From Planctomycetota bacterium (GTDB taxonomy: Bacteria > Planctomycetota > UBA11346), in contig JAFLCQ010000001.1 in the NCBI GenBank assembly GCA_017302815.1, positions 17,652 through 81,651 on the forward strand: a stretch of 64,000 bases of DNA. Reading direction: 5' to 3'. Positions 1-64,000 of the stretch are shown here, piece by piece. Under the pieces are notes generated by a model that had not been told where the DNA came from, did no database searches, and saw only the letters and a list, made by a program, of their open reading frames with translations. Both the position numbers and the translations under genes were made by a program. Every line of letters starts with the position of its first letter. Position 1 is the first letter of the stretch.

Positions 1-443
1 CGCCATCCTGGCGCAGGTGGCTGTCGGCCTCGCCGGACCCGGAGGCGGCATCTGCGTCTGCTCCTCCTGCGTCGCCATCGCAAGCCGTGTTGATGCATGC
101 GACAGCTCCGTTGCCATGACGTGTGATGCCGAAGAGGCGGTCGTGATCGGCGCTCGTGGTTGCTCGAATTGCCACCTCATCCCGATGCCGCATACGGCAT
201 ATGCACCGACCGTTTCTGCGCCGTCGCATCCCGTCGCAGCGGTTGTGCCATCAGCCCCGTGCGTCGAGCCGATCCGGGCCTGGCCGCCTGCCCCGACATC
301 TCCCTCCGCGTCCTATCTCCGGCAGCGGACTCCGCCCAATCTGTATCTTCGTGTCCTGCGTTCGGTGGTGTTGACCTGCTGAGGCGTGCCAGCACGGGCC
401 TGCCCGTGCCGCACCCTGCCGTCATCCCATCCCAGGACACACC

Positions 444-1826
444 ATGCTGTTCCACCGCCGGCACCTCGCCGGACTGCTCGTGCCGACCTTGGCACTGGCG
501 GGCTGCGCGACCTACCGCCCGCAACCCCTCGATCCGACCGCTGAACTGGCCGCCTTGGCGCGCCGCGATCTCGCCGTGGTGGTCGAACATCCGACCCCGC
601 TGGGTCCGGTCGATCTTGGCGACGGCCTGGACGAGCGCGAACTGGTCGGCGTGGCCCTGTGCCTCAACCCTGACCTGGCCGAGCGCCGGGCCGGGCTGGG
701 GCTGGCCGAAGCCGCCCTGATCGAGGCCGGCCTATGGCCGAATCCCGAAGTGGGTGTCACCGCCCTGGGTGGCACCCCGGGCTTCTCACTCGACCTCGAC
801 CTGCTGCAGCCCCTGCTGCGTCCTGGCGAGCGGAAAGCCAAGCGTGAGGTCGCCGAAGCCGACCAGCGGGCTGCCGTGGCCGAACTGGCGGCAGCCGAGT
901 GGACGCTGGTTGCCGAGGTCCGCTCCACCCGGATGGACCTGCTGGCGGCGATGGCCCTCCAGGGTGCCGCCGAGGCATCGGCCAGGATCGCCACCCAGGC
1001 GTCCCAGGCGGTCACCGCCCAGCGCGCCCTGGGTGAGACCAACGATCTGGACGTGGCCCAGGCCACCTGGGAATCCGCCGAGGCGATGTCCGCCGTCCGC
1101 TCGGCCCAGGCCGAAGTCGAACGCGGTCGGCAGCAGCTCAACCGCCTCCTCGGCCTGCCGCCGCAGGCCCGTCTGACCCTCACCGGCGCCGGGGAGCCTC
1201 TGGCCTGGACTCCACCCTCGCTGTTGCCGACGGAGAACCTCGGTGCCGCGGTCCTCGATGGCCGCTGGGAACTGACCGTCGCCAAGGAGCGCTACGTGCG
1301 GGCCGACGCGGCCCTGCGGGTCGCCCTGGCCAAGCAGTACCCCAGCCTGCGGCTGGGACCGGCGCTTTCCCACGATGACACTGGAACGGGCATCGGCGTC
1401 GGCGCGAGCCTCGACTTGCCCATCTTCGACCGCAACCAGGGCGGTATCCGCGCCGCCGAGGCGGAGCGGGATCAGGCGCTGGCCGCCTACCGCGGACTGC
1501 TGCATCGCCTCACCGCCGACGCCGCCGCTGCTCAGGCTGATCTGGAACGCGCCAGTGCGCAGCTGGCCATCCGCGACCAGGATCTGCAGCCGGCGGCGAC
1601 CAAAGCCATGGCCCTCGCCGACCGCGCCCTGGCGGCGCATGACTGGGACCTGTCCACCTGGCTGACCATGCGACGGCGATGGATCGAGTCCCAGCGCAGC
1701 CGGCTGGACGCCGTGCTGGCCGCCGCCCGCGCCGGCATCGCCTTGGATGCGGCCCTGGGCCGCGCCCCGCATGCCCCGGCGCGCCCCACCGAGAACCGTC
1801 AGAGCACCGAAAGCCACACGCCATGA
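444..1826 (+). CDS. Outer-membrane efflux factor lipoprotein (TolC/CzcC-CusC family) of an HME-RND tripartite pump
   Basis: 460-aa ORF with a lipoprotein signal (LALAGC). Ala/Leu/Arg/Gln-rich coiled-coil composition typical of outer-membrane factors. Its stop overlaps the next start (ATGA at 1823-1826). Confidence 0.85.
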   Translation: MLFHRRHLAGLLVPTLALAGCATYRPQPLDPTAELAALARRDLAVVVEHPTPLGPVDLGDGLDERELVGVALCLNPDLAERRAGLGLAEAALIEAGLWPNPEVGVTALGGTPGFSLDLDLLQPLLRPGERKAKREVAEADQRAAVAELAAAEWTLVAEVRSTRMDLLAAMALQGAAEASARIATQASQAVTAQRALGETNDLDVAQATWESAEAMSAVRSAQAEVERGRQQLNRLLGLPPQARLTLTGAGEPLAWTPPSLLPTENLGAAVLDGRWELTVAKERYVRADAALRVALAKQYPSLRLGPALSHDDTGTGIGVGASLDLPIFDRNQGGIRAAEAERDQALAAYRGLLHRLTADAAAAQADLERASAQLAIRDQDLQPAATKAMALADRALAAHDWDLSTWLTMRRRWIESQRSRLDAVLAAARAGIALDAALGRAPHAPARPTENRQSTESHTP

Positions 1827-3199
1827 ACCCCGTTCTCAGCTTTGCCGGCCGCCATGTACCGGCCATCTGCTCCTTTGCCGTGCTCGCCGGGCTCTTCTGG
1901 TGGGGACATCACACCGGCTGGCGCCTCGCCAAGCCGGAGGCGGCTGCTCCGCATGCGGCGAGCGAGCACTGGTGCATGGAACATCATGTGCCTGAAGGCG
2001 ACTGCATCCTGTGCAAGAAGGATCTCGGCAAGGCTCTGACAGCGAAGGAACCGGAACGGCATCGGACGTCCGGCGAGGATATCCGTTTTGCCCAGATCGC
2101 CTCGGCCGAAGCCGTGGGCAAGTCAGGCATCCGCGTCGAGCCGGTCGTGATGGCCGCCGTGGCACCGCGCATGCGGGTCACCGGTGAGACGATCTACCTG
2201 CCCGAATCGGTGGCCCGTATCTCCAGCCGCAGCCCCGGGGTGGTCCGTCAGGTGCTGGTCCAGGTCGGCTCGACGGTTCCTGCCCATGCCGTGGTCGCGG
2301 TGGTCGATGCGGCTGAGGTCGGACGGGCCAAGTCGGCGTTCATGCAGGCGGTAGCTGGCCGCGTTGCCGCCCAGGCTACGGCAACGCGCGTCCGCGCCTC
2401 GGCGGAGGGCGGTTTCCGTTCTGCCGCCGAGGTGCAGGAGGTGGATGCGCGGCTGCGCAGCGCGGACATCAGCCTGTTCGATGCTGAGCAGGCCCTGCGC
2501 AACCTGGGGTTCCAGGTCGAGTGTGCGAGCCTGGCCAATCTGGAACCGGCTGCGCTGGCCGACCGGCTGCGTCGGCTGGGGCTGCCAGAGGGTTTGGACG
2601 ATGGCGGTTCCGCCAACCTCCTCCCGGTCCTGGCACCGCGCGCCGGTTCGGTCACCGAGATCCGCGCCGTAGCCGGTGAAGCGGTCGAGGTCAATGCGCC
2701 GCTCCTGGTGGTGGCCGATACCGGCTCCCTTTGGCTGTCGCTACCCGTCCCAGCCAATCGGGTTGGGCAGGTGGCGATCGGACAGACAGTGACCTTCACC
2801 GCCAGCGGTGGCCAGGAGGCGACCGGCACCGTGGCGGCCATCGCCCAGTCGGCAGACCAGCAGACCCGCCTGGTGACGGTCTGGGCGCGGCTGGCCAACC
2901 CCGAGCAACGTCTGCGCGTCGGCCTCTTCGGCCAGGCATCCATCACCACCGGCACGCCGGTGAGCGCTGCTGCCGTGCCACCCGGCGCCATCCAGTTCGA
3001 TGGCGACCAGGCCTACGTCTTCGTGCGCCGCACGCCGTCGATCTTCCGCAGCCTGCCGGTGCGCATCCTCGCCCGCGATGGCGCCCAGGTGGCGGTCGAC
3101 CGCCTGGCTGCCGGCGATGAGATCGCGGTGAGCGGCACCGGCATGCTCTTCTCGGCCACCTTCCCCGAGCGCATGGGCGCCGGCTGCACGGACGACTGA
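1823..3199 (+). CDS. Efflux RND periplasmic adaptor (membrane-fusion protein, CzcB/CusB-like) with N-terminal WCxxHxxPxxxCxxC motif
   Basis: In-frame ATG at 1823 (M49 of tracked ORF 1679..3199) overlaps the upstream stop. N-terminal TM helix followed by an MFP-like lipoyl/beta-barrel sequence pattern. Lies directly before the RND pump gene. Motif WCMEHHVPEGDCILC is at nt 1970-2014. Confidence 0.85.
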   Translation: MNPVLSFAGRHVPAICSFAVLAGLFWWGHHTGWRLAKPEAAAPHAASEHWCMEHHVPEGDCILCKKDLGKALTAKEPERHRTSGEDIRFAQIASAEAVGKSGIRVEPVVMAAVAPRMRVTGETIYLPESVARISSRSPGVVRQVLVQVGSTVPAHAVVAVVDAAEVGRAKSAFMQAVAGRVAAQATATRVRASAEGGFRSAAEVQEVDARLRSADISLFDAEQALRNLGFQVECASLANLEPAALADRLRRLGLPEGLDDGGSANLLPVLAPRAGSVTEIRAVAGEAVEVNAPLLVVADTGSLWLSLPVPANRVGQVAIGQTVTFTASGGQEATGTVAAIAQSADQQTRLVTVWARLANPEQRLRVGLFGQASITTGTPVSAAAVPPGAIQFDGDQAYVFVRRTPSIFRSLPVRILARDGAQVAVDRLAAGDEIAVSGTGMLFSATFPERMGAGCTDD

Positions 3200-3200
3200 C

Positions 3201-6200
3201 ATGCTCACCGCCATCATCGACTGGTCCCTGCGCCACCGCGTCGCGGTCGTCATCGGCGTCCTGATCTCGGTGTTCGCCGGGGTCATCGCCCTGCGCAGCA
3301 TCGACATCGACGCGTTCCCCGACACCACGCCGGTCCAGGTCCAGGTCAACACCGTCGCCCCGGCATTGGGACCGGAGGAGATCGAGCGCCAGATCACCGC
3401 CCAGGTCGAACAGGCCATCGGCGGACTGCCCAAGGTCATCAACGTCCGCTCGATCAGCAAATTCGGCCTGTCCCAGGTCGTGGTCGCCTTCGCCGACGGC
3501 ACTAACATCTGGTTCGCCCGCCAACTCATCGCCGAGCGCCTGAGTACCGTGGAACTGCCGGAAGGCATCGGCCGCCCGGAGATGGGGCCGGTGGCCACCG
3601 GCCTTGGCGAGGTCTTCCACTATATCGTGCGCAGCAAGTCGGGGGATCTGACCCAGGCCCGCACGATCCAGGATTGGATGATCAAGCCGGCCCTGCGCAC
3701 GGTGCCGGGCGTGGCCGAGGTCAACTCGTGGGGCGGATACGAGAAGCAGTACGAGATCCGTCTCGACCCCGAACGCCTGGTGGCGCGGGGATTGAGTCTC
3801 GACGCCGTCCTGGAACGGGTACGCGCTGGCAACCTGAACGTCGGCGGCGGAGTGGTGCAGCGCGGTGCGAGCACCTTGCTGGTGCAGGGACTCGGCCGGG
3901 TCGGCACGCTGGCAGAAATCGGCAATCTCGTGATCGCAGCGAAGGATGGAGTGCCGATCCGGCTGCGCGATGTGGCCGAGATAGGATTCGGCCACGAGAT
4001 CCGCCGCGGCGTGGTGACCGCAGACGGCCGCGGCGAGGCGGTGCTGGGCCTGGGCTTCCTGCTCATGGGTGAGAACTCCCACGAAGTCACCGCCCGCCTG
4101 CGCGCCAAGCTGGAGGAGGTCCGCCCCTTCCTGCCGCCGGACATCGAGGTCGATGTCGTGTACCAGCGCACCGAACTGGTCGACCATGTCATCGACACGG
4201 TGCGGAAGAACCTCTTCGAGGGCGGCCTGCTGGTCGTCGCCGTCCTCTTCATCTTCCTGGGCAACCTCCGCGCCGGGCTCATCGTCGCCGCCGCCATTCC
4301 CCTGTCGATGATGGTCGCCTTCGACGGCATGATGCGCTTCGGCATCGCCGCCAGCCTGCTCTCGCTGGGGGCGCTCGACTTCGGTCTGGTGGTCGACTCG
4401 TCGGTGATCCTCATCGAGAACTCGGTGCGACGGCTCAACGATCCACATGAGGCCAACCGCAGCGTCCTCGCGGTGGTGCGCGACAGCGCGGTCGAGGTCC
4501 TGCGTCCGGCCCTGTTCGGCGTGCTCATCATCATCATGGTCTATCTGCCCATCCTCACCCTGGAGGGCGTGGAAGGGAAGATGTTCCGGCCGATGGCGTT
4601 GACCGTCGTCTTCGCCCTGCTCGGCGCCATGGTCCTGTCGCTGACCCTGATGCCGGTCCTGGCGAGCTGGTTTCTCAAGCGCAGCGCTCATCCCGAGCAG
4701 GACCCCTGGCCGGTGCGCCTGGCGTCCTGGCTCTACGCTCCGTGCCTGCGCGTCGCCCTGCGCCACCGTCTGGCCGTCGTCGGCGCGGCACTGGCCAGTC
4801 TGTGCCTCGCCGCCCTGCTCTTCCGCGGCCTGGGCGCCGAGTTCATTCCGAAGCTGTCCGAAGGCAGCCTGGTGGCCAACACCATCCGCCTACCGGGCAT
4901 CAGCCTCGCATCGTCCGTGGCGGTGAACACCCGGATGGAGCAGATGATCCTGCGGGAGTTCCCCGATGAGGTGGACCATGCCTGGACCCGCATGGGCACG
5001 GCGGAGGTGGCGACCGATCCCATGGGCATCGAACTGGGCGACGTCTTCCTCGGCCTGAAACCACGCGAGGGCTGGACCAAGGCCAAGACCCAGGCCGAAC
5101 TGGCCGATCAGATCGCCCGCCTGCTGCGCGACCTGCCGGGCCAGACCGTCGCCATGACCCAGCCGATCGAGATGCGCATCAACGAGATGGTCAGCGGCGC
5201 CCGCGCCGATGTCGCCGTCAAGCTGTTCGGCGATGACATGGATCTCCTGCGCAGCAAGGCCGCCGAGATCGAGACCGCCCTCTATGGCGTCCAGGGATCG
5301 GACGGTATCAGCGTCGAGCAGACCACCGGCCAACCCTCCCTGCGCATCCGCGCCGACCCCGAGGCTTTGGCCAAGCACGGCATTCCCGCCAGCGAGGTCA
5401 TGGAAGTCATCAGCGCCATCGGCGGCACACCCCTCGGCGAGGTGGTCGAGGGGCAGTTGCGCTTCCCCTTGGTGGCACGGCTGCCCGCAGCCATCGGCGA
5501 TGATCCCGAACGCCTCGCCGACCTGCCCATCCTCGCCGCCGGTGGCGAGCGGCTGCAGCTGGCAACGGTGGCCAAGATCGAGACGACGCAGGAACCGCTG
5601 ACCATCACCCGCGAGTGGGGCCAGCGGCGCATCGTCATCCAGTGCAACGTGAAGGGCCGCGATGTGGCGTCATTCGTCACCGACGCCCAGGCCGCCATCG
5701 CCAAGGAAGTCACCCTGCCGCCGGGCCGGTGGCGGATCGAATGGGGTGGCCAGTTCGAGAACCTGGAACGCGCCCGCACCCGCCTGGCGATCGTGGTCCC
5801 CATCGTCCTGCTGACCATCTTCTTCCTCCTGCGCTGGTCGTTGGGCTCGGCCAAGCTCGCGGCCCTGGTGTACACTGCGGTGCCGGTGGCAGCGGTTGGA
5901 GGCATCGCCGGCCTGTGGTTGCGCGGCATGCCGTTCTCCATCTCGGCGGCGGTGGGCTTCATCGCCCTGGCCGGCGTCGCGGTGCTCAACGGCCTGGTCA
6001 TGGTGACCTTCATCCGGCAACTGCATCGTCGGGGCATGCCGCTGGAGGAGGCCATTGTGCAGGGCTCGCTGATCCGCCTGCGTCCGGTGCTGATGACCGC
6101 GCTGGTGGCCGCGCTCGGCTTCGTGCCCATGGCCCTGGCCACCGGCATGGGCGCCGAGGTGCAACGTCCGCTCGCGACCGTGGTCATCGCCGGCATCATC

Positions 6201-6356
6201 TCGTCGACCCTGCTCACGCTCATCCTCATCCCGGTGCTCTACAGCTGGTTCGAGCCGCGGGTCGTGGAGCAGGATGAGCCCGTCGACGAGGGGACCGTGC
6301 CACCGGAGCCACCTGCCCAACTGGAGCCAGCGCCTCATGGCGTTGATCAGACCTAG
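3201..6356 (+). CDS. Heavy-metal-efflux RND transporter permease (CusA/CzcA family)
   Basis: 1051 aa. N-terminus MLTAIIDWSLRHR...IDAFPDTTPVQVQV and the overall 12-TM/two-large-loop layout are characteristic of CusA/CzcA pumps. Third gene of the C-B-A order. Confidence 0.93.
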   Translation: MLTAIIDWSLRHRVAVVIGVLISVFAGVIALRSIDIDAFPDTTPVQVQVNTVAPALGPEEIERQITAQVEQAIGGLPKVINVRSISKFGLSQVVVAFADGTNIWFARQLIAERLSTVELPEGIGRPEMGPVATGLGEVFHYIVRSKSGDLTQARTIQDWMIKPALRTVPGVAEVNSWGGYEKQYEIRLDPERLVARGLSLDAVLERVRAGNLNVGGGVVQRGASTLLVQGLGRVGTLAEIGNLVIAAKDGVPIRLRDVAEIGFGHEIRRGVVTADGRGEAVLGLGFLLMGENSHEVTARLRAKLEEVRPFLPPDIEVDVVYQRTELVDHVIDTVRKNLFEGGLLVVAVLFIFLGNLRAGLIVAAAIPLSMMVAFDGMMRFGIAASLLSLGALDFGLVVDSSVILIENSVRRLNDPHEANRSVLAVVRDSAVEVLRPALFGVLIIIMVYLPILTLEGVEGKMFRPMALTVVFALLGAMVLSLTLMPVLASWFLKRSAHPEQDPWPVRLASWLYAPCLRVALRHRLAVVGAALASLCLAALLFRGLGAEFIPKLSEGSLVANTIRLPGISLASSVAVNTRMEQMILREFPDEVDHAWTRMGTAEVATDPMGIELGDVFLGLKPREGWTKAKTQAELADQIARLLRDLPGQTVAMTQPIEMRINEMVSGARADVAVKLFGDDMDLLRSKAAEIETALYGVQGSDGISVEQTTGQPSLRIRADPEALAKHGIPASEVMEVISAIGGTPLGEVVEGQLRFPLVARLPAAIGDDPERLADLPILAAGGERLQLATVAKIETTQEPLTITREWGQRRIVIQCNVKGRDVASFVTDAQAAIAKEVTLPPGRWRIEWGGQFENLERARTRLAIVVPIVLLTIFFLLRWSLGSAKLAALVYTAVPVAAVGGIAGLWLRGMPFSISAAVGFIALAGVAVLNGLVMVTFIRQLHRRGMPLEEAIVQGSLIRLRPVLMTALVAALGFVPMALATGMGAEVQRPLATVVIAGIISSTLLTLILIPVLYSWFEPRVVEQDEPVDEGTVPPEPPAQLEPAPHGVDQT

Positions 6357-6398
6357 ACCCTCCCCGTCCCACCCAACCCCTGAACCCCAGGAGATACC

Positions 6399-6716
6399 AT
6401 GATACACCCCATCACCCTCAGCCTGCTGCTGATCCTCGGCTGCAGTCCCTTTGCCGCCGCAGCAGATACCCCTGCTGCCGGCGAAGCCACCAAGGTCGAA
6501 CGTCTGAAGACCGACCAGTGGTGCTGGACGCATGATGTCCCCAAGGACAAGTGCGTCACCTGCGACCGCAAACTCATCCCCGCCCTCAAGAAGGCGAAGG
6601 ACTGGTGCAGCGAGCACGAAGCGCCGGAGTCGATCTGCGTGAAGTGCGATCCCAAAGGCGCCAAGGCTCAGATCGACGCGCTGCGTCCGACCGAGAAGCC
6701 CAAGGATGTGAAGTGA
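6399..6716 (+). CDS. Small secreted lipoprotein with two tandem WCxxHxxPxxxCxxC motifs (putative periplasmic metal-binding accessory protein)
   Basis: AGGAG RBS before the ATG. Signal/lipobox LLILGCS. Motifs WCWTHDVPKDKCVTC (nt 6519-6563) and WCSEHEAPESICVKC (nt 6603-6647). Sits 42 nt after the RND pump gene. Confidence 0.75.
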   Translation: MIHPITLSLLLILGCSPFAAAADTPAAGEATKVERLKTDQWCWTHDVPKDKCVTCDRKLIPALKKAKDWCSEHEAPESICVKCDPKGAKAQIDALRPTEKPKDVK

Positions 6717-6811
6717 GCTGATTCGTCATGCGTTCGATCTCCCCGTGGCCGTGTGGGCCGCGGGGGACCGAACGCCTATCCCAGCACCATGACCAACCCA
6801 AGGAGATGCAC

Positions 6812-7105
6812 ATGCACCGCAACCTCGTGATCGCACTGGGCGTGGCAGGACTTGCCGCGTTCGTCGCCGCCGGCTGTCAGGGCGGCCGAACCACGTCATC
6901 CGCGCCCAAAACGTATCCGCTTACGACCTGCTTGGTGGCGCCGGTTCCCCTGGAGGCGTTGGGGGGATCCGTGACGACCACCTACCGGGACCAGGAGGTG
7001 AAGTTCTGCAGCGTGGCCTGCCGAGACGAGTTCCTGAAGGCCCCGAGCCGGTATCTGGGCAAGATCCAGCCGCCGGAGGAAGACAACTTCCACTGGGGTG
7101 GATAG
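6812..7105 (+). CDS. YHS/TRASH-like metal-binding lipoprotein
   Basis: AAGGAG lies 6 nt before the ATG at 6812; ATG 6806 is also possible. Lipobox FVAAGC. C-terminal pattern Y..Q.VKFCSVACRDEFLKAPSRY resembles the YHS domain (y.FCS..C...F...P..Y). Confidence 0.7.
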   Translation: MHRNLVIALGVAGLAAFVAAGCQGGRTTSSAPKTYPLTTCLVAPVPLEALGGSVTTTYRDQEVKFCSVACRDEFLKAPSRYLGKIQPPEEDNFHWGG

Positions 7106-7311
7106 TCCTAACACACGATTGAGTCGGCAACGCGAGCGCGCTCATGGGGCTTGGCCGAGCTCGTCACATTCATGTCCGAATCCGGCGTGAACCGGGGTGG
7201 AATTTGGCCTGTCCTTTGTTTTCTCGACCGGCGGCCAGCGAGCGGTTCTCGGCAGAGGCATGGACTGCTGGCTTGCCAGCCGCGAACCAGCTTCAACGCT
7301 ACAGGCAAGTA

Positions 7312-7345
7312 GTCGCCAGCCGATCCAAACAGATCGGCTGGCGAC
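7312..7345. repeat. Perfect 14-bp-stem hairpin (GTCGCCAGCCGATC-caaaca-GATCGGCTGGCGAC) in a 485-bp ORF-free gap
   Basis: Read directly from the sequence. No T-tract follows on either strand, so it is not a canonical intrinsic terminator. Confidence 0.9.
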
Positions 7346-7601
7346 CAGATCTCTGGCAATGCGGTTGGCGTGATCGCCCTGCAGGCCTGGATGGTCGATG
7401 GTCCTGTCGAGGTGCGGTCAACCTTCTGACTGGTGCCGGTAGCCAACCGGCTGGCCGATGGCAAAGCAGGTCGCACACGAAGACATCGTTGGACTGTGCC
7501 CCGCCATGGGTGAGCCACTGGCTGAAGATGCAGGTTGCAGGCGCTGACGGCAATGTGACCCGGTGGAAATTCGGTAAGCTAACGGTTGTTTGCCGTCTCA
7601 T

Positions 7602-7623
7602 TCATACACGATGCTGTGTATGA
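7602..7623. promoter_or_regulatory. Candidate ArsR/SmtB operator: perfect 8-6-8 inverted repeat TCATACAC-gatgct-GTGTATGA
   Basis: The palindrome abuts or overlaps the probable start codons (7620/7623) of the ArsR-family gene. ArsR/SmtB repressors usually autoregulate through such dyads. Confidence 0.55.
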
Positions 7624-8051
7624 TGGCCATAACCGCCGCCTCTGCCTCCAAGCCCAGTCCCGCTATCCTGGATCGTCGCCAGATGACGATGGTGGCATCG
7701 GCCCGGATCGCCCGTTTCTTCCGTCTCCTCGCTACCCCGGCCCGCCTCCGTCTGATCCACGCCTTGGTGTTGCACGGGGAACTCCCCATGCATCGACTGG
7801 CAGAGGCAGCCGACATGCGTCTCCAGGCGGCGTCCAACCAGGTGCAGCGCCTCGTCCAGGCGGGCGCATTGCATCGTCGCAAAGCCGGTCGCGATGCCTT
7901 CTACACCATCACCGATCCCTGCCTGATCCATCTGCTCGATGCCGGCTGGTGCCTGCTGGATGACCGGCAGGCCAGGGTCTCTGGCCGCCTGACCACCTCC
8001 TGCTCAAGGACCACCACATGCCCTCCCACTTCCGCTCCCTGTTCCTGCTGA
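7620..8051 (+). CDS. ArsR/SmtB-family metalloregulatory transcriptional repressor
   Basis: wHTH core IARFFRLLATPARLRLIHALVLHGELPMHRLAEAADMRLQAASNQVQRLVQAGALHRRKAGRDAFYTI is typical of ArsR family proteins. The start is uncertain (7590, 7620 or 7683, all in frame). Confidence 0.85.
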   Translation: MMAITAASASKPSPAILDRRQMTMVASARIARFFRLLATPARLRLIHALVLHGELPMHRLAEAADMRLQAASNQVQRLVQAGALHRRKAGRDAFYTITDPCLIHLLDAGWCLLDDRQARVSGRLTTSCSRTTTCPPTSAPCSC

Positions 8052-8524
8052 CGTTGATCGCCGCCACGGCGTCCGCCGCCGAGGCGTGCGGTCCAGCCTG
8101 TGCTCCAGGCGACACGTCAACCACGGCACCCGTTGCGGGGGCATGCGCACCAGCAGCAGTGCCCGCCACCGCCCCAGTCGCTGCTCCAGCACCACCGAAT
8201 CCCGCTCCCGTAGCCGCTGTCCCCGCTACCCCCGCACCACAACGCCGGACGCTGGCGGCCCTCCTGGATGCTCCCGAGAGCCAGCGTGACGTGCCGATCA
8301 TCCTGGAAGGCCACTTCGTGAACGTGTGCTGTGCCGGGTGCTTCACCTACAAGGAGGGCGTCGACGCGATCGAGGTGCGGACGACGGTCACGGGTTGGGA
8401 ACGCTATGCCGCTGGGACCCCGGTGCGCCTCCAGGGTAGTCTCCGCGTGGTCGAGAAGCGGACGGCGGCAGGCGGCACCCAGAAGCTGCTGCACATCGAG
8501 GCCACCAGCGTGGAGACGCGATGA
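8018..8524 (+). CDS. Secreted Cys-containing hypothetical protein (signal peptide, Ala/Pro-rich linker, C-terminal compact domain with CCAGC)
   Basis: Signal peptide MPSHFRSLFLLTLIAATASAAEA. Cys clusters CGPACAPGD and NVCCAGC. Its stop overlaps the start of the FtsX-like permease (ATGA at 8521-8524). Confidence 0.65.
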   Translation: MPSHFRSLFLLTLIAATASAAEACGPACAPGDTSTTAPVAGACAPAAVPATAPVAAPAPPNPAPVAAVPATPAPQRRTLAALLDAPESQRDVPIILEGHFVNVCCAGCFTYKEGVDAIEVRTTVTGWERYAAGTPVRLQGSLRVVEKRTAAGGTQKLLHIEATSVETR

Positions 8525-9687
8525 ACCTGGCCGGCATGGCGGTTCGGAATCTCGCCCGCCATCCGATCCGCACCGGTCTGACCGTCCTCGGGGTCGCCTG
8601 CGCAGGCGCCACCGTCTTCGCCATCCTCGGCTTCGATCGCGGGTATGAACGCGCCTTGCGCGACGAGTTGACCCGCACCGGCGTCCATCTCTTCGTGTCG
8701 ACGGAGGGCTGCCCGTCGGTCGCTGCCACCATGCTGATCCGCGGCGGAGAACTGCCGCGCTACATGACCGACGCGCATCTCGCCGAGGCCAGGACCACGC
8801 CCGGCGTGCGCTTGGCCGGCGGTTATCTCATCGCCACCGGCATCCCGCCCGAAGGTGGGGGCATCGACCTGTTCTTCGGCATCACCGAGGAGGTGCCGCG
8901 GCTCAAGCCGGAATGGCACCTCGACGGTGCGTGGTTCTCGGCGCCGGACGCAGCCGAAGCCATCCTCGGCGCCACCATGGCTGAACGCTTCCAAGCAGCC
9001 ATCGGCAGCAGCATCACCATTCCCAGCCTCGCCCGCGAGGTCCGCGTCGTCGGCATCCTGGAGCGCACCCGCAGCCAGGACGACCAGTTCATCTTCCTGC
9101 CCATCCAGACGGCACAGCGCTGGTTCCGCAAGGACGGCAAGCTGACCGCCATCGGGGTGCAGGCCGAGTCCGTCGAGCAGATTCCCGCGGTGAAGACGGC
9201 GCTGGAGCGCATGCCGGACGCCTACGTGGTGCCGGCCGAGGCGATGAGCCAGGAGATCCTGACCCTGGTCGGCGGCACCAAGGCCCTGATGACCGCGGTG
9301 GTCGGCATCGTCCTGGTGGTCAGCATCCTCGGTTTGGCGAACACCCTGATCATGGCGGCGATGGAGCGGCGCATGGAGTTCGCCGTCTTGCGCTGCGTCG
9401 GCGCCTCGCCGGGGCAGTTGGCCATGATGACCGTGCTCGAAGCCGCGGTGATCGCCCTGGTCGGCGTCATCGTCGGAACCAGTGCCGGCTGGATCGGCGG
9501 TGGCATTCTGGATGCCTGGATCCGACGCCACCTGCCCTATGCCCCGTCTGGCGATCTGCTGCAACCGGATCTCATGGTCACGGCCATGACCGGCGTCGCC
9601 ATCCTCATCCTGGCCTTGGCGGCGGCGTTGTGGCCGGCGTGGCGGACGGCGCGCATCGCTCCGCTGGAGGCATTGCGTCATGGTTGA
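8521..9687 (+). CDS. ABC transporter permease, FtsX/MacB-LolCE family
   Basis: N-terminus MAVRNLARHPIRTGLTVLGVA, a large periplasmic loop and a C-terminal FtsX-type 3-TM bundle. Translationally coupled to the ATPase (8-nt overlap). Confidence 0.88.
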   Translation: MNLAGMAVRNLARHPIRTGLTVLGVACAGATVFAILGFDRGYERALRDELTRTGVHLFVSTEGCPSVAATMLIRGGELPRYMTDAHLAEARTTPGVRLAGGYLIATGIPPEGGGIDLFFGITEEVPRLKPEWHLDGAWFSAPDAAEAILGATMAERFQAAIGSSITIPSLAREVRVVGILERTRSQDDQFIFLPIQTAQRWFRKDGKLTAIGVQAESVEQIPAVKTALERMPDAYVVPAEAMSQEILTLVGGTKALMTAVVGIVLVVSILGLANTLIMAAMERRMEFAVLRCVGASPGQLAMMTVLEAAVIALVGVIVGTSAGWIGGGILDAWIRRHLPYAPSGDLLQPDLMVTAMTGVAILILALAAALWPAWRTARIAPLEALRHG

Positions 9688-10366
9688 CCAGGCACCGATA
9701 CTCCGGGTCCGCGGGCTGACCCGGCACCACCGCCTCGGCGAGCACGTCCTGCGGGCGCTCGATGGGGTAGACCTCGACATCCAACCGGGCACCTGCACCG
9801 CCATTGTCGGACCGTCGGGGTCCGGCAAGAGCACCCTGCTGGGATGCCTTGGTCTGGTGGATCGACCCGATGCCGGCACCATCGAACTGGACGGGGTGGA
9901 CATCACCCGCAGTACCGAGACCGAACGGTCGCAGGTGCGGCGCAGCCGCATTGGCATCGTCTTCCAGCAGTTCCACCTCATGCCGCACCTGACCGCGTTG
10001 GAGAACGCCATCCTGCCGACCGTCTTCCATGTCGCGGGCCGCCGCGGCGCCGAAGAGCGCGGCCGAGCCCTGCTGGAACGGGTCGGCCTCGGCGCCCGGC
10101 TGCATCATCGCCCGCGCCAGCTCTCAGGCGGCGAGCAGCAACGAGTGGCCATCGCCCGGGCGATGATCCACACCCCGGGCATCCTGCTTGCCGATGAACC
10201 GACCGCGAACCTGGACTCGCAGAACAGCCGCGGCGTCGTCTCCCTACTCCGCGAGCTGGCCGGCAGTGGTGTGGCTGTGGTCCTGGTGACGCATGATCCA
10301 GAGGTCGCCGCAGACGTGCATGCCTGCTACCATATGCGGGATGGGCGGTTCATTCATGGAGGGTAA
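9680..10366 (+). CDS. ABC transporter ATP-binding protein (MacB/LolD-like)
   Basis: Walker [13 protein letters not shown] signature [14 protein letters not shown], Walker B ILLADEPT. Confidence 0.93.
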
Positions 10367-10414
10367 GCTCCGCGGTGGCCGGCTATTCGGGTCGCCCGCC
10401 GGCCGGACACAGCC

Positions 10415-10984
10415 ATGAAGACCCGCGACAGCGGCATGCCCGACCAGGACTGGTGGGAATCCTTCTTCGATCCCGATGCGATCTTCGACGCGCTCGGGTT
10501 GCGCCAGTTCGATGGGCCGGTGGTCGATGTCGGCTGCGGCTACGGCACCTTCACCGTGGTGGCAGCCCGCCGGACCGCCCATCCGGTCATCGCCATCGAC
10601 ATCGAGCCGGCGATGGTGGAACTCACCGCCGCCAAGGCTCGACAGGCTGGGCTCCACCATGTCCAATGCCGATTGGCGGACGTCACCGAGGATTCGCTGG
10701 GAGTCGGGCCGGCAAGCACCGCCGTCGTGCTGCTGTTCAACCTGCTGCACTGCGAAGATCCGCTGGCCGTGCTGACCTCCGCCCGCGAGGCCCTACGCCC
10801 TGGTGGCCGACTCGCGGTGATCCACTGGCGCAGCGACGTGCCGACGCCGCGAGGACCGGATCTGTCCATACGCCCCCGGCCCGAGGCGCTACGGGCGCTG
10901 CTGGTTCAGGCCGGTTTCTCCATCGCCATCGAGCCAGTCGTGCTGCCTCCGTACCACTTCGGCCTGGTTGGTCGGACGGCATAA
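10415..10984 (+). CDS. Class I SAM-dependent methyltransferase
   Basis: Motif I VVDVGCGYGTFT, a post-I acidic residue (IAIDIE), and a later LRPGGRL motif. Confidence 0.85.
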   Translation: MKTRDSGMPDQDWWESFFDPDAIFDALGLRQFDGPVVDVGCGYGTFTVVAARRTAHPVIAIDIEPAMVELTAAKARQAGLHHVQCRLADVTEDSLGVGPASTAVVLLFNLLHCEDPLAVLTSAREALRPGGRLAVIHWRSDVPTPRGPDLSIRPRPEALRALLVQAGFSIAIEPVVLPPYHFGLVGRTA

Positions 10985-11010
10985 CAGCCGTCAAGTCGTG
11001 GGTTGCCGAT

Positions 11011-11027
11011 ATACCCATGGGGGGTAT
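11011..11027. promoter_or_regulatory. Candidate CsoR/RcnR-type operator ATACCC-ATGGG-GGGTAT (G-tract dyad)
   Basis: ATACCC/GGGTAT arms flank a G-tract 9 nt upstream of the repressor ATG. This resembles known G/C-tract dyads bound by CsoR/RcnR family proteins. Confidence 0.55.
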
Positions 11028-11035
11028 GGTACGAC

Positions 11036-11317
11036 ATGCCCCACACCCAGCACGACCGCCGCAAGCTCCTCGCCCGCGTCACCCGCATTCAGGGCCAGAT
11101 CGCAGCAGTGGCGAAGTTGCTGGAGCAGGACCACTCGGATTGCAACGCGGTCCTCCAGACCATCGCGGCCACGCGTGGGGCGCTGAACTCGCTGATGGCC
11201 GAGGTTATGGCTGGCCACATCCGCGAGCACGTCATCCCCGCTGACACCAAGGCGACGCCCGAGCAGGCCGACGCCGCTGAGCAGGTGATCGACATCATCA
11301 ACAGCTACCTGAGGTAA
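11036..11317 (+). CDS. rcnR: Metal-sensing transcriptional repressor, CsoR/RcnR/FrmR family
   Basis: Pattern RKLLARVTRIQGQIAAVAKLLEQDHSDCNAVLQTIAATRGALNSLMAEVMAGHIREH (conserved Cys and His positions). Immediately upstream of an RcnA-type exporter. The tracked ORF starts at a TTG (11003), but ATG 11036 leaves the operator upstream. Confidence 0.8.
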   Translation: MPHTQHDRRKLLARVTRIQGQIAAVAKLLEQDHSDCNAVLQTIAATRGALNSLMAEVMAGHIREHVIPADTKATPEQADAAEQVIDIINSYLR

Positions 11318-11321
11318 GGTC

Positions 11322-12371
11322 GTGGACATCACCGGCGTTTCCCTGACCTACCTGCCGATCGCCATCGGCCTTGGCGCTCTGCATGCCCTCGAACCGGGGC
11401 ACGCCAAGACCATGACCGCCGCCTATCTGGTCGGCATCCACGGTCGCTGGAGCGATGCCGTGCTGCTCGGCTTGGCTGCGGCGCTGACCCACAGCATGGT
11501 GGTCATCGGCATCGCCGTGACGGCCCTGTACGTCGGTCGGGAAGCCTTTGCTGGCGATGCGATCTGGTGGTTGCAGATCGGCAGCGGCGTCGTGGTCATC
11601 ATGCTCGGCAGCTGGATGCTGTGGCGTCGCCTGCGCCCGCAGGCCCGCGTCCCCCATCACCATGAGGCCTCGGCCCCCGTCGTCGCCACCGGACCACAGC
11701 ATCGCTGCGAGGTCAGCATTACCGGCGAGTTCCCCAACGAGCGCATGATCCTGCTCTTCGCCACCGCCCCGTCCGGTCTCGTCAGTGCCACGATCACGCG
11801 CCCTGGCGGAAAGACCGAGCGGCTGACCTTCGCTGTGGATGACGCGCAACCACTGCGCTTCGTGAGCGCGGAGACGCCCCAGGAACCCCACGAGTTCTCC
11901 GCCGTGATCGAACTGGCCAATGGCGAGCGTCTGCCCTTCGTCGTGACCGAACCCGAGGGCCACGGTCATGACCACCTCGATGATGTCGCCCACGCCAAGG
12001 CTCACGCCAAGCAGATGCCGACCTACGTCGGCACGGGCATGCGTCCGACGTGGTGGCAGGTGGTCGCCTTCGGCGTTGCTGGTGGCCTGGTGCCCTGCCC
12101 AGCCTCCATCAGCGTCATGCTCCTGGCCCTCTCCGTCGGGAGCACGGTGAGCGGCCTCGTCCTGGTCTTCGGGTTCAGCCTTGGGCTGGCGTTGGCCCTG
12201 GTTGGTGTCGGCTTGGTCGTGGTCGCTGGCGTGCACCACCTTGGCAAGAGCGGACGGTTCTCGTCGTTGTCGCGCTATGCTCCGGCAATCTCAGCCGCCG
12301 TGGTGGTCGCCTCTGGTCTGGCCGCAGTAGTGCTTGGTCTGGTGGGGCCTGGCCATCATGCGTCCGGGTAA
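11322..12371 (+). CDS. rcnA: Nickel/cobalt efflux permease (RcnA family) with an enlarged central loop
   Basis: Signature LGALHALEPGHAKT in TM1. His-rich loop segments (PHHHE, EGHGHDH, DVAHAKAHAK), six predicted hydrophobic helices, GTG start. Confidence 0.8.
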   Translation: MDITGVSLTYLPIAIGLGALHALEPGHAKTMTAAYLVGIHGRWSDAVLLGLAAALTHSMVVIGIAVTALYVGREAFAGDAIWWLQIGSGVVVIMLGSWMLWRRLRPQARVPHHHEASAPVVATGPQHRCEVSITGEFPNERMILLFATAPSGLVSATITRPGGKTERLTFAVDDAQPLRFVSAETPQEPHEFSAVIELANGERLPFVVTEPEGHGHDHLDDVAHAKAHAKQMPTYVGTGMRPTWWQVVAFGVAGGLVPCPASISVMLLALSVGSTVSGLVLVFGFSLGLALALVGVGLVVVAGVHHLGKSGRFSSLSRYAPAISAAVVVASGLAAVVLGLVGPGHHASG

Positions 12372-12556
12372 GACGATGCCGAACCTCTGGGGGAAGATCC
12401 TCGGCGAGAAGGCAGGGGGTGGTCACCGTGGCTGCCGTAACGCCCCGTCCGTTCGCCGATGGCGTGGCACAAGCCAGAGGGACAGAAGCGTGGCGCCCAC
12501 CATATTACAGTGAAAAGGCACCATCCGAAGGCCAGTGGAGTAGAGGATGGAAACGA

Positions 12557-13576
12557 CTATGGGGCCAGCTTCATTCCCGAGGCCACGGGCTGCGTGTACG
12601 CGACGAGGTAGGCACCCTTCGGCGCGGGGATGCGCTGGAGACCGTAGCCGGCCGTTCGACGCACCGCCTGCTCGACCGCCACGCGCAGATCGCGGTTCTC
12701 CTCGGGAGCGAATACGAATCGCGACGCCATGGCCGCCGTGCGTCGGTTGAGTTCCTTCACCGCAGCCGCTCCAAGGGAGACAGAAGGCGGCAGTTCATCC
12801 TTCCACTGGGCGATGATGCAGGCTGTCCTGGTGATGGGTAGGCAGACCTCGGCGTAAGGGCTGCCCGGAGCCAGCATGTCGGGATGGCAAGCTGGCGCAC
12901 CGACGACAGCCGCCGAGACGGGGCAGTCCGACACGCACAGTCGCCCAACTCCGGGTTCAACCACGCCAAGGCTGAATGCCATCTGGCCAAGGGTCTGGAT
13001 GGTCTTGTCGGAAAAGGCGCTCTCCATCATCATCGTTACCAGCTTCGCGTTGCTGATCGTGATCTTGAACGCCCGCGATCCCTTCTCCTGGATCATCTCG
13101 GTGAGCTGTTGACGTACTGGCTCGGTCATGTCGTCGGGGAATGGCACCGGATTTCGCCGGAGTACATGGTCGCCAACCTCATGCAGCAACTCCTGGTGCA
13201 TCCGTTCGACCTGCTCCTTGAACTGCGGAATCCGGGCGCGGTAGGTCGAGATGATGGAGGCAACCTCGCCGCGATCCGCTTCGGTTATCGCGCCCCGTGC
13301 GACCACGTCGTGAATCCAACAGCTCTGATGGCTCTCGATGTCGGACATCATCGTCTCGATACTCGCATGGTCCAACGAACCATCTGCCCGCTCGATCGTG
13401 TGGTAGTCGGATTCGCAGGCGACGTTGAGGATGCCGGTCTTGAAGGCCCGGACAGGATCGGCCTTCTGGTAGACGCAGATGCGCTTGGGCTGATCCAAGC
13501 AGGCGAACTCCCGCAACAAGGACTGCGGGATGTAGTGGTGCCGTCTCGGCTCAGAGGCGTTGCTGGTAGGCGGCAT
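12557..13576 (-). CDS. DUF4238 domain-containing protein
   Basis: N-terminal RRHHYIPQSLLREF matches the hallmark HYvPqfyLr.F start of DUF4238. 339 aa. G+C looks locally lower than in flanking genes. Confidence 0.75.
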   Translation of the reverse strand: MPPTSNASEPRRHHYIPQSLLREFACLDQPKRICVYQKADPVRAFKTGILNVACESDYHTIERADGSLDHASIETMMSDIESHQSCWIHDVVARGAITEADRGEVASIISTYRARIPQFKEQVERMHQELLHEVGDHVLRRNPVPFPDDMTEPVRQQLTEMIQEKGSRAFKITISNAKLVTMMMESAFSDKTIQTLGQMAFSLGVVEPGVGRLCVSDCPVSAAVVGAPACHPDMLAPGSPYAEVCLPITRTACIIAQWKDELPPSVSLGAAAVKELNRRTAAMASRFVFAPEENRDLRVAVEQAVRRTAGYGLQRIPAPKGAYLVAYTQPVASGMKLAP

Positions 13577-13722
13577 ATCACGTCATCCGATCGGTTCAGG
13601 CCGCGAGCATCGGCGGCAGGCTGCCAAGGCCAAGCGGCAGCGACCGGAGCAGAGCAAGGAGGTCACTCAGGCTCCTCATTTGGCCCAAAGCCCATCCCAA
13701 TAGAGATGCTCATCGGTGGCAA

Positions 13723-13759
13723 CCTGCAATGCAGGTATCCTCGTCGCTTGCATTGCAGG
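13723..13759. promoter_or_regulatory. Two copies of a 13-bp palindromic box (CCTGCAATGCAGG / CTTGCATTGCAGG) in the divergent intergenic region
   Basis: The boxes are at 13723-13735 and 13747-13759, 25 nt upstream of the RHH-protein ATG. This is a plausible operator for that RHH protein. Confidence 0.5.
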
Positions 13760-13783
13760 ATATACCCGAGTAGAGTTGCAGCC

Positions 13784-14398
13784 ATGACCGGACAGCGCAA
13801 AACCGTTCCCCTGTCGCTCCCCTCGGATCTCGACCTGTACCTCCGCCAGGAGGCGCAGCGGACGGGTCAGCCTATCGCCCAGGTCATTCGCCGCGCACTC
13901 GGCGTCGGCATGCCGCTCCAGGACGACCCAGCCACCCTGGCCCGCGCCGTGCGCGATGTCTACCAGCGACCGACCGAGTACCCGATTTCGCTCAAGATCG
14001 CCCTCCGCGAAGCCTGCGTGGCCGCTGAAGACCGCATCTGCGACGCCCTGGCGCACGGCCGGATGTCGCGGGCAGACGAGGCGACCATCGACGGCTTCGT
14101 GCGGCAAGTCGGCCCCTACCAGATCGGCCCGAAGAAGTGGGTCTACGGCCCGGTCAGCATCAAGGACAAGGGCGAAGGCTTCGACCACATGGTCGTTGGC
14201 GACCAAGTCTTCACCGGCGACAAGGTCGTCGTGCGCAACCACCTCTTCCACCTCGCGCCGGCCTCCGTGGAACTCGATGGCCGCCTCTTCTGGGTCTACA
14301 CCAACGTGAAGATGGACGAGAACGCCACCCGCGTCTTCCAGGAGAACCTGACCCGCGTCTGGCGTGGCCTCAAACCCGAGCCAGAGACCTCTGAATAA
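13784..14398 (+). CDS. Hypothetical protein with N-terminal ribbon-helix-helix (CopG/Arc-like) segment
   Basis: Internal ATG (13784) of tracked ORF 12884..14398. The upstream part of that ORF is antisense to the DUF4238 gene. N-terminus KTVPLSLPSDLDLYLRQEAQRTGQPIAQVIRRAL has an RHH-like beta-alpha-alpha pattern. I do not recognise the C-terminal ~150 aa. Confidence 0.6.
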   Translation: MTGQRKTVPLSLPSDLDLYLRQEAQRTGQPIAQVIRRALGVGMPLQDDPATLARAVRDVYQRPTEYPISLKIALREACVAAEDRICDALAHGRMSRADEATIDGFVRQVGPYQIGPKKWVYGPVSIKDKGEGFDHMVVGDQVFTGDKVVVRNHLFHLAPASVELDGRLFWVYTNVKMDENATRVFQENLTRVWRGLKPEPETSE

Positions 14399-14439
14399 GT
14401 TACCCAACCTTGTTATCGCAATGACTTACAACAGATTTT

Positions 14440-14467
14440 TTGACATGTCCCCGGCACAGGCTATGGT
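14440..14467 (+). promoter_or_regulatory. Sigma70-like promoter candidate (TTGACA - 16 nt - TATGGT)
   Basis: Exact -35 consensus and a 4/6 match at -10, in an AT-richer patch 105 nt upstream of the DUF3800 gene. Confidence 0.45.
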
Positions 14468-14529
14468 AGATCCTGCCTGCGCGGGACCACCTGTCCCTCC
14501 GCTCTTGCGGCGCGGGCTCTTCTTCCGAA

Positions 14530-14561
14530 CGGGGAGGCCACTGGTCTCCCCGTTTCTGTTT
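14530..14561 (+). terminator. Intrinsic-terminator-like hairpin CGGGGAG-gccactggt-CTCCCCG followed by TTTCTGTTT
   Basis: 7-bp GC stem plus a T-rich tail. It lies between the candidate promoter and the DUF3800 start codon (14573). Confidence 0.5.
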
Positions 14562-14572
14562 CAGGACGCCTG

Positions 14573-15481
14573 ATGCACCTCCTGTACCTGGACGCCTCCG
14601 GCACCGTCGAACTGCAAGATAGCTCGACCCATTACGTTCTCGCCGGCATCGCTATCCATGAGTCCTGGTGGAAGGCCGTCACTGAGGCCACCAGCCAGTT
14701 CGTCAGCCGCTACCGTCACGGTGCTCGACCCTTCGAGCTACATGCCAAGGAACTGCTCGACAACATCCCCGAGCAACGGCACATCGCGGGCTTCGGTGGC
14801 ATGACCTACGATCAGCGGCGGTCAGCCGTCGAAGCGATGCGGACGGCGACCTTGGCCGCTACTCCAGGCAAGGACAAGCCTGACCTGCGGAAACGGTACA
14901 ACCGCACAACCAACGTCCTGCACCTGACCGTGGCCGAGCGAACGCAATGCTACGAAGAAGCTCTACGCCTCATCGCCTCGTTCACTGATGTATGCCTCTT
15001 CTGCTACGCCATCGACAAGAAGCACGTCTTCCAGTCGCACGGCATGAAGGACATCTCCGAGGAGGCGTTCATGCAGGTCGTCTCGCGGTTCGACTATCTC
15101 GTTGCCCGACGGAACGCAGGCCGGAGACAGCCCGAGTCCTCGATGCTGGTCATCGACCGCGACGACGCCAAGGAAGACCTCCTCAAGCGATTGGCCGAGC
15201 GCTACCGCACCGAAGGACACCCCTTCGGCAAGGTCGAGCATGTCATCGAGCATCCGTTCTTCGCCAACAGCCACGAGAGCTTGGGCATTCAGATGGCAGA
15301 TATGGTGTCCCATGCCGTGCGCCGGTATCTTGAGAAGCCAAGCGACCAGACCCGTCTCGCCAATCTCCGCAGCATCTGGCCTCGGTTCGACGCACAACGC
15401 GACAGCATCCACGGCATTCGCCACTACGCCCCGAAGTCATGCCAGTGCGAGATCTGCGTCGGCACCGGCCGCGAGAACTGA
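14573..15481 (+). CDS. DUF3800 domain-containing protein
   Basis: N-terminal MHLLYLDASGT (the yiDESG-type start of DUF3800) and C-terminal LGIQMADMVSHAVRRY (lQ.aDl motif). Confidence 0.75.
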   Translation: MHLLYLDASGTVELQDSSTHYVLAGIAIHESWWKAVTEATSQFVSRYRHGARPFELHAKELLDNIPEQRHIAGFGGMTYDQRRSAVEAMRTATLAATPGKDKPDLRKRYNRTTNVLHLTVAERTQCYEEALRLIASFTDVCLFCYAIDKKHVFQSHGMKDISEEAFMQVVSRFDYLVARRNAGRRQPESSMLVIDRDDAKEDLLKRLAERYRTEGHPFGKVEHVIEHPFFANSHESLGIQMADMVSHAVRRYLEKPSDQTRLANLRSIWPRFDAQRDSIHGIRHYAPKSCQCEICVGTGREN

Positions 15482-15641
15482 ACAATGCTCACCCCTTGCA
15501 GGTCTTGCAGCGGATGCAGCGCGAGCGTCATGCCCTGCCCTCTGCTGCCATCTCCTGCCCTCATGGGGGACATTTTGAGGGCCAATGGCTTACGTCGCAA
15601 GGTAATAAACAACAAAGACTTACGGATAACCCAGGCCACGT

Positions 15642-15686
15642 TTGCCATGCTGTAGGTCGTGAGTTCGAGTCTCATCGCCCGCTCCA
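15642..15686 (+). other. tRNA-Gly(GCC) 3' fragment (anticodon loop to CCA); 5' half absent
   Basis: TTGCCAT-GCTGT-AGGTC-GTGAG-TTCGAGT-CTCAT-CGCCCGC-T-CCA matches positions 32-76 of a bacterial tRNA-Gly(GCC) (compare the E. coli 3' end GGUCGCGAGUUCGAGUCUCGUUUCCCGCUCCA). The upstream 5 nt (CACGT) cannot pair with GCTGT, and there is no GCGGGCG acceptor strand or D-arm upstream. Confidence 0.75.
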
Positions 15687-15690
15687 TTCA

Positions 15691-15725
15691 AAACCCTCGG
15701 TGAAAGCCGAGGGTTTTGTCTTTTT
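15691..15725 (+). terminator. Rho-independent terminator (AAACCCTCGG-tgaaag-CCGAGGGTTTT then GTCTTTTT)
   Basis: GC-rich stem flanked by A- and T-tracts, directly after the tRNA fragment. Confidence 0.85.
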
Positions 15726-15861
15726 CTGATGTCCCAGGCGACAACGGCTTTCAACCCCAGCGACTCTTTACAGCCGATGGCGGATGCCGTTTAGGAGCCG
15801 GCACACGGGCCTGTGGTTCAATGGTCGGGCCACAGGAGCGATGGGCGAAGGAATGCGTGCT

Positions 15862-18800
15862 TCACGGTTGGGGATTCGCGATGCCCCAGTTGCGAGGGAT
15901 CATGGCTGACGGATCCGTTCCGCTGAATCCGTCCGGGATCCAGGCGATGCGGCGGCCATCCGCGAGCCAGATCGCGGCATTGCAGCGGAACGCTCCGACC
16001 AGGTCGGGCAATTCCTTGGTCTCCTTCGACTTCTTCATGCGCCTGACCTCCATGGATCGCTTCCCGGTCAGTTCCGGAACCAATGCCAGGGGGATCTCCG
16101 CCTCCAGCCGCCAGCCGGCGCGATCGAAACGCTGGCGCACGGCGACCTTCGCGCCCGCGATCGGAGCGAGGCGGGGGCCCGCAGTCGGTCGACAGGCGAG
16201 GGCGAAGCCTGTCATGCTCCCATCGCTGCCCCGGCTGGCGCTGAGCACGATGCGGACATCGCCGGCCACGGGAGCATCACGATCGGGTGCCGAAGGACCG
16301 AGAAGGATCTCCACGGCAGGGAAGGTGCCGAATCCCTTTCCGGGATCGCCTCCTTGGGCGGGCAGGGCCGCCCAGGCGGCAGGATCGCAGACCTCGGCCA
16401 TCACGCAGAGCGCCCCTGCGTCGCGACGCATGCGGATCTCGCCGACCATGGCGCCCCGATCCCGGATCGGGAGACCGGGCACGGCCGGATCCCATTCGAA
16501 ATCGTAGCCGTTGACACCCTGATAGCGGCTGCCGGCGGTGTGCATCCAGGTGCTGGCCGGGATGCTTGTCCGCCCGTTCGCCTCGGTGCCGCGTGGTCTG
16601 GAGCTGGCCAGAACCACCTCTCCGCGCAGCCTGGTGATCTGGTCGCCCCAGATGCCATCGATGTCGACCACCCGCACATCCTCGGTGCTGAGGAAGGCCA
16701 GCCAGCGTCGGCCCGTCTGCGGATGCCGGTACAGCATCCCCTGCGCGACGTTCTCCATATACACGGCAGTCGGCCCTGCCGAGGCGATGCGGCCCTTCTC
16801 ATCCCGATTGACCCACCCCAGAGTGAGTCCATCGCTGGTATAGGCGGTGAAGCAGCTTTCGATCTCGGATGCAAGCAGCACGCCATCAAGCTCTCCGGTG
16901 AGGTTCATCAGCATCTGGTTGTCGCCGTCCTTGGGCAGACGGCCGTCATGATTGCCGATCACGAACTGGACCCGGCCGTCCGGGCCGAGGCGGGCCAGAC
17001 GGGTCTCGCTGGCACGGTCCCAGAAGTTGCGCCCCTGCTCTGGGCCTGCGTTGGTCACGATCCACCGTCCTCCGTCGGCGGCTGGCGGGCTGAATCTGAT
17101 GCCGTAGTTCTCCTGGTCGAAATAGAAGGCGGTCGGTCGATCGTCCTTCCAGACGGAGGTGTACGCCCCGCCAGCATACTGCGGCACGCCTCTGGCATCG
17201 ATGCTTGCCGGCTTGAGGTCCCCATATCCGCCCCGCAGGGTCAGATCGCGGTCGATCCAGGTCCAGCGGTTGCCGGGAAAGCGATCGCGACTGCATTCGT
17301 CGTCTTGCGCAAGTCCATCGCCGTTGCGATCCGACCAGCTGGTCACGTCCTTGCCATCACCGCCGGACGTTCCGGCCCAGGCTGCGCAGATCCAGCGTCC
17401 GGCGTCCCAGCGGAACAGCGCCCCATCGCGCCACAGATAGCGGATGCCGTTCACCCCGGTGAATACCAGCACCCGGCCGTAGCCGGAACCCATGGTCTTG
17501 CGCACCAAGTCGGGGGTGGCGGTGTCGCCCTCGCCGTCCTGGCTGAGGTAGTGGATGGCCGCGATGCGCCAGGCCTTGTCGGATTGCCCGGGATCCTTCG
17601 CAAATTGCGTGTAATCGACCTTCGCCTCGACGTAGTTGGGTGCCCACTGGCTGGTCTGATAGAATATAGTACCGGGATCATCGAGATCGATGCCGACACA
17701 GCCGAAGCCGACCGCTCCATATGTATCCTTGAGGTGCCGGCCATCGCGACTCAGCGTGATGAATCGTCGAGGAGCGTCCCAGCGTTCGGCGCACCACAGG
17801 TTCCCATCAGGGCCGAGGGCGAGATGCGTGATATTGCGGAATTGGAGAGGATCCCACACGGGTACGCGGTTCGATCTCCCACCTGCGCTCCCGAAAACCC
17901 CATTGGCGGTCGCGGCGCCGTCCGCCGCCAGCGCGTAGCGGCGGATCTGCTGCGACGGGCCGAGGTCGGAGACGTAGAAGCCGGATGGTCCGTCCGGACA
18001 CAGGGCGCGCACAGCGGATAGCCCTTCGACCAGTGGCTTGCTTGTGCCGCTGACGAGGTCCAGGCGAAGCACAGAGCCGCCGCTGCCCACGAGGAGGGTT
18101 CGGTCATCGAGCCGGCAGAGGCCCGATGGCGCGGGGATGGCGATATCCGGTAGGGCCTTGCCGCCGTTGGCGTCGATGACCAGCAGGCGATTCTTGCCAG
18201 GTTCGCTGAGGTAGAGCTTTCCGTCCACCAGCGCCAGGGCATCGTAATTGCGCCCCTCCAGGAGGAATTCCGCCGTTCCCCCGGACACACCGCCATAGGC
18301 CCGGGGTCGGCCGGTGGCGGCGTCGAGGCGGAGGATCTTCACCTTCTTGCGGTAAGAGCCGACGATGAGCGCCCACACCGAGCGGCCGTCCGCGGCCAAC
18401 GCATGGACTCCCGAGAAGGCTCCGATCGAGGTGAACCATCGCGCCTTCCCATCGACCGGGTCGATCTTCCGCAGGCAGGGTTGTCCCTCCTCGCCGACCT
18501 GGCCCATGTAGATCCCGGTCGCATCGGCGGCCACCGCTCCGATGCCGCCATGCGCACCACCGATCGATCCGAGGCCGTCGCTGGTACGGAACGATGGGCG
18601 TCCCGAGTTGCCGACGCTGGCGACGAAGGAGGTGCGGATGCCTTCGAAGTATCCGATCAGGTAGCGATACGTGCCTGCCGGAAGCGGCAGGTTCAGCCGA
18701 TCACGGCCGCTCCACAGGAATTCGTGTGATCCGGCAGGATACGGCGTGCAGCGGATGGGCTCAGCGACGATCCAGCCGCGCTCGTCCATGATCACGAGGC

Positions 18801-19638
18801 TGACCTGGGCTGGACGGGGCAGCTCCCAGCGGATCGGCGTTCCGCCCGCGGCCGCCGGGGCGGCGCTTGGCGGTACGGCTGCTGTCTGGCGGTTCCCGGG
18901 ATCGCTGGTGAAGAGGCGCGCTTTGCCCCATTGCTCGGGATGCAGCCGGGCTTCGGCGACGATGTCCCAGGTCGAGGCGGCATCTCCGCCGATGCTGCGC
19001 CACCATGCGGTGGCGACGTTGGCCGTGCCGGACGGATCGCTGAGGATCAGCTGCGCATCGAAGGCGATTTCGAGTCCTGCCTTCGGCGCCAGTCGGAGCG
19101 CCGTCCAGGGGACCGCGAGCTCCAGCGTGTAGCCTTCCCTGGACGCCTTGGCTGCGACCTTGGATCCCTCCAGGGCACCGACCCAATCCATGTCGAGCGT
19201 GCCGGATGCGGTGGTGAAATACCGGTACGGTTTCGAGGTGTCGGGCCAGCGCGGACGCATGGCGAGCAGCGTCGGGCGGTCACCGAACAGACCGGCCAGC
19301 AGGCGTTGTTCGGATCCCTGCACGCCAGGTGAACCGATGCAGAGTCCCACCGCGTCGCCGCCTTTGAACAGCTCCTGAAGCACGGTGGCTCCGTTCTTAA
19401 GCGGGCTGTCGTCGATGACCTGGAACAGGGCATAGAGGGACGAATCGTCCCATCCCAGCTTGAAGCGTGCTGCCGAACCGGTCACGGTGCGGATCTCCTG
19501 TTCCGCCTGGACCGAGTTCCACTCTGTCGCCACCCCGTCCACGAGTGGCGGCTGTGCCAGGCGGACCACGGCCGCCGGGACATCGGCGGCGGCCATGGCC
19601 GAGCATGCGGCCAGCATGATGCAAACGCGCAAGATCAT
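15862..19638 (-). CDS. Giant secreted protein: CBM9/DOMON-like module, FlgD-Ig-like module, beta-propeller-like core, C-terminal CBM9-like module (paralog 1)
   Basis: Signal peptide from ATG 19638 (MILRVCIMLAACSAMAAA). VDGVATEWNS...LYALFQVIDDSPL sugar-binding-like module. AGTYRY Ig module. SVGNSGRPSF and GGAHGGIGAVAADATGIYMG blocks are shared with the paralogs. EF-hand-like loop DRNGDGLAQDDE. Confidence 0.75.
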   Translation of the reverse strand: MILRVCIMLAACSAMAAADVPAAVVRLAQPPLVDGVATEWNSVQAEQEIRTVTGSAARFKLGWDDSSLYALFQVIDDSPLKNGATVLQELFKGGDAVGLCIGSPGVQGSEQRLLAGLFGDRPTLLAMRPRWPDTSKPYRYFTTASGTLDMDWVGALEGSKVAAKASREGYTLELAVPWTALRLAPKAGLEIAFDAQLILSDPSGTANVATAWWRSIGGDAASTWDIVAEARLHPEQWGKARLFTSDPGNRQTAAVPPSAAPAAAGGTPIRWELPRPAQVSLVIMDERGWIVAEPIRCTPYPAGSHEFLWSGRDRLNLPLPAGTYRYLIGYFEGIRTSFVASVGNSGRPSFRTSDGLGSIGGAHGGIGAVAADATGIYMGQVGEEGQPCLRKIDPVDGKARWFTSIGAFSGVHALAADGRSVWALIVGSYRKKVKILRLDAATGRPRAYGGVSGGTAEFLLEGRNYDALALVDGKLYLSEPGKNRLLVIDANGGKALPDIAIPAPSGLCRLDDRTLLVGSGGSVLRLDLVSGTSKPLVEGLSAVRALCPDGPSGFYVSDLGPSQQIRRYALAADGAATANGVFGSAGGRSNRVPVWDPLQFRNITHLALGPDGNLWCAERWDAPRRFITLSRDGRHLKDTYGAVGFGCVGIDLDDPGTIFYQTSQWAPNYVEAKVDYTQFAKDPGQSDKAWRIAAIHYLSQDGEGDTATPDLVRKTMGSGYGRVLVFTGVNGIRYLWRDGALFRWDAGRWICAAWAGTSGGDGKDVTSWSDRNGDGLAQDDECSRDRFPGNRWTWIDRDLTLRGGYGDLKPASIDARGVPQYAGGAYTSVWKDDRPTAFYFDQENYGIRFSPPAADGGRWIVTNAGPEQGRNFWDRASETRLARLGPDGRVQFVIGNHDGRLPKDGDNQMLMNLTGELDGVLLASEIESCFTAYTSDGLTLGWVNRDEKGRIASAGPTAVYMENVAQGMLYRHPQTGRRWLAFLSTEDVRVVDIDGIWGDQITRLRGEVVLASSRPRGTEANGRTSIPASTWMHTAGSRYQGVNGYDFEWDPAVPGLPIRDRGAMVGEIRMRRDAGALCVMAEVCDPAAWAALPAQGGDPGKGFGTFPAVEILLGPSAPDRDAPVAGDVRIVLSASRGSDGSMTGFALACRPTAGPRLAPIAGAKVAVRQRFDRAGWRLEAEIPLALVPELTGKRSMEVRRMKKSKETKELPDLVGAFRCNAAIWLADGRRIAWIPDGFSGTDPSAMIPRNWGIANPQP

Positions 19639-19776
19639 AAATGGTTCCGAGGGTTTGCGGTCATCATCATGCCTGGGCTTTCGAGGCCAGCAATGGCGGC
19701 AGATACACTTCACCTCCAGGGCAAGCTAAAGGCACGAAGATCGCCGGAATCGTGCGTTGTACTGATTTTTCCTGCT

Positions 19777-21663
19777 TTACGGCAGCTCGCGCCGCCCCAT
19801 GGGCGGCTCGGCGAGTCGCGTTCCGAGGCAAGCAGGATCGTCCGGGGATCGAACCTCGGCTCCAGGTGGGGCGATCTGCACCAGCAGGGTCGCCGATGCG
19901 CCGGCGGGGACAGAGACCTCGAAACCGATCAGGTGCACGCCAGGATTCGGGGCGTCAAAGCTGGAAGGTGGCTGCTCGCACGGATAGAGGCGGATAGCGG
20001 CATTGCCAGGTGACAGGATCCGGACGAAGCGCTGCTTTCCGGCCGATGTGAGCACGGCAGTCCTGGGATCGACGATGGCAGCATCCGTCTCGCACGGCAT
20101 GGCCCATCGTACGACGGCTGGTTTGCCGGGCAGCGCGGCGATGGAGTCCTGGATGACCACGGCATGATCGGGCAGCAGTCGTATGCAGCGTTGAGCCGAG
20201 GCGAGCTGCTGTTCATAGACGGAGCTGAGGTCGAGGATCGTGCGGGACGCGTCATGGAACGCGATCGGCGCCGATCCGGACACCCGCTGCCGCTCTCCAT
20301 CCACCTGGAGGACGCTGTGGCTGGCGGATCCGATCCGGAAGACCGACCATCGATCCGATGTCTGGTTGGTGTTCCAGAGATTGATGCCGTGGGACTCCAG
20401 CGAGTGGTAGTCCTGCATGCCGAGATCCCCGGCCCAGCGGACGCCGTCGCTGTCGATGACGAAGCTGCCGGCATCCATGTGCGCATGATTGGTGGCTGCC
20501 GAACCGCCCTTGATCGCGACGTAGGTCGCATCGGCGGTCCATCCGCTGCGATGGACGGCCACGGGGGTCCGACCATTCCCCAGGTAATGCAGGTGCTCCG
20601 TCGGGCATGCGCTGGTATGGCCGGACTTCCACCAGATCAGCACGAACGGCGCCAGGCGGTCGATGCTGGACGGATGGCTATGAAGTATCGTGGTGCGCAG
20701 CGACCATGCGAGAAGCGGATCTCGATTGCGCTCGGACAACCAGGCCAGGGATGGTTCGATCCCTGGTTTCGGGTTGCAGTCGCCATAGTTGAAGAATCGA
20801 CCAGTGGGACCGATCATATGGGCGAAATATGCACCGGATGACATCAGTGCCGGAGTCGTCAGTCCGGCATCGGTGCCGAGGGCCGATTCGAGGGCCGCTA
20901 TCATCAGCAGGTTGAACGAGGTTCCGTAGGACCAGTACATCGGACCTTCGGGATAGACCCCGTCAGGTTCGTATGCGTGCAGGGCCAGGGGGATGTCCGT
21001 CACGGCTTGGAGGATGATGCGCTCGGCCAAGGCCTGCTCGTCCTCGATGACCGCCAGGGCGCCGAGCGTCATTCCGCCATTGCATACCTGATTCCAGTTG
21101 TCGGGGCGCCGGTTCCCCTGGAATGCCATGAGCCCGTTGTAGACGATGGCGGCCCGTATGGCCTGCCGGGCGGAGGCGTCCAGTTCGTGGAACAGCCAAT
21201 CGTATCCGATGGCCAGCGCAGCGGTCATCTCGGCGGTGTCCAGGAAATGGCTCGGGTTCCAGTCGCTGAATCCGGCCGCAGCCAGCATCTCCTCCCTGGC
21301 CCGCTCCAGGTGGCGTCGATCGCCATCGATGCGCCAGAGGAAGGCGCAGCGGACGACCCGGGCCAGGCACGTCCGGGACACATCGAGCAGACGCCGTCCA
21401 ACGACCTCATATCGGACCAGCGGTTTGCGCAGATCCATCTCGGCCTGCATGCGGATGGCGGACATGACCCGGCTCAGGAGCGGATCCTCAAGGCAGCGCC
21501 GCTGCAATGTGGGCAGCTCTTCGTTCGCCAGGAACAAGCGTGGGTGCGCACGTGGAGGGGCGGCGATGCGTCCGGCCAGGGATGCTGGTGCATCCGTGCC
21601 GCCCGCCACGGTCAGGTGCGGATCAGCGAGCCGTTCGCCGGCGTCGATGGTGGCGACATGCAT
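19777..21663 (-). CDS. Heparinase II/III-like polysaccharide lyase family protein
   Basis: N-terminal alpha/alpha toroid-like region (HPRLF...). Central GPMYWSYGT. C-terminal NHAHMDAGSFVIDSDGVRWAGDLG motif typical of the Hepar_II_III domain. Confidence 0.8.
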   Translation of the reverse strand: MHVATIDAGERLADPHLTVAGGTDAPASLAGRIAAPPRAHPRLFLANEELPTLQRRCLEDPLLSRVMSAIRMQAEMDLRKPLVRYEVVGRRLLDVSRTCLARVVRCAFLWRIDGDRRHLERAREEMLAAAGFSDWNPSHFLDTAEMTAALAIGYDWLFHELDASARQAIRAAIVYNGLMAFQGNRRPDNWNQVCNGGMTLGALAVIEDEQALAERIILQAVTDIPLALHAYEPDGVYPEGPMYWSYGTSFNLLMIAALESALGTDAGLTTPALMSSGAYFAHMIGPTGRFFNYGDCNPKPGIEPSLAWLSERNRDPLLAWSLRTTILHSHPSSIDRLAPFVLIWWKSGHTSACPTEHLHYLGNGRTPVAVHRSGWTADATYVAIKGGSAATNHAHMDAGSFVIDSDGVRWAGDLGMQDYHSLESHGINLWNTNQTSDRWSVFRIGSASHSVLQVDGERQRVSGSAPIAFHDASRTILDLSSVYEQQLASAQRCIRLLPDHAVVIQDSIAALPGKPAVVRWAMPCETDAAIVDPRTAVLTSAGKQRFVRILSPGNAAIRLYPCEQPPSSFDAPNPGVHLIGFEVSVPAGASATLLVQIAPPGAEVRSPDDPACLGTRLAEPPMGRRELP

Positions 21664-21779
21664 GTGTGCGCTCCCAGATCTCCGGCGATCCTAGCCAGGG
21701 GCGGCGGTGAGCGGTTCGGTCCTCGCCCCGTCGCTTTCGTGCGACGGTGAAACCAACCCGTCGATGCGGGCTATGAACC

Positions 21780-23231
21780 TCAATACGATATGGCGAACAG
21801 GCGCGGCACCGTGTCCGGAGCCTGGCCACCGGTCATGGTCAGGCGCAGTCTGACGCGCCCTGCCGGTATGCGCTGCGAGAACGGGATGTGGACGGATACG
21901 CCGCCGTGCGCCACTCGTGCCGTGTCGTACACCGTCCCATCCGCGGCGAGAACATCGATGATCACCGATGCCGGGGTGCCTGCCGGTATGTCGACGTTCA
22001 GTCGGAACGGGTGATCTGCGGCATGCTCGATGGGCCTGGTGGTGATGCTGCCATGTGCACCGGCGACCTCCTTGAGCGCATAGGCGTTCCAGCCGACGGT
22101 CGGACGCAGCGAGGCGAATCGGTCCTTGCCGAAGCGCACGCGGCCGATGGCGCAGGCGCCAGGATCGTAGAATGGGAAGGAATGGCTGCAGTTGCCGATG
22201 GCCGTGCCGTGGAAATAGACGGCAGCATCCTCGCCGTTCTCTGTCATGCCCATGGCGACCACGCCACCGGCATCCCAGTCGCCGGTCCGCCCGCGGCGGA
22301 TCCAGCTGCGATGCGCGAGTTCTGGTGCCGCCGGTCGCCAGTCGATGCCATCGTACGAGTAGAGGAGTGTGATGTCGAAATGCTGATCGCACAGATCGGC
22401 GGCGTCGTCGAAGCGCCCGCCCAGTCCGATGAGCATGCGGTCATCGATGCATTTGATCGGCACGATCCCACAATGCGTCTGCCCAGCCGTGGCTGCATGC
22501 GACTGGTTGACCATGCAGACGGGATGCGTTCGCCAGCTGACGAGATCATCGCTGGAGAAGAACGCGACGATCCGATTCGAAGGATGGGGAGGCTCGAACC
22601 AGGCGCCGTTGCTCTGGCCATTCATGATGAAGCGGCCCTGGAATCGGTAGAGCCGTGGTGTTTCGAGCTTCATCGGGATCACTGGCGACCGCCCCGGCGT
22701 CGTCCAGCCCGCGCCATCGGTGCTGTGCGCCAGGCCGACGAAGCTGGTGATGCCTCGTCTTCCGCCGCTGGACATCTGGCGTTCGGCGAGCGCGCGACGA
22801 CGGGCGTCGGGAACCTGGTGCGGCTGCAGGGTCTCCAGCACGGTCAGTGGTGACAGCAGCCGGCCGTCGATGCTGCACACATTGAAGGAATTGCCGGACT
22901 CGTGGACATCCTCGCCCGAAATGGCCCCTAGGCGTTCCCAGGTCAGCCCATCAGGACTGCGCGCCCAGCATCGGGAGATCTTCCGGTTCCGATCTTCCGC
23001 CTGATACCACATCCCGTATCCGCCGCGCCAGGGCAGGACCGATCCGGTGTAGCAGATCTTCCCGTCATCCGGACCTCCAGCCGGTCCGGCCGCAATGATG
23101 GGATTCTGCCGGTCGGGGGATGGTTCGTCCAATGACAGCGACAGGCCCTCCATCCGCTCGAACATCTCCCGCTCGAATGCGTACAGGGTCCGGCTCTGGC
23201 TCAGCATGCCGCCAGCATGCCCGTTTGGCAT
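21780..23231 (-). CDS. Hypothetical glycoside-hydrolase-like beta-propeller protein (GH32/43/130-clan-like fold suspected)
   Basis: Repeated W..a.S.DG..W blade-like motifs (WARSPDGLTWERLG, AHSTDGAGWTTPG, SYDGIDWRPA) with a C-terminal beta-sandwich-like tail. The family call is weak. The start is uncertain (23231 or 23207). Confidence 0.5.
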   Translation of the reverse strand: MPNGHAGGMLSQSRTLYAFEREMFERMEGLSLSLDEPSPDRQNPIIAAGPAGGPDDGKICYTGSVLPWRGGYGMWYQAEDRNRKISRCWARSPDGLTWERLGAISGEDVHESGNSFNVCSIDGRLLSPLTVLETLQPHQVPDARRRALAERQMSSGGRRGITSFVGLAHSTDGAGWTTPGRSPVIPMKLETPRLYRFQGRFIMNGQSNGAWFEPPHPSNRIVAFFSSDDLVSWRTHPVCMVNQSHAATAGQTHCGIVPIKCIDDRMLIGLGGRFDDAADLCDQHFDITLLYSYDGIDWRPAAPELAHRSWIRRGRTGDWDAGGVVAMGMTENGEDAAVYFHGTAIGNCSHSFPFYDPGACAIGRVRFGKDRFASLRPTVGWNAYALKEVAGAHGSITTRPIEHAADHPFRLNVDIPAGTPASVIIDVLAADGTVYDTARVAHGGVSVHIPFSQRIPAGRVRLRLTMTGGQAPDTVPRLFAISY

Positions 23232-23312
23232 GCTGGCGGCAATCCGGTGCGGGAAGAACGCTCGTCGCCGTGGTGAAGTGTCGGGATCCCAGGCGGTTCG
23301 GACATGGCCGGG

Positions 23313-24368
23313 CTAGCCGAGTATCAGATCCTCACGGCGGAAGCGGTAGCCGCGGATCTGGCCTTTCGGGGCATCGTCGACGCAGTAATTGACCACGTAG
23401 ATCGAGGCATCGGGGAGTCGTACCCATCCGGTGTAGCCGCAATCGCTCACGAGCGAGCGGTCGAAATCCAGGGGCATGATCCTGGTGTGAGCCTGGCCGC
23501 GTTCGTCTGCCAGGCAGGACGGCACATCGGTCAGCGCTGCGAACGTGTTCTGGGTCCACCAGCCGACCCAGCCCTGACCACCCTGCATGAAGCGGTGGGT
23601 GATCAGCACCTCGTTGCCATCCAGCAGGCCTGCGACCGGACGATGGCAGCCCGGCAGTGGGAATGCGGTGACCGGACCCCAGGTAGCTCCCGCATCCCGG
23701 CTTATGGTCTTGAACGCATCCAGGCCCCGGAACGAGTTTTCGCGCATGAAGCAGACGAGCTCGCCACCGGGCATTTCGACCAGCGACCCTTCGCACAGGA
23801 AGAGCCCGGGCTCATTGGCGATGGTCACCGGACCATGCCAGGTCGTGCCACGGTCGTCGCTCCACCACAACCGCTGGGCCGATATCGCGGGGGGGGCTTC
23901 GCGGCGATGGGCGCTGAGCAGCCAGCGCCCTGCGTGCGCACCGTGCCGGAGCACGATCAGCCTGTCGGGCACGATGCCTTCGGCCGGGAGGCGGCGTGGC
24001 TCTCCCCAGGTCATGCCGCCATCGTCCGAGATGAACATGTGGTTCTGCTGCACGCGGCTGATCCCGTCGTTGGTGATCAGATCTACCACCACGGCCAGCC
24101 GGCCATCGTCCAGGGCGGTGATGCGCGGGCAGTTCCAGTAGGGGACTAGCTTGGGGTCGCCGGCCGTCGGCCCAGTGACCGGACGCGCAGGGCTCCAGGT
24201 CGCTCCGTGGTCATCGGAATGGCGGCAGAGGATCCTGGTCTGGTCCCGGTTCCCGTGATGCGTGCATTGGGCGAACACGCACACCAGGCGGCGTCCGTCA
24301 TGCAGGGCCACGTCGGGCCAGGCGCAATACCAGGCGTCGTCACGGTGGATGGTGAATCGCTCGATCAT
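23313..24368 (-). CDS. BNR/Asp-box repeat sialidase-family (GH33-like) protein
   Basis: Four Asp-boxes: SDDHGATW, SDDGGMTW, SDDRGTTW, SRDAGATW. ATG at 24368 overlaps the upstream stop (ATGA), so I chose it over the tracked start at 24452. Confidence 0.8.
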   Translation of the reverse strand: MIERFTIHRDDAWYCAWPDVALHDGRRLVCVFAQCTHHGNRDQTRILCRHSDDHGATWSPARPVTGPTAGDPKLVPYWNCPRITALDDGRLAVVVDLITNDGISRVQQNHMFISDDGGMTWGEPRRLPAEGIVPDRLIVLRHGAHAGRWLLSAHRREAPPAISAQRLWWSDDRGTTWHGPVTIANEPGLFLCEGSLVEMPGGELVCFMRENSFRGLDAFKTISRDAGATWGPVTAFPLPGCHRPVAGLLDGNEVLITHRFMQGGQGWVGWWTQNTFAALTDVPSCLADERGQAHTRIMPLDFDRSLVSDCGYTGWVRLPDASIYVVNYCVDDAPKGQIRGYRFRREDLILG

Positions 24369-25273
24369 GACATGGCTCCGGTGATGGCGGTGGCGAAGGC
24401 GGTTGCCCGTGCCGGGTCGGGGGTGGTCAGCGGCGAGCGGCAGGGGCCGCAATCGATGCCGTGGACGAGACGCATGGCGGCCTTCATCGCGGGCATGCCG
24501 CCGTGCGTGATCGCGAGATCGATCAACGTCCTGGCGCGTTCCTGTTCGGCGCGGGCAGTGACCAGGTCACCCTGCCGGAACGCGCTGATCATGCGGAGGT
24601 AGACCTCCGGCCAGAGGTTGAAGGTCGACCCGGTCGCGCTCGGGGCGCCCAGGCTGAGGGCCGGCAGCAGGGCTTCGTCGCGCCCGTACGAGAACTCGAG
24701 GCGATCGCCCCATCGGCTGACGCAGCAGCCGTAATCGAAGAGATCCTCATGGGTGAACTTCACGCCGCCGAGGTTGGGGATGCGTTCCAGCAGCAGCGGT
24801 ACCAACTCGCGCATCCTGACCTGCACGCCGGTCATGGCCGGCATGTGGTAGAAGTAGAATGGCAGCGATGGCGCTGCCTGGGCCACGGCACTGCACCATC
24901 CGGCCAGGGCCTGCGCGTCGGGCTTGTAGAAGGAGGGGGCCACTGCCGCGATGGCGGCGGCTCCGATCGACTGCGCATGGGTGGCCAGCGCCTGTGCATC
25001 CGGTAGGGCGAGGGCACCGACGTGGACGATGATGCGGAATCCGGAGGGGGCGCATGCAGCCCAGCGGGCAGCTATGCATTGGCGTTCGGCCACGGACAGC
25101 GAACAGCCTTCACCAGTGGTGCCATTCACGAACGCGCCGGAGACACCGTGCGCATGCAGCCAGGTGGCGTAGCGGTCGATCACATCAGGTCGGATCGAGC
25201 CATCCGCGGCGAGGGGGGCGAACGGGGCGGCGATCAGCCGGATGCGACGGATATCGGATGTTTCGTAAGGCAT
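24365..25273 (-). CDS. Dihydrodipicolinate synthase-family lyase (N-acetylneuraminate lyase-like)
   Basis: DapA/NanA-family pattern LIAAPFAPL...GVSGAFVNGTTGEGCSLSVAER. Translationally coupled to the sialidase-family gene. Start candidates are 25273 (AGGA 8 nt upstream), 25282 and 25330. Confidence 0.8.
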   Translation of the reverse strand: MPYETSDIRRIRLIAAPFAPLAADGSIRPDVIDRYATWLHAHGVSGAFVNGTTGEGCSLSVAERQCIAARWAACAPSGFRIIVHVGALALPDAQALATHAQSIGAAAIAAVAPSFYKPDAQALAGWCSAVAQAAPSLPFYFYHMPAMTGVQVRMRELVPLLLERIPNLGGVKFTHEDLFDYGCCVSRWGDRLEFSYGRDEALLPALSLGAPSATGSTFNLWPEVYLRMISAFRQGDLVTARAEQERARTLIDLAITHGGMPAMKAAMRLVHGIDCGPCRSPLTTPDPARATAFATAITGAMS

Positions 25274-25337
25274 ATTGATCATCCTGATCTGATTATATGG
25301 CCATTCCTCTGGATCGTCGGATAATTGCATCAGGATA

Positions 25338-26240
25338 ATGGTACAAATGACGGATTTCCTCCTGGACCCAGAGCCCAGCTACGATCGGGCGTCCTTCTCC
25401 AGTCGTATCGGGGCCATTCTCGCATCCGGCTGGCCCCGATCGGTCGCTGTCGCGCCGGGCGCCATGTCCCACCCGGCGGGTTGGACCAGCCAACCCGACG
25501 CGCGTCTGGTCCTGGTTCTGCGCGGCAGCCAACGCTACCGTTGGTTGGATGGCCAGCAGGCTCGCAGCCGGGTGCTGCAGGTGGGGGACGCCTTGTGGCT
25601 GGCGCCAGGAGCGCCGATGCGTGCGGAGTGGACCCGTCCGGTCCACTTCCTCGGCATCGTACTGCGTCCGCGCTTCCTGCGCTTCCTCATCGGTCGCAAG
25701 CTCGAGCGTGAACCTGTCGCGGCGGCCAGCCCCTTCGCCCATCACACCACGCTGCCCTTGGACGAGCCGGGAACGCTGGCGGCACGCACCCTGGACCAGC
25801 TCGCCGCCGGACGCGGCGACCGGGCCGCCGGCCCCGATCAGTTGCGTGTCCTGCTCAGGCTCTGCGCCGAGCATGCCGAACGCTGTGCCGCGGAGCCGCC
25901 CAGCCGCGCCCAGTTGACCTGGCAGCGTGTCCAGGAGCACATCGCGGCGAGCTGCCACGAGAGTCTGGATCGCGATGGCTCCGCCCGCGTCCTCGGATTG
26001 AATCCCACCTATCTTTCCGATCTCTGTCGTCGCCATGCCGGCTGCGGTTTTGCGCGAGCGGTCGAAGCCGTTCGCCTCGACCGGGCCAGACTGCTGCTGC
26101 GCGCCGAGCCCGATATGGACGTCCGTTCGGTGGCGCAGCGCTGCGGCTTCGCCTCGGGCGGTTACTTCGCCAGGGTCTTCCGACGCGCCACCGGCCAAAG
26201 CCCTGGCGCCTGGCGGCGCGCCGCCAGCAGCGCCGGCTGA
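25338..26240 (+). CDS. AraC-family transcriptional regulator
   Basis: C-terminal double HTH (LGLNPTYLSDLCRRHAGCGFARAVEAVRLDRARLLL...VAQRCGFASGGYFARVFRRATGQSPGAWR). Divergent from the lyase/sialidase operon. Confidence 0.88.
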   Translation: MVQMTDFLLDPEPSYDRASFSSRIGAILASGWPRSVAVAPGAMSHPAGWTSQPDARLVLVLRGSQRYRWLDGQQARSRVLQVGDALWLAPGAPMRAEWTRPVHFLGIVLRPRFLRFLIGRKLEREPVAAASPFAHHTTLPLDEPGTLAARTLDQLAAGRGDRAAGPDQLRVLLRLCAEHAERCAAEPPSRAQLTWQRVQEHIAASCHESLDRDGSARVLGLNPTYLSDLCRRHAGCGFARAVEAVRLDRARLLLRAEPDMDVRSVAQRCGFASGGYFARVFRRATGQSPGAWRRAASSAG

Positions 26241-26255
26241 CGGACCATGCCAGGA

Positions 26256-29200
26256 TCATTCCGGGCGCCCCAGGATCAGGTTTCCCCATTCAGCCGGGTA
26301 GAGCCGCGCTTCGGTCGGAATGTCGAGATTGGCGCAGCAGGCGGCGCTGCGCGCGTGCCACCACGAGACACGGGCATTCGTCTGACCGGCCGGATCGCTG
26401 CTGTTCACCTGCACGTCGAAGGGGATGCTCTGGCCAGGCTGTGGATCCAGTCCGATGGTCGTCCATGGGATCGCGCATTCCATCCACCAACCGGTGGTCT
26501 TGCGCAGAAAGGACACAGGAATGGTGATCTGGCGGACTTCGTCCATGGCGAAGCGCCCAACCGGGGAAATGAAATCGTAGGGCATCTTGCTGGCGCTCTT
26601 CGGACGGTAGAGGACCACCACCGGCTTGTCCTTGAAGCTGGTCATCGCCACCTTCACCGCCGAATCGCCGGCGCCGAAGCAGAAGGCGATCATGTCGCCG
26701 CCCTTGAACAGCACGCGTGGATCGGAAGCCGCATTGAGCAACGGCGAGTCGTCGCTCACCTGGGCCGAAGCATAGAAGTTGTCCTCATCCCATGCCGTGC
26801 GGAAACGTGCCACATAGCCGGTGTCGCCGATGATCGGGTTCTCCTCGGTGAAGGCCTCCCAGTCCTGGGATCGGCCGTCGATCCTGATCGGCTTCTCGGT
26901 CATGCCGGCCAAGGCGGTGTCGTCTGCCGCCGCCGGCAGGTTCTCATCGAGGCGGAACCACCCCCAGCCATCAGGGGTCAGCGCCTCGTCGACGGCGGGA
27001 TCCCCGGTCAGGCGCATCGCCGGGTTGCGCCCCTGCCAATAGGTCACGCTCGGTTGCGTCCCTGGCCAGATCACCCCGGCGTCGAAGCGCAGGCGCTTGC
27101 CCTTGAGATCTTTCAGCGACTGGCCGGGCAGGAGGATGTGAAGCCAGGGGATCTTGAAGTAGACGATCTGCCCGTTGCGTTGCAGCGGCAGCTCGCGATC
27201 GATCTGCACCTTCTGACCATCGCCGAGGAAGCGCACGTCGTCGAACGCAAGGCGCGCCGCCGGTCCGACATAGGTGTGGGGCTGGTTGCGATCTGCATCG
27301 CCAGGCTTGCCGCCGGCGGGGAGCGGCCCGTGACGTTGTCGCTGGCGCAAGACCCCGCTGAACCTGTCGTCGCTGAGCTGGATGGCGACAAAGCGCTGAT
27401 CACCTGTCATCGGCGCGCTGCGTCCGGGGTCCGCCTGAGGATCGATGCCGACAAGCAGTTCGATGGCGGCGCCGAAGCGCCGGACACTGGTGAGGTCGGG
27501 ATCTGGTTTGGGCGCATTGCGCGAGGTCTTCTTAGGCTGCTCCTTGGGTATCTCGACGGCCTCGAACCTCTGTTCGGTGAGCAGGTCGGCAAGGACGTAC
27601 AGGTTCTGATCGTCATAGAGCATGCGGATCTCAGCCGCCGGCCTGCCATCACGTTGAATCAGCAGGGGAAAGGCGTCCCGTCGCCAGTCGATCCCTTGAA
27701 CCGGCAGGAATCCCTTCTCGGCCGGGCGGGCGCCCATCGTCCGGCGGATCAGGCACTCGCCGGGTGCGGTCTGGGAGGCGAATGCGGGTAATTGCGGTCC
27801 ACTGATGGCGAGCGGGACTGGCGCCAGAGTCTTGAACGACTCCAAGCCGCTGATCTCGAAGACGTGCGTCGCCTGGTGGCTGGAGATGTACAGCCGCTTG
27901 GCGCCGGTCTTCGGGTCCTCCATGACCGAGCCCGAGAAATTCTCGACCTGCAGCAGGTCGGGACCAGGTACGGTCTTGCGGTAGGGATCCTGCAGGATGG
28001 TGGTGACGAAGAAACCGTCGCGATGGATGAGGTGGACCACGCCTTCCATATCGCTGACGAAAAGACAATCGGCCATCATGCCGTTGTTGCGGTACGGATA
28101 GTAGACTTCGCCCGGACCGGCGGCTCCGATCGCCTTGCGACCGACGAACCAGCGGGGTTTCCAGGCGGCGTCGAAGCTGGCGATCACATGTTCGCTGGAA
28201 CGACCCGACCAGAAGCCCTTGCCGGCCGGCCGGCTGGCAGGATTGCGGCGGAAGAGATGGTAGAAATTGCCATCTTCACCGCAGAAACGCGTAGCACCGC
28301 TGCTGTAGAACGGGAATCCGTCATCGACCGCACCCGGAGTTTCGGCGATGTCAGCGGCCTCGTAGATGGGAACGCCGGTCGGGGTGAAGGTGCATGGCTT
28401 CCACAAGTAGCCGATCGGGGCGTGGATGGTGAAGTCTGGGGCGAGGGCGAACCCGCCGCCGCGGCCTTTGGGCATCTGACCGAAGCGGAATTCTTCTGCC
28501 TGGGCCGTGCCGTCGTCGTTGCGGTCGCACCACAGTACGCATTCGCGCGCATGGCCCTGGGGTTTGATGCCGGATGCCTCGGACAACCGCTTGATGGTTG
28601 GATTGAAGTCGAAGCGCGGCCAAAAGCCCTCCCTGCCCATCCAGGGCCAGCCCCTTGGCGCGTGGCACCGGCAGGTCCTCGTCCGGCCGGGCGGCAAGGG
28701 TCTCGGCATCGAAGGCTGCGATGCGGTCGCGGTGGGGCAGCGACAACCAGACGCGGTCGTTGCCTGCGGTGATGCCCCAGACATGGCCGCGCGTGTCGGC
28801 CCGGCGGTGCTGGTAGGTCAGGCTGCCTGGTATGTCTTCAAGCGTCTTGACGTCCTTGGCCTTGGCTGCGCCATGGTCGGCGATCTGGGCGAGGATCTCG
28901 CCGTTGGCCGGGTTGAGGCGGATCAGCCGCTTGCCGTTGACACCGAACAGCCGGCTGCCGTCGCTGGCCATTCCGACCACCCCTTCGAAGGCGCCAAGGG
29001 ACTTCCCCCACAGCCCCTTGCCGCCGTCGGCGTCGCGCTTCATCAGGGCGAATGGACCTTCGGTACTGCACCAACCCAAGTAGACACCGGTACCGTCGAC
29101 CGCGACTGCGGTCGGGTTGCCATGGTTCCCGCCCCAGCCGCCGAGGCCTTCGGCGGGATTGTAGGGCGTCATCCAACTCGGGGTGCCGCTGTTTCCGATG

Positions 29201-29493
29201 CTGGCAACGTGCTTCCAGCCGATCGGATCGTGGGTCAGCACACGCAACTGGTATCTACCGGCCGGCATCAAGCGTCCGATGTTGTCCCGACCGTCCCACT
29301 CGAAGATCCGGTTGCCGGCCTCTACCTGGGCGTCGACAAGCAGTTCGCGTACCACCCAGCCGTCCGGACGGGTGATGGTCACGCTGACCCGGCAGGCGCG
29401 GTCGATGGCCAGTTGCACGCTGGCGCCTGCCGGTGGTGGATCGGCCCCGGCCAGGAGGGTGACGAGGGCGATCAATAGAAGTGCATGCCGCAT
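26256..29493 (-). pseudogene. Paralog 2 of the giant FlgD-Ig/beta-propeller/CBM9-like family, interrupted by a 1-nt frameshift near 28626
   Basis: Two overlapping minus-strand ORFs (28351..29799 and 26256..28784). The family-like sequence switches frame at GAT GGG CAG GGA GGG c TTT TGG (plus-strand about 28621-28635). The upstream part starts at ATG 29493 with signal peptide MRHALLLIALVTLLAGA. The downstream part carries DRNDDGTAQAEE and two CBM9-like modules. Confidence 0.65.
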
Positions 29494-29524
29494 GGATGAA
29501 CACCGATAGACGATGGCGGGGTGA

Positions 29525-31588
29525 TCACGCTGCCGAAGGATCGAGCAGCAGGACCTCGCCGGCGCGCAGCGGCAGGTAGCCGTCGGAGGAGGTGGCCGGC
29601 CGCTTGCTGAGGGCGCTGATCGCACGGCCTGTGTAGCGCAGCCGACCATCCCGGATCGGCCAGACGCAGGCGGGCCGTCCGGCGTCATCCAGCCATAGGA
29701 CGTGGTCGCCTCCCTCGACCAGGCGCATGCGCCGCATGCGCGGCAGCGCGGCGTTGTACTGGTGGTTGACCCGGGCGAATGCCTCGGCGTGGTGTCCACC
29801 GGGTAGTCGTGGCCTGTTCGACGTCGCGCCGTCCGCCCAGGGATCGGCGCTCGGCGTGACCAGCACGCGATGGGCGGCCATCCAGAAATAGCGCTCCGCG
29901 GTCAGCTGCCCGTCGGCGGCGGCATCACCGTTGCGACAGAAGAAGTTGGTGTACGAGTCGGTGAGGGCGAAGATGTCGTCGTTCTCGACCGTGTCCGACC
30001 ACAGCCGGCGTCGGAACTGGTCCGGGGAAGCCCCGAACACGCCGGCCTGGCCGCAGCCGAAGATGGTGATCGTCTCGGGCCGGCAGGCGCGGTAGCCGGC
30101 CTGCTGCAGGCGGCCCAGCATGCGGAATATCTCGTTGGCCTGCGGCGCCCGGTCTGGCGCCCCCCAGTCGACAGCGGTGATGCCCAGGTTGTGGAAGCTG
30201 TCCCAGAATGCCCCGTTGAGTCCGGTCCGCTGCTGCACCGACCGGACCTGACCTTCCAGTTCGGCGCCGTACGGAGAACGCATCCGGCCGGTGTTCAGGA
30301 TATGGTAGGACGCGTCATAGGGATCGCCGTCCGGCTCCTTCAGCACCCAGTCCTGATGCTCCCTCAGGATGGGGGCGTAGCGGGACAGGTGGTTCGAGAA
30401 CCACTGCGACACCGAGATGCCGTTTGCATGCGCGACGTCGCAGAGCTGGCGCATGCCGGTGTCGCCACCGAACTCCTGCGCATATCGGAAGGCATAGGGA
30501 CAGCAGATGGTCTGGCCGGGGTAGGCTTGGGGATCGCTGGTCGCCGACTCCCATACCCCGAAGGTGTACAGCCAGCGCCAGCCCATGCGGGCCGCATCGG
30601 GGAGGATGTCCATCAACGGCAGCCGCCAGTCGGATCCCCGGCGCTTCAGTTCGGCATCCCAGAGATGGGCGCTGAAGGTCGGTTCGGGAATCTCGGCATG
30701 CATGCCATAGTACGCCAGGATGCGGTCACGGACCACGGCCTGGAGATCGAGCCACAGGTTGCGCCATGCATGGCGTGCGAGGGTGGTGCCGGACCTGTGC
30801 ACCATCAGGGTGCGCTCAGGCGCCGCCACCCGTTCGCCGAGGGGGAAGAACGGCCGGTCGAGGTAATGGATGACGTCTTCGCCGGCGAACTTGTCGATGC
30901 GCGACCGGCTCAGGGATGGACGCTCGCAGAACAGGGCCAGCGCATAGTCGCCCTTGGCCTGGAAATCGAGATGCGAGCTGCCCGCGCCGCGCGGCATCAT
31001 GTCCATGGGATAGCTGCCGACATGAGTGCCCAGCTGGAACTTCTCGGTGGTCGTGAAGGCGCTGTCCCGCGTCACCGGCTGCTCCGGCCGGATCGAGGAC
31101 ATGTCGCGCTGGATCAACGTGCACCCCTCGGCTGATCCTCCGATCTCCCAGGTCGCTTCCTCAAGGATCCAATGCAGTGGATGCCCGGCGCAGTCGATCT
31201 CGATCGTCCAGGCGAGGCCATCCCAGTCGGCACCGTGCAGCCTGCTCTGCTTGACCGGCCTGAAGCGCCAACGCATCCTGGCCGAAGCGGAACCGATCCG
31301 GCGAGTGCGCAGGCGGTCGTCACCCATGGCATCGCCTTCCTGGATGCGCGGCATGCGGGAGCCGTGCGCGTGCAGCACCAGGATCTGCGCCTCGCCGTCC
31401 CGCTCGATGCCAAGCAGGGAGAAATCTGCGAAGCGGATGCCGGTCTCGCTCTCGGCGTACACGGTCCATGGCAACGCGTCCGAACGCAGGATCCGGCCGT
31501 GATGCTCGACCGTCCCGATGCCGAGGAAGTTCTCGCCGTCGGTCTGGAGGTGCAGGGTGAAACCGTTGTCGAAGCAGAGCTTGGCCAT
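29525..31588 (-). CDS. Hypothetical protein (possible TIM-barrel glycosidase-like C-terminal half)
   Basis: GAGGAG RBS 6 nt before ATG 31588. 687 aa with normal coding composition. I recognise no diagnostic motif; the function is guessed from context only. Confidence 0.55.
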   Translation of the reverse strand: MAKLCFDNGFTLHLQTDGENFLGIGTVEHHGRILRSDALPWTVYAESETGIRFADFSLLGIERDGEAQILVLHAHGSRMPRIQEGDAMGDDRLRTRRIGSASARMRWRFRPVKQSRLHGADWDGLAWTIEIDCAGHPLHWILEEATWEIGGSAEGCTLIQRDMSSIRPEQPVTRDSAFTTTEKFQLGTHVGSYPMDMMPRGAGSSHLDFQAKGDYALALFCERPSLSRSRIDKFAGEDVIHYLDRPFFPLGERVAAPERTLMVHRSGTTLARHAWRNLWLDLQAVVRDRILAYYGMHAEIPEPTFSAHLWDAELKRRGSDWRLPLMDILPDAARMGWRWLYTFGVWESATSDPQAYPGQTICCPYAFRYAQEFGGDTGMRQLCDVAHANGISVSQWFSNHLSRYAPILREHQDWVLKEPDGDPYDASYHILNTGRMRSPYGAELEGQVRSVQQRTGLNGAFWDSFHNLGITAVDWGAPDRAPQANEIFRMLGRLQQAGYRACRPETITIFGCGQAGVFGASPDQFRRRLWSDTVENDDIFALTDSYTNFFCRNGDAAADGQLTAERYFWMAAHRVLVTPSADPWADGATSNRPRLPGGHHAEAFARVNHQYNAALPRMRRMRLVEGGDHVLWLDDAGRPACVWPIRDGRLRYTGRAISALSKRPATSSDGYLPLRAGEVLLLDPSAA

Positions 31589-31775
31589 GCGGGACTCCTC
31601 AGCGGATGCACGTTCGTACGAGAGTAGCATCGCTTCCCGCGGTCGTTGTTCACCAGGCTGCCGGAGATGCGCTCTCCTGCCGGGTGAAGCGATCGGAGGA
31701 ATGCTTTATCCGGATAGTGGACTGAATCCCGGGACCAGGCTGGCAGTGGCGGTGACCTCGGGCGATGATCCCGCC

Positions 31776-33002
31776 ATGAACAGACCATACCATCTCGACG
31801 TGCGTGCATGCGGTGCCCTGGGCGACGGTGTCAGCCTTGATACGCAGGCCGTCCAGGCGGCGATCGACCGCTGCGCCGAGGGGGGGGGCGGCACCGTGCT
31901 GGTGCCGGCCGGCCGCTTCCTATGCGGATCGCTGCAATTGCGCAGCCGGGTCGGCTTGCATCTGGCGGCAGGGGCCACGATCCTGGGCAGCCGCAATCCC
32001 GCTGATTACTCGAATGCCGGCCTGTTCCGCGATGCGGTCGGAGCCGACCGCGGTCACGCTCTGATCCGGGCTGATGGGCAGGAAGAGATCTCAATCACCG
32101 GTTCAGGGACGATCGATGGGCAGGGGGCATCGCATCGACCGCCGGTCAGGCCGATGATCCTGCGCTTCACCTCATGCAGACGGGTCAACGTCGACGGTGT
32201 CGTGCTGCGCGATTCGGCCGCCTGGGTTCAGCATTACGTCGCATGCGACGATATGCGGCTGAACGGAGTCTCGGTCCACAGCAGGTCGAACCACAACAAT
32301 GACGGGCTGAATCTTGACGGTTGCCAGCGGGTCCGGGTCTCAGATTGCCTGTTCGACAGCGGCGATGACGCCTTGACCTTGAAGAGCACGACACCGCAAG
32401 CGTGCCGGGACATCGTCATCTCCAACTGCATCATGAGCAGCGCGTGCAATGCGCTGAAGTTCGGAACTGAATCCATCGGCGGATTCCAGAACGTCGCCAT
32501 AAGCAACTGCGTCATCCATGATACGCGTCTGTGCGGGATCACGGTCGCATCGGTCGATGGTGCGTTGATCGACAATGTGATCATATCGGGGATCACCATG
32601 CGCAACGTCGGCGAAGCCCTGCTCGTCAGGCTCGGAAGCCGAGGTTACCATATGCCCAAGGATGCCTCACCGCGTCCGTGCGGTCACCTGCGCAACCTGA
32701 TCATCCGCGATGTCATCGCCACGGGAACCGGTGGGCATGGCAGCGCGATCCTCGGTCTACCGGACCATCCCATCGAGGACGTCTGCATCGAGAACATGCT
32801 CGTGACCGGCAGCGGTGGCGGCCAGAAGATCGATGCGATCGAGGAGGGACCTGCCTACTATCCGCAATATGATCAATGGGGGGGATTCCCCGCCCACGGG
32901 TTGTATTGCCGGCATGTCCGGGGGCTACAGCAGCGGAACCTGCGATTCCGGACCATTGCTCCGGATCCCAGGCCGCCCGTGCGCCTCGACGACGTCTCCT
33001 GA
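31776..33002 (+). CDS. Glycoside hydrolase family 28 (polygalacturonase-like right-handed beta-helix)
   Basis: N-terminus DVRACGALGDGVSLDTQAVQAAIDRCAEGGGGTVLVPAGRF. Catalytic-region pattern NNDGLNLDGCQRVRVSDCLFDSGDDALTLKS. Start taken at internal ATG 31776 of the tracked ORF. Confidence 0.85.
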   Translation: MNRPYHLDVRACGALGDGVSLDTQAVQAAIDRCAEGGGGTVLVPAGRFLCGSLQLRSRVGLHLAAGATILGSRNPADYSNAGLFRDAVGADRGHALIRADGQEEISITGSGTIDGQGASHRPPVRPMILRFTSCRRVNVDGVVLRDSAAWVQHYVACDDMRLNGVSVHSRSNHNNDGLNLDGCQRVRVSDCLFDSGDDALTLKSTTPQACRDIVISNCIMSSACNALKFGTESIGGFQNVAISNCVIHDTRLCGITVASVDGALIDNVIISGITMRNVGEALLVRLGSRGYHMPKDASPRPCGHLRNLIIRDVIATGTGGHGSAILGLPDHPIEDVCIENMLVTGSGGGQKIDAIEEGPAYYPQYDQWGGFPAHGLYCRHVRGLQQRNLRFRTIAPDPRPPVRLDDVS

Positions 33003-33117
33003 TGCTTCAGCCCGCGACTGCAGTAATGTCCAGGACATGCCGTCACCGCATTGGAACGCCGGCGTTCCCTGTTGCCGTGCTCGACAGGTCTGGCCCAGCA
33101 CCGTTTCCGGAGGTTCC

Positions 33118-36100
33118 ATGCGCGTCCGCAGCTTGACCCTCGCCTCCATCGCTCTGTCCGTGGCAGGGCATGCGACCGAGACCGAGAACAACCACCTGCG
33201 CATCCTGCCGGCCACCGCACCGATCGTGGTCGACGGAGCGTTCGCTGATTGGGATCTGACGGCGGGCATCTTCGCCGTCAATGATGCCGAGTACCTGAGG
33301 GAGCATTACGGCCTCTGGTTCCACGCGATGTACGATGCCGAGAATCTCTACATCCTGGCGCGATGGAACGACCCGGCTCCGCTTGACAATCCGGGTTCGA
33401 GCAAGGGCGACCAGCCATTCGCTGGCGACTGCCTGCAGTTCCGCATCATCACCAGATACAAGGAGGCGGATGCCGAACGCGTCTCCCACTGGTCGTGCTG
33501 GCGCGATCGGGATGGCGTGGACATGGTCGATCTCGCCTACGGCCGGACCTTCAAGGATGGCCGGCTGCGGGACGCCCAGGAGAAGGGGGCGAAGCAGGAG
33601 TTCTCCATCGCGGCGGATGGAAAGCACTATGTCCAGGAGATATCGATCCCCTGGTCCTTGCTCACCATCGATGGCAAGCCGCTGACAGCCGGCAGCTCGG
33701 TGCGCATGGCGCTGGAGCCGAACTACACGGCCGGGGCCGGTGGGCGCGTGTCGATCAAGGACCTGTTCAGGCCCGACATCGTGCCTGATCGGGTTTTCAC
33801 CTTCCGCGCCTTTGATCTTTGGGGTGAGGGCCGCCTGCTCGCCGCTTCGGACGGCAAGACCCAGCCGGTACGCCTCGCCGACGGTCGGACATTCCCGGTG
33901 CATATGGACGGAGCTGTGCCGAAGATCGATTGGACCGGGCTGATCACGAGCAAAGATCCAGTCGGTTTCAAGGACATCCGCTATGTCGTGCCGGAGGATG
34001 GCAGCGTATCGCTCAATCTGGTTGATGCGGAAGGACGGGTCGTTCGCCAGCTGCTGACATCGGCGTTCCGCGCTGCCGGCGAACACGTGGTGCAATGGGA
34101 TGGTCTGACCACGCCGTTCCTGGATCAGCCGGGCGACGTGGTTCCGGCAGGAAGCTACAGTTGGAAGGCGATCTGGAATCCAGGCGTCGGACTACGCCTG
34201 CGCGGCTTCGCCAGCAACGGAGGCAGTGTGCCCTGGGACGCCGGTCCTGGTACGAACTGGGGTGGTGATCATGGGACGGTCGAGGCGACGGCGGCGGGTG
34301 ACGGTATCATGTTCCTGGGCTGGGGTGGGGCCGAGGCCGGGAAGGCGCTGGTCGCCTGCGATGAATCCGGTGCGGTGCGCTGGCGCCACATCCGCGGTGG
34401 CATGGGCGGCGCCGGCCTGGTAGGCCACGATCGCGGCGTCGTTTTCGTCGTCGATCATGGCAGCGTCCTCTACCGTCTTGACGCCAAGACCGGGAATTAC
34501 GTCGTGTGGCGGGATGGCACGCTGCCTGAGAGCAAGATCGTCGATCTGTGGGGCAAGCAGCCGCGCAACATGCCGGATCGGGTCGAAGGCATGGATGCCG
34601 GGCATGGCAAGATATACCTGACCTGTGCCGGGGCGGGTTTCCGGCGTCAAGATGTGAGCGACTGGCCGGCGCTGATTGGCAAGATCAAGGCTGATCAGGG
34701 CCCTGGCAAGGTGGTAAAGGCCGGTCTCAATCCCTATTGGGTCAAGCAGCTCGGCTCGAAGTGGAAGCCGGATCTGGACCTCGCGAAATTCGCCGCTTCG
34801 CCGAACTATCAGACTCCCGACCTGCGCGATGACATCGTCCGCTCCCTCAACCGCCTGCTGTCGAGCGCGGATCTTGGCGCAGCGGGCGGCCTGAAAGGCA
34901 CGGAGCTCACCCAGGCCAATCGAGCGATCCTCGAAGCGGGTCTGCCCGAACTGCTGCCGATGCGCAGCAACTTCCTGGCCGTGCTCGATGCGGCCAGCGG
35001 GGCGCTGGAGAAGTTCATCGACCTTCCGCAGCCGCGCTCGGTGCGCGCCATGCAGGATGGCCGGGTGCTGGTCGTGGTGGAGGATGGCACCGCCCTGGTG
35101 GCCGTCGATCCCAAGACCGGGACATCGAGCCGGATCCTTACCGGCAAGGGCATCACCTGCGCGGCCGGACACCCCAGCGGTCGCATCTTCGTGGGGATCG
35201 CCGGCGAACGCCAGCAGGTGGTCATCCTCGACTCCACGGGCGCCGAGATCGGCACGATCGGCCGGAAGGGCGGACGCCAGGCCATCGGGCCCTGGCAGGC
35301 GGATGGCATGCGCAAGCCGGTCAGCCTCAGCTTCGACGGACGCGGGAACCTCTGGGTGGCCGAGTCGACCGGATCACCGAAGCGGGTGAGCGTCTGGGAT
35401 GTCGGAACGGGACGTCTGTTGCGCGATTTCTTCGGCTCGACGCATTACGGCGCGAGCGGCGGAGCCATCCATCCCCGTGATCCTGATGTGATGTTCGGGG
35501 AGGGCTGCGAATGGCGCATCGACCCGAAGACGGGGCGTGGGGCATGCCTTGGTGTCGCCGAGGAGGACTACGCCGACGGGGCGATCTACGCCGAGGCGGG
35601 CGGCAGGACCTATCTTGCGCTCAGTTACAACCGTCCGAAGAAGATCCGCATCTTCGAGCGTCTCGGCGATGGCAAGTTCATCCTGCGCTCATCGCTGGCC
35701 CATGCCGGCGAGGGTAAGGACGCCTCTACCCGGCTCTGGGCCGACACAAACGGGGATGCGACCGAGCAGGCCGATGAAGTCACCGTCCTCCCCGAACCGA
35801 TGTATGCCTGGGGCGCCAACTGGACGGGTTGGGTCAACGAGGATCTGTCGATCGGCGTCGGCCTCGAAAAGCGCAAGCGGGGCACCATCCTGGAGGTCAG
35901 CGGCTTCACCGCCTGCAATGCGCCCCGCTATGACCTGGAAGCCTCGCTGGCGAAGTGGAAGGCTGGCGCCGCCGGTCGCGCCTGCCCCGAGAAACGCGCC
36001 GTGCTGAGCGTCTCGAAGCTGTTGAGCTGCGTGGATCCGTCGACCGGGAAGGTGCGTTGGACCTATCCAAACACCTATGCCGGCGTGCATGGTTCGCACT

Positions 36101-37233
36101 ATGCCACGCCGCCGGAGCCCGGACTGCTGCGCGGAGCGTTCGCCGTCGTGGGAACTGCGCGGCTGCCGGCTCCGCTGGGCACCATCTGGGTGCTGAGCGG
36201 CAACTGCGGCGAGTGGTACATGTTCAATGAGGACGGATTCTTCGTTACCCAGCTGTTCCAGGGCGATCCGTTCAAGCAGCGCTTTCCCGACCAGGCGGTG
36301 CCGGGGGCCATCCTCGATGCTGCGCCCCCCGGGCTCGGTGGCGAGGATTTTGGCGGACATCTGCGGCAGGGAGCTGACGGCAAGGTCTACATCCAGGCGG
36401 GGAAGACGGCGCTATGGAATGTCGAGGTTGTCGGATTGGAGCGCATCAAGGCGCTTCCCGGCGGAACCGTCGAGATATCAACCGCAGACCAGGACAAGGC
36501 CAGGCAGCTGCGCGCCGATCTGCTTCAGGCGGCTGATCCCCGCAAGTTGACGGCGAAGCGGGGGAAGCCCGGCATGACCGGCGATTTCGCCGCTGACTGG
36601 AAGGGCCTGACGACCGTGGCTTTCAAGAAGCAGGACGATGCGGCGGTGAAGGCCGGCCTGGCCTGGGACGACGAGACGCTGCATGTCGCCTGGGAGGTCA
36701 TGGACGCCACGCCCTGGATCAACGGCGCCGACGCGCCGGAATTCATGTACGCCAGGGGCGACACCGTCGATCTCCAGCTGGCGACGGACCCCAAGGCCAA
36801 TGCCAAGCGGACCGATCCGGCCCTTGGAGACCTGCGCATCTCGATAGGACCGTTCCAGGGCAGGGCCGTCGCGGTCGTGTACCGCAAGGTCGCTGAAGCC
36901 AAGAAGCCCAAGGTCTTCAGCTCGGGAGTGGTCAAGGAGTACGTCATGGACAGCGTCGTGACCCTGGCGCGGGCGGAGATCAAAGTCCGCGTAGACGCAG
37001 CCAAGCGGCTCTACGTGGTCGAGGCTGCGCTGCCCCTTGCAGAGCTCGGACTGGTTCCGCGGACCGGGCTCGTCCTCAGCGGAGATTTCGGGGTCACGCA
37101 TGGCGATGCGTCGGGATCCGATACCGCCCTGCGCTCGCACTGGAGCAACCGGGAAACCGGCCTGGTGAACGATGAGGTGTTCGAGCTGATGATGTCGCCG
37201 AAGCGCTGGGGAGCGATCTCTTTCGCCGAATGA
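33118..37233 (+). CDS. Giant secreted protein: CBM9-like, FlgD-Ig-like, beta-propeller-like core, C-terminal CBM9-like (paralog 3)
   Basis: GGAGG RBS before ATG 33118. Signal peptide MRVRSLTLASIALSVAG. VDGAFADWDL...LYILARWNDPAPL module. AGSYSW Ig module. ASNGGSVPW and GGDHGTVEATAAGDGIMFLG blocks are shared with the paralogs. DTNGDATEQADE loop. Confidence 0.75.
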   Translation: MRVRSLTLASIALSVAGHATETENNHLRILPATAPIVVDGAFADWDLTAGIFAVNDAEYLREHYGLWFHAMYDAENLYILARWNDPAPLDNPGSSKGDQPFAGDCLQFRIITRYKEADAERVSHWSCWRDRDGVDMVDLAYGRTFKDGRLRDAQEKGAKQEFSIAADGKHYVQEISIPWSLLTIDGKPLTAGSSVRMALEPNYTAGAGGRVSIKDLFRPDIVPDRVFTFRAFDLWGEGRLLAASDGKTQPVRLADGRTFPVHMDGAVPKIDWTGLITSKDPVGFKDIRYVVPEDGSVSLNLVDAEGRVVRQLLTSAFRAAGEHVVQWDGLTTPFLDQPGDVVPAGSYSWKAIWNPGVGLRLRGFASNGGSVPWDAGPGTNWGGDHGTVEATAAGDGIMFLGWGGAEAGKALVACDESGAVRWRHIRGGMGGAGLVGHDRGVVFVVDHGSVLYRLDAKTGNYVVWRDGTLPESKIVDLWGKQPRNMPDRVEGMDAGHGKIYLTCAGAGFRRQDVSDWPALIGKIKADQGPGKVVKAGLNPYWVKQLGSKWKPDLDLAKFAASPNYQTPDLRDDIVRSLNRLLSSADLGAAGGLKGTELTQANRAILEAGLPELLPMRSNFLAVLDAASGALEKFIDLPQPRSVRAMQDGRVLVVVEDGTALVAVDPKTGTSSRILTGKGITCAAGHPSGRIFVGIAGERQQVVILDSTGAEIGTIGRKGGRQAIGPWQADGMRKPVSLSFDGRGNLWVAESTGSPKRVSVWDVGTGRLLRDFFGSTHYGASGGAIHPRDPDVMFGEGCEWRIDPKTGRGACLGVAEEDYADGAIYAEAGGRTYLALSYNRPKKIRIFERLGDGKFILRSSLAHAGEGKDASTRLWADTNGDATEQADEVTVLPEPMYAWGANWTGWVNEDLSIGVGLEKRKRGTILEVSGFTACNAPRYDLEASLAKWKAGAAGRACPEKRAVLSVSKLLSCVDPSTGKVRWTYPNTYAGVHGSHYATPPEPGLLRGAFAVVGTARLPAPLGTIWVLSGNCGEWYMFNEDGFFVTQLFQGDPFKQRFPDQAVPGAILDAAPPGLGGEDFGGHLRQGADGKVYIQAGKTALWNVEVVGLERIKALPGGTVEISTADQDKARQLRADLLQAADPRKLTAKRGKPGMTGDFAADWKGLTTVAFKKQDDAAVKAGLAWDDETLHVAWEVMDATPWINGADAPEFMYARGDTVDLQLATDPKANAKRTDPALGDLRISIGPFQGRAVAVVYRKVAEAKKPKVFSSGVVKEYVMDSVVTLARAEIKVRVDAAKRLYVVEAALPLAELGLVPRTGLVLSGDFGVTHGDASGSDTALRSHWSNRETGLVNDEVFELMMSPKRWGAISFAE

Positions 37234-37361
37234 GGGCGGACATCCCACCGATTGGGGCAACGATGCCCAGTTCGTTGCAGCGAGGATGCGAGTGAAGTCC
37301 GGATCCGTCGAGGCGGAAGGGCTGTAGGCGCGATAGTGGCGCCTTCCCGGAGGGCCAGAGG

Positions 37362-40300
37362 ATGTCCGGAACTACGCGTGCGTTCGCCTTCGGCGCCATC
37401 GCCTTCCTCATGCTCGTGGTCGCGTCCGCCGGAGCGGCCGTGCCCAGGGATCACGCGATCGCCATCACCGCCACCGTCCAGGTTGACCCCCCCAGGATCA
37501 CCCTGGCCTGGCCGACGATCGCCGGAGCCGGGAGCATCATCCTGTTCCGCAAGGCGCCTGACTCCAGCAGCTGGGGCCCGTTGCTTGCCAACCTGCCCGG
37601 GTCCGCGACCAGCTACGTCGATGCAGGTGTGGTTGTCGGGCAGCGCTATGAGTACCATATCGCCGCCACCCAGAACGGAGTCAACGCGGTAGGCTTCGTC
37701 CTCGCCGGTATCGAGATCCCGCTGGTCGAGGATCGCGGTCGGGTGCTGTTGGTCGTCGACCAGACCCTGCAATCCGCGCTCGCATCCGAGATCAGCCGAC
37801 TACGGAGGGATCTGGTCGGTGACGGCTGGAGCGTCGACACCGTGCCGGTGAGGCGCCAGTCGACCACCGCTACGGCGGGCACGGCGCTGGAGGTGGCCGC
37901 GGTGAAGCAGGCGGTGGATGCTGCCCATCAGGCTGCCGGACGACCTTTGCGCGCGGTCCTGCTCCTGGGCAGGGTACCCGTCCCATATGCCGGCCTGACC
38001 GCTCCCGATGGCCACACCAACCATCTCGGAGCCTGGCCAGCCGACGTCTACTATGGCGCCGCCGGCCAGGAGTGGACCGACCATGCCGTCGACGCTGCCG
38101 GCTCGTCATCGCGACAGAGCAATCGTCCTGGCGACGGGCGTCTCGATCCGACCTGGCTTGAGACGGATTCCATCGCCGTGGCGGTCGGTCGGGTGGACTT
38201 CTCCGCCATGCCCGCCTTCACCGGGCTGACCGAGACAGATCTCCTTCGCCGCTATCTCGACAAGAACCACGCTTTTCGCCATCGCGCGAGGAGCTATGCC
38301 CGCCGCTGCGTCATCGACGACAATTTCGGCGAGCCGGAGCCGGAGGCCAGGAGCGGATGGCTACTCGCATCAGTGGTCGGGTCGGGGCATGTCGTCGCCG
38401 GCGACATCATGGGGGATGCGACGTACTCGCTGTGGAGCTATGGCAGCGGCGGCGGAACCAACACGTCAGCGTCCGGTGTCGGTACGACGGCGAATTATGT
38501 CGCGAACAGCCCGCGCGCCGTGTTCACCATGCTTTTCGGCAGCTGGTTCGGAGATTATGACCAGAGCAACAACCTGATGCGCGCGTCGCTGGCCAGTCCG
38601 GGATCAGCATTGACCTGCGTCTGGGGCGGCAGACCGCAATGGCTTTTCCACCGCATGTCCCTCGGCGAGCCGATCGCGGACAGCATCGTCCTCAGCCAGG
38701 GGCGCCTGCCGTATTACCTCGGCCAATCGGCAGGCATCCATAGCAACCTGCTCGGCGATCCGACCCTGCGCATGTACATCCTCGCCCCACCCGGCGACCT
38801 GAGCGCAGAGGACGGCAATCTGGTTTGGACAGCGTCCGCGGACGCCGCGATAGACGGATTCGCCGGCTATCACGTCTACCGTGCCAACTCTGCAGACGGG
38901 CCATTCGAGAGGCTGACAGCCAGTCCGATCACGGCGACCTCCTGGACCGACCCCACGCCGCCATCGCGTGCGGCCTATCAGGTCAGGGCCGTGGCACTGA
39001 CCACGACTCCAGGTGGCACCTTCCTGAATTGCAGCCAGGGCGCGCATGCCGAGTTCGGCTTCGATGTGCCAGCGGCCACCATCTCCTTCCGCTACGGATC
39101 TGCGGCATTCAGCGAGGATGGCGGCAGCGCCACTGTGGTTGTCGAGCGCACAGGCTCGGTTGCCGCCGCCGCGAGCGTCGTCTATTCAACCATTTTCGGC
39201 AGTGCGACCGCTGCGGATTTCACCCACGTCGGCGGAGTCCTGTCCTGGGATGCCGCAGATGCCGGATCCCGGACCATCACGGTGCCGCTCAGCGCGGATA
39301 CCACGGACGAGCCGAATGAACGGTTCACGGTCGTGCTGTCGGATCCGATGGGTGGGTCGATTCCGGCGCCCGTCTCCACTGTCTGCATAGTCGACGACGA
39401 TGCTCTGCCGACCGTGTCGATCGCCTGCGATCAGACGTCGATCGACGAGGCGGGTGGATTCGCGACGTTCACCATATCGTTGTCCGCTGCATCCAGCCGT
39501 GATGTGTCGATCTCCGCTGCGTTCTGGCCGACGACCGGAGGTGCGATCAGGAACACGGATTATGCGAGCTCGTCGACCACGCTGATCATTCCGGCCGGAA
39601 CAGCATCGGTCAGCGTGATCGTCACGGCCATCCAGGACACCCTGGTCGAGAACGACGAGGAAATCCTATTGATCGTGACTTCGGCGACCAACGCTCGGTC
39701 GACCAGCCCCGACGCCTCGGTGCTGATCGTCGATGATGATCAACCCGTGGTTACGCTGTCGATTGCCGGCGCCGTCATGGCGGAGTCTGACGGCGTCTCC
39801 GTGGTCACCGCGACCCTATCGTCGGTCGCGGTGCGAGATGCCAGGATCGGGCTGGAATTCACTGGCAGCGCCGCGTTGTCGGAAGACTGGTCACGTAGCG
39901 GGGTGTCGGTCCTCATTCCTGCCGGATCGATCAGCGCCTCGATCACGCTTGCCGCCATCGATGATGTCGTCGACGAAGAGGACGAAACCATCATCGTCGA
40001 CATCGGTTCGACGCTGAATGCAGTCGAATCGTCCGTGCAGCGGGTGGTTGCGACGGTCAGCGATGACGACCCGCCGCCGATCCTCGCGATCGCTGATGCC
40101 GCGGTGGTGGAGGGGGATGACGGTTCGACGACATGCGTCTTTGCCGTGGCGGTCAGCGGAGCATCAGACCGTCCGGCGAGCTGCGATTGGGTGGCCACCG
40201 CGCTCAGTGCGACAGCCGGGGTCGACTTCATCGTGGCTGGAGGCACCCTGACCATCCCGGCCGGCGAGGCCGTGGGCGAGGTCGCGGTGGTTGTCTCCGG

Positions 40301-40727
40301 CGATCGTGAGGTCGAGGGAGATGAGACCTTCCAGGTCATCCTTTCGGCTCCGCATGGAGCGACTCTGGACGACGCCAGCGGCACCGGGACGATCATCGAC
40401 GATGACGTCTCCGGAGGCGGATCGTCATCAGGGGACGGAGGTGGCGGAGCCGGTGCTGGTGGCGGTGGCGGCTGCGGTGCTGGTGCGCTTGCGGGTCTGC
40501 TGCTCGTCCTGACGTCTTTGCTTCATCGTCGGGTCAGGCCAACAGGGGACGGGGGATCTCATCCTCGAATTGGACCGGGATCACGGTTGACGACGGATCG
40601 CCTCCATCCCGGACCCTGTCCAGGAGCCGCAGCGCCTGCCGGAGGATGCGACGGGCATCGAATCCGAGCCGGCGGCAAGGGATGGGAGGGGGTGTGGGGT
40701 CCGGGAGGTTGGCGTGGGCGACGATGA
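37362..40727 (+). CDS. Large surface protein: signal peptide, FN3-like modules, unassigned central domain, four Calx-beta domains, Gly-rich/hydrophobic/basic C-terminal anchor-like segment
   Basis: Four repeats of about 100 aa end in the Calx-beta pattern (DTTDEPNERFTVVLSDP, DTLVENDEEILLIV, DDVVDEEDETIIVDI, DREVEGDETFQVILSAP). The GGGGGCGAGALAGLLLVLTSLLHRR segment ends at nt 40532. The ORF then runs 64 more codons into the convergent regulator gene. Confidence 0.75.
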   Translation: MSGTTRAFAFGAIAFLMLVVASAGAAVPRDHAIAITATVQVDPPRITLAWPTIAGAGSIILFRKAPDSSSWGPLLANLPGSATSYVDAGVVVGQRYEYHIAATQNGVNAVGFVLAGIEIPLVEDRGRVLLVVDQTLQSALASEISRLRRDLVGDGWSVDTVPVRRQSTTATAGTALEVAAVKQAVDAAHQAAGRPLRAVLLLGRVPVPYAGLTAPDGHTNHLGAWPADVYYGAAGQEWTDHAVDAAGSSSRQSNRPGDGRLDPTWLETDSIAVAVGRVDFSAMPAFTGLTETDLLRRYLDKNHAFRHRARSYARRCVIDDNFGEPEPEARSGWLLASVVGSGHVVAGDIMGDATYSLWSYGSGGGTNTSASGVGTTANYVANSPRAVFTMLFGSWFGDYDQSNNLMRASLASPGSALTCVWGGRPQWLFHRMSLGEPIADSIVLSQGRLPYYLGQSAGIHSNLLGDPTLRMYILAPPGDLSAEDGNLVWTASADAAIDGFAGYHVYRANSADGPFERLTASPITATSWTDPTPPSRAAYQVRAVALTTTPGGTFLNCSQGAHAEFGFDVPAATISFRYGSAAFSEDGGSATVVVERTGSVAAAASVVYSTIFGSATAADFTHVGGVLSWDAADAGSRTITVPLSADTTDEPNERFTVVLSDPMGGSIPAPVSTVCIVDDDALPTVSIACDQTSIDEAGGFATFTISLSAASSRDVSISAAFWPTTGGAIRNTDYASSSTTLIIPAGTASVSVIVTAIQDTLVENDEEILLIVTSATNARSTSPDASVLIVDDDQPVVTLSIAGAVMAESDGVSVVTATLSSVAVRDARIGLEFTGSAALSEDWSRSGVSVLIPAGSISASITLAAIDDVVDEEDETIIVDIGSTLNAVESSVQRVVATVSDDDPPPILAIADAAVVEGDDGSTTCVFAVAVSGASDRPASCDWVATALSATAGVDFIVAGGTLTIPAGEAVGEVAVVVSGDREVEGDETFQVILSAPHGATLDDASGTGTIIDDDVSGGGSSSGDGGGGAGAGGGGGCGAGALAGLLLVLTSLLHRRVRPTGDGGSHPRIGPGSRLTTDRLHPGPCPGAAAPAGGCDGHRIRAGGKGWEGVWGPGGWRGRR

Positions 40728-41658
40728 CAGGAAGCTCGGCCTCCGTGATGCCGGCTTTGCGCAGCCCGGCTGCGACTTGCTGCAGATGGTTGTCGTCGCC
40801 GATGATCAGGCCGTCGGGGCGCACCTCGGATGGGGCGTCGAACAGGCTCAGGGCGATCTGGGAGGCGACCTCGCCCACGTTCCGCGATGCCGGCAACCCG
40901 AACCACCATCCTCGCCGTGTGGTCATGCCGGCCTTGGCGATCATCGGGGCGTAGCGGTCGTGAGCCCGACCGTCCACGGGATTCGATATGACTGCGAGAC
41001 GCTTGGCCCCGGCTGCGGCGAGGTGCTCGATGGCGCGCTCCATCAATTGCGGGTCGAGGACGATGTTGCTGCCGCCATTGATTTGGTCGGGGTCGCCGAT
41101 GAATGCCCATGGAAACCGGTGGGTGAATACGGTCGACGGCGAGAACGTGATCTGCCATGGAGTCACCGTGAACAGCACCCCGGCGAGCTGGTCGGTGGAA
41201 AGGTCATGGATGAGTCGCTGGTGGTCAGGTGTTGACACGTCCTGACGGACATCGGTGTAGATCGCGAACCGCTGCGGTATCCCCTTGGTCACCTGGGCCG
41301 CCTCCCTGGCCAGGCAGCTGCTGAGCCCCGTCCACTCGCTGTGATCCGGTTGGTAGGGGAAGACGAGGCCGTAGCGATATAGATGCGGAAGTAGTTCGAC
41401 GACGAAGGTTCCATGCCTGGCGCGGGATTCGACGAAACCCGCCTTGACCAGTTCGTCCAGCGCCCACTGCACGGTCGCAGAGCTCGCCTGGAATCGCTTT
41501 TCCAATTCGACCCGGGTCGGGATGCGGGTGCCTGGCTTCCAGGTTCCGTCACGGATCAGCGACCGCAGCTCATCCTCGATCTGCCGTCGCTTGCCGAGTG
41601 CGTATTTCGGTTCTCCGGAATGCGGATGTGGCGTGCCGGTGGTCATGCGAATAGCCAT
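40534..41658 (-). CDS. GntR-type wHTH transcriptional regulator fused to a LacI/PBP1-like sugar-binding domain
   Basis: N-terminal pattern IEDELRSLIRDGTWKPGTRIPTRVELEKRFQASSATVQWALDELVKAGFVESRARHGTFV, followed by a periplasmic-binding-protein-like effector domain of about 270 aa. Confidence 0.8.
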   Translation of the reverse strand: MAIRMTTGTPHPHSGEPKYALGKRRQIEDELRSLIRDGTWKPGTRIPTRVELEKRFQASSATVQWALDELVKAGFVESRARHGTFVVELLPHLYRYGLVFPYQPDHSEWTGLSSCLAREAAQVTKGIPQRFAIYTDVRQDVSTPDHQRLIHDLSTDQLAGVLFTVTPWQITFSPSTVFTHRFPWAFIGDPDQINGGSNIVLDPQLMERAIEHLAAAGAKRLAVISNPVDGRAHDRYAPMIAKAGMTTRRGWWFGLPASRNVGEVASQIALSLFDAPSEVRPDGLIIGDDNHLQQVAAGLRKAGITEAELPVIVAHANLPDPTPPPIPCRRLGFDARRILRQALRLLDRVRDGGDPSSTVIPVQFEDEIPRPLLA

Positions 41659-41872
41659 CGTGGACCGGTTTTGGGGAACGGAAACGGAGCGGTGGTCGGG
41701 TGGTCTCGGTCCTGATCATACGGACCCTATCGCATGGGATCGGTTTGGACTCATCGGACTCGCTGCTTTCGTGTCGTGGTGAAGCCTCGAACACGCCACA
41801 ACGGGACAAGGCCGGGAACGTGCGTTGAATAGCCATCGTTCCCTCCGCTATGCCATCCCATCCGAGGTCCCC

Positions 41873-43381
41873 ATGTCGCCAGTCGCCACAATCCTGCTGA
41901 CCGCCTCCTGCATCGGCGCTGCCGTGGCCGGCGAGTCGCCGACCTCCCGGTTGTGGGGTGCGGAGGGCGAAGGCTGGTCCGCCTCCTCACGGCTGCCGGG
42001 ATTCGCATGGTCCGGCTATCGATCGGGCCGGTTGCCGCTCCCGGAATATCCGGTGGTCACGGATGTGCGTCGGCATGGCGCCATCGGCGATGGGACGACC
42101 GACGACACCCAGGCATTCAAGGCGGCCATCGCATCGGTCGGCGAGCTTGGTGCGGTACTCGTCCCGGCTGGTCGCTACATGATCACGGATGTGTTGACCA
42201 TCGATCGCAGTCGGGTCGTGCTGCGCGGAGAGGGTTCTGACAGAACCACCCTCGTGATGCCCAAGCCACTATCGGCCATCAGGCCGCTGGGCAACGTCGA
42301 TGGCACCAAGTCCGCATACTCATTCACGGGCGGATTCGTGGTGCTCACAGGTGGCGAGCGCGGTCGCAAGGTCGCTGATGTCATCGCTCCGGCGCTGCGT
42401 GGTGCAAGGACCCTGGATGTCGGGCCTGATGCCGCGGTGAAGCCTGGCGATTGGGTCAGGCTGGTGATGCAGGATCCTGAGGATCATTCGCTGCTGCGGC
42501 ATATCCATGGCGACCTCGTCGAGCCTGGCGAGGACACCCTGAGGCACAAGAAGCCGGTCAACTGGGCTGCCCAGATCGTGGAAGTCGAGGGCGGGCGCAT
42601 CCGGCTCGATCGTCCCCTTCGGGTCGATGTCCGCATGGAATGGTTGCCGGTGTTGCATGCCCACGCGCCGGTCACTGAGGACAGCGGCGTCGAGGGGCTG
42701 CATTTCGAGTTCCCTGGCGTGCCGAAGCTGCCGCATCTGCTGGAGGAGGGGTACAACGCCATTCATCTCAATGGCGTTTCGAACTGCTGGGTCAAGGATG
42801 TCCTCGTCACCGACGCCGACAACGGCGTGATCGTCGGAGGCAGCCGGTTCTGCACCATCGAGGCCGTGACAGCGCGGGCCAACCGTCGGACCACGGAGTT
42901 CACCGGGCATCATTTCCTGTGGGCAACGGTCTCCCAGGACTGCCTATTCACCGGTTTCAAAGTCGATACGGTGTATGTCCACGATCTCACGGTCGAGGGA
43001 TTCGCCTCTGGCAATGTCTTCACCCGGGGTTCCGGTGTCTCGATCAACTGCGATCATCATCGCAACGGTCCATATGAGAATCTGTTCACGGACATCGACG
43101 TCGGTGACGCCTCCAGGTTGTATCGTAGCAGCGGCAGCGCAAATCGTGGACCGCATAGTGGAGCCCGCACGACGTTCTGGGGATTGCGTGGCAGGGGGGC
43201 GTTCCAGGCGCTTCCGGTCACGGATCACTTCCCGCTGCTGAACGTGGTTGGATTCGGCGGCTACGCCGATCAGACCGAATCGGCCAACGGGCCATGGGTC
43301 GAGGGCGGCTCCGCCGGCGTGCGGCCGGTGAACCTGTGGATTGCCCAGGTGCGCAAACTCGGACAGAGCGAGGTTCGCTGA
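41873..43381 (+). CDS. Pectate-lyase-superfamily (right-handed beta-helix) secreted protein
   Basis: Signal peptide from ATG 41873 (GAGG RBS). VTDVRRHGAIGDGTTDDTQAFKAAIASVGELGAVLVPAGRYMI is the hallmark N-terminus of the Pectate_lyase_3 / GH28-GH55-related fold. Confidence 0.75.
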   Translation: MSPVATILLTASCIGAAVAGESPTSRLWGAEGEGWSASSRLPGFAWSGYRSGRLPLPEYPVVTDVRRHGAIGDGTTDDTQAFKAAIASVGELGAVLVPAGRYMITDVLTIDRSRVVLRGEGSDRTTLVMPKPLSAIRPLGNVDGTKSAYSFTGGFVVLTGGERGRKVADVIAPALRGARTLDVGPDAAVKPGDWVRLVMQDPEDHSLLRHIHGDLVEPGEDTLRHKKPVNWAAQIVEVEGGRIRLDRPLRVDVRMEWLPVLHAHAPVTEDSGVEGLHFEFPGVPKLPHLLEEGYNAIHLNGVSNCWVKDVLVTDADNGVIVGGSRFCTIEAVTARANRRTTEFTGHHFLWATVSQDCLFTGFKVDTVYVHDLTVEGFASGNVFTRGSGVSINCDHHRNGPYENLFTDIDVGDASRLYRSSGSANRGPHSGARTTFWGLRGRGAFQALPVTDHFPLLNVVGFGGYADQTESANGPWVEGGSAGVRPVNLWIAQVRKLGQSEVR

Positions 43382-43565
43382 TCATTGGCCGCTGGCGGAC
43401 CGGGTCAGGACCGACCCACCGGGCGGGACTGCCGGAGCCGCGAGATCCGGCCGGCTTTGCTTCAGCGTGCATGAATAGCGTTCCGCTGGGCGTGTGGTGC
43501 GCGATGGAACACCCGCGTATCATGAAGGCATGACGATGCCTATGCGGAACGCGGCAGCAGTGGGC

Positions 43566-46500
43566 ATGGCAAGGAGATATGCTGACAGTACCATCCTGAC
43601 CATGGTGGTGCGCCCGTCCGTCGCGAACCCGATCACGGGCATCACCCTGTTCGAGGTGGCCGTGTCGGCCGCCATCCTGCTATTCGTTGCCGTTGTCGTC
43701 TTCCTGAGCGTGACCACATCCCTGCGCACCCAGCAGCAGGCCCGGCTGCAGATCGCCGCATCCAGCCGCATGATGCAGCTCAGCCAGGCCTGGGCCCATG
43801 CCGACAACCGCTTCGCCGACCTCTGCCTCGAACGCGCCGAGATGGCGGCTCTGGGCACCGAGGTCGAGCACGATCTCGAACGACGCCTGTTCCTCCAGGT
43901 CACGCCTCCGTACGGCGGCAAGGAAGGCCACTACGCCGGCTGGGGCAACGTCGGCGTCGTACCGCCGTCCATCGTGGCCAGGCTCGACAGCGAGAACGAC
44001 GAGATCCGCAGGGTGCTCGCCGACGGGGGACAGCTCTATTATTTCCGCCCGGGCAGCGGGATCGCTGGACGTCATGGTGGCGAGCATGAAGGCACAACCT
44101 CCGCGACTGGCGACAACCAGCTCGACAGCGAGACGCGCAAGCTGGTATTCGCGGTGCGGGGCAAGCCGCAGCAGAACGGGCTGCGCAACCATCCGGCCTT
44201 GGATTGGCCCACCCACGAGTCGTACCCGGGTCCCCCCCAGCCCCACCACCGTCGCACGTGGGCCTGGAACATCGACCATCTCAGCCCAACGCAGCTGTCA
44301 TCGACCGTCACCGGAGTCGGTCGCGTCAAGGTCCTGGCGGGCGGCAGCAGCTTCGCCCAGCCGCCCAAGGTTGTCATCGAGGCGCCGGTAAGTGGGCGCA
44401 GGGCCACGGCCCGTGCCATAGTAAACCTGGGTCGGCTCAGCGCCGTCGAAGTCACCGATCCGGGGTACGGCTATACCGTGGCACCGACCGTGACGCTCGT
44501 TCCGGTCGATGGCGGGATCGGGGCCTCCGTCGAGGCGGTCACGACGCCGCTGTCGATGGCCCTGGTCGACTACGGTGCGGCGGATGCCGACAGCGAGATC
44601 AGCCAACCGAAATGGACGATCAGGTACCCCGGGGTCACCTGGCGGTCATCGGACCGCCTTGATTGCGAAGCCGCATTCAATCAGCTCTATGATTACTGCT
44701 ATCACTTCCGGACTCCGGGCATCGATGCAACCCTGGACGACAGGACCTGGGTCGATGCGCCGCATACCAAACTGGTGATGCTGCCGCAGGATTCATCGCC
44801 TTTGACGGTGAATTACAAGAATACTCTGATGCTCCGAATCCCCCCCAAGGATCGCCTTGGCTACATTCATGGTAAAAGCAGCTCGTATGATGACTGGCGG
44901 GATCCGGTGAATCGCTTCGGGCATGCCGGATACTGGCTGACCCAGATCCAGAGGACTCCTGGCACGTGGACCAACTGGACCGGAACTGTAGCGAAACCGG
45001 GCTATGCGCCGTGGGTCGGAGCTTGTCCAAGCGTACCGTCCGAGCCGTTCTACCAGCGCATCGATCTCGCCATCCCCAACTACGACAATCCTGTGTCGGA
45101 GAATGCGTCCACCGGCTCCGGCGGCAGGCTACATCAACTCCTGTTTCTCGCGCAGCAGCTGGTGCGCTTGACGATGATCGAGGGACCGGCGGGGGCATCG
45201 CAGATGACCTATGAGGACGTGGTCGATCCGGTCGATCCCGTGCTTGGCGTCCGCTGGCCGCTCCCTCATCCTCCCCAAGCCATTCCCGTGCCGGTGGGAG
45301 GGTGGCAGGACAGCAATGAGCAGGTGTTTCCACCGCCATTCAAGATCCAAGCCCTGTCCTACCTCGCGTGGGCTGCTCATACCGCCACCCGGGTCGCCGC
45401 TCCCGCCAATCCGGTCGGCGATGCCAACTGGGACCAGGGTGGCGGCATCCGCAGCATTACCGTCCTCGTTCCCGGCTCTGGCTACTCCGACCCGCCGCGG
45501 GTTGTCCTGTCGGGCGGCCCTGGCCATGGCTGCGTTGCCGTGGCCCAGCTTGATCCAGGCACCAAAGGGATATCTGCCGTACGCATCCTGAATCAGGGGT
45601 ACGGCTATGATCCGGCGCAGCCGCCGACTGTTTCCTTCGTCGGAGCGGCCACCGCTCCGGCAACTGGCGAGGTGTCGGCGACCGACATCAAGGTGAAGTG
45701 GCCGGATCCAGGTTCGGCGGCAGCCGAGGTCGCCAGATTGCAGGCCTATGCGCTTGCGCTCAATGACCGCTGCCGGCGCTGGGTTGCGCGCTATGCCAGC
45801 GCCGATCCGTATGACTGGGGGGCCCCGCGACCTGCCAACCGGGCCACAGCCTGGGACTTCCCGCTGCTGCAATCCGACGTGCTGCCGAAGGGCTACCATC
45901 GCCCGGATCAGACCACGCGCGATCGTCTGCCGTATGTCGACGACACCACCGTGCGACCGAATAGCGGTGACGCCGATCTATCAGGGTTGCCCGCCCTGCT
46001 GAGCCTGTTTGATCGCAGCGTAGCCGGTGGCGGGACGCAGAGCATGATCGAGCGCTGGCGGATAGAGCGGGATCGTCCGGCTTGGCGCCGTGGCGTTCCC
46101 TACACCATAGGTGTTCCCAGCGGTGCTGCGGCCGAGGATGTCGACCGCACGTGGAAGATCATCGCGCCACGCCAGCCGGTGAACTGGGGGCCGTCCTGGG
46201 CGCTGGATGGCTGGAACCGAGATCGGCGCATCTCCCAGCACGTGCTGCCGCCGGGAAGTCCGGGTGAGATCGAGGACCAACGCCAGGCTGGCAGTATGAA
46301 GATCGGTGCCGACTGGGACAACACGGCTAACCTGCGCTACAGCTGGGGTGATCACAACCGGTTCAACCTGCTTGCGCCGTTCAATGCCGCCGAACGGGCC
46401 AGGGAGGTCGTGTTCTGGTCGGTCGACTGGCAGCAGTATGAGGATTTCGAGACCGCCTATGAGGCGGTCTTCGATGCCCGGAGCTACTCGTCGCATTCCG

Positions 46501-46826
46501 ACTCGCGCAGCCCGCGCTCTCAGCAATACGCTCCAGACATCGTTGAAACCCGGCTGCATGCGGTTGACAGCAGCTATGCGGCATCGTCCGTCGGTGAATT
46601 CGACAATGCGGGCTCGTTCTCCGAGGGCGCCACCACCAGAATCGGCGTTATCGACCGGAATGGGAACGGACGTGCTTTCCAAGAAGACTACACCAAGGAT
46701 GTGATGGAACAAAAGGGCTACAAACCCGACATTGGTCCGTTGCGGGTCACCACCCGCCTCAGTGCGACCCTGGTCGCTCGGTTCCTGTATTACGATGGTC
46801 GAGTCATCTCGGGCCTTCGCCAATGA
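43566..46826 (+). CDS. Giant prepilin-like protein (about 1090 aa) with class III signal G|ITLFE and two internal GxGY..PP.V repeats
   Basis: ANPITG-ITLFEVAVSAAILLFVAVVVFLSV fits the prepilin cleavage/methylation motif. Start candidates are 43494, 43566 and 43602 (all in frame). Repeats at nt 44316-44513 and 45444-45641. Its stop overlaps the next gene's start. Confidence 0.7.
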   Translation: MARRYADSTILTMVVRPSVANPITGITLFEVAVSAAILLFVAVVVFLSVTTSLRTQQQARLQIAASSRMMQLSQAWAHADNRFADLCLERAEMAALGTEVEHDLERRLFLQVTPPYGGKEGHYAGWGNVGVVPPSIVARLDSENDEIRRVLADGGQLYYFRPGSGIAGRHGGEHEGTTSATGDNQLDSETRKLVFAVRGKPQQNGLRNHPALDWPTHESYPGPPQPHHRRTWAWNIDHLSPTQLSSTVTGVGRVKVLAGGSSFAQPPKVVIEAPVSGRRATARAIVNLGRLSAVEVTDPGYGYTVAPTVTLVPVDGGIGASVEAVTTPLSMALVDYGAADADSEISQPKWTIRYPGVTWRSSDRLDCEAAFNQLYDYCYHFRTPGIDATLDDRTWVDAPHTKLVMLPQDSSPLTVNYKNTLMLRIPPKDRLGYIHGKSSSYDDWRDPVNRFGHAGYWLTQIQRTPGTWTNWTGTVAKPGYAPWVGACPSVPSEPFYQRIDLAIPNYDNPVSENASTGSGGRLHQLLFLAQQLVRLTMIEGPAGASQMTYEDVVDPVDPVLGVRWPLPHPPQAIPVPVGGWQDSNEQVFPPPFKIQALSYLAWAAHTATRVAAPANPVGDANWDQGGGIRSITVLVPGSGYSDPPRVVLSGGPGHGCVAVAQLDPGTKGISAVRILNQGYGYDPAQPPTVSFVGAATAPATGEVSATDIKVKWPDPGSAAAEVARLQAYALALNDRCRRWVARYASADPYDWGAPRPANRATAWDFPLLQSDVLPKGYHRPDQTTRDRLPYVDDTTVRPNSGDADLSGLPALLSLFDRSVAGGGTQSMIERWRIERDRPAWRRGVPYTIGVPSGAAAEDVDRTWKIIAPRQPVNWGPSWALDGWNRDRRISQHVLPPGSPGEIEDQRQAGSMKIGADWDNTANLRYSWGDHNRFNLLAPFNAAERAREVVFWSVDWQQYEDFETAYEAVFDARSYSSHSDSRSPRSQQYAPDIVETRLHAVDSSYAASSVGEFDNAGSFSEGATTRIGVIDRNGNGRAFQEDYTKDVMEQKGYKPDIGPLRVTTRLSATLVARFLYYDGRVISGLRQ

Positions 46827-47947
46827 ACATGCCCAATCGCCGCTCCGGTATACCAATGTCAGACCCGTGGGCGGGATTCACTCTCCTCGAGATGATGCTG
46901 GCTCTCAGTGTCGGCCTGATGCTGATCCTGGTGACCGTTGCGTTGTTCCGGGCAACCAGCAAGGCCATCATCAGGTCCAACCGGATTGCGACCCAGAACC
47001 AACTGCTGATTGCGGGCATCTCGTACGCGCTCGACGATCTTGATGGTTGGGATACGTTGAATGATCCCGCCGATCCGACCAATCCGACCAAGCGCCCGAG
47101 GTTGTTCGTTGCGGCTCCGGTAAACGACGGTCGGCCATTCAACTGGCTCAAGCCATCCTATCCCGTGGGCGCGTTCCGCGCCAGCGATCCCAAATGGTGG
47201 TATGGATACAGGTTCGTCACCGCCGCGCGTGAGCGTGTCCCTGGCGGGGCATTGGCGCCGCAGTTGCCGCAATGGGTGCAGTTCGGAAGCCGAGGAGATC
47301 CGGTTGCGGATCGCGCATTCCTGCATCGCTGGCCGTATTATCTCTTCGAGCAATTGGGAATGTATGGCATGATCGACTATATGCCTCCAGGCGTTCCCAT
47401 CGGCCTGGCAGATATGTCCAGCCGGACTGTCAATGCAGTTGCGATCTGGGAGCCGAGTTGGCTGTATCCCTTCGAACTCATATCAGATACGACTGGATAT
47501 ACCAATCTTGTCCCTTCCGAGTACCCGATGACTGGCAGTCTAGGGCGTGAACAGTCTGTTGTCATTGTGAGTAATGATCTCGGATCTGGGGCGACGCCGG
47601 TAACGCAGCTCTATAATCGTAAGGTGTACTATGCGTCGAATCGCAATTCGACATTAACGAACAAGAATGCATTGTATCGGTTCTTCACCGCCGACGTTGC
47701 GCCGGTCCGGATCCTGCCCGCTGATGCCCCGTCTTCGATGGCGTCGTCGGCCCCTGTGGGACCAGTTGACTGGCCGCAGCTCGAGGTCGCTTCCTACAGG
47801 CTCATCCGCCGTGGTGTGCACCACAATCTGGCGGTCATCAGATTGCAGGATCCGATGACTGGCGAGATGCTTGCCACGACCGTCAGTGCCGTGAGCACAA
47901 CATTGCGTGGTGCTCGGATTGAACGCGGATTGGATGTGCTGCCATGA
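46823..47947 (+). CDS. Prepilin-type N-terminal cleavage/methylation domain protein (GspJ/minor-pilin-like, 374 aa)
   Basis: MNMPNRRSGIPMSDPWAG-FTLLEMMLALSVGLMLILVTVALF. 4-nt overlaps with both neighbours. Confidence 0.8.
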   Translation: MNMPNRRSGIPMSDPWAGFTLLEMMLALSVGLMLILVTVALFRATSKAIIRSNRIATQNQLLIAGISYALDDLDGWDTLNDPADPTNPTKRPRLFVAAPVNDGRPFNWLKPSYPVGAFRASDPKWWYGYRFVTAARERVPGGALAPQLPQWVQFGSRGDPVADRAFLHRWPYYLFEQLGMYGMIDYMPPGVPIGLADMSSRTVNAVAIWEPSWLYPFELISDTTGYTNLVPSEYPMTGSLGREQSVVIVSNDLGSGATPVTQLYNRKVYYASNRNSTLTNKNALYRFFTADVAPVRILPADAPSSMASSAPVGPVDWPQLEVASYRLIRRGVHHNLAVIRLQDPMTGEMLATTVSAVSTTLRGARIERGLDVLP

Positions 47948-49137
47948 GTTGTGTCAGGTCGGATCGGGGAGCGGTGCTCATCATAGTCGTCGGGATCGCG
48001 ATGCTGCTGCTCGCCATGACCACGGCGTTCGTGGCGCGCATCCGTTCTGATGTTGAGGCGGCAAGGGTCCTCGTCGGTGAGGCGCAGACCAGGACGCTGA
48101 TCGCGGCTGCCTGTGCCTATGTCCTCGAAACCGGGCGGATCGGTTGGGGCGAAGAGGCGTACGGCTGGTGCGACATCCGCGATGACAGTGATCCGGCTGC
48201 CCTGCCTGGTCCACGCGGAAGGGATGGCCGACAACTGCCCAAGCGTCACGATGGAAGCTGGGCGGTCGATCCGGCTGCGGCACCGCTCTTGCGCTGGCCG
48301 GCTATCGGTGGCATCGCCCGTTGTCCGATGTTTCTGCCGACTCTGCCTCCGTATGCCACCAAGGGACAGTACGCCTATAATCCGGTGCCGCGGCGCTCGT
48401 ACAGCCTCGCCGAACCGGATGCGTCCGGTTACCCATCCACCTGGAGCATCGGCGTCCGCTACAATGCGCTCAGTCCGCAGCCGGCTGCGTTTCCCAATCC
48501 AGAGCCGGCGGGACCTTGGCGATGGGATGATGCGGCCAGTGGCATCCCTGGTGGATATGCCGAAGTCTCGACTGCATTTGCTGCTGGCGGGCGCGTTGTG
48601 AACACGGATCCAGGCAGCCTGCAAGGCTTGGCTGGGACGCAGCTCGGATGGTTTCGGGTATTGCGGATAGGCGTCGATGTCTTCGTCGTCTCGGCTGGCA
48701 GCGGAGCCTCGCGCGGGTTTCGCACGTGGCAGGAAGTGGTCGAATCAGGCGCACAAGCTATATTCTACAATGATCCGGCCTTGTTCCGCAGCGCCTCTGC
48801 GTCGGACCGGCCATTGTGGTATGAGATCCAGTGGTCCTCATCGGTTGGCGGCCGTGGAACGGGGCAGTATGCGGCTCAGTCGGTCATATCCGATCTTGGC
48901 AAGGACCACACGAACTCCGACGTCTTTCAAATATTGGCGCCACCGCATCTGGGGTACGAATTGATTCCACATGGTCTTCCATCAGGCGTTACGTACCCAG
49001 ATGTGCTTTCGCGTGACATGCCGCTGCACAACTCTCTGTCATTCAAGAGTAGAAGTTCATCACCGCATCAGGGGGTCAACCAGCTGGGCACCCTGTCGCA
49101 GATCCGTCGCCTGTTCGCGGAGCCGGCATTATGGTGA
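47944..49137 (+). CDS. GspK/PilX-like minor pseudopilin (no Glu5), 397 aa
   Basis: The N-terminus SDRGAVLIIVVGIAMLLLAMTTAFVARI resembles GspK-type hydrophobic segments that lack the conserved Glu. Position within the pilin operon supports the call. Confidence 0.6.
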   Translation: MSCVRSDRGAVLIIVVGIAMLLLAMTTAFVARIRSDVEAARVLVGEAQTRTLIAAACAYVLETGRIGWGEEAYGWCDIRDDSDPAALPGPRGRDGRQLPKRHDGSWAVDPAAAPLLRWPAIGGIARCPMFLPTLPPYATKGQYAYNPVPRRSYSLAEPDASGYPSTWSIGVRYNALSPQPAAFPNPEPAGPWRWDDAASGIPGGYAEVSTAFAAGGRVVNTDPGSLQGLAGTQLGWFRVLRIGVDVFVVSAGSGASRGFRTWQEVVESGAQAIFYNDPALFRSASASDRPLWYEIQWSSSVGGRGTGQYAAQSVISDLGKDHTNSDVFQILAPPHLGYELIPHGLPSGVTYPDVLSRDMPLHNSLSFKSRSSSPHQGVNQLGTLSQIRRLFAEPALW

Positions 49138-49706
49138 AGCGTGGATTCACGGTGGTCGAGCTCCTGACCGCCATGGCGATCATCGGGATCCTCATCGGCA
49201 TCCTGATCCCGACAGGCATTATGATCCTGAATCGGAAGGACGTGCAGACGACGCGCAGCCTGGTTCAGGCCGTGGTTGCGGCCATGGCCGCGTATCCCGT
49301 GCGGTCCTGGGAGGTGCGCATAGCCGATACATCCGGTGTAAATCCATCGCTGCGCCACGCGTCCTACCCCTGGCTGTGGGATCTGAACCAGCAGGAACCT
49401 GGCGATCGACCAGGGGACGGCCTCATTGATGGAATCCCTGCGGCAGCAGCTGATGCATCCCATGACGGCCCCTTTTGGAGCGGCCTGATTGCCTCAGGCT
49501 ACCGTGGCTTCGCCGAGATGGCGATGCCGAACCTGCCTGAATCCCGGCGTGCGGCGAACGGCCAGCCGATCGACGCGTGGAAGCGCCCGCTGCGCGTGCG
49601 CTATTCGGGCATGAATGGCGGTCCGGGCGGGTATGAAGTGTGGTCTGCAGGTCCTGACGGGATAGATGGGTCATCCGATGACATCCGCGATGATGGTGCG
49701 CGATGA
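49131..49706 (+). CDS. GspG-like major (pseudo)pilin
   Basis: MVKRG-FTVVELLTAMAIIGILIGILIP with C-terminal DAWKRPLRVRY...YEVWSAGPDGIDGSSDDI, matching the T2SS-G pattern (DPWG.PY.Y...S.GPDG..GT.DDI). Confidence 0.8.
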   Translation: MVKRGFTVVELLTAMAIIGILIGILIPTGIMILNRKDVQTTRSLVQAVVAAMAAYPVRSWEVRIADTSGVNPSLRHASYPWLWDLNQQEPGDRPGDGLIDGIPAAAADASHDGPFWSGLIASGYRGFAEMAMPNLPESRRAANGQPIDAWKRPLRVRYSGMNGGPGGYEVWSAGPDGIDGSSDDIRDDGAR

Positions 49707-50368
49707 GCGGAATGTCTGCACGTACGTGCGGGTTCACCCTCGTCGAGCTGGTCGTCGTCCTGTCGATCGTCACCCTGCTTGCTGCGATCGCCGCACCACG
49801 TGTCGTGGCTGCACTGGGCCGCGCAGGTCTGGATAGAGCCACTGCATCCGTGGTCGCGACTGCCGCCGCAGCCCGGACCATGGCGCAACAGCAATGGATG
49901 CCGCAGATCAACCAGGCGCCAGCACGTTTCGGGGTCGTCATCGTCCAGTCCGCCGGGCAGCAACCGTATGTGGCACTAACCTATGGCATCAGCAATCCGC
50001 CGTTGCCCGAAGAAGTGCTGCTTCGCAAAGAGCAGTCTTGGCGGACATATGCGGAGTATCTGGCCACTCCCAATGAACTGGATGCCAACGGCCAGCCCAT
50101 CCCGGTACGCATGGCACGCATCGGAGGCGATCTCCTGTTCCACCGGCCTCCAGCGGCAACTCCGCTGGCTGACCAGCCTATCTCCGGCAGCTGGGGATGG
50201 ATATGCCATCCTCGTCGTGGTGCGATCGTTTCTGCCTTGTCGACATGGGCGAAGCCGGTCGATGTCGGCACTTCTCCGATGCTGGTTGTCCGTAACAATG
50301 CTGCACAGATGGCTGCGGCGATAGCGATCTACAGCGTGGGAGCGAGCCATGTGCAGACCTTGCGCTGA
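49703..50368 (+). CDS. Prepilin-type N-terminal cleavage/methylation domain protein (GspH-like)
   Basis: SARTCG-FTLVELVVVLSIVTLLAAIAAP. 4-nt overlap with the upstream gene. Confidence 0.75.
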   Translation: MSGMSARTCGFTLVELVVVLSIVTLLAAIAAPRVVAALGRAGLDRATASVVATAAAARTMAQQQWMPQINQAPARFGVVIVQSAGQQPYVALTYGISNPPLPEEVLLRKEQSWRTYAEYLATPNELDANGQPIPVRMARIGGDLLFHRPPAATPLADQPISGSWGWICHPRRGAIVSALSTWAKPVDVGTSPMLVVRNNAAQMAAAIAIYSVGASHVQTLR

Positions 50369-50375
50369 TCCTCGG

Positions 50376-51692
50376 ATGGCATGCAGGGCTGGGTTCACCC
50401 TGGTCGAGCTGCTCCTGGTGATCGCGGTAATCCTCGTCCTCGCCGGCATGATTCTCGCCGTCCGCGGTCCGCTGATGGAGTCCCAGCGCGCCAGTCGGAC
50501 GAGGGCCATCCTGGCGATCATCCAGCAGGGGCTCTCCCTGTGGGGTACCGAGCACGGCTCGGTCCCGTCCCCGGTTGAGCACCCGTTCGCTGGCTCCAAG
50601 GCTCCTCGTCTCGATTTCCGGGGCCTGCGATCCGGCGTCTGGACCGACCTGCTTCCTACCGGCGAGGCATTGTGCGGGGTCGACGAGGCGAGGCTGGACG
50701 TCGTCACGGACCCCACGGCTCCGCAGCGCCTCTTGGGCCCGAATGACCTCTTCAATGAACCGGACATCCCGGCATTCTATGGTGTCGAGCGATCCCACAT
50801 GGGCATCCTGGGTGAGGCCCAGGCGAACATCACGCGGCGTCTGGATCTGTCGTTGGCGCCGGGCAGCGGTGTCATCCAGGCGGGAGCGAATGGCTACCGC
50901 CCCTACGATCGATGGGCCTTCGCGGGCAGTCCCAGGTGCGCCGCGCATGTCTCGATCGATCCACCGCATTACCCCGATCTCCGACTGGGCAACCCGGCGT
51001 TCCCGCGCAGTGAATATCTGGTCGAGGGGATAGCGCGTACGGTCGACAAGATTCCGGATCCGGCCTTGACGGGCAGCGGATTCGGCATTGCAACCATGTG
51101 TAGCAGTCCGCTTGGACCAGCTGATCAGGCGGTGGCATTATCTCTGTACCTGAGCCAGGCCGTGTTGCAGGAACTGCGTGACCTTGGAGGGGCCACGGCG
51201 CCAGCCGATGATGATCCATCGCGTCTCGTTGTGCCCGGTCCTGGCGTTCCGGCTTGCGCGGAGTGGGTTCCGGAATTGAAGCAGCGTTGGCTGCTTGGCC
51301 GGGACCCTGGCCCCAGCCCGGTCGTGGTCCAGCGGCCCTATCAGGCGAGTGTGCCAAGGGTCTGGTCGGATGGCGTCGGCACCGCGACGTGGGAACCCGG
51401 GCGAATACGCGCCTCGCTCGATGGGAGTGGGTCATGGGTGCGCTACCGCCTGCGCGGGCTGGCGCTGTACGACGCCTGGGGGACGGAACTGCTGTATGTG
51501 CGCAAGTCTGATGGCACACCGATCGTCATCTCGGCAGGACGTGACCGCTGCTTCGCCCTGGTCCCCGGCTTGCGCGATGCGAATGGGGCCAGCATCTTTG
51601 CTACCAGTCTCGCCAACGGTCTTGCCGGTGGTCCGGTTGCTCCGGATCGCGATGGACGACTCGACAACATCAGCCTCGATGGGAAGCGCTGA
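50376..51692 (+). CDS. Prepilin-type N-terminal cleavage/methylation domain protein (438 aa)
   Basis: MACRAG-FTLVELLLVIAVILVLAGMIL; short leader if ATG 50376 is used (the tracked start is 50349). C-terminal YDAWGTELLYV...ISAGRD echoes the GspG C-terminal pattern. Confidence 0.75.
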   Translation: MACRAGFTLVELLLVIAVILVLAGMILAVRGPLMESQRASRTRAILAIIQQGLSLWGTEHGSVPSPVEHPFAGSKAPRLDFRGLRSGVWTDLLPTGEALCGVDEARLDVVTDPTAPQRLLGPNDLFNEPDIPAFYGVERSHMGILGEAQANITRRLDLSLAPGSGVIQAGANGYRPYDRWAFAGSPRCAAHVSIDPPHYPDLRLGNPAFPRSEYLVEGIARTVDKIPDPALTGSGFGIATMCSSPLGPADQAVALSLYLSQAVLQELRDLGGATAPADDDPSRLVVPGPGVPACAEWVPELKQRWLLGRDPGPSPVVVQRPYQASVPRVWSDGVGTATWEPGRIRASLDGSGSWVRYRLRGLALYDAWGTELLYVRKSDGTPIVISAGRDRCFALVPGLRDANGASIFATSLANGLAGGPVAPDRDGRLDNISLDGKR

Positions 51693-51739
51693 TATGGGCA
51701 CCGAACTGAGTCGTCGCAGGTCAGGCTCGTGGAACGGGG

Positions 51740-54502
51740 ATGTCGACCATGGATAGTCAAAGCGGCAATGAGCCATCGCCATCCAGCGTAGGCGAGGATT
51801 CGGCTCTCCATCGCGCCATGGGGATGGAGACTGCGGTGTGGCGTCGTGCCGTCGGGGAGGGCCGCCTCGGCTCTACGGACATATCTGCCGGGAATGGCGG
51901 GTCTCGGTGCATGGAGGGTCTGAGCCTTACCGCGCTGGTCGAGGATGCGCGGCAGGTGGGGCGCCGGCATGCCATGCCCCTGGTCGTTCTGATAGAGGTG
52001 TTCCACAAGGCGGCTGTCCAGATCGCCCGCGCCCACGACCGCTTGGTGCTGCACGGCAATCTCGATCCCGATAAGCTGCTGGTGGGCCGTTTCGGCGAGG
52101 TCGTCATCACAGACTGGTCCTCGAATCGGCAGACCTGTGCGACATCCAAGCCATGGACCGGCGTTTCTGCGGGTGGCCGTCTCGGACCGGAAGACGATCT
52201 GTATGCGCTGTGCGCCTGCATGTGGTACGCATTGCATCTCGAGCCCCCGGCGGAGGGCGATCTCAGGCCATCGGACAAGCTCCCGCCGGCCGTTCGGGAT
52301 CTGCTGCTGCGTGGCCTTTCGCCGCAGCATTCCATCCGGTTCCGCGATGCCCACCGGCTCACAACTGCAATCCGAGCCTTGGCGCCGGTCGGATACCGCT
52401 TTGATTCCGAAGGCGCCTTGTCCACGTATCGGCGGCGGACGGCATGGATCGCCGGATGGATCTTCGCCATATCGCTGCTGGCGGCGGCAATAGTCTCCGT
52501 CATCGTGGTGGTGCGACCACTGACCGCATCCCGGCCAGTGGAACATCGTCCTGCGCCTATTCTGCAGGAATCGTTCACCGATGAATCGTGGAGAGGACGT
52601 TGGAAGCCGCGAGGTGATCCGGACCAGTTCACCGTCACGGATGGCGCCCTGGTGAACCGGACGGAATCGGCGATCCTCGTCCTCGACCGACTGATCGCTC
52701 CGCCTGCAACGATGGAATTCGTCGGCGAAATTCCTGCTGGCAGCGATCCCGGCGACCTGTCCGTCGTCTGGGGGGAGGGCAGTCTGCTGGATCCGCTCTG
52801 GACCTTTCCGCATGCGGCGAAACTGCCCGACAAGGGGCGGTTCTACCTGTTCCAGAATGGCGCCTATGACAACACCTATTCCTGCATCCAGCAGTCGGCC
52901 GACGGGATCCTTGCCAGCGTTGCGTATCAGCACGAGCGTCTGGATATCGGACGCAGGTATCGGATTCGCGTTGAGATCGAGTCCCGTAGCGTTGCGATGT
53001 GGCGGGACGGTCGTCTGATCGGCCGGCACGAGTTCGATGTCGCATTGCGTCCAGGTACCTTCGCCTTGTATCTCTATCACCCAGGCAAGCAGGTGCGTGA
53101 TGTACGTGTTTGGTCGGGTGAACCGATGGCGGATCCATTGCAGGTCGGGGATGCATTCCTGGGCGTCGGCGCGGCCTCCGCGGCGGCCGACTCATATATG
53201 GGGGTCATCCAGTCCGGTAGGCAGCCCCAGCTTGTCGAATCGGCGCGTTACCGCCTAGGTCTGGCGCAGCTGGCGGCTGGTGAGCGGGAGGCATCGGTCG
53301 CGACATGGAGCGGATTGCGGGATCCGGTGCTTGCCGGCCGCAGCAGGCTTCAGCAACTGGATGCCCTGATTGCAGCCGGAGCCCATGACGCAGCCCTGGC
53401 GATCCTTGAAGATGTGTATGTCCGCATTCCAGATCTGCGAGGCCAGGTCGCGGTGCGGTTGGCGGCGATTCTTGGGCGCGTCACCTGGGATCAACGTTTC
53501 GACGACTATGTCCAGCTACGCGAACGACTTCTGGCGAATGATGACATCACCGGAATCAGCGCCGCCCGCTATCTGGGATGGCGCAATCGACATGAACGTG
53601 TCGTGGCGCGCTATTCGAAGTATCGTGCTATCTATCTCGACAGCCTGTTTGCTCTGGGTGACCTGGATCGTGCGGAGCGTGACGGTTCCGACATCCCAAG
53701 CGTAAACGTGCGTCTGGCCCTGGAACGCGGGCAGTTCGAGCTGCTGGCCTCGCGTCCGGTAGGCCACGTGCTGGCATCGTGCCTTCTGGGGCGTTTTGAT
53801 GCGGCCGCCGCAGCATCACCCGGGGATCCCTTGCCGCTGCTATATGCCGGGCGATTCGCGGAAGCGGCTGCCAGTGTCGGCCCGGAGCGGCTCGTCACCC
53901 TGGCCCGGCGATGGATGTCCGGGTCCTCCGGTCCCGAACTGCGGATCGGGACAGAGCGTCTCGATGCCCTCGTGCGCTCTGCCTTCGATGCGGGCAGGGA
54001 TGGATGGTGCGATGCCCGGCTCGGAGCGGAGGCGTTGCTGCGAGGACGTATCGAGGGGCGGGCGGCGGATGAGCAGAGCAAGCTGCTCGTCATGCTGTCA
54101 AATTCGAAGGCGAGGCAGGAGGATCCACTGGTCTGGTTCCACCACCTGGTGGTTCCTGCGTATCTGCAGGCCCTGGATGGTCATCCGGAGGCATTGGACG
54201 ATGCGGTCGCCAAGGTGTCCTACCGGTATCGCGACCGCTATGGACAGCGGTTCTGGTACTTCGCGCAGCGCGTATGCGGGTTGGTCGACGAGGGGGCCTT
54301 CATGGCCCAGCCCGCCCGGGTCGAAGCCCAGGCGTGGCTCGCGCTCGCTGACGCCATGGCGGCGGATCGCCGTGGGGATCGATCGGCTGCTTTTGCATAT
54401 TGGCGATCCTTGGCAGCAATGCCTCCGCACAGGCGCTGCTTCGGCGGTATCGAAGGCAGCAGGGTGGCAGACGTGCTCATCGCCTGGCGCAGCTCGCCAT
54501 GA
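51740..54502 (+). CDS. Single-pass membrane protein: degenerate Ser/Thr-kinase C-lobe (pseudokinase), TM helix, LamG/DUF1080-like module, TPR-like helical repeats
   Basis: HGNLDPDKLLV stands in place of HRDLKPxNILV (nt 52052 onward), and ITDWS in place of DFG (nt 52109). There is no Gly-rich loop or VAIK upstream. TM helix WIAGWIFAISLLAAAIVSVIVVV at nt 52445-52513. The C-terminus is Ala/Leu/Arg-rich helical repeats. Confidence 0.65.
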   Translation: MSTMDSQSGNEPSPSSVGEDSALHRAMGMETAVWRRAVGEGRLGSTDISAGNGGSRCMEGLSLTALVEDARQVGRRHAMPLVVLIEVFHKAAVQIARAHDRLVLHGNLDPDKLLVGRFGEVVITDWSSNRQTCATSKPWTGVSAGGRLGPEDDLYALCACMWYALHLEPPAEGDLRPSDKLPPAVRDLLLRGLSPQHSIRFRDAHRLTTAIRALAPVGYRFDSEGALSTYRRRTAWIAGWIFAISLLAAAIVSVIVVVRPLTASRPVEHRPAPILQESFTDESWRGRWKPRGDPDQFTVTDGALVNRTESAILVLDRLIAPPATMEFVGEIPAGSDPGDLSVVWGEGSLLDPLWTFPHAAKLPDKGRFYLFQNGAYDNTYSCIQQSADGILASVAYQHERLDIGRRYRIRVEIESRSVAMWRDGRLIGRHEFDVALRPGTFALYLYHPGKQVRDVRVWSGEPMADPLQVGDAFLGVGAASAAADSYMGVIQSGRQPQLVESARYRLGLAQLAAGEREASVATWSGLRDPVLAGRSRLQQLDALIAAGAHDAALAILEDVYVRIPDLRGQVAVRLAAILGRVTWDQRFDDYVQLRERLLANDDITGISAARYLGWRNRHERVVARYSKYRAIYLDSLFALGDLDRAERDGSDIPSVNVRLALERGQFELLASRPVGHVLASCLLGRFDAAAAASPGDPLPLLYAGRFAEAAASVGPERLVTLARRWMSGSSGPELRIGTERLDALVRSAFDAGRDGWCDARLGAEALLRGRIEGRAADEQSKLLVMLSNSKARQEDPLVWFHHLVVPAYLQALDGHPEALDDAVAKVSYRYRDRYGQRFWYFAQRVCGLVDEGAFMAQPARVEAQAWLALADAMAADRRGDRSAAFAYWRSLAAMPPHRRCFGGIEGSRVADVLIAWRSSP

Positions 54503-54522
54503 TCATCCACCGGTGTCATTCC

Positions 54523-55518
54523 ATGCGAAATGCCGGATTCTCGCTCATCGAACTCGTGCTGGTCATGTCGATCATCGCGGTCCTAGCCCTGCTGATGATC
54601 CCGTTGATCGGATTTTTCCGTGAGCAGGCTCGCTGGGCGGTGACGACAGCGCGCATGCAGGATCTGTTGACTGCTGCCGCGGCGCTTGAAAAGACTGCGC
54701 TAACCCTCCAGCGCCAGGGCGGTCTCGGAGGCGTGACGCTGTTCATCCGGAAGTCACAAGCGCAGATCGATCTGGTCAACAGCAATCCCTCGCGCAACAA
54801 TCCGTTTCTGGACACCCCGATGGCGGCGAAACCTGCGGAATGGTTGACCCAGTCGCAGTACGATCAGCCCTGGTATTTCGGGTTCCCATGGAACGAGACG
54901 GATCGCATCCAGGCCAGATCCTCGTCGATGCTGCCTGCGGGCACTGTTTCCGAGTCGCAAGCGATCGATGCTGCCGGTTTCCAGACGGCGACGCTGTCCG
55001 ACCTGTCGCCACTCCGTTCGTTCGAGCTGATGTCGGCCATGGGGGCATTCAATGATGTGGCCGATGCGGCTGCGTCCTACCGCACGGATCGTGGTGCGGA
55101 CCGGCGATGGAATGATGCTTGGGGCCGGCCTCTGGTTGTTGCATTCGGACTATTCCAGCCTCCGCCCAGGACCGCGATTATCTATGACGCGTACAGTCCA
55201 ATTGCCACGTTTGCGCAGGACGGCTGGCGTGTCGCGGAATCGCTGAAGATGTATGGCTATGATCGGGCTATCTACGTGTCGGTCGGTGCGGTCGGACCGT
55301 CCTTGCCCGCTGGTCTTCCGCCCGATTCGATCACGGATCCGGCAGCTGGCGTTTGGACGGCGACTGTGCTTCCCTCCTTGTGGAGCAGGATCACTACGGC
55401 TTGCGGCGGTTCGACTTGGACCGGGGCGTCGTTTGCTTCGCCGCCATGGAAATCGGTGCGCACGGCCAAGGATACGGAGGGGGCATGCGCACTCTCTGCC
55501 CCAGCTGTTCTGCGCTGA
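54523..55518 (+). CDS. Prepilin-type N-terminal cleavage/methylation domain protein (331 aa)
   Basis: MRNAG-FSLIELVLVMSIIAVLALLMIPL from internal ATG 54523 of the tracked ORF, 20 nt after the pseudokinase stop. Confidence 0.78.
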   Translation: MRNAGFSLIELVLVMSIIAVLALLMIPLIGFFREQARWAVTTARMQDLLTAAAALEKTALTLQRQGGLGGVTLFIRKSQAQIDLVNSNPSRNNPFLDTPMAAKPAEWLTQSQYDQPWYFGFPWNETDRIQARSSSMLPAGTVSESQAIDAAGFQTATLSDLSPLRSFELMSAMGAFNDVADAAASYRTDRGADRRWNDAWGRPLVVAFGLFQPPPRTAIIYDAYSPIATFAQDGWRVAESLKMYGYDRAIYVSVGAVGPSLPAGLPPDSITDPAAGVWTATVLPSLWSRITTACGGSTWTGASFASPPWKSVRTAKDTEGACALSAPAVLR

Positions 55519-55654
55519 ACTGCACTGCATCTGCGTCTGGTGAGGATCGTCGAGATGGTCAGGTCGGGACCTCGACGGCGCGCAGTCGAGGCTGTCGCCG
55601 CGTTGCAGGGGTCTGGTGGAGGTTGCGGTCATCGCCTCCTGATGCGGGGATTTG

Positions 55655-57415
55655 TCACGGAACGTTGTCCGACGATACCATGAATGGGAATCCTGGAAAT
55701 TCCATGAATCCGGTGCATTCGATCTCGCCACCACCTGGAACCGGGATGTCCTTGCGTTCGACGTGCACGTCGCCCAGCCGGTAATTGATGACCTTCCTGC
55801 CTTCGAAATCGCAGACTGTGAAGACATAGCCTTCATTGGTGCTGTTGGTCCGCATCTGCTGCACGTGCACCGGATCGCTGAACCGGCTGTCGCGGAAACG
55901 CCGATAGCACTCACCCCCGGTGGGGGTGATCTCGACCCAGTCGATCTCCTTGTCGCCACGACAGGCGATGAGGAATACGTAGTTGATGGAGTCCCACGAT
56001 CCGGTTCCGGATCCCTGCGTGGTCCGGAGGCGATCGCCCTGGCGCTGATGTGAAATGGCCACCGGATTGTACCCGATCGGGATGGTGACGTGCGGTTGGA
56101 CGTCGGCGGGGGCTGCCGGTGCTGTGGTGAGCAGGCCGCCGACGGTGAAGACCCGCAATTCGCCGGCTTCGCAGGCGATGGCTGCGATAGCCGGACGTCC
56201 GTGGGCGGCGCGCATCGATGTCCGAACCGCGGTGGGGGTTGGAACGGTGATGGTCGTGACCGGAAGCGGGGTCATGGTCGGATCGTGTTTGAAGCTGTAT
56301 GGCCACTTCCCGTCCGCGAGATCGAATCCTTGTGCCTTCGCTGCCGCCTCGGCGGTCGTGAAGCAATGCCGCTGGATGCCGGCGAATAGCGGCTGGAGAT
56401 CGATGAAGGACGCCTGATTCCCGGTCTTCGAGATGATCACGGCGTATCCGGATGCCGCGATTTGCGGGTCGACTGCGAGTCGCTGCCGCGCTTGAGGCGT
56501 GGAGTAATCCAGCTCGTATACGAATTGGGGTGCCGGGATGCGAGGATTGCTGGCGGCTGTACATGCAATACCGCTGGGCAGCTCCAGACCAGGGATGTCG
56601 ACGTAGCCCAGGAGCTTTATCAGGTTGTGCACTCCCCAGTTCGGCAGGCATGATCCGACCTTGCCTTTGTCGCGAAGACCGAGCGCAAGAACGGCCAATT
56701 GAGCCATCTGCTGCTTGGCATCCCAGATCGTCACGAGCAGGAACTCGTTCTTATTCGTTACGGCCAGCGAAGTCGGCCATTTATGCGGAGGGAACCTGAA
56801 CGAGGGATAGTATTTCACATTGTTGACCGAACCTGATCCGATCAATCCATTGTTGAAGATGATGAAGCCGATGCCGGAATAGGCGGAATATGCCCTCTCC
56901 ACGAAGAATGGCCGGCCTACCTCTCCCCACGACTGCTCCAGAACGCCAGGTTCCGGGTGGCTTCCCCCCCACCAGGAAGGCGCCGGGGTGAATTGCAACG
57001 TGTTGTGGTTGTAATCGCCGATGATGATGCGGTCCACACCAGCGTCGGATCGCTTGTCGGGAACGTACAGAACCTGTCCCTGGGTGCACCAGTAATTGCC
57101 TGCTTCGGCCTTGGGGGTTCCGAAGTTGTAGATCGGTTTATGGCCGAACGGAAGTCGTTGCATCGATGCCAACGGAACAGTCACCGGCTTGATTTCCGGC
57201 CAATCCGGGCGTTCGGCCTTGGGCCGGGTGCGCGGACCGAGCCGTTCGTTGATGGACCTGAGATCGCCTGGATGCGCCATCGCCGCATATCGGCTTCGGT
57301 TGACGCGCTGGGGAGATGCTCCGGACTCTGGCGAGGCCGCATCCTCTGCGAGGCAGATGCCATGGGTCAGGCCCAGTATCAGGATGAGGATCCGGATGCG
57401 CTGGAATCGCAGCAT
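55655..57415 (-). CDS. Secreted hypothetical protein
   Basis: Signal peptide MLRFQRIRILILILGLTHGICLA. 586 aa with beta-rich composition. No motif I recognise. Confidence 0.6.
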   Translation of the reverse strand: MLRFQRIRILILILGLTHGICLAEDAASPESGASPQRVNRSRYAAMAHPGDLRSINERLGPRTRPKAERPDWPEIKPVTVPLASMQRLPFGHKPIYNFGTPKAEAGNYWCTQGQVLYVPDKRSDAGVDRIIIGDYNHNTLQFTPAPSWWGGSHPEPGVLEQSWGEVGRPFFVERAYSAYSGIGFIIFNNGLIGSGSVNNVKYYPSFRFPPHKWPTSLAVTNKNEFLLVTIWDAKQQMAQLAVLALGLRDKGKVGSCLPNWGVHNLIKLLGYVDIPGLELPSGIACTAASNPRIPAPQFVYELDYSTPQARQRLAVDPQIAASGYAVIISKTGNQASFIDLQPLFAGIQRHCFTTAEAAAKAQGFDLADGKWPYSFKHDPTMTPLPVTTITVPTPTAVRTSMRAAHGRPAIAAIACEAGELRVFTVGGLLTTAPAAPADVQPHVTIPIGYNPVAISHQRQGDRLRTTQGSGTGSWDSINYVFLIACRGDKEIDWVEITPTGGECYRRFRDSRFSDPVHVQQMRTNSTNEGYVFTVCDFEGRKVINYRLGDVHVERKDIPVPGGGEIECTGFMEFPGFPFMVSSDNVP

Positions 57416-57471
57416 ATGCGGCTCATCCTATCGTCTGATCCAGGCTATGTGGTGGTTTTTTGTCGTTGACT

Positions 57472-59166
57472 TTAGTCCGACGCGGGAGTGGTTGGGTGAC
57501 GGCGCCCCTCGCTTGGCGGGATCGGAGCATCGAACCCTGTGATATCGCCATGACAGGCGCGCATCTCCCATTCTGCGCGTCGAGGCTGATGCAGCAGATG
57601 CTCGGCGTCATTGAAGAACGCGATCGACGCCCCATCGGCAAGCAGCCGCTGCTGGAGTGCAGGAACTGAGAGCGCGGCAACTGCGATGCCGCTCCGATGC
57701 GCCAGCGAAGCCGCGCAGCCTGCCACCTCTCCGAGGTGGATCCAGCAGGGTTCAAGTCGGACCGAACCCCAGGCGACGTGGGTCGTACTGATGCAGACGG
57801 AAACCAGCAGATTGTCGATTCCTCTGGGCAGCATTGCGGCGTAGGGGATCATGCCGGGCCGGTATGAGGCCGTGATGATGAGCTTGCCGTCGTATCGGTA
57901 GCCGTCCGGCCGGCAGTCCCAGGCTGGTCCGTAGGTTCCATCCCGGGTGCAACTGTGACTGTCCATATACCAGTCCGTGAAGCAGATGCTGTCCGCGAAG
58001 GCCTTCGGTCTCGGGTCGTCTTCGCGCGTGGCGAAGTCGTGCTCGGTCAGGATGGTGCGACCGCGCATGCGCCGTGCCTCGCGCACATACATCTCATAGG
58101 GCAGATGCCCGTTATCTGTCCATTCTCTGGCATCCAGGCCCCAGAGGCGGTTTGCATCGCGTTGCGACATGGTCAGCTCGCTGTCGTTCTGCAGGAAAAA
58201 CATCCATCCCAGCAGGAAGTCGCGATGTCGCCGGGTTATGGCTTCCCGCGTTGTCCAGTCGGCTTGGGGATAGGCATGATTCTCGCCTGGTAGAATCACC
58301 GCATTGCACGTGGATGTGCGATCGATGCCACCGCCTGCTGGCAAGTAGATCCGGGTGTAGGTCACGTAACGGGTTCGGTCGTAGTCTGGTGGTGGCGTGT
58401 CAGGCAGGATACGTCTGGTCGGGTCGTCGGTAAGGGTAGGTCGGAGGTTGTAGGCCTGGATCGCGCCATCGCCCGTCCCAGGACTGTCGGGATGGCTCAG
58501 CGACATGGACAGGCCATAGGGTCGTAGCTGGGCACCGGCAGATCCTGAAGCCTGCGGCATGGGTTCTGCTGCGCCGGTGAATATCCGTCCGGCGTGCGGT
58601 TCGCCGAATTCGCAGCGTCCCTCGCGTCCGATATGGAATTCCACCCCGGCGAGAGCGAGGAGGTCGCCTTCGTAAGTCGCATCGACGAAGGTGGTCGCCC
58701 GCACGTCGTGCCGTTCCGTGGAATCCTTGCTGGCGATGGTGACGGCGACGATGCGCCGGTTGTCCACCTCTACTGCAACCGGAATGCGGTTGCGCAGCAC
58801 CGTGATGGAGGATTCACCGGCCACGAGTTTCTCGAATATCCGATTGATGGATCGACTGGAGAAGCTGCCGACCGGATGCCGTGAGTGGTCATACACAGGC
58901 TGCCCGGCGTCGTCGCCGCCACGGCGCTCGTCTTCGAGATGGCAGAGGATCTCACGGAAGATCGGACAGCGGCGGTGGTCCGACAGTGCGTCCCATTGGC
59001 CGAGCCCGTTGATGCACATCCCGCCGATGTGGCCATCATGCTGGGTGAGCAGCACGCGAAGCCCATCGCGCGCGGCGCGCAGCGAAGCGGAAATGCCTGA
59101 TGGAGTGGCGCCGATGACGACCAGATCAAAGCTGGATGTGCCCGGCGTGGTGATGCTTGATTCCAT
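57472..59166 (-). CDS. FAD-dependent oxidoreductase (FAD_oxidored-type, common in PVC glycan loci)
   Basis: N-terminal dinucleotide-binding motif DLVVIGATPSGISASLRAARDGLRVLLTQHDGHIGGM. Confidence 0.8.
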   Translation of the reverse strand: MESSITTPGTSSFDLVVIGATPSGISASLRAARDGLRVLLTQHDGHIGGMCINGLGQWDALSDHRRCPIFREILCHLEDERRGGDDAGQPVYDHSRHPVGSFSSRSINRIFEKLVAGESSITVLRNRIPVAVEVDNRRIVAVTIASKDSTERHDVRATTFVDATYEGDLLALAGVEFHIGREGRCEFGEPHAGRIFTGAAEPMPQASGSAGAQLRPYGLSMSLSHPDSPGTGDGAIQAYNLRPTLTDDPTRRILPDTPPPDYDRTRYVTYTRIYLPAGGGIDRTSTCNAVILPGENHAYPQADWTTREAITRRHRDFLLGWMFFLQNDSELTMSQRDANRLWGLDAREWTDNGHLPYEMYVREARRMRGRTILTEHDFATREDDPRPKAFADSICFTDWYMDSHSCTRDGTYGPAWDCRPDGYRYDGKLIITASYRPGMIPYAAMLPRGIDNLLVSVCISTTHVAWGSVRLEPCWIHLGEVAGCAASLAHRSGIAVAALSVPALQQRLLADGASIAFFNDAEHLLHQPRRAEWEMRACHGDITGFDAPIPPSEGRRHPTTPASD

Positions 59167-59297
59167 GTTGCTGATGATCGTGGCTCATTGCCGGATTTGC
59201 CATGGCTGTTGTCATTCCCTGATGTACAAAATAACGCATGGTTACAGATCCGATGGTGTGGCTTAGTGGGATAAGCAGGATAATTTGTTCTGGTAGG

Positions 59298-60104
59298 ATG
59301 TGCGTAAAGATCCATAAGGCGGACTGCAGCGTGGTGCCGCCCATCGGATCTTCGCAGACCGTGGCTCCGCGCCTCCAGGTCGTCCTTGATGGCCGGCGTC
59401 GCATGCGAGCCGCCTGGCATGGGCGGGAAGTCATCCTCGATCTGCGCCAAGGCGATCTGCTCGTCGCGCATCCAGGGGCCTGGCTCAAGGCTGACGGCGC
59501 GTCGGCATTCTCCTCATTAGCCGTGGTCTACGGCGACCGTTTCCTGCGTTGTTCACATCGGCCATGGGGCATGCACCGGGCTCCGCTCGGTCCTCCCCCG
59601 CACTGGTGCCACAGCATGCGTCCACCGTCGCCGATCCTGAACGCTCTTCTCGTAGCTGTGCTGGCCGTCGATCATGGCGATGGTGGCGCCATAGATGCAC
59701 TCGCCGTTGGGCGCGCCTTGGCCATAGCCACAATCGTCGAGATCGTCCGCGATCTGCACCGACCAGAGCCGCATGGCGAGCGTTCCAGACGAACCTGGGA
59801 GGCCATGTGCCTATGGATGGAGGAGCAGCTTCATCGCGACGTCGGACGCGGCGAGGTTGCACGTGCGGTCGGCATCACACCAAATCATGCCACACGCCTA
59901 TTCGCGCGTTTCTCCAGCAGGGGGTTCCTTGCCCATCTGACGGAGTTGCGGCTTGCCCGCGCCCGTGATCTCCTGGTCGGCAGCGGGCATCCGGTCGCGA
60001 CCATCGCCGCCGGATGCGGTATGTCGACTCATCGCCTTATCCGATCCTTCAAACGCAGGTTTGGCACAACTCCGGGCGTCTTCCGTTCGCGTACACGCCA
60101 TTAG
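59298..60104 (+). CDS. AraC-family transcriptional regulator
   Basis: C-terminal HTH pair (VARAVGITPNHATRLFARF...IAAGCGMSTHRLIRSFKRRFGTTPGVFR) and a cupin-like N-terminal half. Start uncertain (59238 or 59298). Confidence 0.82.
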   Translation: MCVKIHKADCSVVPPIGSSQTVAPRLQVVLDGRRRMRAAWHGREVILDLRQGDLLVAHPGAWLKADGASAFSSLAVVYGDRFLRCSHRPWGMHRAPLGPPPHWCHSMRPPSPILNALLVAVLAVDHGDGGAIDALAVGRALAIATIVEIVRDLHRPEPHGERSRRTWEAMCLWMEEQLHRDVGRGEVARAVGITPNHATRLFARFSSRGFLAHLTELRLARARDLLVGSGHPVATIAAGCGMSTHRLIRSFKRRFGTTPGVFRSRTRH

Positions 60105-60227
60105 CCATGCGTGCTCGATGCATCGATACGGACATCGATGCTCCGCAGCGGCATGTGATCCCGACCGGGCTACCAGGATTCGCAAGTCCTTCCTGGGTTG
60201 TACATGCGCGATGCATGGCGGACCTGG

Positions 60228-61007
60228 CTAGGCTGGCCGGCTGGGTGTGGATTTCGGCCCCGGTCCGGCCCGCCATCGAACCGGCGCCACCCCGGTGACG
60301 CTGCGGAAGACCCGGGAGAAGTGGAATGGATTCGCGAAGCCCAGGGCGGCGGAAACCTCTGTGACGCTCGATCGCCCGTCGGACAAGCGCTCGGCCGCCA
60401 GGGCGATGCGCTTCTCACGGATGTACCGCATCGGCGTGCGTCCGAGTGCGGATGAAAAGCACCGTGCGAGGTGGTCGCTGCTTACACCGCAGACGGCCGC
60501 CAGCTGCTTGACGCTGGGAGGATTGGCCAGGCGCGCGTCGATCAGCGACAGAGCAGGCGCGATCACCGTCGCCGTCCGGTCATCGGCCTGCGGTTCGGTG
60601 GCGCCGGAGAGGGCTGTCTCCACCGATCTGCACAGCAGGGCCTGCACGGCCATGGCGAAGGCGGCGGATCCCACCTGTCCCCCGGGCCATGCCGCTCCGG
60701 GGATCTCGCAGGGACGGATGGCGGTGCGGCGCAGCCACGCCTCGGGCAGGCCGACGACCTGGAAGTGGATGAAGCGGTGGCGGATGCTGCCTTCGGCCCT
60801 GCCCTTGAAGACGACCCATGCCGGAACGAGATAGCAGTGATGCGGCTCCAGGTGCAGGTGGACGCCTTCGGAGGAGCGGATGGAGGCGCCGGGGTCGAGA
60901 TTGCAGTACAAGCGCCAGAACGGGTTGCACTCACGCCGACACCACCAGCGATCGATGATGGTCTCGGATACAGCTAGGGCTCGGCAACAGGGCAAGTCCC
61001 GGATCAC
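60228..61007 (-). CDS. AraC-family transcriptional regulator
   Basis: C-terminal HTH pair (LAAVCGVSSDHLARCFSSALGRTPMRYIREKR...VSAALGFANPFHFSRVFRSVTGVAPVRWR). Divergent from the GH95-like gene. Confidence 0.85.
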   Translation of the reverse strand: MIRDLPCCRALAVSETIIDRWWCRRECNPFWRLYCNLDPGASIRSSEGVHLHLEPHHCYLVPAWVVFKGRAEGSIRHRFIHFQVVGLPEAWLRRTAIRPCEIPGAAWPGGQVGSAAFAMAVQALLCRSVETALSGATEPQADDRTATVIAPALSLIDARLANPPSVKQLAAVCGVSSDHLARCFSSALGRTPMRYIREKRIALAAERLSDGRSSVTEVSAALGFANPFHFSRVFRSVTGVAPVRWRAGPGPKSTPSRPA

Positions 61008-61092
61008 CTCGGCCAGTATATCGGAAATGGATATGAAGGCCAGGTTTCGGGCATGGGCAGTCCGCCGCGGCGCGCACGATCAGGGCAGGAGG

Positions 61093-63312
61093 ATGGCCAT
61101 GCATACGAACGGACGACAGGTGAACTGGAGCTTTCCGCTGCCGCGTGCCACCGCAGGCGTCCCGCTGGGCAACGGCAACGTCGGAGTGCTGGTGTGGGGC
61201 GACGCCTCGCTGCATCTGACCCTGGCACGAGCCGGCTTCTGGGATCGTCGCGGCGGCACACCCTTCCGTTCGCGCACCACCTATCGCGACCTGCGGCGGC
61301 TGCTTGAAGCCGGCGACGAGGCGGGGGTGCGCGCCGCCTTCGCGCCGCCAGACGGGCAGCCGGCGCAGGGCCGCCTGCTGCAGCAGCACGGCGGCGCGCG
61401 CTTCGTCCTCTCCCTGTCTGGATGGCATCCGGAACGCGCCGTCCTCGATCTGGCCGCCGGACTCCTGCGGGTGGAATGGACCGGTCCACGCGCGGTCACG
61501 GCATGCATGAGCATCGATCTGGCCATGCAGGGTGAGGCGGTCTGGTGCGCCTGGGACGAGGCCCTCGCCGGCATGGGGGTCGCATGCGTTCCGGCCGGCG
61601 AGCTGCAACGCGATGATCGCGCCGAACGAGGCATCGTCCCGCCGGAGATCAGCGTCGACGCCGATGGCGGCGGCGGTTGCGTGGTGCAACGTCTGCCCGC
61701 GGATCCGGCTCTCGCCATCGCCTGGCGTGTGCAGGGGCGTTCACTCGCCCTGGCGACCGCCCTCGGCGGATCGATGGATGAGGATCCCGCGGTCAGCGCG
61801 CGGTCCCGCTGCGCTGACGATCCGGGCGAGGCGCGCAGGCGTAGCGCGGCATGGTGGTCGGCATACTGGGCGGACGTCCCACGCTTCGATCTGCCGGACG
61901 CGATCGTGCAGCAGGCGGTCGATCTCGGACTGTGGAAGCAGGCCGGTCTGACTCCGCCGCAAGGCGTCGCCGCCGCGCTGCAGGGGCCGTGGATGGAGGA
62001 CCACCGTCCACCGCCATGGGCGAACGACTACCATTTCAACATCAACGTCGAGATGGTGTACGGACCATGCCTGCCGACCAACCGTGCGGCGCATCTCGAT
62101 CCGCTCTGGCGCATGCTGCGGGCGTGGCTTCCTGAGCTGCGCGCGAACGCTGCCGCCTTCTTCGGCGCCCCGGACGCGCTGATGCTCCCGCATGCGGTCG
62201 ATGACGGCTGCCGCGTGGTCGGCTCGTTCTGGACCGGCACCATCGATCACGCCTGCACTGCCTGGGTGGCGCTGATGGCGTGGGAGCACTGGCGCCACAC
62301 CCGCGATCGGAGGGTGCTGGAGGAGATCGCATGGCCGCTGCTGGCCGGAGCCTTCGGCGGATACCATGCAATGTGCGAGGAGCGCGAAGGTCGCCTGTCG
62401 CTGCCGGTCTCGGTCAGTCCGGAATACAACGGCTGCGGCATGGATGCCTGGGGGCGCGATGCCAGCTTCCAGCTCGCGGCCGCCCATGCGGTGACGCGGG
62501 CGCTGCAGCAGGCGGCCGCCGAACTCGGCCGGCCGATCGACCCGCGCTGGGCCGATTTGCGCTCGCGCCTGCCGCGCTGGACGACCTTCGGGTCGCCGCA
62601 GCGCATCGCCCTGTGGCAGGGGCGGGACCTGGAGTGCAGTCATCGCCATCATAGCCATCTCGCCGGCATCTGGCCCTTCAAGACCATCGACCCCGTCGCC
62701 GAACGCGAGGTGGTCGAGGCCAGCCTGAAGCACTGGACCAGGCACGGGGCCGGCGCCTGGTCCGGCTGGTGCATCCCGTGGGCTGCGGTGCTGTGCGCCC
62801 GCTGCGGCGCCGCCGATGCGGCGGTGGCCTGGCTGCACTGGTGGCAGGCGGCATTCACCAACTGCGGGCATGGCACCCTGCATGATGGCGTCGAGGCCGG
62901 CCTGACCGCGCTGAGCGGTCCATGGCCGCTGCGGCCGCAGGCCTCGCGCGATGGCGAGCTGATGCAGCTCGACGCAGCCATGGGGGTCCTGTGGGCGGTG
63001 TGCGAACTGCTGGTTCAGGATCGCGACGACCATCTCGCGATCCTCCCCAGTGTCCCCGAGGCGTGGGCGGACGCCTCCTTCGACGGCATCCGCACCCCGG
63101 GAGCGTTCCTGGTCGGAGCGACCGTGCGCCGGCGCCGGGTCGACGAGGTGCGAGTCCTCAGCACCACGGGTGGCGAGCTGGCGATCGCGCCCAACCTTGG
63201 GCCGGCCTTCACGGTCGACGGCGTGCACCACGAAGGGACTCTCCTGCGTGTGCCTACCGCACCCGGGCAGCACCTGGTGCTGCGACGCATGCTCGACGTC
63301 TGTTCGTTGTGA
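61093..63312 (+). CDS. Glycoside hydrolase family 95-like protein (alpha-L-fucosidase-type N-terminal domain plus (alpha/alpha)6 barrel)
   Basis: AGGAGG RBS directly before ATG 61093. N-terminus LPRATAGVPLGNGNVGVLVWGD...FWDRRGG and central WANDYHFNINVEMVYGP resemble GH95 signatures (PiGNGrlG; y..NiN.qMnYW). Confidence 0.75.
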   Translation: MAMHTNGRQVNWSFPLPRATAGVPLGNGNVGVLVWGDASLHLTLARAGFWDRRGGTPFRSRTTYRDLRRLLEAGDEAGVRAAFAPPDGQPAQGRLLQQHGGARFVLSLSGWHPERAVLDLAAGLLRVEWTGPRAVTACMSIDLAMQGEAVWCAWDEALAGMGVACVPAGELQRDDRAERGIVPPEISVDADGGGGCVVQRLPADPALAIAWRVQGRSLALATALGGSMDEDPAVSARSRCADDPGEARRRSAAWWSAYWADVPRFDLPDAIVQQAVDLGLWKQAGLTPPQGVAAALQGPWMEDHRPPPWANDYHFNINVEMVYGPCLPTNRAAHLDPLWRMLRAWLPELRANAAAFFGAPDALMLPHAVDDGCRVVGSFWTGTIDHACTAWVALMAWEHWRHTRDRRVLEEIAWPLLAGAFGGYHAMCEEREGRLSLPVSVSPEYNGCGMDAWGRDASFQLAAAHAVTRALQQAAAELGRPIDPRWADLRSRLPRWTTFGSPQRIALWQGRDLECSHRHHSHLAGIWPFKTIDPVAEREVVEASLKHWTRHGAGAWSGWCIPWAAVLCARCGAADAAVAWLHWWQAAFTNCGHGTLHDGVEAGLTALSGPWPLRPQASRDGELMQLDAAMGVLWAVCELLVQDRDDHLAILPSVPEAWADASFDGIRTPGAFLVGATVRRRRVDEVRVLSTTGGELAIAPNLGPAFTVDGVHHEGTLLRVPTAPGQHLVLRRMLDVCSL

Positions 63313-63597
63313 TGTCGGCTTGGCGTCCTTGGACGCTGACTTCGTCGGGAGCATGCTCCTCCGCCGGGCCCGTCCAAGCCGCTCTCTCTGTTCGAATCCG
63401 TCTTGGTTCACGGAATGAACAGCCCTCATAACCCGGGTCGATCTCCACCCCGGAGAAATAGAGAATCCGGCTTTCCGAGGGGGTGTTTGGCTTGGTCTCC
63501 AAGCGGAGAGCCCCGAAACGGAGAACGGGGTCGGAGCGGGAACCTTGGCAGAATCCGCGGAAAACGCGCGGGGTCCGGCGCCAGGTGTCAGATAACA

Positions 63598-63627
63598 AGA
63601 AACCCACGGCTTTCGCCGTGGGTTTCT
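63598..63627. terminator. 13-bp-stem hairpin AGAAACCCACGGC-tttc-GCCGTGGGTTTCT (bidirectional terminator-like)
   Basis: Perfect stem with T-rich sequence after it on both strands (CTTAGTT on plus, TGTTATCTG on minus). Lies 286 nt after the GH95-like stop. Confidence 0.6.
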
Positions 63628-63822
63628 CTTAGTTCGACGAACCGGACAGGGCTTATAACACGGGCAGAGAGCCGAGAGAGATTCCGGCCGGGCGGCGCTT
63701 TTCCGGGGTTGTCCGCCCCGTCCGGGCGAAGTCCTGGACCGGACAGAGAGATCCCGCCAACGCGAAACCCCACGGAAAACCGTGGGGTGTGCGCCGGCCT
63801 TGGGGCCTGGACCTGTTAGCGG

Positions 63823-63858
63823 AAAAGCCCCGGTTTTCACTGGGGCTTTTCTTTGGTT
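63823..63858 (+). terminator. Rho-independent terminator AAAAGCCCC-ggttttcact-GGGGCTTTT then CTTTGGTT
   Basis: GC core stem with a long T-rich tail on the plus strand. No CDS ends nearby, so it would terminate a noncoding plus-strand transcript. Confidence 0.6.
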
Positions 63859-64000
63859 GACCAAATGGGACGAGTGCCGAGCAATTCTCCGTCTGTAAGT
63901 CATTGTCAGAACAGGGCGAGAGAATGCATCCGACGCATAGCTTCATCGGCGAGACCACCACGTGATGATTGCCAAATGTGCCTTGTCTTTTATCATTCAT

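Follow-up and report, generated by a model that had tools for sequence, protein, structure and literature searches.

A division of tDNA islands into classes by the sublocation of the crossover was reportedly made by Williams in 2002. The Islander approach of Hudson, Lau and Williams (2015) recognizes such islands by the principle of a tDNA combined with its displaced fragment, and in that study the anticodon-centred crossover class accounted for 2083 of 3919 islands (PMC4383910). The element described here resembles these islands in that an integrase lies beside an apparently regenerated tRNA gene, a 3' tDNA fragment is found at the far end, the crossover maps to the anticodon loop, and the repeat extends from the anticodon loop to CCA. 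It differs from them in that its two ends are located on separate contigs, in that the repeat in its family usually runs on through a terminator, and in that the terminator copies of this genome differ by compensatory changes. Metal-resistance islands that can be excised by an integrase have also been described, e.g., G08 and G62 from Acinetobacter baumannii (PMC6070778). Like G08 and G62, the element studied here is large, contains heavy-metal efflux and regulator genes and is associated with a tyrosine integrase. Unlike G08 and G62, it has an uncultured planctomycete host, a tRNA-Gly target, and a replication-type module (a ligase, a DnaB-like protein, a PD-(D/E)XK nuclease and a 1698-aa protein) rather than a conjugation set. 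The class of element is well known, its biology is textbook knowledge and no new mechanism is involved; what is new lies in the specifics, i.e., a host from the Planctomycetota, a core of the replication type, a large cargo of metal-efflux genes and a repeat that includes a terminator.

The window analysed in this study is a stretch of 64,000 nucleotides, corresponding to positions 17652-81651 of contig C1 (JAFLCQ010000001.1) in a Planctomycetota metagenome-assembled genome, here called G000 (GCA_017302815.1), which consists of 567 contigs and is 72% complete. In the preliminary description of this DNA, a segment of 45 nt was recognized as the 3' part of a tRNA-Gly gene, from the anticodon loop to CCA, that lacks its 5' half, is followed by a strong terminator and is preceded by an AT-richer patch. 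All four observations hold. The segment, TTGCCATGCTGTAGGTCGTGAGTTCGAGTCTCATCGCCCGCTCCA, corresponds to nt 32-76 of a tRNA-Gly(GCC) and comprises the anticodon loop (TTGCCAT), the 3' anticodon stem, the variable loop, the T-arm, the 3' acceptor strand, the discriminator U and CCA. It is identical at 45 of 45 positions to the last 45 nt of the tRNA-Gly(GCC) on another contig of the same genome, C223 (c[45198..45242]), and zero matches of this type were obtained in dinucleotide shuffles of the window. No tRNA was found in the window by ARAGORN, and the segment was left uncalled by the Rfam tRNA model even at E<=1; since both are silent on the fragment, the 5' half of the tRNA is truly absent. The stem of the terminator spans 15689-15718 and the T-run extends to approximately position 15725. 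The GC content is 0.44 in the 52 nt before the fragment (15590-15641) and 0.56 in the segment 15482-15641, as compared to 0.66-0.68 on both sides. The other features of the locus are listed in Table 1. Of the labels that had been assigned to the genes to the left of the fragment, DUF4238 and DUF3800 were confirmed by Pfam, but the label RHH for a small ORF between them received no Pfam support.

Table 1. Features of the tRNA-Gly locus. Positions refer to the window unless a contig is named.
Feature	Position	Strand	Basis
Displaced 3' tRNA-Gly(GCC) fragment, putative attR core, direct repeat of the 3' end of the intact gene	15642..15686	+	45/45 to C223
Intrinsic terminator (13-bp stem, GAAA loop, T-run)	15689..15725	+	Folding z = -4.8; homology to the G001, G014 and C223 copies
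Putative element-side arm of attR (one attP arm), non-coding, GC 0.56 falling to 0.44 near the core	15482..15641		Homology to the G020, G009 and G018 elements and to the C334 relic
Conserved block with three TGCAG repeats	15490..15527		Alignment with the right ends of related elements
DUF3800 protein, last putative cargo gene before attR	14573..15481	+	Pfam PF12686, E = 1.3e-15
204-aa protein, no Pfam match	13784..14398	+	Gene call on Logan contig
DUF4238 protein	12557..13576	-	Pfam PF14022, E = 6.9e-28
Putative cargo: MarR-type regulator, MacB/FtsX permease and ABC ATPase, methyltransferase, RcnR/CsoR-type metal repressor, NicO nickel/cobalt exporter	7590..12371	+	L018 gene table; MarR by Pfam
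Putative cargo: czc-type heavy-metal efflux operon with OEP (444-1826), HlyD/CusB-type MFP (1679-3199), RND pump (3201-6356) and a small 105-aa gene	444..6716	+	Pfam
CBM9/FlgD-Ig protein, 1283 aa, first gene outside the putative island, convergent with the fragment	15862..19713	-	Pfam
Tyrosine integrase, 449 aa, not of Xer or integron type, with an HTH_17 Xis-like gene next to it	C223rc 21119-22468	-	PF00589, E = 1.2e-12; 188 nt from the tRNA end

The preliminary description had interpreted the fragment as the scar of a tyrosine-integrase element, with the intact tRNA gene at its other end, and had found no integrase in the window. We located the partner site with a whole-genome ARAGORN run and a match of the 45-mer, both of which led to one and the same tRNA-Gly(GCC) with an identical 3' part, at c[45198..45274] of C223. 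The second tRNA-Gly(GCC) gene of the genome, in a tRNA array on C1, has a quite different sequence, and besides C223 and C1 the only copy of the core in G000 is a 22-nt relic on contig C334. In the direction of the tRNA, C223 contains hemB, tRNA-Gly and a terminator, then an integrase gene on the opposite strand, a gene for an HTH_17 Xis-like protein and a DUF932 gene, which agrees with the scar interpretation. Beyond DUF932 follow genes for an ATP-dependent ligase, a DnaB_C protein, a PD-(D/E)XK nuclease, an NHL protein, the 1698-aa protein, for which Pfam gives a weak DEAD match only, and a RuvB-like/MoxR/DUF2201 trio. The hemB-tRNA-Gly flank is chromosomal, because it is syntenic in the congeners G001 and G005. 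The integrase is the sole tyrosine recombinase of G000 beside a tRNA-Gly, and the absence of an integrase from the window extends to the whole of C1. The C1 and C223 sites are identical at 7 of 40 positions to the left of the core and at 45 of 45 positions in the core, while the core and terminator taken together are 88% identical over 84 nt. This identity profile is that of an attL/attR pair. The two terminators are related and unequal, with AACCCCCGG...CCGGGGGTT on C223 versus AACCCTCGG...CCGAGGGTT on C1, which is a compensatory stem pair.

The repeat was also evident in contigs assembled independently of the metagenome-assembled genome, namely the Logan k = 31 contigs of the public run SRR13786855, which were retrieved by exact-protein look-up. 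A de Bruijn assembler halts k-1 bases into a stretch that is found in more than one context. The Logan contig that contains an identical DUF3800 gene stops 30 nt (k-1) into the core, and the contig that covers the right flank (L020) enters the core from the opposite side and likewise breaks off after 30 nt. Since both contigs end k-1 bases inside the core, the repeat is real, and the junctions between DUF3800 and the fragment and between the fragment and the terminator are not products of assembly or binning.

We compared the site to tRNA-Gly fragments in related genomes. Fragments without an intact gene were identified in G020, G009, G018, G012 and G003, all of which start at TTGCCATGC, the same nucleotide as in the window, and are preceded by unrelated DNA. 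The shared start is the first base of the anticodon loop, nt 32, in six genomes including G000, and this common start nucleotide is the signature of site-specific recombination in the anticodon loop. Integrase orthologs adjoin tRNA-Gly in several relatives, and integrases with 62-72% identity bound complete elements of 18.9 kb and 78.6 kb. Beside its intact tRNA-Gly, G009 has genes for an integrase with 72% identity, DUF932, a protein of 234 aa and a ligase, arranged as on C223, and its fragment is found on the same strand of this contig at a distance of 78.6 kb. The 18.9-kb version is found in G018, with the fragment and the tRNA-Gly in the same orientation on a single contig. G020, which belongs to another genus, has the split layout of G000, with the integrase and the intact tRNA on contig C69 and the fragment on contig C321. 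The latter contig contains a czc operon 17 kb upstream of the tRNA-Gly fragment, which shows 83% protein identity (CzcA) and 78-80% DNA identity to the operon in the window.

Within the tRNA part, the intact copies of G009, G018 and G020 match their fragment copies perfectly, and the repeat runs on through the terminator; its length, including the terminator, is approximately 85-90 nt in G009 and G020. The attP of the family thus carries tRNA nt 32-76 and a terminator. The terminator at attL of G000 closely matches the G018 version and hence arrived with the element. The terminator on C1 is of the type found in its own genus, with 1 mismatch over 82 nt (core and terminator) to G001, and it is homologous to the terminators at the integrase-free tRNA-Gly sites of G014 (89%) and G024. 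The terminator should not be read simply as native sequence downstream of the fragment, because the repeat of the element family normally includes a terminator copy.

The arm next to the fragment contains a conserved block with TGCAG repeats at positions 15497, 15506 and 15515, i.e., at a 9-nt spacing. The block is common to the right ends of the elements in G020, G009 and G018 and thereby links the C1 end to the family of the C223 integrase. From their sequence, the repeats are candidate arm-type Int/Xis binding sites, or may represent the remnant of a small inward-reading gene. Translations of the conserved arm block across the related elements yielded a short common motif and no conserved long ORF. 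An 87-codon ORF on the minus strand (15424-15687), called as a gene by Logan's gene caller, starts at the complement of the CCA-T of the tRNA and runs back through the fragment into the arm; it is probably spurious, with its middle overlapping the conserved TGCAG block.

We consider it likely, with a probability of roughly 0.8, that the fragment is the attR end of an island inserted into tRNA-Gly(GCC) by a tyrosine integrase, with strand exchange in the anticodon loop. The island would have carried its own copy of tRNA nt 32-76 and a terminator, regenerating a complete tRNA gene at attL on C223 beside the integrase module. The original 3' half of the tRNA and the resident terminator would have been displaced to the far end and would now be seen as the fragment in the window. 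All 33.3 kb to the left of the fragment on C1 would be island DNA, including czc-type RND operons, a P-type ATPase, ArsR/RcnR regulators, NicO, DUF4238 and DUF3800, and the unit is presumably still able to excise.

According to the preliminary description, the element either extends beyond position 1 of the window or is degraded; the content of C1 agrees with the former. The whole contig to the left of the fragment, 33.3 kb, is occupied by metal-efflux genes, followed by the genes for DUF4238, the 204-aa protein and DUF3800. The 17.6 kb of C1 before the window contain a further two genes for OEP proteins, an additional RND/MFP pair, two regulators of the ArsR type, another MacB-ABC pair and a P-type ATPase that has an HMA domain. 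A metal block of C223, in reverse-complement coordinates (C223rc) from approximately 46 kb to the contig end, contains genes for an OEP, an HMBD-CusB-type MFP, an RND pump, a kinase, a Cu-type P-type ATPase and YHS-like proteins. In total, at least five paralogous heavy-metal RND efflux operons are distributed across C1, C223, C323 and C532. The block at 7590-12371 has a DNA identity of 82% to contig C112 of G020 and of 87-89% to G006 and G001. The czc and NicO modules have a patchy distribution in congeners, at 72-89% DNA identity, sometimes in two copies and once at a distance of 2.7 kb from an integrase, and they are 78-82% identical in G020. The DUF3800 gene, which is identical on the independent Logan contig, is absent from the related elements, and the last 3.2 kb before the fragment are unique to G000 and have a lower GC content. 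Further diverged duplicates are seen in contigs C524 and C539, which match C334 at 78-87%. The duplicate regions of G000 could be true paralogues or DNA of a related strain that was binned with the genome.

Contig C223 ends within an RND gene that is continued on C323. An exact overlap of 67 nt restores a full-length pump, and the join is backed by C532, a collinear paralogue with 82-86% identity. C323 contributes approximately 5 kb of metal genes, then pilin-like, kinase and dCMP-deaminase genes up to the contig end. C1 begins inside a third paralogous MFP gene, which is interrupted at approximately residue 225 by 115 nt of AT-rich foreign DNA. Among the contig-end overlaps in G000, the 67-nt link between C223 and C323 was the sole one, with none joining C323 or C223 to C1, and exact-protein look-ups in public assemblies provided no extension past the start of C1 or the end of C323. 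The C223 attL and the C1 attR probably bound a single unit of at least approximately 96 kb, consisting of C223 (45.2 kb), C323 (17.4 kb), a gap and C1 (33.3 kb). Because attL and attR are on separate contigs of a 72%-complete genome, we infer their same orientation and physical continuity. Either the repeat-bounded unit includes at least approximately 70 kb of metal-efflux cargo, or the site is composite. Pfam scans that covered C223rc 21-66 kb, C323rc apart from a single ORF of 1557 aa, and C1 1-33 kb recovered no T4SS, coupling protein or relaxase, and no capsid, portal, terminase or tail genes. With no conjugation or virion genes in the assembled parts, the element does not qualify as a demonstrated ICE or prophage.

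Contig C532 was also considered as the neighbor of C1. It was rejected on an overlap of approximately 14 residues of different sequence, and represents a third paralogue.

A composite origin of the site, which we find unlikely, would make the fragment the attR of an older metal island that has lost its integrase. The 24-kb element on C223 would have entered the regenerated tRNA gene later, and the fragment separating the two would have been deleted or would be missing from the assembly. The scar would be real under this explanation, yet not the working partner of the C223 integrase. The composition of the mobile module (C223rc 21-45 kb), with a GC content of 0.58-0.65 versus 0.68-0.70 in the metal blocks and 0.697 in the genome, is in line with two separate parts, as is the size of just 18.9 kb of the G018 element from the same family. 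Such arrangements also seem to occur, since a fragment followed by an integrase in G012 has the appearance of a tandem array, and a genome that is 72% complete may lack the intervening piece. The main reason for giving weight to an older neighbor island is the relic arm on C334, which indicates that ends of the tRNA-Gly family persist as relics. Unlike that decayed relic, however, the copy on C1 is perfect at 45 of 45 positions, and the arm beside it is the conserved right arm of the family. A search for degenerate internal copies of the core or terminator in C223rc, C323rc, C532 and the left portion of C1 found none, and the contig ends are all free of partial cores, which argues against a simple tandem array. 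Moreover, the 78.6-kb element of G009, which is of this family, is a single repeat-bounded unit.

The right flank bears on a second alternative. It contains genes for the CBM9/FlgD-Ig protein, a heparinase II/III-like protein, BNR, DHDPS and AraC proteins, and has almost no DNA match in six congeners; the 1283-aa gene is without an ortholog in the genus. A 24-mer from the right flank gave 0 matches to metagenome contigs, a collection from which the organism is evidently absent. Since the flank has no counterpart in the congeners, no empty site is demonstrable for this species. The comparison with relatives foreseen in the preliminary description did reveal the shared fragment breakpoint and complete repeat-bounded elements. 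The closest thing to an empty-site comparison is provided by two cases. In G005, hemB and tRNA-Gly are found without an integrase and with a different right flank, in that rfbF/rfbG follow tRNA-Gly; the rfbF/rfbG genes of G000 are on an unrelated small contig. In G014, the order is MarC-tRNA-Gly-SRAP without an integrase, versus MarC-tRNA-int and fragment-SRAP in G020, with SRAP inverted.

The near absence of matches in the congeners would also be expected if the fragment marked a junction within an array that extends farther rightward. In that case, the CBM9/heparinase/BNR cluster would have been acquired as well, perhaps together with the remainder of the contig and its array of 35 tRNA genes, and the true chromosomal flank would be located farther away. 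A foreign-looking tRNA array does occur 52 kb to the right, and the layout of fragment and terminator is the same as that of the family's attP or of a tandem junction. We nevertheless regard this explanation as quite improbable: there is no integrase on C1, neither the 72 kb on the right nor the rest of the genome, apart from the C334 relic, contains another Gly fragment, and beyond the terminator the sequence does not resemble the integrase-side arms of C223 or G001. Given the homologous terminators at the integrase-free sites of G014 and G024, a true chromosomal junction should have a resident terminator. Finally, it is highly improbable that the fragment is a truncated tRNA pseudogene unrelated to integration, or that C1 and C223 come from different organisms in a binning chimera, since despite the fragmented assembly and its diverged duplicates (C532, C524 and C539 at 78-88% to other contigs), the 45/45 identity begins exactly at the anticodon loop, at a breakpoint common to five other genomes, the raw-run contigs of one sample end in the way that a two-copy repeat would predict, and the shuffles contain nothing comparable.

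With the fragment taken as the attR end of an integrated island, the scar defines where a large acquired region of this uncultured planctomycete ends on the right, and it connects heavy-metal efflux genes over approximately 33 kb, probably over 96 kb or more, with one particular integrase and tRNA target. The exact attL, attR, attB and attP junction sequences are now given. The finding is of value for annotation and for tracing the movement of metal-resistance modules among planctomycetes. A broader scenario can be offered as a tentative suggestion only. One integrase family directed at the anticodon loop of tRNA-Gly(GCC) might move modular islands of approximately 19-100 kb between the genera of this one planctomycete family, with a small self-replicating core (integrase, Xis, DUF932, ligase and helicase/polymerase) serving as the vehicle for tens of kilobases of swappable metal-efflux cargo. 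Besides the 3' half of the tRNA, its attP would include a working terminator kept foldable by compensatory changes, and a sister lineage within G000 might have been retargeted to tRNA-Leu(GAG), keeping a relic of the Gly-type arm.

A second element of G000 is inserted in a tRNA-Leu(GAG) gene at C334:6071-7910, where the order is tRNA, a terminator hairpin of the same family, ACGCTAAAAT arm repeats, a 412-aa integrase and a 97-aa Xis-like gene. It is 68-78% identical in DNA to C223 in the DUF932 and PD-(D/E)XK regions, and a matching 3' fragment of tRNA-Leu of at least 50 nt is found on the minus strand of contig C445 (443-492). At C334:46770-46852, a Gly-type right arm leads into a core that breaks off after 22 nt, 1 of which is a mismatch, and gives way to unrelated DNA. 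This is a decayed end of the tRNA-Gly element family. It is located to the right of four paralogous genes for proteins of approximately 290-330 aa and to the left of Moco/nitrate-reductase genes, inside the tRNA-Leu-associated region; arm swapping between Gly- and Leu-type elements is a possibility for its origin.

The terminator hairpins belong to a family of the form AACCCNCGG-TGAAAG/A-CCGNGGGTT, which is found after tRNA-Gly in the window (15689-15718) and on C223, and after tRNA-Leu at C334:6158-6190. The stem is kept by compensatory changes among the copies, and the hairpin is inside the direct repeat of the relatives' elements. A related sequence, as identified by local alignment score only, is situated near a tRNA-Met at C1:103069-103269. 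On contig C5 of G012 (L025, approximately 3150-6382), a tRNA-Gly fragment rather than an intact gene is followed approximately 2 kb on by a 61%-identical integrase, which indicates a tandem array. On contig C69 of G020 (L028), ARAGORN reported an unusually long tRNA-Glu(CTC) of 93 nt at 3253-3345, just inside the element and directly after the integrase gene; this may be either a false prediction or a tRNA carried by the element. The AT-rich interruption of the MFP gene at the end of C1 (C1:1-115, L030) contains a hairpin, has no Rfam match and no second copy in G000, and probably represents the end of a mobile element that inserted there. Past the end of the window, the minus strand of C1:85189-90840 (L031; equivalent to window positions 67538-73189) contains 35 tRNA genes in 5.65 kb for almost all amino acids, 29 of which score above the Rfam gathering threshold, and the tRNA-Gly(GCC) of this array is very unlike the chromosomal one.

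Follow-up and report, generated by a model that had tools for sequence, protein, structure and literature searches.

Three paralogous twin-propeller proteins with CBM9-like modules in a Planctomycetota genome: members of a rare and possibly glycan-active family

In this study, we analysed a 64-kb stretch of DNA (referred to here as the window) from a metagenome-assembled genome of a Planctomycetota bacterium and show that it encodes three true paralogues, P1, P2 and P3, of a rare, unnamed and undescribed protein family of PVC-group and Armatimonadota bacteria. Their common plan consists of a CBM9-like module, a FlgD-type Ig domain, an NHL-type β-propeller (propeller A), a divergent second propeller carrying a DxNxDGxxQxxE loop (propeller B) and a further CBM9-like module. 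P1 and P3 are intact, whereas P2 has decayed to a pseudogene that lacks 226 internal codons at the point of its frameshift. Our tentative proposal is that P1 and P3, like P2 before its decay, belong to a new family of enzymes active on glycans, with the top face of propeller A providing their site.

Homology and age of the paralogues

A first-pass annotation of the window had reported three large ORFs with shared colinear blocks at 15862-19638 and 26256-29493 on the minus strand, the latter frameshifted, and at 33118-37233 on the plus strand, and all three are present there (Table 1). Pairwise BLASTP yielded several colinear segments for P1 and P2 (E=1.7e-35, 4e-24 and 3e-16), for P1 and P3 (E=9e-15, 8e-14 and 7e-8) and for P2 and P3 (E=4e-15, 3e-12 and 2e-8). 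The proteins are mutually 23–35% identical, and tblastn revealed no fourth copy within the window. In a guided three-way alignment, the first three of the proposed blocks are seen as an Ig domain ending in AG[TRS]Y, followed by SVGNSG/ASNGGS and then GG.HG...A.A; the fourth, a 12-residue loop, occurs once per paralogue at a homologous position. The fifth, DGFFVT, is found only in P2 and P3, whereas P1 reads SDGLTLG, although the Asp-Gly within this block is family-invariant. The sixth corresponds to Pfam CBM9_1, for which P1, P2 and P3 each exceed the gathering threshold.

Each paralogue has orthologues of its own, with 33–60% identity, in Planctomycetota, Verrucomicrobiota, Lentisphaerales, Kiritimatiellia and Armatimonadota. 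The duplications are ancient, because the copies are less similar to each other (23–35%) than to these orthologues in other phyla, and P1, P2 and P3 represent separate ancient subfamilies and not the locally expanded family that had been suggested. The family is rare, with 435 cluster representatives among 1.84 billion.

Table 1. Coordinates of the paralogues, their parts and two linked genes in the window
Feature	Position	Strand	Evidence
P1, intact type-1 paralogue, 1258 aa	15862..19638	-	ORF and translation
P1 N-terminal CBM9-like module, aa 25-245	18904..19566	-	Pfam CBM9_1, E=1.3e-9, 38.7 bits vs cut-off 23.4
P1 FlgD-type Ig, aa 263-345	18604..18852	-	Pfam FlgD_ig, E=8.8e-9
P1 propeller A, aa ~346-645, ~six four-stranded NHL-type blades	17704..18603	-	NHL profile matches, DSSP of model
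P1 propeller B, aa ~646-1012, divergent	16603..17703	-	AF2 model, pLDDT 85.7
P1 EF-hand-type 12-residue loop DRNGDGLAQDDE, aa 770-781	17296..17331	-	Motif search, family alignment
P1 C-terminal CBM9-like module, aa ~1050-1258	15865..16491	-	hhalign vs N-terminal module
P2 pseudogene, 5' part: signal-like sequence, FlgD_ig, first propeller A blades	28616..29493	-	Pfam FlgD_ig, E=4.6e-8
P2 pseudogene, 3' part, other frame: remaining propeller B, CBM9-like module, extra C-terminal CBM9	26256..28616	-	P0188 comparison, Pfam
P2 12-residue loop DRNDDGTAQAEE, aa 324	28491-28526	-	Motif position
P2 extra C-terminal CBM9	26277-26894	-	Pfam CBM9_1, E=6.4e-14, 52.7 bits; PDB 1i82 match
Strain-variable segment with entire P2 locus	26241..29537		blastn of L034 vs window; junction sequences
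P3, intact type-3 paralogue, 1371 aa	33118..37233	+	ORF, BLASTP, Pfam, alignment
P3 CBM9-like N module	~33205-33762	+	Part of P3
P3 Ig	33964-34176	+	Aligns to P1 Ig, E=1.6e-5
P3 loop DTNGDATEQADE in propeller B, aa 876	35743-35778	+	Motif position
P3 CBM9-like C module	36565-37215	+	Part of P3
GntR-HTH + periplasmic-binding-fold (LacI-like) regulator	40534..41658	-	Pfam
586-aa secreted protein, no assigned family	55655..57415	-	Homologue synteny

CBM9-like and Ig modules

The CBM9-like, FlgD-Ig, β-propeller and EF-hand-type loop assignments were all borne out, with the correction that each protein contains two propellers rather than one, only one of them NHL-type. CBM9_1 (PF06452) scored 38.7, 52.7 and 25.1 bits in P1, P2 and P3, respectively, against a cut-off of 23.4. 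The P2 module matches the CBM9 of Thermotoga maritima Xyn10A (PDB 1I82; E=1.6e-4), and the family profile matches the xylanase CBM9 modules 7nwn (E=1.5e-9) and 1i82 (E=4.4e-9). The module that follows the propellers is also CBM9-like (hhalign against the N-terminal module, probability 96.7%, E=4.7e-10). With the Xyn10A module these domains share homology, the WDE..LY and GY.vE..IPW motifs and a β-sandwich fold; however, they flank a propeller core and not a GH10 domain, and there are two per protein, one highly diverged. CBM9 modules bind the reducing ends of glycans through an aromatic clamp and polar residues; a TAWW motif is conserved in the CBM9-like module here, and the alignment of P2 with 1I82 ends before the relevant C-terminal Trp. 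As had been noted, P2 lacks the N-terminal module; it has an additional C-terminal CBM9 instead.

FlgD_ig (PF13860; cut-off 27 bits) was detected in P1 (35.7) and P2 (33.4); P3 scored below threshold (22.4), yet its Ig domain aligns to that of P1. An AF2 model of P1 (pLDDT 89.8, pTM 0.90) has about 12 four-stranded blades, a β-sandwich Ig domain (fragment residues 20–100, pLDDT >90) and a β-sandwich C-terminal module. Judged by eye, the N termini suggest that the proteins are secreted, that of P1 being a hydrophobic signal-like sequence. Apart from these modules, P3 gives a generic PQQ_2 (BamB-like) repeat match in Pfam. A PQQ/AA12-type sugar dehydrogenase with a DOMON (AA8) cytochrome was considered and rejected: no GSDH/PQQ enzyme matched, and the consensus of the CBM9-like modules holds no conserved Met or His able to ligate haem, which makes a DOMON cytochrome role unlikely.

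The two propellers and the calcium-type loop

Propeller A belongs to the NHL propellers, as seen from family-profile matches to Pizza, PknD and TRIM71 (E=6e-38 to 1e-19, profile positions 480–640) and from some six four-stranded blades in the model (fragment residues 122–396). P1 alone falls below every Pfam NHL-clan threshold, individual relatives match Pfam NHL, and the NHL-clan enzyme families Vgb_lyase, SGL and Glu_cyclase_2 gave sub-threshold matches in relatives. Compared with the six-bladed NHL propellers to which it is homologous at the profile level (the PknD sensor 1RWI, Pizza designs, TRIM71, TRIM2 and Brat), propeller A differs in being fused in tandem to a sequence-unrelated propeller and in its family-specific invariant residues, which in P1 are H363, E384, R588, W615, E618 and R625. 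Among members that share only 22–28% identity, the His, Glu, Arg, Glu and Arg show either full invariance or conservation of at least 90%. DSSP of the model assigns them to D-A and B-C loops in blades 1, 5 and 6; judged only from strand order, they would cluster on one face of propeller A. In P3, a helical insertion some 150 aa long lies within propeller A.

Propeller B, which in P1 contains D654, the calcium-type loop, D798, D936 and E962, has no detectable sequence relative outside the family, and Foldseek returned only generic propellers (RACK1, TRIM2 NHL, PknD and BamB; E ~1e-5, target-normalised TM 0.4–0.55). An hhalign comparison of propellers A and B was not significant (probability 43% over just 15 columns). 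Searches of Pfam and NCBIfam, PDB phmmer and profile searches, which yielded NHL, FlgD and CBM9 only, and Foldseek on two high-confidence models placed the core in no characterised lectin family and in no known enzyme family, CAZy catalytic families (GH, PL, CE or AA) included, in agreement with the initial view that no catalytic family could be assigned.

The DxNxDGxxQxxE loop occurs once per protein (P1 aa 770, P2 aa 324 and P3 aa 876), where shuffling expects 0.03–0.06, and 33 of the 35 family members that were aligned retain it. DRNGDGLAQDDE, DRNDDGTAQAEE and DTNGDATEQADE all conform to the EF-hand 12-residue Ca2+ loop consensus, and the motif suggests that the loop may bind Ca2+. A canonical EF-hand was rejected, since the model shows a short strand, the loop and a 3-residue helix (DSSP) rather than a helix–loop–helix, the loop is single and Pfam gave no EF-hand match. 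EF-hand-type DxDxDG loops outside a helix–loop–helix (dockerin-type or propeller-embedded) have D1, N3, D5, G6, a hydrophobic residue at 8 and E12 in common with it, but the loop described here is flanked by a β-strand and a 3-residue helix and is present in single copy.

Decay of P2

The assembly does contain the P2 frameshift, which lies at ~28615/28616. The 5' part is 51% identical to residues 45–308 of the intact orthologue P0188 and the 3' part 43% identical to residues 535–1283; since the 3' part resumes only at residue 535, residues 309–534 (226 aa) are absent from P2, for which the NCBI annotation lists just a 739-aa fragment (P0187). In a sister strain (~90% nucleotide identity), blastn of L034 against the window showed 21 bp in place of the P2 segment, both edges of which carry AGGATC. 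It could be argued that a sequencing or assembly error has broken an intact and functional gene, as the window is from a metagenome-assembled genome and a single-base error can cause a frameshift. We consider this very improbable: the defect exceeds one base, the codons missing exactly at the frame change cover blades of propeller A as well as propeller B, no space for them exists in the DNA separating the two frames, and the whole locus is lost from the sister strain. The pseudogene status of P2, the second propeller and the CBM9-like nature of the post-propeller module had not been part of the first reading.

Gene neighbourhood

The association with CAZyme genes, also put forward at first, is confirmed by Pfam matches of the neighbours, namely Hepar_II_III_C (19777-21663), BNR_2 (23313-24452) and GH28 (31518-33002); further neighbours are a DHDPS-family aldolase, an AraC regulator, a Calx-beta protein and a GntR/LacI regulator. 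P1, whose orthologue P0001 is 95% identical and of equal length, closes an AraC-flanked co-directional array (DHDPS, BNR_2, a 483-aa unknown, the heparinase-like gene and P1), an order also found in L034, and P3 is co-directional with GH28 upstream and the Calx-beta protein downstream.

Elsewhere, P3 orthologues (39–51% identity) adjoin P1-type genes. This co-location is itself conserved: at least seven other loci have it, and a GntR/LacI regulator and a protein of ~600 aa often accompany the pair; regulator homologues flank the P3/P1 pair in five (L019, L025, L032, L035 and L037). In L035 and L025, the P3-type and P1-type genes have homologues of the window's 586-aa protein (61–63% identical) between or next to them, which makes this protein a possible partner. 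It gave no Pfam or PDB match and has at least 92 hypothetical homologues. CAZymes or esterases are linked in most loci examined, family members being found near GH38, GH36, GH29, GH4, GH2, sulfatases and GDSL esterases. The CAZyme families vary by locus and are absent from some, a pattern equally compatible with a general binder and with an enzyme.

Discussion

In P1 and P3, the two CBM9-like β-sandwich modules and the FlgD-type Ig domain flank the twin-propeller core of a probably secreted protein. If P1 and P3 are enzymes, the CBM9-like modules would anchor them on polysaccharide. The top face of propeller A would then present a site across the adjacent blades 5, 6 and 1, built from H363, E384, R588, E618 and R625 of P1, which are invariant across the three subfamilies. 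The loop of propeller B would bind Ca2+ and stabilise this propeller or an inter-domain contact rather than act in catalysis. A GntR/LacI regulator responsive to sugar may control the P1-type and P3-type proteins, which would act jointly and perhaps with the 586-aa protein as partner. Counting for an enzyme, besides the CBM9-like modules, the modelled fold, the sub-threshold NHL-clan enzyme matches, the invariant residues, the conserved calcium-type loop and the glycan-related genes of other loci, are the P1 array, with its heparinase-like lyase, sialidase-like BNR_2 protein and DHDPS aldolase, and the position of P3 after GH28; counting against it are the lack of a significant catalytic-family match and the best structural neighbours, which are ligand-binding or scaffold propellers (HTCS sensors, PknD, TRIM NHL, BamB and WD40). 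Several β-propeller lyases and hydrolases (PL11, PL22, PL24, PL25, PL42, GH74 and GH145) have a propeller active site, are sometimes Ca2+-dependent, carry appended CBMs and are encoded in glycan-degradation loci. The paralogues resemble them in this general idea only, and none of these families was among the Pfam, NCBIfam, PDB-sequence or Foldseek matches.

Nearly as likely is a non-catalytic glycan binder, in which the CBM9-like modules and propellers capture polysaccharide, either in the periplasm or on the cell surface, and pass it to varied neighbouring enzymes, as a PVC-group counterpart of the Bacteroidetes surface glycan-binding proteins. Consistent with this, each protein has two CBM9-like modules, Pfam, NCBIfam and PDB profile searches revealed no catalytic signature, the family lies beside many GH, PL and CE families that differ by locus, and the structural neighbours are binding propellers. 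The latter include the top Foldseek matches of the full model, the periplasmic HTCS sensors BT4663 and BT4673 of Bacteroides thetaiotaomicron (PDB 4A2L, 3OTT and 3VA6), which recognise glycans in polysaccharide utilisation loci and likewise combine tandem β-propellers with an Ig-like domain. However, they superimpose poorly (TM 0.17–0.25) and share no sequence similarity with the paralogues, which are without transmembrane, kinase and response-regulator parts; the resemblance is generic, because double propellers of eukaryotes obtain equally good scores. With TM at most 0.25 and no Reg_prop, Y_Y_Y, HisKA, HATPase or Response_reg match in Pfam, an HTCS sensor was rejected. Against a binder stands the strict invariance of charged residues across subfamilies that share one genome, which is unusual in contacts that determine ligand specificity. 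So does the conserved set linked to the regulator in L025 and L035, which (regulator, P3-type gene, 600-aa protein and P1-type gene, with a GDSL esterase added in L035) includes no known glycoside hydrolase or lyase to which a substrate could be passed, and any glycan-cleaving activity there must therefore reside in the proteins of the set itself.

A role apart from glycans, as adhesins, protein-interaction platforms or envelope-associated sensors built on NHL/WD-like propellers, appears unlikely. The CBM9_1 matches would then reflect the wider DOMON-like fold and not sugar binding. In favour of such a role, several relatives lie in CAZyme-free loci beside two-component systems, Ser/Thr kinases and HEAT or CHAT proteins, and the related NHL propellers of PknD, teneurin and TRIM proteins are indeed sensors or interaction modules. 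Yet the match is specific to xylanase CBM9 with its characteristic motifs, the haem-ligating residues of a DOMON cytochrome are missing, the proteins lack transmembrane and signalling domains, and both the sugar-type regulator and the frequent CAZyme or esterase linkage point to glycans. A new activity, either binding or cleaving glycans, may lie hidden in this family.

RESULTS

The three giant paralogs share a common core

In the window, which has a G+C content of about 65 %, the paralogs occupy long open reading frames at 15862-19713 (-), 32815-37233 (+) and, for P2, at 26256-28784 (-) and in another frame at 28351-29799 (-); start codons were picked to yield signal-like N-termini. The first-pass annotation had proposed that these ORFs share colinear blocks, and every pair indeed gave several significant colinear BLASTP segments (E values of 1.7e-35, 4e-24 and 3e-16 for P1/P2, 9e-15, 8e-14 and 7e-8 for P1/P3, and 4e-15, 3e-12 and 2e-8 for P2/P3). 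All of the blocks listed in that annotation could be seen in a guided alignment, although the literal DGFFVT is present in P2 and P3 only. A tblastn search revealed no fourth copy within the window.

Features of the window discussed in the text
Feature	Position	Strand	Length	Remarks
RND efflux operon, complete	444-6356	+		OEP, HlyD_D23 membrane-fusion protein, AcrB-family pump
P1	15862-19638	-	1258 aa	
Co-directional array	19777-26240			NanA-like DHDPS-family aldolase, BNR_2 sialidase-like protein, 483-aa uncharacterised protein, heparinase II/III-like protein; order conserved in the sister strain (contig L034)
483-aa protein	21780-23231	-	483 aa	no significant family match
P2	26256-29493	-	1079 aa	conceptual join of two frames at ~28615/28616
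701-aa protein	29525-31630	-	701 aa	only a faint GHL6 hint (E 0.06)
P3	33118-37233	+	1371 aa	
1121-aa protein	37362-40727	+	1121 aa	directly downstream of P3; three Calx-beta domains
518-aa protein	41825-43381	+	518 aa	pectate-lyase-like beta-helix
1110-aa protein	43494-46826	+	1110 aa	no significant family match
N_methyl protein	50349-51692	+		prepilin-type N-terminal methylation motif
920-aa protein	51740-54502	+	920 aa	family not recognised; flanked by the two N_methyl proteins
N_methyl protein	54400-55518	+		prepilin-type N-terminal methylation motif
586-aa protein	55655-57415	-	586 aa	secreted
GH95-family gene	60880-63312	+		fucosidase-type
Antisense ORF	61741-63903	-		overlaps the GH95 gene; no family match; probably a high-GC artefact

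Pfam CBM9_1 scored over threshold in all three proteins and FlgD_ig did so in P1 and P2, being sub-threshold in P3. The core of about 650 residues had no Pfam match except for a generic PQQ_2 repeat in P3, no NCBIfam family for it was found, and it remained unmatched in PDB sequence searches with P1 and P3. P1 residues 245-1258 (1014 residues) were modelled with AlphaFold2 using 35 family sequences; the confident model (pLDDT 89.8, pTM 0.90) has an Ig sandwich and some twelve blades of four strands each, with a beta-sandwich at the C-terminus. Among PDB sequences, the family profile matched NHL propellers (Pizza designs, PknD, TRIM71, TRIM2 and Brat; E 6e-38 to 1e-11) over the part equivalent to the first six blades (propeller A), as well as FlgD and xylanase CBM9 modules, and gave no relative for the blades of the second propeller (propeller B). 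A comparison of propellers A and B by hhalign gave no significant sign of an internal duplication. Modelled by itself, propeller B reached a pLDDT of 85.7, and a Foldseek search with this model returned only generic propellers (RACK1, the TRIM2 NHL domain, PknD and BamB) and no specific enzyme neighbour. Foldseek matches of the 1014-residue model were likewise only generic tandem propellers, with query-normalised TM scores of at most 0.35, including the glycan-sensor domains of BT4663 and BT4673, LRP2, Sevenless, DDB1 and Elp2. The propellers are followed by a diverged CBM9-like domain (hhalign probability 96.7 %, E 4.7e-10), giving the order CBM9-like, Ig, propeller A, propeller B, CBM9-like in P1 and P3, and Ig, propeller A, propeller B, CBM9-like, CBM9 in P2.

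A single D-x-N-x-D-[GA]-x-x-Q-x-x-E loop is found in each paralog, at a homologous position, where 0.03-0.06 such 12-residue loops per protein would be expected from shuffling, and W-x-D-x-N-G-D-G-x-V-Q-x-x-E is retained in 33 of the 35 aligned members. In the P1 model the loop is preceded by a short strand and followed by a three-residue helix, which, as modelled, makes it an EF-hand-type loop outside an EF-hand context. From its sequence this loop would be expected to bind metal.

Paralog 2 is degraded and its locus is missing in a sister strain

Comparison with an intact ortholog of P2 (P0188, 1284 aa) showed that the 5' frame of P2 aligns with residues 45-308 (51 % identity) and the 3' frame with residues 535-1283 (43 % identity); therefore, 226 residues have been lost precisely where the frame changes. 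Since 226 codons are absent, a simple sequencing error was rejected as the origin of the frameshift. Judged against the P1 model, the gap takes out blades of both propellers, and the NCBI annotation at this locus is only a 739-aa fragment ('MAG: hypothetical protein J0M02_00200 [Planctomycetes bacterium]'). Going by its sequence, paralog 2 is a pseudogene.

The sister-strain contig L034, whose DNA is 88.6-92.7 % (about 90 %) identical to the window, is colinear with 15642-32928 and encodes a P1 ortholog with 95 % protein identity. The whole P2 locus is missing from it, window positions 26241-29537 being replaced by 21 bp (L034 3394-3414). In the window AGGATC is found at both edges of this segment, in the sister strain once, and the locus could perhaps have been lost there through a microhomology-mediated deletion. 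With the third copy pseudogenised here and deleted in the sister strain, the gene set turns over between close strains.

The paralogs represent three old subfamilies of a rare family

Searches that used P1 and P2 as queries, together with a scan of 1.84 billion cluster representatives, pointed to a rare family; 435 of the representatives matched at E<=1e-3 and 35 reached E<=1e-30. Among its carriers are Planctomycetota, Phycisphaerae, Opitutales, Chthoniobacterales, Methylacidiphilales, Lentisphaerales/Victivallis, Kiritimatiellia and Armatimonadota, and all annotated members are named 'hypothetical' or by a generic domain label. The three genes had been viewed as a locally expanded family; however, they are just 23-35 % identical to each other, yet each has separate orthologs elsewhere (37-60 % identity for type 1, 33-43 % for type 2 and 39-51 % for type 3). 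Recent local amplification is rejected on these grounds, the identities being far too low and each copy having orthologs of its own. Most type-1 orthologs (P0002-P0014 among others; about 1670 aa) are extended at the C-terminus by about 400 aa that have no Pfam match; P1, its 95 % identical ortholog and some others lack this extension.

Gene context in the window and elsewhere

P1 closes the co-directional array, which is divergent from an AraC regulator and resembles an operon for the use of an acidic glycan (nonulosonic or uronic). P3 is flanked by a GH28 gene and the Calx-beta protein and adjoins a GntR/LacI regulator; the N-terminal region of the Calx-beta protein has a weak, sub-threshold Peptidase_C25-like match. 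The 701-, 483-, 1110- and 518-aa proteins interleaved with the paralogs are further candidates for unrecognised CAZymes.

Elsewhere, at least seven loci (L001, L006, L019, L025, L032, L035 and L037) have a type-1 gene within 10 kb of a type-3 gene, with a GntR/LacI-type regulator nearby in five of these and a 600-aa uncharacterised protein in two. The window homolog of the latter is the 586-aa protein, which has no match in Pfam or the PDB and whose family numbers 92 or more 'hypothetical' proteins, the majority of them in Planctomycetota. It is more strongly conserved than P1 or P3 (61-63 % identity in two other genomes), and its homologs (L035 8104-9939 and L025 2333-4171) are encoded between or beside the P3-type and P1-type genes. 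A DUF1559-type pseudopilin is encoded upstream of the type-1 gene in L001 and L002. On the metagenomic contig L037 (4305-24561), four superfamily members of 1271, 1666, 1184 and 1255 aa stand in tandem, with GDSL esterases and a 578-aa NHL protein encoded among them; tandem arrays of the family therefore recur elsewhere. Outside the window, family neighbours comprise sets of GH36, GH38, two sulfatases and GH29, of GDSL esterases and a GH63-like enzyme, of GH4, GH38 and GH2, or of MBOAT and AlgX; at some of the loci examined, CAZymes are wholly absent.

DISCUSSION

Although members are just 22-28 % identical, several P1 residues are invariant or at least 90 % conserved among them, namely H363, E384, R588, W615, E618, R625, D654, the loop residues, D798, D936 and E962. 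By strand order in the P1 model, the inner strand of blade 1 comes directly after H363 and the B-C loop of that blade holds E384; R588 belongs to the D-A loop connecting blades 5 and 6, and E618 and R625 stand on either side of the blade 6 B-C turn. As the usual propeller topology puts such loops there, these five residues are predicted to lie on the top face, on adjacent blades. Our tentative preference is for an enzyme active on glycans, its site being on propeller A, because the core is flanked by CBM-type modules, because the NHL clan includes lyases and lactonases, and because the conserved gene sets of L025 and L035 are free of known glycoside hydrolases and lyases. Nearly as likely is a non-catalytic glycan binder or scaffold; the structural neighbours are of the binding type and the enzyme families encoded nearby are varied, both of which would suit such a protein. 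A role unrelated to glycans seems improbable. An AA8/AA12-like PQQ oxidoreductase was rejected, as the PQQ-enzyme signature and haem ligands are lacking, and so was an HTCS-type sensor, as signalling domains are absent.

Going further, P1-type and P3-type proteins might, together with the syntenic 586-aa protein, form a new extracellular glycan-degrading system of the PVC group and Armatimonadota that has its active site on the NHL-type propeller, is controlled by GntR/LacI and is independent of Sus; we regard this as rather unlikely. If true, the propeller active site would define a new CAZy family, be it one of lyases, hydrolases or esterases, and the system would be governed by a dedicated GntR/LacI sugar sensor rather than depend on Sus-like machinery.

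All parts of these proteins are known folds, that is CBM9, FlgD Ig, an NHL propeller and a generic propeller, and their nearest kind would be the modular CBM-bearing proteins from polysaccharide-utilisation regions. We found no name, Pfam model, structure or published description for the CBM9/Ig/twin-propeller combination, and the same holds for propeller B, the invariant residue set and the type-1/type-3/regulator partnership; the literature on FlgD/CBM9/NHL-propeller proteins in Planctomycetes or Verrucomicrobia yielded no description of the family. The family is a well-defined, testable candidate with a predicted function.

Among the major degraders of complex and sulfated polysaccharides are Planctomycetes, Verrucomicrobia, Lentisphaerae and Kiritimatiellia, much of whose machinery carries just the annotation 'hypothetical'. 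To our knowledge, the Sus-type capture systems of Bacteroidetes are absent from these groups. The work presented here defines a rare yet phylum-spanning family with a fixed architecture, few invariant polar residues and a conserved gene partnership of P1-type, P3-type, GntR/LacI regulator and 600-aa protein, and this family is a concrete candidate to supply a missing function in glycan binding or glycan cleavage. Should it be catalytic, a new propeller-based CAZyme family would be added; should it not, PVC bacteria would have in it a candidate protein for glycan capture.

Follow-up and report, generated by a model that had tools for sequence, protein, structure and literature searches.

The W1-W8 cassette and its prepilin signals

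The locus described here is a single operon of an uncultured planctomycete encoding seven pilin-like proteins and one dead kinase (W1 to W8), all on the forward strand of the window, i.e., the whole 64-kb stretch of DNA that was analysed. From W1 through W5, neighboring genes overlap by 4, 4, 7 and 4 nt. W5 and W6 either overlap by 20 nt or lie 7 nt apart, as set by the choice of the W6 start, and the last two gaps (W6/W7 and W7/W8) are 47 and 20 nt long. The chaining of the genes by short overlaps and gaps, noticed in an earlier sequence-only reading of this DNA, is thus confirmed.

Six-frame translation of the whole 64 kb gave exactly six occurrences of the strict class III motif G[FI][TS][LV]xE with a run of 16 hydrophobic or small residues behind it. 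They lie at nt 43638, 46874, 49143, 49730, 50391 and 54535 of the plus strand, all near the N-termini of the cassette proteins W1, W2, W4, W5, W6 and W8, with none elsewhere in the 64 kb. The six signal-bearing reading frames proposed previously are therefore real. They had been called consecutive, which is not strictly so because W3 and W7 are interspersed among them. The Pfam N_methyl model scored above its cut-off with W4, W5, W6 and W8.

The first three genes

W1 (43566..46826, +) is a giant PilV/GspI-type prepilin-like protein of 1086 aa, counted from 43566, with the signal G|ITLFEV. The public gene call begins at 43536, and a further start at 43602 leaves a 13-aa leader, MVVRPSVANPITG; the latter is probably the actual start. 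A conservation map of the family outlines an N-terminal module (residues 26-225) and C-terminal blocks (726-775, 926-975 and 1051-1086), and the lineage-specific insertions carry three GxGY repeats. Proteins of this type range from 550 to 1200 aa, and only 3 full-length relatives were found among 5.8 billion clusters. The family N-terminal consensus is RrG|FTLFEVAISL with an invariant Glu5. N_methyl was matched by 30/41 family members. The profile search also gave matches to PilV (TIGR02523, 31/41) and GspI (13/41), which lie below the curated cut-offs and cover mostly the N-terminal helix; the window's own W1 gave no N_methyl match in Pfam and no GspI match in the profile search.

W2 (46823..47947, +; 374 aa, signal G|FTLLE) is a minor prepilin-like protein in the J position of the trio. 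Its own N_methyl score of 15.3 is under the cut-off of 21.2, yet 40 of the 41 W2-family proteins match this model. Glu5 is invariant in the family consensus, and some members weakly match GspJ below the curated cut-offs (PRK08808 in 8/41, TIGR01711 in 5/41).

W3 (47944..49137, +; 397 aa) is a GspK/PilX-type pilin-like protein with an N-terminal transmembrane helix and no Glu5. Its N-terminus, RG|AVLIIVVG, and the family consensus, RrG|TVLIIVAG, both have a hydrophobic residue in place of Glu at +5, in agreement with the GspK/PilX-like N-terminus first assigned to this reading frame. Clustered at 50% identity, the family counts 347 clusters out of 1.84 billion representatives, and its conserved C-terminal strand ends in RLxxEPxxW. 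Below the curated cut-offs, its members matched T2SS_GspK (NF037980, 27/86) and ComGG (7/86). Profile search with the family found no match to PilX models, and the window's own W3 found none to GspK. The AF2 model of W3 (86 sequences) has a mean pLDDT of 71.6 and a core above 90, which consists of a helix (residues 7-63) and a five-stranded sheet including the terminal strand 383-390. Foldseek comparison of this model with the PDB returned no significant match, GspK structures included. T2SS K-type pilins are reported to carry the terminal strand themselves (PMC12918778), and the confident C-terminal strand of the W3 model agrees with that description. The globular parts of W1-W3 matched no Pfam family, and their family profiles matched nothing in PDB sequences past the pilin helix.

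Further pilins and the membrane pseudokinase

W4 (49131..49706, +; 191 aa, N_methyl 23.3 bits, above cut-off) is a GspG-like candidate major pseudopilin, as it had been judged from the sequence. GspG gave its best score (TIGR01710, E 8.8e-11, although its 42 bits fall short of the cut-off, 88.85), PilA gave E 8e-5, and residues 145-184 match the C-terminal part of T2SSG. Its orthologue in locus L004 is 51% identical. W5 (49703..50368, +; 221 aa, N_methyl 27.7 bits) is a GspH/FimU-sized minor prepilin-like protein, also with an orthologue in L004; its N-terminal matches to GspG, GspH and Verru_Chthon D are all below the cut-offs. The statement that every pilin here except W4 is two to eight times longer than usual pseudopilins does not extend to W5, which only slightly exceeds the usual length of GspH-type proteins.

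W6 (50349..51692, +) is a large minor prepilin-like protein of 447 aa (438 aa from 50376; N_methyl 23.9 bits), 40% identical to its L004 orthologue; similar genes adjoin the trio in L014, L017, L026, L028, L045 and L052. W8 (54523..55518, +; 331 aa, N_methyl 24.4 bits) is a further minor prepilin-like protein weakly matching Verru_Chthon C. Genes like W8 adjoin trios in about 10 loci, and their place in the cassette differs among genomes, being first in L004 and ahead of the kinase in GCA_041442895.1.

Between W6 and W8 lies W7 (51740..54502, +; 920 aa), a single-pass membrane pseudokinase, as had been supposed. The protein comprises a degenerate kinase C-lobe on the cytoplasmic side (residues ~80-220), one transmembrane segment (~246-268) and a large extracytoplasmic part. 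Its catalytic loop HGNLDPDK aligns to HRDLKPQN, changing HRD to HGN; DWS occupies the DFG position, and the Gly-loop and the VAIK lysine are missing. Pfam returned neither a Pkinase match nor a hit for the supposed TPR part, and the PknD model PRK13184 covers only residues 82-128 (34.6 bits). W7 is a membrane-bound kinase homologue with a dead catalytic site; a role in sensing or scaffolding, and not in phosphorylation, is probable but speculative. The L004 counterpart retains GxGxxG and VAVK; W7-like genes were also found in GCA_041442895.1, L010 and L054.

Conservation and copy number

Trio genes were found at 45 genome loci, all from Planctomycetota MAGs. The order W1-W2-W3 is kept in 40/40 of the loci where all three genes are present, a W2-like gene always standing between W1- and W3-like genes; the other loci are truncated or incomplete. 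As many as 14 complete trios, with a median identity of 33-44%, occur in a single MAG. Two complete trios lie in tandem in L025, and in L027 the trio is followed by another W1-like gene, after which the contig ends. The pairwise identity matrices of W1, W2 and W3 correlate (r = 0.87-0.88), and the three proteins co-diversify. All eight genes reappear in GCA_041442895.1 and L004, with identities of 32-55%, and L010, a contig ending inside the cassette, has six of them. Synteny in related genomes is real, but the conserved unit is the W1-W3 trio and not the set of eight: most copies are trio-only, with no adjacent major pilin gene.

Genomic surroundings

None of the approximately 30 likely genes of the 64-kb window matches T2SS or T4P machinery families, as the sequence-only reading had maintained. 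A cassette of this kind could be just the pseudopilin part of an ordinary T2SS/T4P cluster, split off from gspD/E/F by rearrangement or an assembly break. The source contig belongs to a metagenome assembly and is ~48 kb long in the public copy, so that distant linkage is possible in the source genome. This origin is nevertheless very improbable given that no machinery gene lies in the 43 kb before the cassette or in the 8 kb after it, nor at the independent copies of GCA_041442895.1, L006, L056 and L059 or at ~40 other loci (flanks up to 10 kb). A GspE-type Walker A was absent from ~3,000 ORFs (at least 90 aa) of 55 loci and the window. The Pfam-annotated flanks of further copies hold unrelated genes.

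In the window, the neighbors include GH28, GH95, heparinase II/III, BNR, CBM9 and pectate-lyase-fold genes. One of the last (41825-43381) precedes the cassette and is divergent from a regulator with a GntR HTH and a LacI-like periplasmic-binding fold (40534..41658, -; Pfam GntR and Peripla_BP_3). This regulator is only a candidate for governing the cassette; regulators of the same type (GntR/Peripla_BP_3) flank the cassette of GCA_041442895.1 on both sides. Among the 116 nearest neighbors of 45 copies, the recurrent families were AraC regulators (9) and LacI/GntR-type regulators (Peripla_BP_3, 4), and glycoside hydrolases were not among them. Some copies adjoin TonB-dependent receptors and sugar-type regulators, and most lack CAZyme neighbors. 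The proposed tie to a CAZyme locus consequently describes this window and not the family in general, and support for a role in glycan capture is weak. The one direct hint of glycan capture or display is a CBM_5_12 module in 2/41 W1 homologues.

A probable detached tip or initiation module

The cassette is probably a GspIJK-type initiation or tip module with a giant variable I-subunit and its own G- and H-like pilins, served by machinery encoded elsewhere; most likely, its products are T2SS-like pseudopilus subunits without a motor. The GspI-GspJ-GspK trimer nucleates assembly and remains at the filament tip. W1-W2-W3 would be divergent counterparts of this trimer (PilV-PilW-PilX) and may likewise assemble as three: W3 in the K role, lacking Glu5 and bearing its own terminal beta-strand, W2 in the J role, and W1 in the I role, enlarged to 550-1200 aa by lineage-specific modules that sit between the conserved blocks of its two ends. 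W4 could polymerise beneath this cap, with W5 (H-sized), W6 and W8 serving as additional minor subunits or as adaptors. The machine itself (prepilin peptidase, ATPase, platform and secretin) is assumed to be encoded elsewhere and shared; in the genomic loci covered, neither a prepilin peptidase nor an ATPase or secretin of this kind turned up, which counts against the reading. The previous suggestion of a specialised tip or fibre module relying on distant machinery stands as regards a detached filament module with conserved synteny, and its tip part gains specific support because the signatures of the first three genes, of PilV/GspI, GspJ and GspK type, follow one another in I-J-K order.

The T2SS tip (E. 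coli Gsp, P. aeruginosa XcpV-W-X) shares with the cassette three adjacent genes in I-J-K order, Glu5 in the first two proteins and its absence from the third, a K-type protein with its own C-terminal strand (for W3, in the AF2 model), G- and H-like genes in the same operon, and weak but recurrent profile matches to GspI/PilV, GspJ and GspK. The gene order, formerly taken for an undescribed system, is a permutation of gspG-H-I-J-K, i.e., IJK-GH plus extras instead of GHIJK. Unlike the T2SS tip, the cassette has an I-type protein of 550-1200 aa with variable inserts against ~120 aa, it also contains a pseudokinase as well as two more large pilins, and its trio reaches 14 copies per genome, unlinked to gspC-F and L-O. 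In known systems K is the large subunit and I is the smallest; here the relation is reversed, which counts against a tip. It should also be kept in mind that all cassette scores for these families, including every profile link of W1-W3, fall below the curated cut-offs and concern mostly the N-terminal helix, the globular domains being unrecognisable to Pfam and the PDB.

The cassette might instead serve a retractile type IVa-like pilus, W1 being a PilV-type minor pilin that has taken over a PilY1-like role as adhesin and the trios being alternative adhesive tips for attachment to surfaces or polymers and motility. The W1 family does match PilV oftener than GspI (31/41 and 13/41), CBM_5_12 occurs in two W1 homologues, and type IV pili of a planctomycete have been reported to enhance adhesion to chitin (PMC11131199). 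Several minor-pilin/PilY1 sets per genome are known in Myxococcus, where the three alternative priming sets of M. xanthus provide a precedent for alternative tips under the preferred reading as well (PMC7541494, PMC8833165). These resemble the trios in the presumed service of several differentially regulated tip sets to one machine and in an adhesin-sized component accompanying minor pilins. In the cassette, however, the adhesin-sized protein belongs to the pilins, genes for a PilY1 beta-propeller or for PilB/T/C are missing from the neighborhood, the trio copy number is far higher, W4 as the only candidate major subunit is closer to GspG than to PilA, and the W3 family matches GspK and ComGG and not PilX. 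This pilus reading is therefore rather unlikely.

Two further groups of proteins offer comparison. Modular pilins (S. sanguinis PilB/PilC, CofB, ComZ) are a precedent for enlarged subunits, combining a pilin module with bulky, presumably tip-exposed modules, carbohydrate-binding in some members as in the CBM_5_12-containing W1 homologues (PMC8179133). The extra parts of W1 differ in being inserted between conserved terminal blocks and not appended by linkers, and most match no known domain. The Verru_Chthon proteins A-D of Verrucomicrobia (TIGR02600/02598/02599/02596) also form a multi-copy prepilin-signal cassette of a PVC phylum, detached from machinery. Weak matches link 19/41 W1 proteins to B, three W3-family proteins to A, W5 to D and W8 to C, although the scores are far below the cut-offs (C, 22 against 256.5 bits; D, 27 against 70), the phylum is another one, and a four-gene unit stands there against a trio here. 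A literature search found no paper on that cassette for comparison.

In archaeal bindosomes, sugar-binding proteins carry class III signals. By analogy, the trio could form a static envelope complex using the prepilin pathway for membrane insertion and processing only, with no polymerising filament. Such a complex would suit the trio-only copies without an adjoining major pilin gene, the globular domains without detectable pilin homology, and the copies beside TonB-dependent receptors and sugar-type regulators. It is improbable, since an I-J-K-like order and a Glu5/no-Glu5 pattern specifically mark the complexes that initiate filaments, the fuller cassettes contain G- and H-like subunits, and the W3 model is laid out like a pilin, with a helix plus a sheet.

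Under the preferred reading of a detached tip module, the trios would be interchangeable, separately regulated tips giving one machine different ligand or cargo specificities, because many divergent trios exist in related planctomycetes, each diversifying as a unit and often standing beside its own AraC or LacI/GntR-type regulator. The anatomy of the cassette is the new result: its trio would represent an oversized version of the three-protein filament cap, present in related bacteria in up to 14 divergent copies and far from the assembly machinery.

Organization of the Cassette

Eight co-oriented ORFs occupy the plus strand at 43.5-55.5 kb of the window; neighbours overlap by 4-20 nt or lie no more than 47 nt apart. 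These are W1 (43566-46826), W2 (46823-47947), W3 (47944-49137), W4 (49131-49706), W5 (49703-50368), W6 (50349-51692), W7 (51740-54502), which encodes a kinase-like membrane protein, and W8 (54523-55518). In the six-frame translation of the 64 kb there are exactly six instances of the motif G[FI][TS][LV]xE with 16 hydrophobic or small residues after it, always at the N-terminus of W1, W2, W4, W5, W6 or W8 and nowhere else. All six ORFs carry the class III signal of type IV pilin-like proteins (PF07963/TIGR02532), taken as a short leader ending with Gly or Ala, a hydrophobic residue at +1, Glu at +5 and about 20 hydrophobic residues. The observation of the sequence-only reading is confirmed, with small corrections of start sites. 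The gathering score of the Pfam N_methyl model (PF07963) is passed by W4, W5, W6 and W8; the match of W2 is sub-threshold, and W1 has none. Chance or spurious ORFs are ruled out by the motif count, the orthologues and the co-variation of the genes. Scanning of the operon for promoters and terminators gave nothing above shuffle expectation, and Rfam and tRNA scans found no RNA genes in the window.

The contigs that encode the three full-length relatives of W1 carry a matching gene set; these are the assembly GCA_041442895.1 (1001-426-401-187-219-437-338-909 aa) and two further loci, L004 (401-1193-327-374-199-245-448 aa, then a kinase) and L010 (kinase-424-1025-363-379-191 aa). Reciprocal BLAST gives one-to-one orthology at 32-51% identity, and only W8 and the kinase shift position. 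Most related loci contain three genes only, and the conserved unit is the trio W1-W2-W3.

Distribution and Expansion of the Trio

Scanned with the W3 alignment, 185,579 species genomes yielded 45 loci, all in Planctomycetota MAGs and several per genome. When six-frame ORFs of all loci were searched with W1-W8, W1-like, W2-like and W3-like genes were adjacent and in this order in 40/40 loci with all three genes, the remaining loci being cut or fragmentary. Most loci consist of the trio only; W4-, W5-, W6- or W8-like genes are added in about ten. The W3 family is rare but real: an exhaustive HMMER search of 1.84 billion representatives gave 347 clusters at 50% identity. Full-length relatives of W1 number only three among 5.8 billion protein clusters.

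Fourteen complete trios are present in a single MAG, DASPLE01, with median pairwise identities of 37% for W1, 33% for W2 and 44% for W3. For 32 loci, matrices of pairwise identity correlate between the three genes with r = 0.87-0.88; the trio genes have therefore been duplicated and diversified as a unit. Two complete trios stand directly in tandem at L025:803-11005, and at L027:6241-12973 a second W1-like gene comes right after the first trio, the contig ending before any second W2 or W3. These copies point to family expansion by local duplication. A separate trio of 783-517-381 aa (P0022; L056:4184-11146) has entries in 92 blocks of the assembly collection; the uncultured planctomycete that carries it is therefore abundant. 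About 600 bp upstream of that trio lies a gene for a reverse transcriptase (RVT_1).

Likeness of W1, W2 and W3 to the I, J and K Subunits

Among the minor pilins I, J and K of type II secretion systems (T2SS) and type IV pili (T4P), subunit K lacks Glu5. The trio follows the same pattern, with Glu5 retained in W1 and W2 and replaced in W3. The three families stand in the places of I, J and K and share the signal logic of those subunits. The order W1-W2-W3-W4-W5 reads I-J-K-G-H and is a permutation of gspGHIJK. The size relation is inverted compared with GspIJK, the I-like W1 being the giant.

The N-terminal consensus of the W1 family is RrG/FTLFEVAISL with invariant Glu5, and N_methyl matches 30/41 of its proteins. 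In the NCBIfam scan the sub-threshold matches of the family were to PilV (TIGR02523; 31/41, best E 3.7e-9), GspI (TIGR01707; 13/41) and Verru_Chthon B (19/41); the window W1 matches neither the PilV nor the GspI profile. PilV matches outnumbering those to GspI would favour a T4aP-type adhesive pilus as the structure served by the cassette, as would the reported T4P-chitin adhesion of planctomycetes (PMC11131199). A pilus of this type is considered unlikely.

W1 measures 1086 aa in the window and 550-1200 aa in the family, far beyond the approximately 120-185 aa of GspI and PilV. Its conserved blocks are N-terminal (26-225) and C-terminal (726-775, 926-975 and 1051-1086), with lineage-specific inserts between them. 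Within these inserts, at 44400-45700 of the window (W1 residues about 260-720), there are three GxGY repeats of about 45 aa each, which no Pfam model covers and which also match short stretches of unrelated giant surface-type proteins with Cu-oxidase, fn3, FG-GAP or VCBS domains. Besides N_methyl, the Pfam scan of 41 W1 proteins at E <= 1 found only CBM_5_12, in two of them.

The W2 family has the consensus R.G/FTLIEl with invariant Glu5, N_methyl matches in 40/41 proteins, matches to generic prepilin models and weak GspJ/PilW matches (PRK08808 in 8/41 and TIGR01711 in 5/41). The window W2 scores 12.8 bits with the GspJ/PilW-type model vs. a cut-off of 295. W3 begins with RG/AVLIIVVG and lacks Glu at +5; the family consensus is RrG/TVLIIVAG, and position +5 is occupied by I, V or L in 40/40 motif-bearing sequences, as in GspK/PilX-type proteins. 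The GspK model NF037980 matches 27/86 members of the W3 family (best E 2.3e-4, below the cut-off) and ComGG matches seven, while the window W3 matches no GspK/PilX-type profile (NF037980, PF03934).

All profile links of the trio are below curated cut-offs, and most lie at the N-terminal helix. No T2SSK, PilX_N, T2SSI or T2SSJ was found by Pfam scans at E <= 1 in 86 W3, 41 W2 and 41 W1 proteins; apart from N_methyl, the two CBM_5_12 matches were the only ones, leaving the globular parts otherwise without a Pfam match. When the three family alignments served as profiles against PDB sequences, nothing matched beyond the N-terminal pilin helix. Because the links are sub-cut-off, the globular parts unmatched and the sizes inverted, W1, W2 and W3 are not members of the GspI, GspJ and GspK families by test.

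The AF2 model of W3 built from 86 sequences has a mean pLDDT of 71.6 and a core above 90, in which a 57-residue N-terminal helix is packed on a five-stranded sheet whose last strand is the conserved C-terminus. Two long inserts are of low confidence; the GspK fold used for comparison is a pilin fold with an inserted alpha-domain. Foldseek of this model against the PDB gave no match at E <= 0.001, and a shallower model (9 sequences, pLDDT 51.8) found nothing. K-type pilins of T2SS have recently been reported to provide the terminal strand that in T4P comes from PilY1 (PMC12918778), and the C-terminal strand predicted for W3 agrees with this.

W4 and Comparison with the Verru_Chthon Cassette

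W4 is the only cassette protein with a recognizable globular match. It aligns to GspG (TIGR01710) with E 8.8e-11 and 42 bits vs. a cut-off of 88.85, and its C-terminal part to T2SSG (PF08334) with 18.1 bits vs. a cut-off of 21. By sequence, W4 is GspG-like and not an equivalog. With the models of the Verru_Chthon cassette (TIGR02596/98/99/600), W5 scores 27.1 for protein D vs. a cut-off of 70, W8 scores 22.3 for protein C vs. 256.5, no window protein matches A or B, and family-level matches are weak, below the subfamily cut-offs.

The Pseudokinase W7

W7 has one transmembrane segment, and its alignment to kinases is confined to the surroundings of the catalytic loop. Its loop reads HGNLDPDK instead of HRDLKPxN, so that HRD becomes HGN and the catalytic-loop Asn becomes K, while DFG is replaced by DWS; there is no Gly-loop, no VAIK region and no Pfam Pkinase match. 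W7 is therefore a pseudokinase and not an active Hanks-type Ser/Thr kinase. The sequence-only reading had called it a pseudokinase/TPR protein, of which the first part stands and the TPR label was not confirmed. The kinase of L004 retains GQGGMG and VAVK at its N-terminus, which makes W7 a degenerate form of a kinase that accompanies the cassette. The W7-like protein at L054:3153-5183 begins directly with the transmembrane segment and has no kinase-like domain at all; what is conserved and functional in W7 may therefore be its extracytoplasmic part.

Genomic Surroundings

As the sequence-only reading had noted, filament machinery is missing from the window: Pfam scans of about 30 likely genes revealed no secretin, GspE/F/L/M/O, Pil machinery or prepilin peptidase (PilD/GspO), the enzyme that would cleave and N-methylate the proteins. 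No GspE-type Walker A was present in about 3,000 ORFs of 90 aa or more from 55 loci and the window. The components of a complete T2SS/T4P cluster (secretin, GspE/PilB ATPase, GspF/PilC platform, prepilin peptidase) are missing from the locus, and around additional copies Pfam annotation of the flanks shows unrelated genes for housekeeping or efflux. That the cassette is the broken-off end of a canonical T2SS/T4P cluster is extremely improbable.

The large CAZyme locus said to abut the operon is present in the window, with GH28, GH95, heparinase II/III, BNR, CBM9 and a pectate-lyase fold identified by Pfam. Such genes flank the window cassette and the GCA_041442895.1 copy and are not a general feature of the copies. 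General CAZyme linkage of trios is ruled out, the nearest-neighbour families being dominated by regulators and housekeeping genes. A GntR/LacI-type regulator lies just upstream of the window cassette. Families recurring among 116 nearest neighbours of trio copies are AraC regulators (9), LacI/GntR-type Peripla_BP_3 regulators (4) and HDOD (3). When the wider flanks were clustered, four kinase-like genes grouped together, as did genes resembling TonB-dependent receptors from three to four loci. The latter adjoin trios at L011:3828-6077, L036:12517-14892, L049:4138-5913 and L045:1-423 and form one BLAST cluster of four, in two members of which the Pfam scan lists a TonB receptor barrel.

Elsewhere in the window, the stretch 444-8051 looks like a metal-resistance islet: after a CzcCBA-like RND efflux operon (OEP, HlyD, AcrB-family) come small ORFs rich in Cys (6399-7105) and an ORF with an ArsR-like HTH (7590-8051). 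Genes for DUF4238 (minus strand) and DUF3800 (plus strand) at 12557-15481 lie in a patch of lower GC (0.61-0.64 vs. about 0.66) that may be a mobile or defence-related insertion. Two minus-strand ORFs, 55655-57415 (586 aa) and 61741-63903 (720 aa), have coding-like GC3 and no Pfam match; the former is convergent with the cassette end.

Proposed Function and Significance

W1, W2 and W3 would form an initiation and tip complex of the GspIJK type, in which the W1 inserts would supply the variable surface of the tip. In the fuller cassettes, the G-like W4 would polymerize below this cap, and W5, W6 and W8 would act as adaptors. Genes located elsewhere would provide a common prepilin peptidase, ATPase, platform and secretin. 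Divergent trios, numerous and often accompanied by regulators of their own, would be interchangeable tips through which a single machine changes its specificity for ligand or cargo. Taken as a whole, this tip-module explanation is probable; the motifs, the gene order, the expansion, the co-variation and the lack of machinery nearby are established, and complex formation, location at the tip and function are inferred. A non-polymerizing, bindosome-like complex of the envelope is an improbable alternative.

The alternative sets of minor pilins and PilY1 in Myxococcus and the modular pilins are parallels to such interchangeable tips. No literature was found on planctomycete pseudopilins, pseudopilin cassettes or the Verru_Chthon cassette. 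The analysis defines three uncharacterized protein families without a Pfam or NCBIfam model that behave as a unit and bear signatures of a filament initiation and tip complex. Together they make up a tip-like module that is detached from machinery, expanded in copy number and unusual in its giant I-type subunit.

Reviews explicitly call unknown which proteins account for the fibres of Planctomycetota and for the fibre-mediated uptake of macromolecules, including high-molecular-weight sugars, that is proposed for this phylum (PMC12673574; PMC11131199). An attractive, weakly supported and rather unlikely glycan-capture proposal is that trios are substrate-specific, separately induced tips of the planctomycete fibres proposed to capture whole macromolecules, such capture serving uptake into the enlarged planctomycete periplasm. 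The variable inserts of W1 would then be the ligand-binding element, and the linked AraC and LacI/GntR regulators and kinases the induction circuit. If true, planctomycetes would have, based on filaments, a functional equivalent of the SusC/D-type polysaccharide utilization loci of Bacteroidota.

Should trios be merely ordinary alternative minor pilins, the result would still help to annotate hundreds of hypothetical proteins from Planctomycetota MAGs. Under the tip-module explanation, the modular-pilin idea would come to include an I-type subunit whose variable inserts are internal. Present in a dozen or more divergent copies per genome and often adjacent to a regulator of a commonly sugar-responsive type, trios are concrete, testable candidates for giving one filament machine many specificities.

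Follow-up and report, generated by a model that had tools for sequence, protein, structure and literature searches.

The 64,000-nucleotide stretch of planctomycete DNA analysed here (the window) encodes a protein of 1,086 amino acids with a prepilin-type N-terminus. It is a member of a family of giant pilin-like proteins that had not been annotated before and that, in the genomes searched, is confined to Planctomycetota. The most likely reading, which we regard as probable, is that of a giant minor pilin located in the tip or priming complex of a filament, where it displays a ligand-binding head. An adhesin role for this protein is plausible. Minor pilins determine both binding by and assembly of type IV filaments, and characterised large ones are very scarce; the present analysis adds an unannotated family of pilin-like proteins of 550–1,400 aa together with two partner families. 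The coordinates of all features are collated in Table 1.

Table 1. Features of the giant pilin-like gene and of the genes downstream of it (positions counted from the first letter of the window; ↓, predicted cleavage site).
Feature	Position	Strand	Basis or remark
Giant pilin-like protein, full ORF	43494..46826	+	stop codon 46824–46826; P0001 identical to the 1,096-aa version
Leader peptide, aa 1–25 (1,086-aa reading), ending in Gly25	43566..43640	+	predicted prepilin-peptidase cleavage site G↓ITLFE
Mature N-terminus: hydrophobic α1-N with Glu+5, then long α1 helix	43641..43796	+	model helix aa 28–77, pLDDT 93–96
N-terminal conserved region, aa 21–240	43626..44285	+	family alignments; occupancy ~1.0 in other members
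Insertion 1, aa 240–345, carrying GxGY module 1	44283..44600	+	absent from 115 other family members
GxGY module 1, aa 251–316 (1,086-aa numbering)	44316–44513	+	inside insertion 1
GxGY module 2, aa 627–692: PGSGYSDPPRVVL ... QGYGYDPAQPPTVSFV	45444..45641	+	alignment, PHROG, model, Foldseek
C-terminal conserved region, aa 720–1086, ~370 aa	45723..46823	+	family alignment
Motif FWSVDWQQYEDFE, aa 951–962	46416..46451	+	W955, D960 and E962 invariant in 119 sequences
DRNGNG loop, aa 1030–1035	46653..46670	+	columns D 110, R 116, N 111, N 100 of 119
J-like 374-aa pilin-like partner, WAG↓FTLLE, Glu+5	46823..47947	+	start overlaps the stop codon of the giant gene by 4 nt
K-like 397-aa pilin-like partner, DRG↓AVLIIVVG, without Glu+5	47944..49137	+	sequence
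191-aa GspG-like pilin, KRG↓FTVVE	49131..49706	+	TIGR01710 E=8.8e-11 (N-terminal part); PF07963 above cutoff; PF08334 weak
221-aa pilin-like protein, CG↓FTLVE	49703..50368	+	TIGR01710 E=8.1e-8 (GspG N-terminus)
447-aa pilin-like protein, AG↓FTLVE	50349..51692	+	sequence, profile scans
920-aa membrane protein, degenerate Ser/Thr-kinase C-lobe (HGNLDPDK, DWS)	51740..54502	+	homologues in 5 related loci
339-aa pilin-like protein, AG↓FSLIE	54499..55518	+	sequence

Reading frame and prepilin-type N-terminus

Three in-frame ATG codons were found as start candidates of the giant ORF, at 43536 (1,096 aa), 43566 (1,086 aa) and 43602 (13-aa leader), and the prepilin motif lies downstream of all three. 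The database protein P0001 starts at ATG 43536; an earlier interpretation made from the DNA alone (the sequence-only reading) started at ATG 43566. In the 1,086-aa version the motif NPITG↓ITLFEVAVSAAILLFVAVVVF occupies aa 21–46 and is followed by approximately 1,040 residues. It has the make-up of a class III signal: a leader ending in Gly (−1), a hydrophobic residue at +1 (Ile), Glu at +5, and then a run of ~20 hydrophobic residues. The N-terminus (PITG↓ITLFEVAVS) is therefore of the prepilin type. Both the prepilin motif and the very large part that follows the helix had been claimed in the sequence-only reading and were borne out.

The conservation of these positions was determined from an alignment of 119 family sequences. 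At position −1, 72 of them have Gly and 43 have Ala; Thr+2 occurs in 110, Leu+3 in 116, and Glu+5 in 118 of 118. The window protein deviates from the family by its Ile at +1 and by the lack of Arg at −3; the corresponding N-termini of two homologues read RRG↓MTLFEVAIS (P0003) and CG↓FTLFEVSIS (P0012). Because the prepilin N-terminal region is conserved in homologues, it is evidently translated.

In scans against Pfam and NCBIfam the window protein stayed below the curated cutoffs of PF07963 (N_methyl) and TIGR02532 and gave no match. TIGR02532 was passed by the homologues P0003 (17.5 versus a cutoff of 16.3), P0021 and P0022, the last two of which also passed PF07963. Alignment of the family N-terminus with α1 of E. 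coli GspG, GspH, GspI and GspJ by hhalign gave probabilities of 65–88%, for the α1 helix only.

Family, conserved regions and predicted structure

The family was recovered with the C-terminal region (aa 720–1086) as query. The profile search returned 262 representatives at E≤1e-3 and 218 at E≤1e-10, corresponding to no fewer than 262 clusters at 50% identity. The window protein, in its database copy P0001, scored 658.6 bits. Most members are 550–850 aa long (full range 550–1,400 aa). When the distribution of homologues was mapped, as the sequence-only reading had proposed, all of the genomic relatives (113/113) were located in MAGs of uncultured Planctomycetota, and at least 18 family loci were present in a single MAG (SMAG_U12054). 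An origin of the window in Kiritimatiellota or Verrucomicrobiota, considered at first, was dropped on this ground. Genes of the family have paralogues in very great number in this little-known group of bacteria. Of the unusual adhesin architecture that had been proposed, the very large pilin-like protein was confirmed; with at least 262 clusters, however, it is not a one-off. A search of the literature on the Verru_Chthon cassette and on pseudopilins of Kiritimatiellota and Planctomycetota yielded nothing on this family.

Two regions, one at either end of the protein, are shared throughout the family. The N-terminal one holds VVPPxIxxRxDSxxDEI...GGQLYYF and LVFAVRGKPQQN; the C-terminal one holds RYASADPYDWGAPRP and ends with YYDGR...LRQ. 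The window protein carries the family signature in both parts: G↓FTLFE, followed by PLPxxIARRLDSDxDEI, GGxLYY and LVFAVxGxxQQN, in the N-terminal part, and PYDWGAPRP ... FWxVDWxxYEDFE ... DRNGN ... YDxR...LR, the last at the very C-terminus, in the C-terminal part. It is the N-terminal pilin-like region and the C-terminal region of ~370 aa that define the family, not the GxGY modules described below. The DRNGNG loop resembles a calcium-binding loop of the EF-hand type and is a putative binding site on that ground.

A structure was predicted with AlphaFold from 119 sequences (pTM 0.70). The conserved segments were confidently modelled, with a long α1 helix (Table 1) and several confident strands. 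Beyond the N-terminal helix, sequence searches with the target and with family profiles gave no relative of the core in Pfam, NCBIfam or the PDB. A Foldseek search with the large head had been suggested as a check on the sequence-only reading; with the AlphaFold model as query it returned no relative of the core in the PDB at E≤0.001, whether pilin or other. As no pilin was matched, a pilin α-β fold past α1 is not demonstrated. Since Pfam, NCBIfam and the PDB contain no counterpart of it, the conserved core lends itself well to structure determination.

GxGY modules

The sequence-only reading had described a duplicated module of ~65 aa. The duplication is real: the nucleotide coordinates were right for both copies, and modules 1 and 2 align with 38% identity over 66 aa (BLASTP, pairwise, E=1e-8); an alignment shifted by one half-unit gave E=0.011. 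The residue numbers used in that reading (~275–340 and ~651–716) count from GTG 43494. Each copy had further been described as a pair of G-x-G-Y...P-[PT]-V half-units, which holds except for the first half-unit of module 1, where the motif is degenerate (GGSSF...PPKV).

Phage structural families of the PHROG collection were matched by each module independently, with E values down to 1.2e-9 and 1.7e-10. The profiles matched by both (phrog_5342, phrog_708 and phrog_701 among them) describe a GxGY...P.V β-repeat of phage tail-fibre, baseplate and virion proteins, which also occurs in bacterial surface proteins such as P0006. Both copies are β-modules in the AlphaFold model, and a Foldseek search with them against BFVD models gave 29 matches at E≤1e-3 (best E 1e-6), the top three with rmsd values of 0.9–1.6 Å and 35–41% identity. 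Neither a Pfam model nor a solved structure was found for the repeat. Instead of the long tandem arrays that the repeat forms elsewhere, the window protein has just two separate copies, set within a pilin-like sequence. These insertions were present in 4 of the ~150 family members inspected (a four-member subfamily). Phage tail-fibre-like modules within a pilin show that the appendages of phages and those of cell surfaces have modules in common.

Gene cassette

Here the giant gene opens a tightly packed operon with overlapping starts and stops, which comprises seven genes of the pilin-like kind and one for a membrane pseudokinase. Six canonical prepilin motifs were found in the window, all of them within this cassette. 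Every gene of the cassette has its conserved counterpart in the P0002, P0003 and P0012 loci. In dozens of loci a triad recurs, consisting of the giant gene, a gene of the 374-aa type (with Glu5) and a gene of the 397-aa type (without Glu5): of 82 loci, 63 have a homologue of the 374-aa protein behind the family gene, and 72 contain a homologue of the 397-aa protein. The N-terminus of the K-like family reads R-x-G↓T-[IV]-L-I-[IL]-V-A-G, and Glu5 is missing throughout. The 191-aa GspG-like pilin is the candidate for the filament subunit. The 920-aa membrane pseudokinase has one TM helix (aa 236–258) and an outer part of ~660 aa. Whether the giant gene always comes first had been raised with the sequence-only reading; it does so here and on the contig of P0002, but on the contigs of P0003 and P0012 a pilin-like gene, the homologue of the 339-aa protein, is placed just upstream of it.

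No genes for a prepilin peptidase, assembly ATPase, platform protein or secretin were found in the 64-kb window. Linked T2SS or T4P machinery was also sought by tblastn with E. coli GspD, GspE, GspF, GspL, GspM and GspO in 1.34 Mb of sequence (the window plus all related loci), and a single GspE-like match was obtained. Secreted CAZyme-type genes are abundant in the window and on the P0002 contig (GH28, pectate-lyase-like, GH95, sulfatase, fucosidase, GH130). A constant location of the cassettes among CAZymes was rejected after 93 ORFs flanking 12 paralogous loci had been scanned against Pfam and had proved heterogeneous (four AraC regulators, a few domains of CAZyme type, and planctomycete PSD/PSCyt proteins); the link to glycans is therefore weak.

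Proposed role and alternative readings

Filament assembly is primed, and the filament is capped, by minor pilins, and tip pilins of the GspK and PilX type lack Glu5. The triad resembles GspI-GspJ-GspK and FimU/PilV-PilW-PilX in its three prepilin-type N-termini, in the adjacency and order of its genes, and in the absence of Glu5 from the last member. A small GspG-like pilin in the same operon is likewise common to minor-pilin systems, and the N-terminal HMM matches of family members favour PilV and GspI. The cutoffs of the GspI and PilV equivalog models (TIGR01707, 44.35; TIGR02523, 52.2) were not reached, with best scores of 8–26 bits confined to the N-terminal helix; hhalign of E. coli GspG to GspK matched α1 only, and the K-like family gave no match to PDB sequences. 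In contrast to GspI, GspJ and GspK, no resemblance in sequence or structure could be detected past α1, the protein in the I position measures 550–1,400 aa instead of the ~125–185 aa of GspI and PilV, and up to 18 or more paralogous triads occur per genome, unlinked to assembly machinery. The assignment to I, J and K positions would accordingly be an analogy of gene order and Glu5 pattern only.

As a giant minor pilin, the protein would be cleaved after Gly25 by a prepilin peptidase encoded elsewhere. Its hydrophobic α1 would serve first as an anchor in the inner membrane and then, by packing, as part of a type IV filament core. Together with the 374-aa and 397-aa proteins it might constitute a tip or priming complex comparable to GspI-J-K and PilV-W-X, in which the Glu5-less 397-aa protein would take the apex position. 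The body of the filament may be formed by the 191-aa GspG-like subunit of the cassette or by a pilin encoded elsewhere. The non-helical part of ~1,000 aa would extend outward at the tip and act as the head that binds a ligand; in the four-member subfamily this head would also carry the two phage tail-fibre-like β-modules, inserted where the core is variable. Glycans are among the candidate ligands, and the many paralogous triads of a genome could supply alternative tips.

Alternatively, the giant protein could form the tip of a short periplasmic pseudopilus of the T2SS type and recognise or push out cargo, for example the nearby glycoside hydrolases, instead of serving as a surface adhesin. 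This is unlikely. The 191-aa and 221-aa proteins do match the GspG N-terminus best (Table 1), with a weak T2SSG match, the gene order is gspI-J-K-like, and secreted genes of the CAZyme type abound both in the window and on the contig of P0002; save for the one GspE-like match, however, GspD, GspE, GspF, GspL and GspM are absent near the cassettes, and the scores against the GspG, GspH, GspI, GspJ and GspK equivalogs all fall far below their cutoffs. Eighteen or more tip sets per genome are hard to square with a single secretion piston, and a tip subunit of ~1,000 aa would have to traverse or plug the secretin.

It is quite improbable that the protein is not a filament component at all and that the class III signal only inserts and anchors a large periplasmic or surface receptor or binding protein, which partners the membrane pseudokinase. 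Glu+5, invariant in the family, serves subunit–subunit contacts in filaments and not membrane anchoring, and the Glu5-less K-like partner and the small GspG-like pilin consistently co-occur with the family gene. An anchoring function would be in keeping with the very many Planctomycetota proteins that bear prepilin-type N-termini, with a core lacking a detectable pilin fold or PDB match, with unlinked assembly machinery, and with a pseudokinase in the extended cassette that has a large outer domain. Ala at −1 is unusual in substrates of prepilin peptidases, and its presence in 36% of the family members points in the same direction.

A non-pilin tip adhesin of the PilY1/PilC type, or protein A of the Verru_Chthon cassette, with a hydrophobic N-terminus arising by chance, has already been effectively refuted by the family scans. 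PilY1/PilC proteins are likewise large and functionally tied to a minor-pilin set, and they share a possible calcium-binding loop with the window protein (by resemblance of DRNGNG); the giant gene, too, adjoins minor-pilin genes. PilY1, however, combines a Sec signal with a C-terminal β-propeller and lacks the prepilin motif, whereas the signal of the window protein is of the prepilin type and no Pfam match to the PilY1/Neisseria_PilC propeller was obtained at E≤0.01, in agreement with the sequence-only reading, which had set the protein apart from PilY1. The Verru_Chthon cassette (TIGR02596, TIGR02598, TIGR02599, TIGR02600) of Verrucomicrobia and Chthoniobacter likewise belongs to the PVC group (Planctomycetota-Verrucomicrobiota-Chlamydiota) and encodes several prepilin-type proteins together with one very large protein. 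Weak N-terminal matches to Verru_Chthon proteins B, C and D were obtained (C and D with the cassette neighbours), but these concern the generic pilin helix only and lie far below the cutoffs; TIGR02600 (protein A) was not matched at E≤10 by either the window protein or P0003.

Finally, an ORF artefact or a true start 3′ of the helix, which might be suspected in a genome of 65% GC with many spurious long ORFs and from an NCBI call for the homologue P0002 that begins within the helix, is highly improbable, since protein-level conservation of the N-terminal motif spans 119 sequences, the gene calls of P0001, P0003 and P0012 include it, and the first in-frame Met beyond the helix is aa 69, within the conserved α1.

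Relation to planctomycete fibres and to modular pilins

Planctomycete cells bear pili-like fibres that bind the polysaccharide dextran (PMC5394234), and the giant-pilin cassettes provide concrete candidate genes for surface fibres of Planctomycetota. In a bolder version of the minor-pilin reading, which we consider doubtful, some uncultured Planctomycetota would possess at least 18 interchangeable tip triads per genome, each with its own head and often with its own adjacent regulator, so that one type IV filament machine is re-tipped for different ligands; these filaments would be the dextran-binding fibres (PMC5394234), and the fold of the conserved core would have no solved relative.

Modular pilins are an already known concept, of which the giant protein is a variant. 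They carry functional modules displayed at the filament tip and have been defined by a pilin motif together with at least one module that is not specific to type IV filaments (Raynaud et al. 2021; PMC8179133). The window protein combines a prepilin motif with two modules common to phage tail-fibre and baseplate proteins, and shares the arrangement of a pilin N-terminus with bulky extra modules with S. sanguinis PilB (vWA) and PilC (lectin), ETEC CofB and Thermus ComZ (PMC8179133). The tip modules of these pilins are thought to serve ligand binding, the role proposed for the window protein as well. It differs from them in that its extra mass does not take the form of a recognisable domain attached through a linker, and in that its recognisable GxGY modules sit at two internal insertion points. 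With its 1,086 aa it is also longer than the 860-aa protein named in that study as the most extreme multi-domain case (PMC8179133).

Target gene and N-terminus

The giant pilin-like protein (the target) was numbered from the second of three in-frame ATGs (table). Its N-terminal motif PITG/ITLFEVAVSAAILLFVAVVVF, in which the slash separates positions −1 and +1, lies downstream of all three. As read from the sequence, it bears the features typical of a class III (prepilin) signal: position −1 is Gly, +1 is hydrophobic and +5 is Glu, with a stretch of some 20 hydrophobic residues.

Features of the window, with relatives of the cassette proteins found by tblastn against 82 loci
Feature	Position	Strand	Size	N-terminus or remark	Loci with relatives
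Cassette gene 1 (target ORF)	43494–46826	+	1,086 aa	PITG/ITLFE	
Candidate start 1	ATG 43536	+	1,096 aa	start as in database protein P0001, which is identical	
Candidate start 2	ATG 43566	+	1,086 aa	start of the sequence-only reading; numbering reference	
Candidate start 3	ATG 43602	+		leader of 13 aa	
GxGY module 1	44316–44513	+			
GxGY module 2	45444–45641	+			
DRNGNG loop	46653–46670	+	aa 1030–1035	kept in >90% of 119 family members	
Cassette gene 2			374 aa	WAG/FTLLE	63/82
Cassette gene 3	47944–49137	+	397 aa	DRG/AVLIIV, no Glu5	72/82
Cassette gene 4			191 aa	KRG/FTVVE, GspG-like	10/82
Cassette gene 5			221 aa	CG/FTLVE	
Cassette gene 6			447 aa	AG/FTLVE	12/82
Cassette gene 7	51740–54502	+	920 aa	without pilin motif	
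Cassette gene 8			339 aa	AG/FSLIE	16/82
Cassette gene overlaps	46823–46826, 47944–47947, 49131–49137, 49703–49706, 50349–50368, 54499–54502		4–20 nt	ATGA-type	
RND efflux operon, complete	444–6356	+		OEP outer-membrane factor, HlyD-type adaptor, AcrB-type pump	
CBM9/FlgD_ig protein	15862–19713	−		similar to the protein at 32815–37233	
Upstream protein	32815–37233	+	1,472 aa	PQQ_2, FlgD_ig and CBM9-like matches	
Upstream protein	37362–40727	+	1,121 aa	three Calx-beta domains	
GntR/Peripla_BP regulator, upstream	40534–41658	−			
AraC-family regulator	59238–60104	+		3.7 kb downstream of the cassette	

Family search and conservation

A search of 5.8 billion proteins recovered just two full-length relatives of the target, P0002 (48% identity, NCBI MAG) and P0003 (32%), all remaining matches being confined to the repeat; P0012, a further long relative, was added by exhaustive profile search. 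P0003 begins with MMHPHRRG/MTLFEVAIS and passed TIGR02532, and P0012 begins with ...CG/FTLFEVSIS. The deposited gene call of P0002 (GCA_041442895.1) starts at MALLGMVAGIVFLG, within the conserved alpha1 helix; it is probably too short, the true start and the prepilin motif lying upstream.

A family profile built from the 377 C-terminal positions without the repeats was searched against 1.84 billion representatives. It returned 262 proteins at E≤1e-3, of which 218 reached E≤1e-10; most were 550–850 aa long. The strict prepilin pattern was present in 109 of the 147 proteins fetched (consensus [RK][GA]/FTLFE[VI]A[IV]SL), the others being mostly fragments or proteins with mis-called starts. In the full-length alignment of 119 sequences, column −1 was occupied by Gly (72) or Ala (43), followed by Phe at +1 (86), Thr at +2 (110), Leu at +3 (116) and Glu at +5 (118/118). 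The prepilin-type N-terminus is conserved across a large family, and the prepilin motif noted for the target in the sequence-only reading is present. Ala at −1, the predicted cleavage site, is unusual for prepilin-peptidase substrates, and its occurrence here may hint at a peptidase of relaxed specificity in the lineage. The target very probably is a true type IV pilin-like protein and belongs to a family new in Planctomycetota. Its architecture is pilin-anchored and large, as had been proposed, but the number of family proteins shows that it is not unique.

Further conserved motifs were found in the N-terminal region (PLPxxIARRLDSDxDEI, GGxLYY, LVFAVxGxxQQN), in the C-terminal region (PYDWGAPRP, FWxVDWxxYEDFE, DRNGN) and at the extreme C-terminus (YDxR...LR). 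In its sequence pattern the DRNGNG loop is reminiscent of calcium-binding loops of the EF-hand or dockerin type; calcium dependence is a feature of PilY1 and several pseudopilins. Beyond the N-terminal methylation motif, neither Pfam nor NCBIfam has a model for the family, and a PDB sequence search returned no relative.

GxGY modules and predicted structure

The two related internal segments (modules 1 and 2) had been placed correctly at the nucleotide level, and they aligned with each other at 38% identity over 66 aa (E=1e-8). The duplication noted in the sequence-only reading was confirmed; in module 1, one half-unit, the first, is degenerate (GGSSF). The modules do not define the protein: among the fetched proteins they are confined to the four long family members. 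Module 1 (aa 240–345) has approximately zero occupancy in the remaining 115 sequences of the alignment, which marks it as an insertion peculiar to this four-member subfamily.

AlphaFold modelling of the target gave a pLDDT of 29.9 with 3 sequences, and a mean pLDDT of 68 and a pTM of 0.70 with the 119-sequence alignment. In the latter model, confidence was very high for the alpha1 helix (aa 28–77), for the conserved segments at both termini and for module 1 (pLDDT 85–92), and the subfamily-specific regions 381–519, 784–858, 882–916 and 977–1025 were without a usable model. Foldseek comparison with the PDB returned nothing at E≤0.001. Comparison with the BFVD models returned 29 matches at E≤1e-3, in phage tail-fibre, baseplate, endosialidase-like and other virion proteins; the best were stretches of about 70–100 columns corresponding to the GxGY module, with the top three at 0.9–1.6 Å rmsd. 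Profiles of the PHROG phage protein families concurred. The GxGY modules are of phage type and inserted; neither a Pfam model nor a solved structure was found for the repeat. When the family N-terminus was aligned with E. coli GspG/H/I/J by hhalign, only alpha1 was matched (probability 65–88%).

Cassette and partner proteins

The target gene heads a compact operon whose stop and start codons overlap, which suggests translational coupling of the pilin-like proteins. The extended cassette includes a GspG-like small pilin, and the 64-kb window contains no canonical prepilin motifs outside the cassette. Around P0002, P0003 and P0012 the cassette was matched gene for gene (32–51% identity).

The tblastn survey with the window cassette proteins showed that a triad recurs, in the order giant protein, pilin carrying Glu5 and pilin lacking Glu5; the 374-aa (J-like) and 397-aa (K-like) relatives usually lie directly 3' of the family gene. 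The J-like family retains G/FTLIE. The K-like family has the N-terminus R-x-G/T-[IV]-L-I-[IL]-V-A-G, in which Glu5 is never present. Some Trp, Arg and Gly residues are invariant in this family, and its C-terminal motif GTIRWIQRL..EP..W is conserved; it had no match in Pfam, NCBIfam or the PDB, and its best hhalign match, the GspK N-terminus, was not significant.

The 920-aa protein carries a degenerate Ser/Thr-kinase C-lobe (HGNLDPDK for HRDLKPxN, DWS for DFG) and no N-lobe, followed by a TM helix (aa 236–258) and an outer part of about 660 aa; it looks like a membrane pseudokinase. At the P0003 locus, the post-cassette gene opens with a canonical kinase N-lobe (GQGGMGMVY...AVK).

Relation to known systems and proposed role

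Membership of the target in the GspI/PilV, PilY1 or Verru_Chthon A families was rejected, since their defining HMMs were tested and gave no qualifying match. Minor-pilin tip complexes are well known. As pilins with extra modules are likewise widespread (PMC8179133), the principle is not new. What is new is a family that lacks a Pfam or NCBIfam model and for which searches gave no structural relative; its range of sizes, the 1,086-aa target exceeding the 860-aa extreme cited for modular pilins in that work; two partner families, likewise unannotated; the restriction, in the genomes scanned, to uncultured Planctomycetota with many paralogues per genome; and the presence of phage tail-fibre-type modules as internal insertions.

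The target would be processed by a prepilin peptidase encoded elsewhere and its alpha1 would enter the filament core, the large head being exposed for ligand binding. The triad would constitute a tip or priming complex by analogy with GspI-J-K and PilV-W-X, complexes in which the apical subunit lacks Glu5. We regard the tip-complex mechanism as reasonably likely.

Neither a secretin nor an ATPase, a platform protein or a prepilin peptidase was found in the window. The only GspE-like ATPase in the 1.34 Mb searched (window and all fetched loci), and the sole one near the 82 cassettes, was a GspE/PilB-like fragment at the related locus L018 (16805–17413), about 2.6 kb downstream of the last pilin-like gene of that cassette.

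Distribution and genomic surroundings

When one genome was scanned for each GTDB species, 113 relatives were obtained, all in uncultured Planctomycetota MAGs, one of which was labelled Brocadiaceae. Among the 79 loci kept, 18 paralogues belonged to SMAG_U12054, 8 to MGR_bin416 and 6 to Co_metawrap_1754; the multiplicity of paralogous triads within a genome is suggestive of alternative tips.

The cassette in the window is flanked by a GntR regulator, by GH28, pectate-lyase-like and GH95 enzymes, and by large CBM9 and Calx-beta proteins. A glycan as ligand of the head is an unlikely and speculative proposal, based on this local CAZyme context and on the reported binding of dextran by planctomycete pili-like fibres (PMC5394234). 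When 93 flanking ORFs from 12 loci were scanned against Pfam, the result was heterogeneous (four AraC regulators, a few CAZyme-like domains, FGE-sulfatase, PA14 and planctomycete-specific PSD/PSCyt domains), so the CAZyme neighbourhood of the window and the P0002 contig is not a general rule. GntR regulators were also present on the P0002 contig. The RND efflux operon in the window is unrelated to the cassette.
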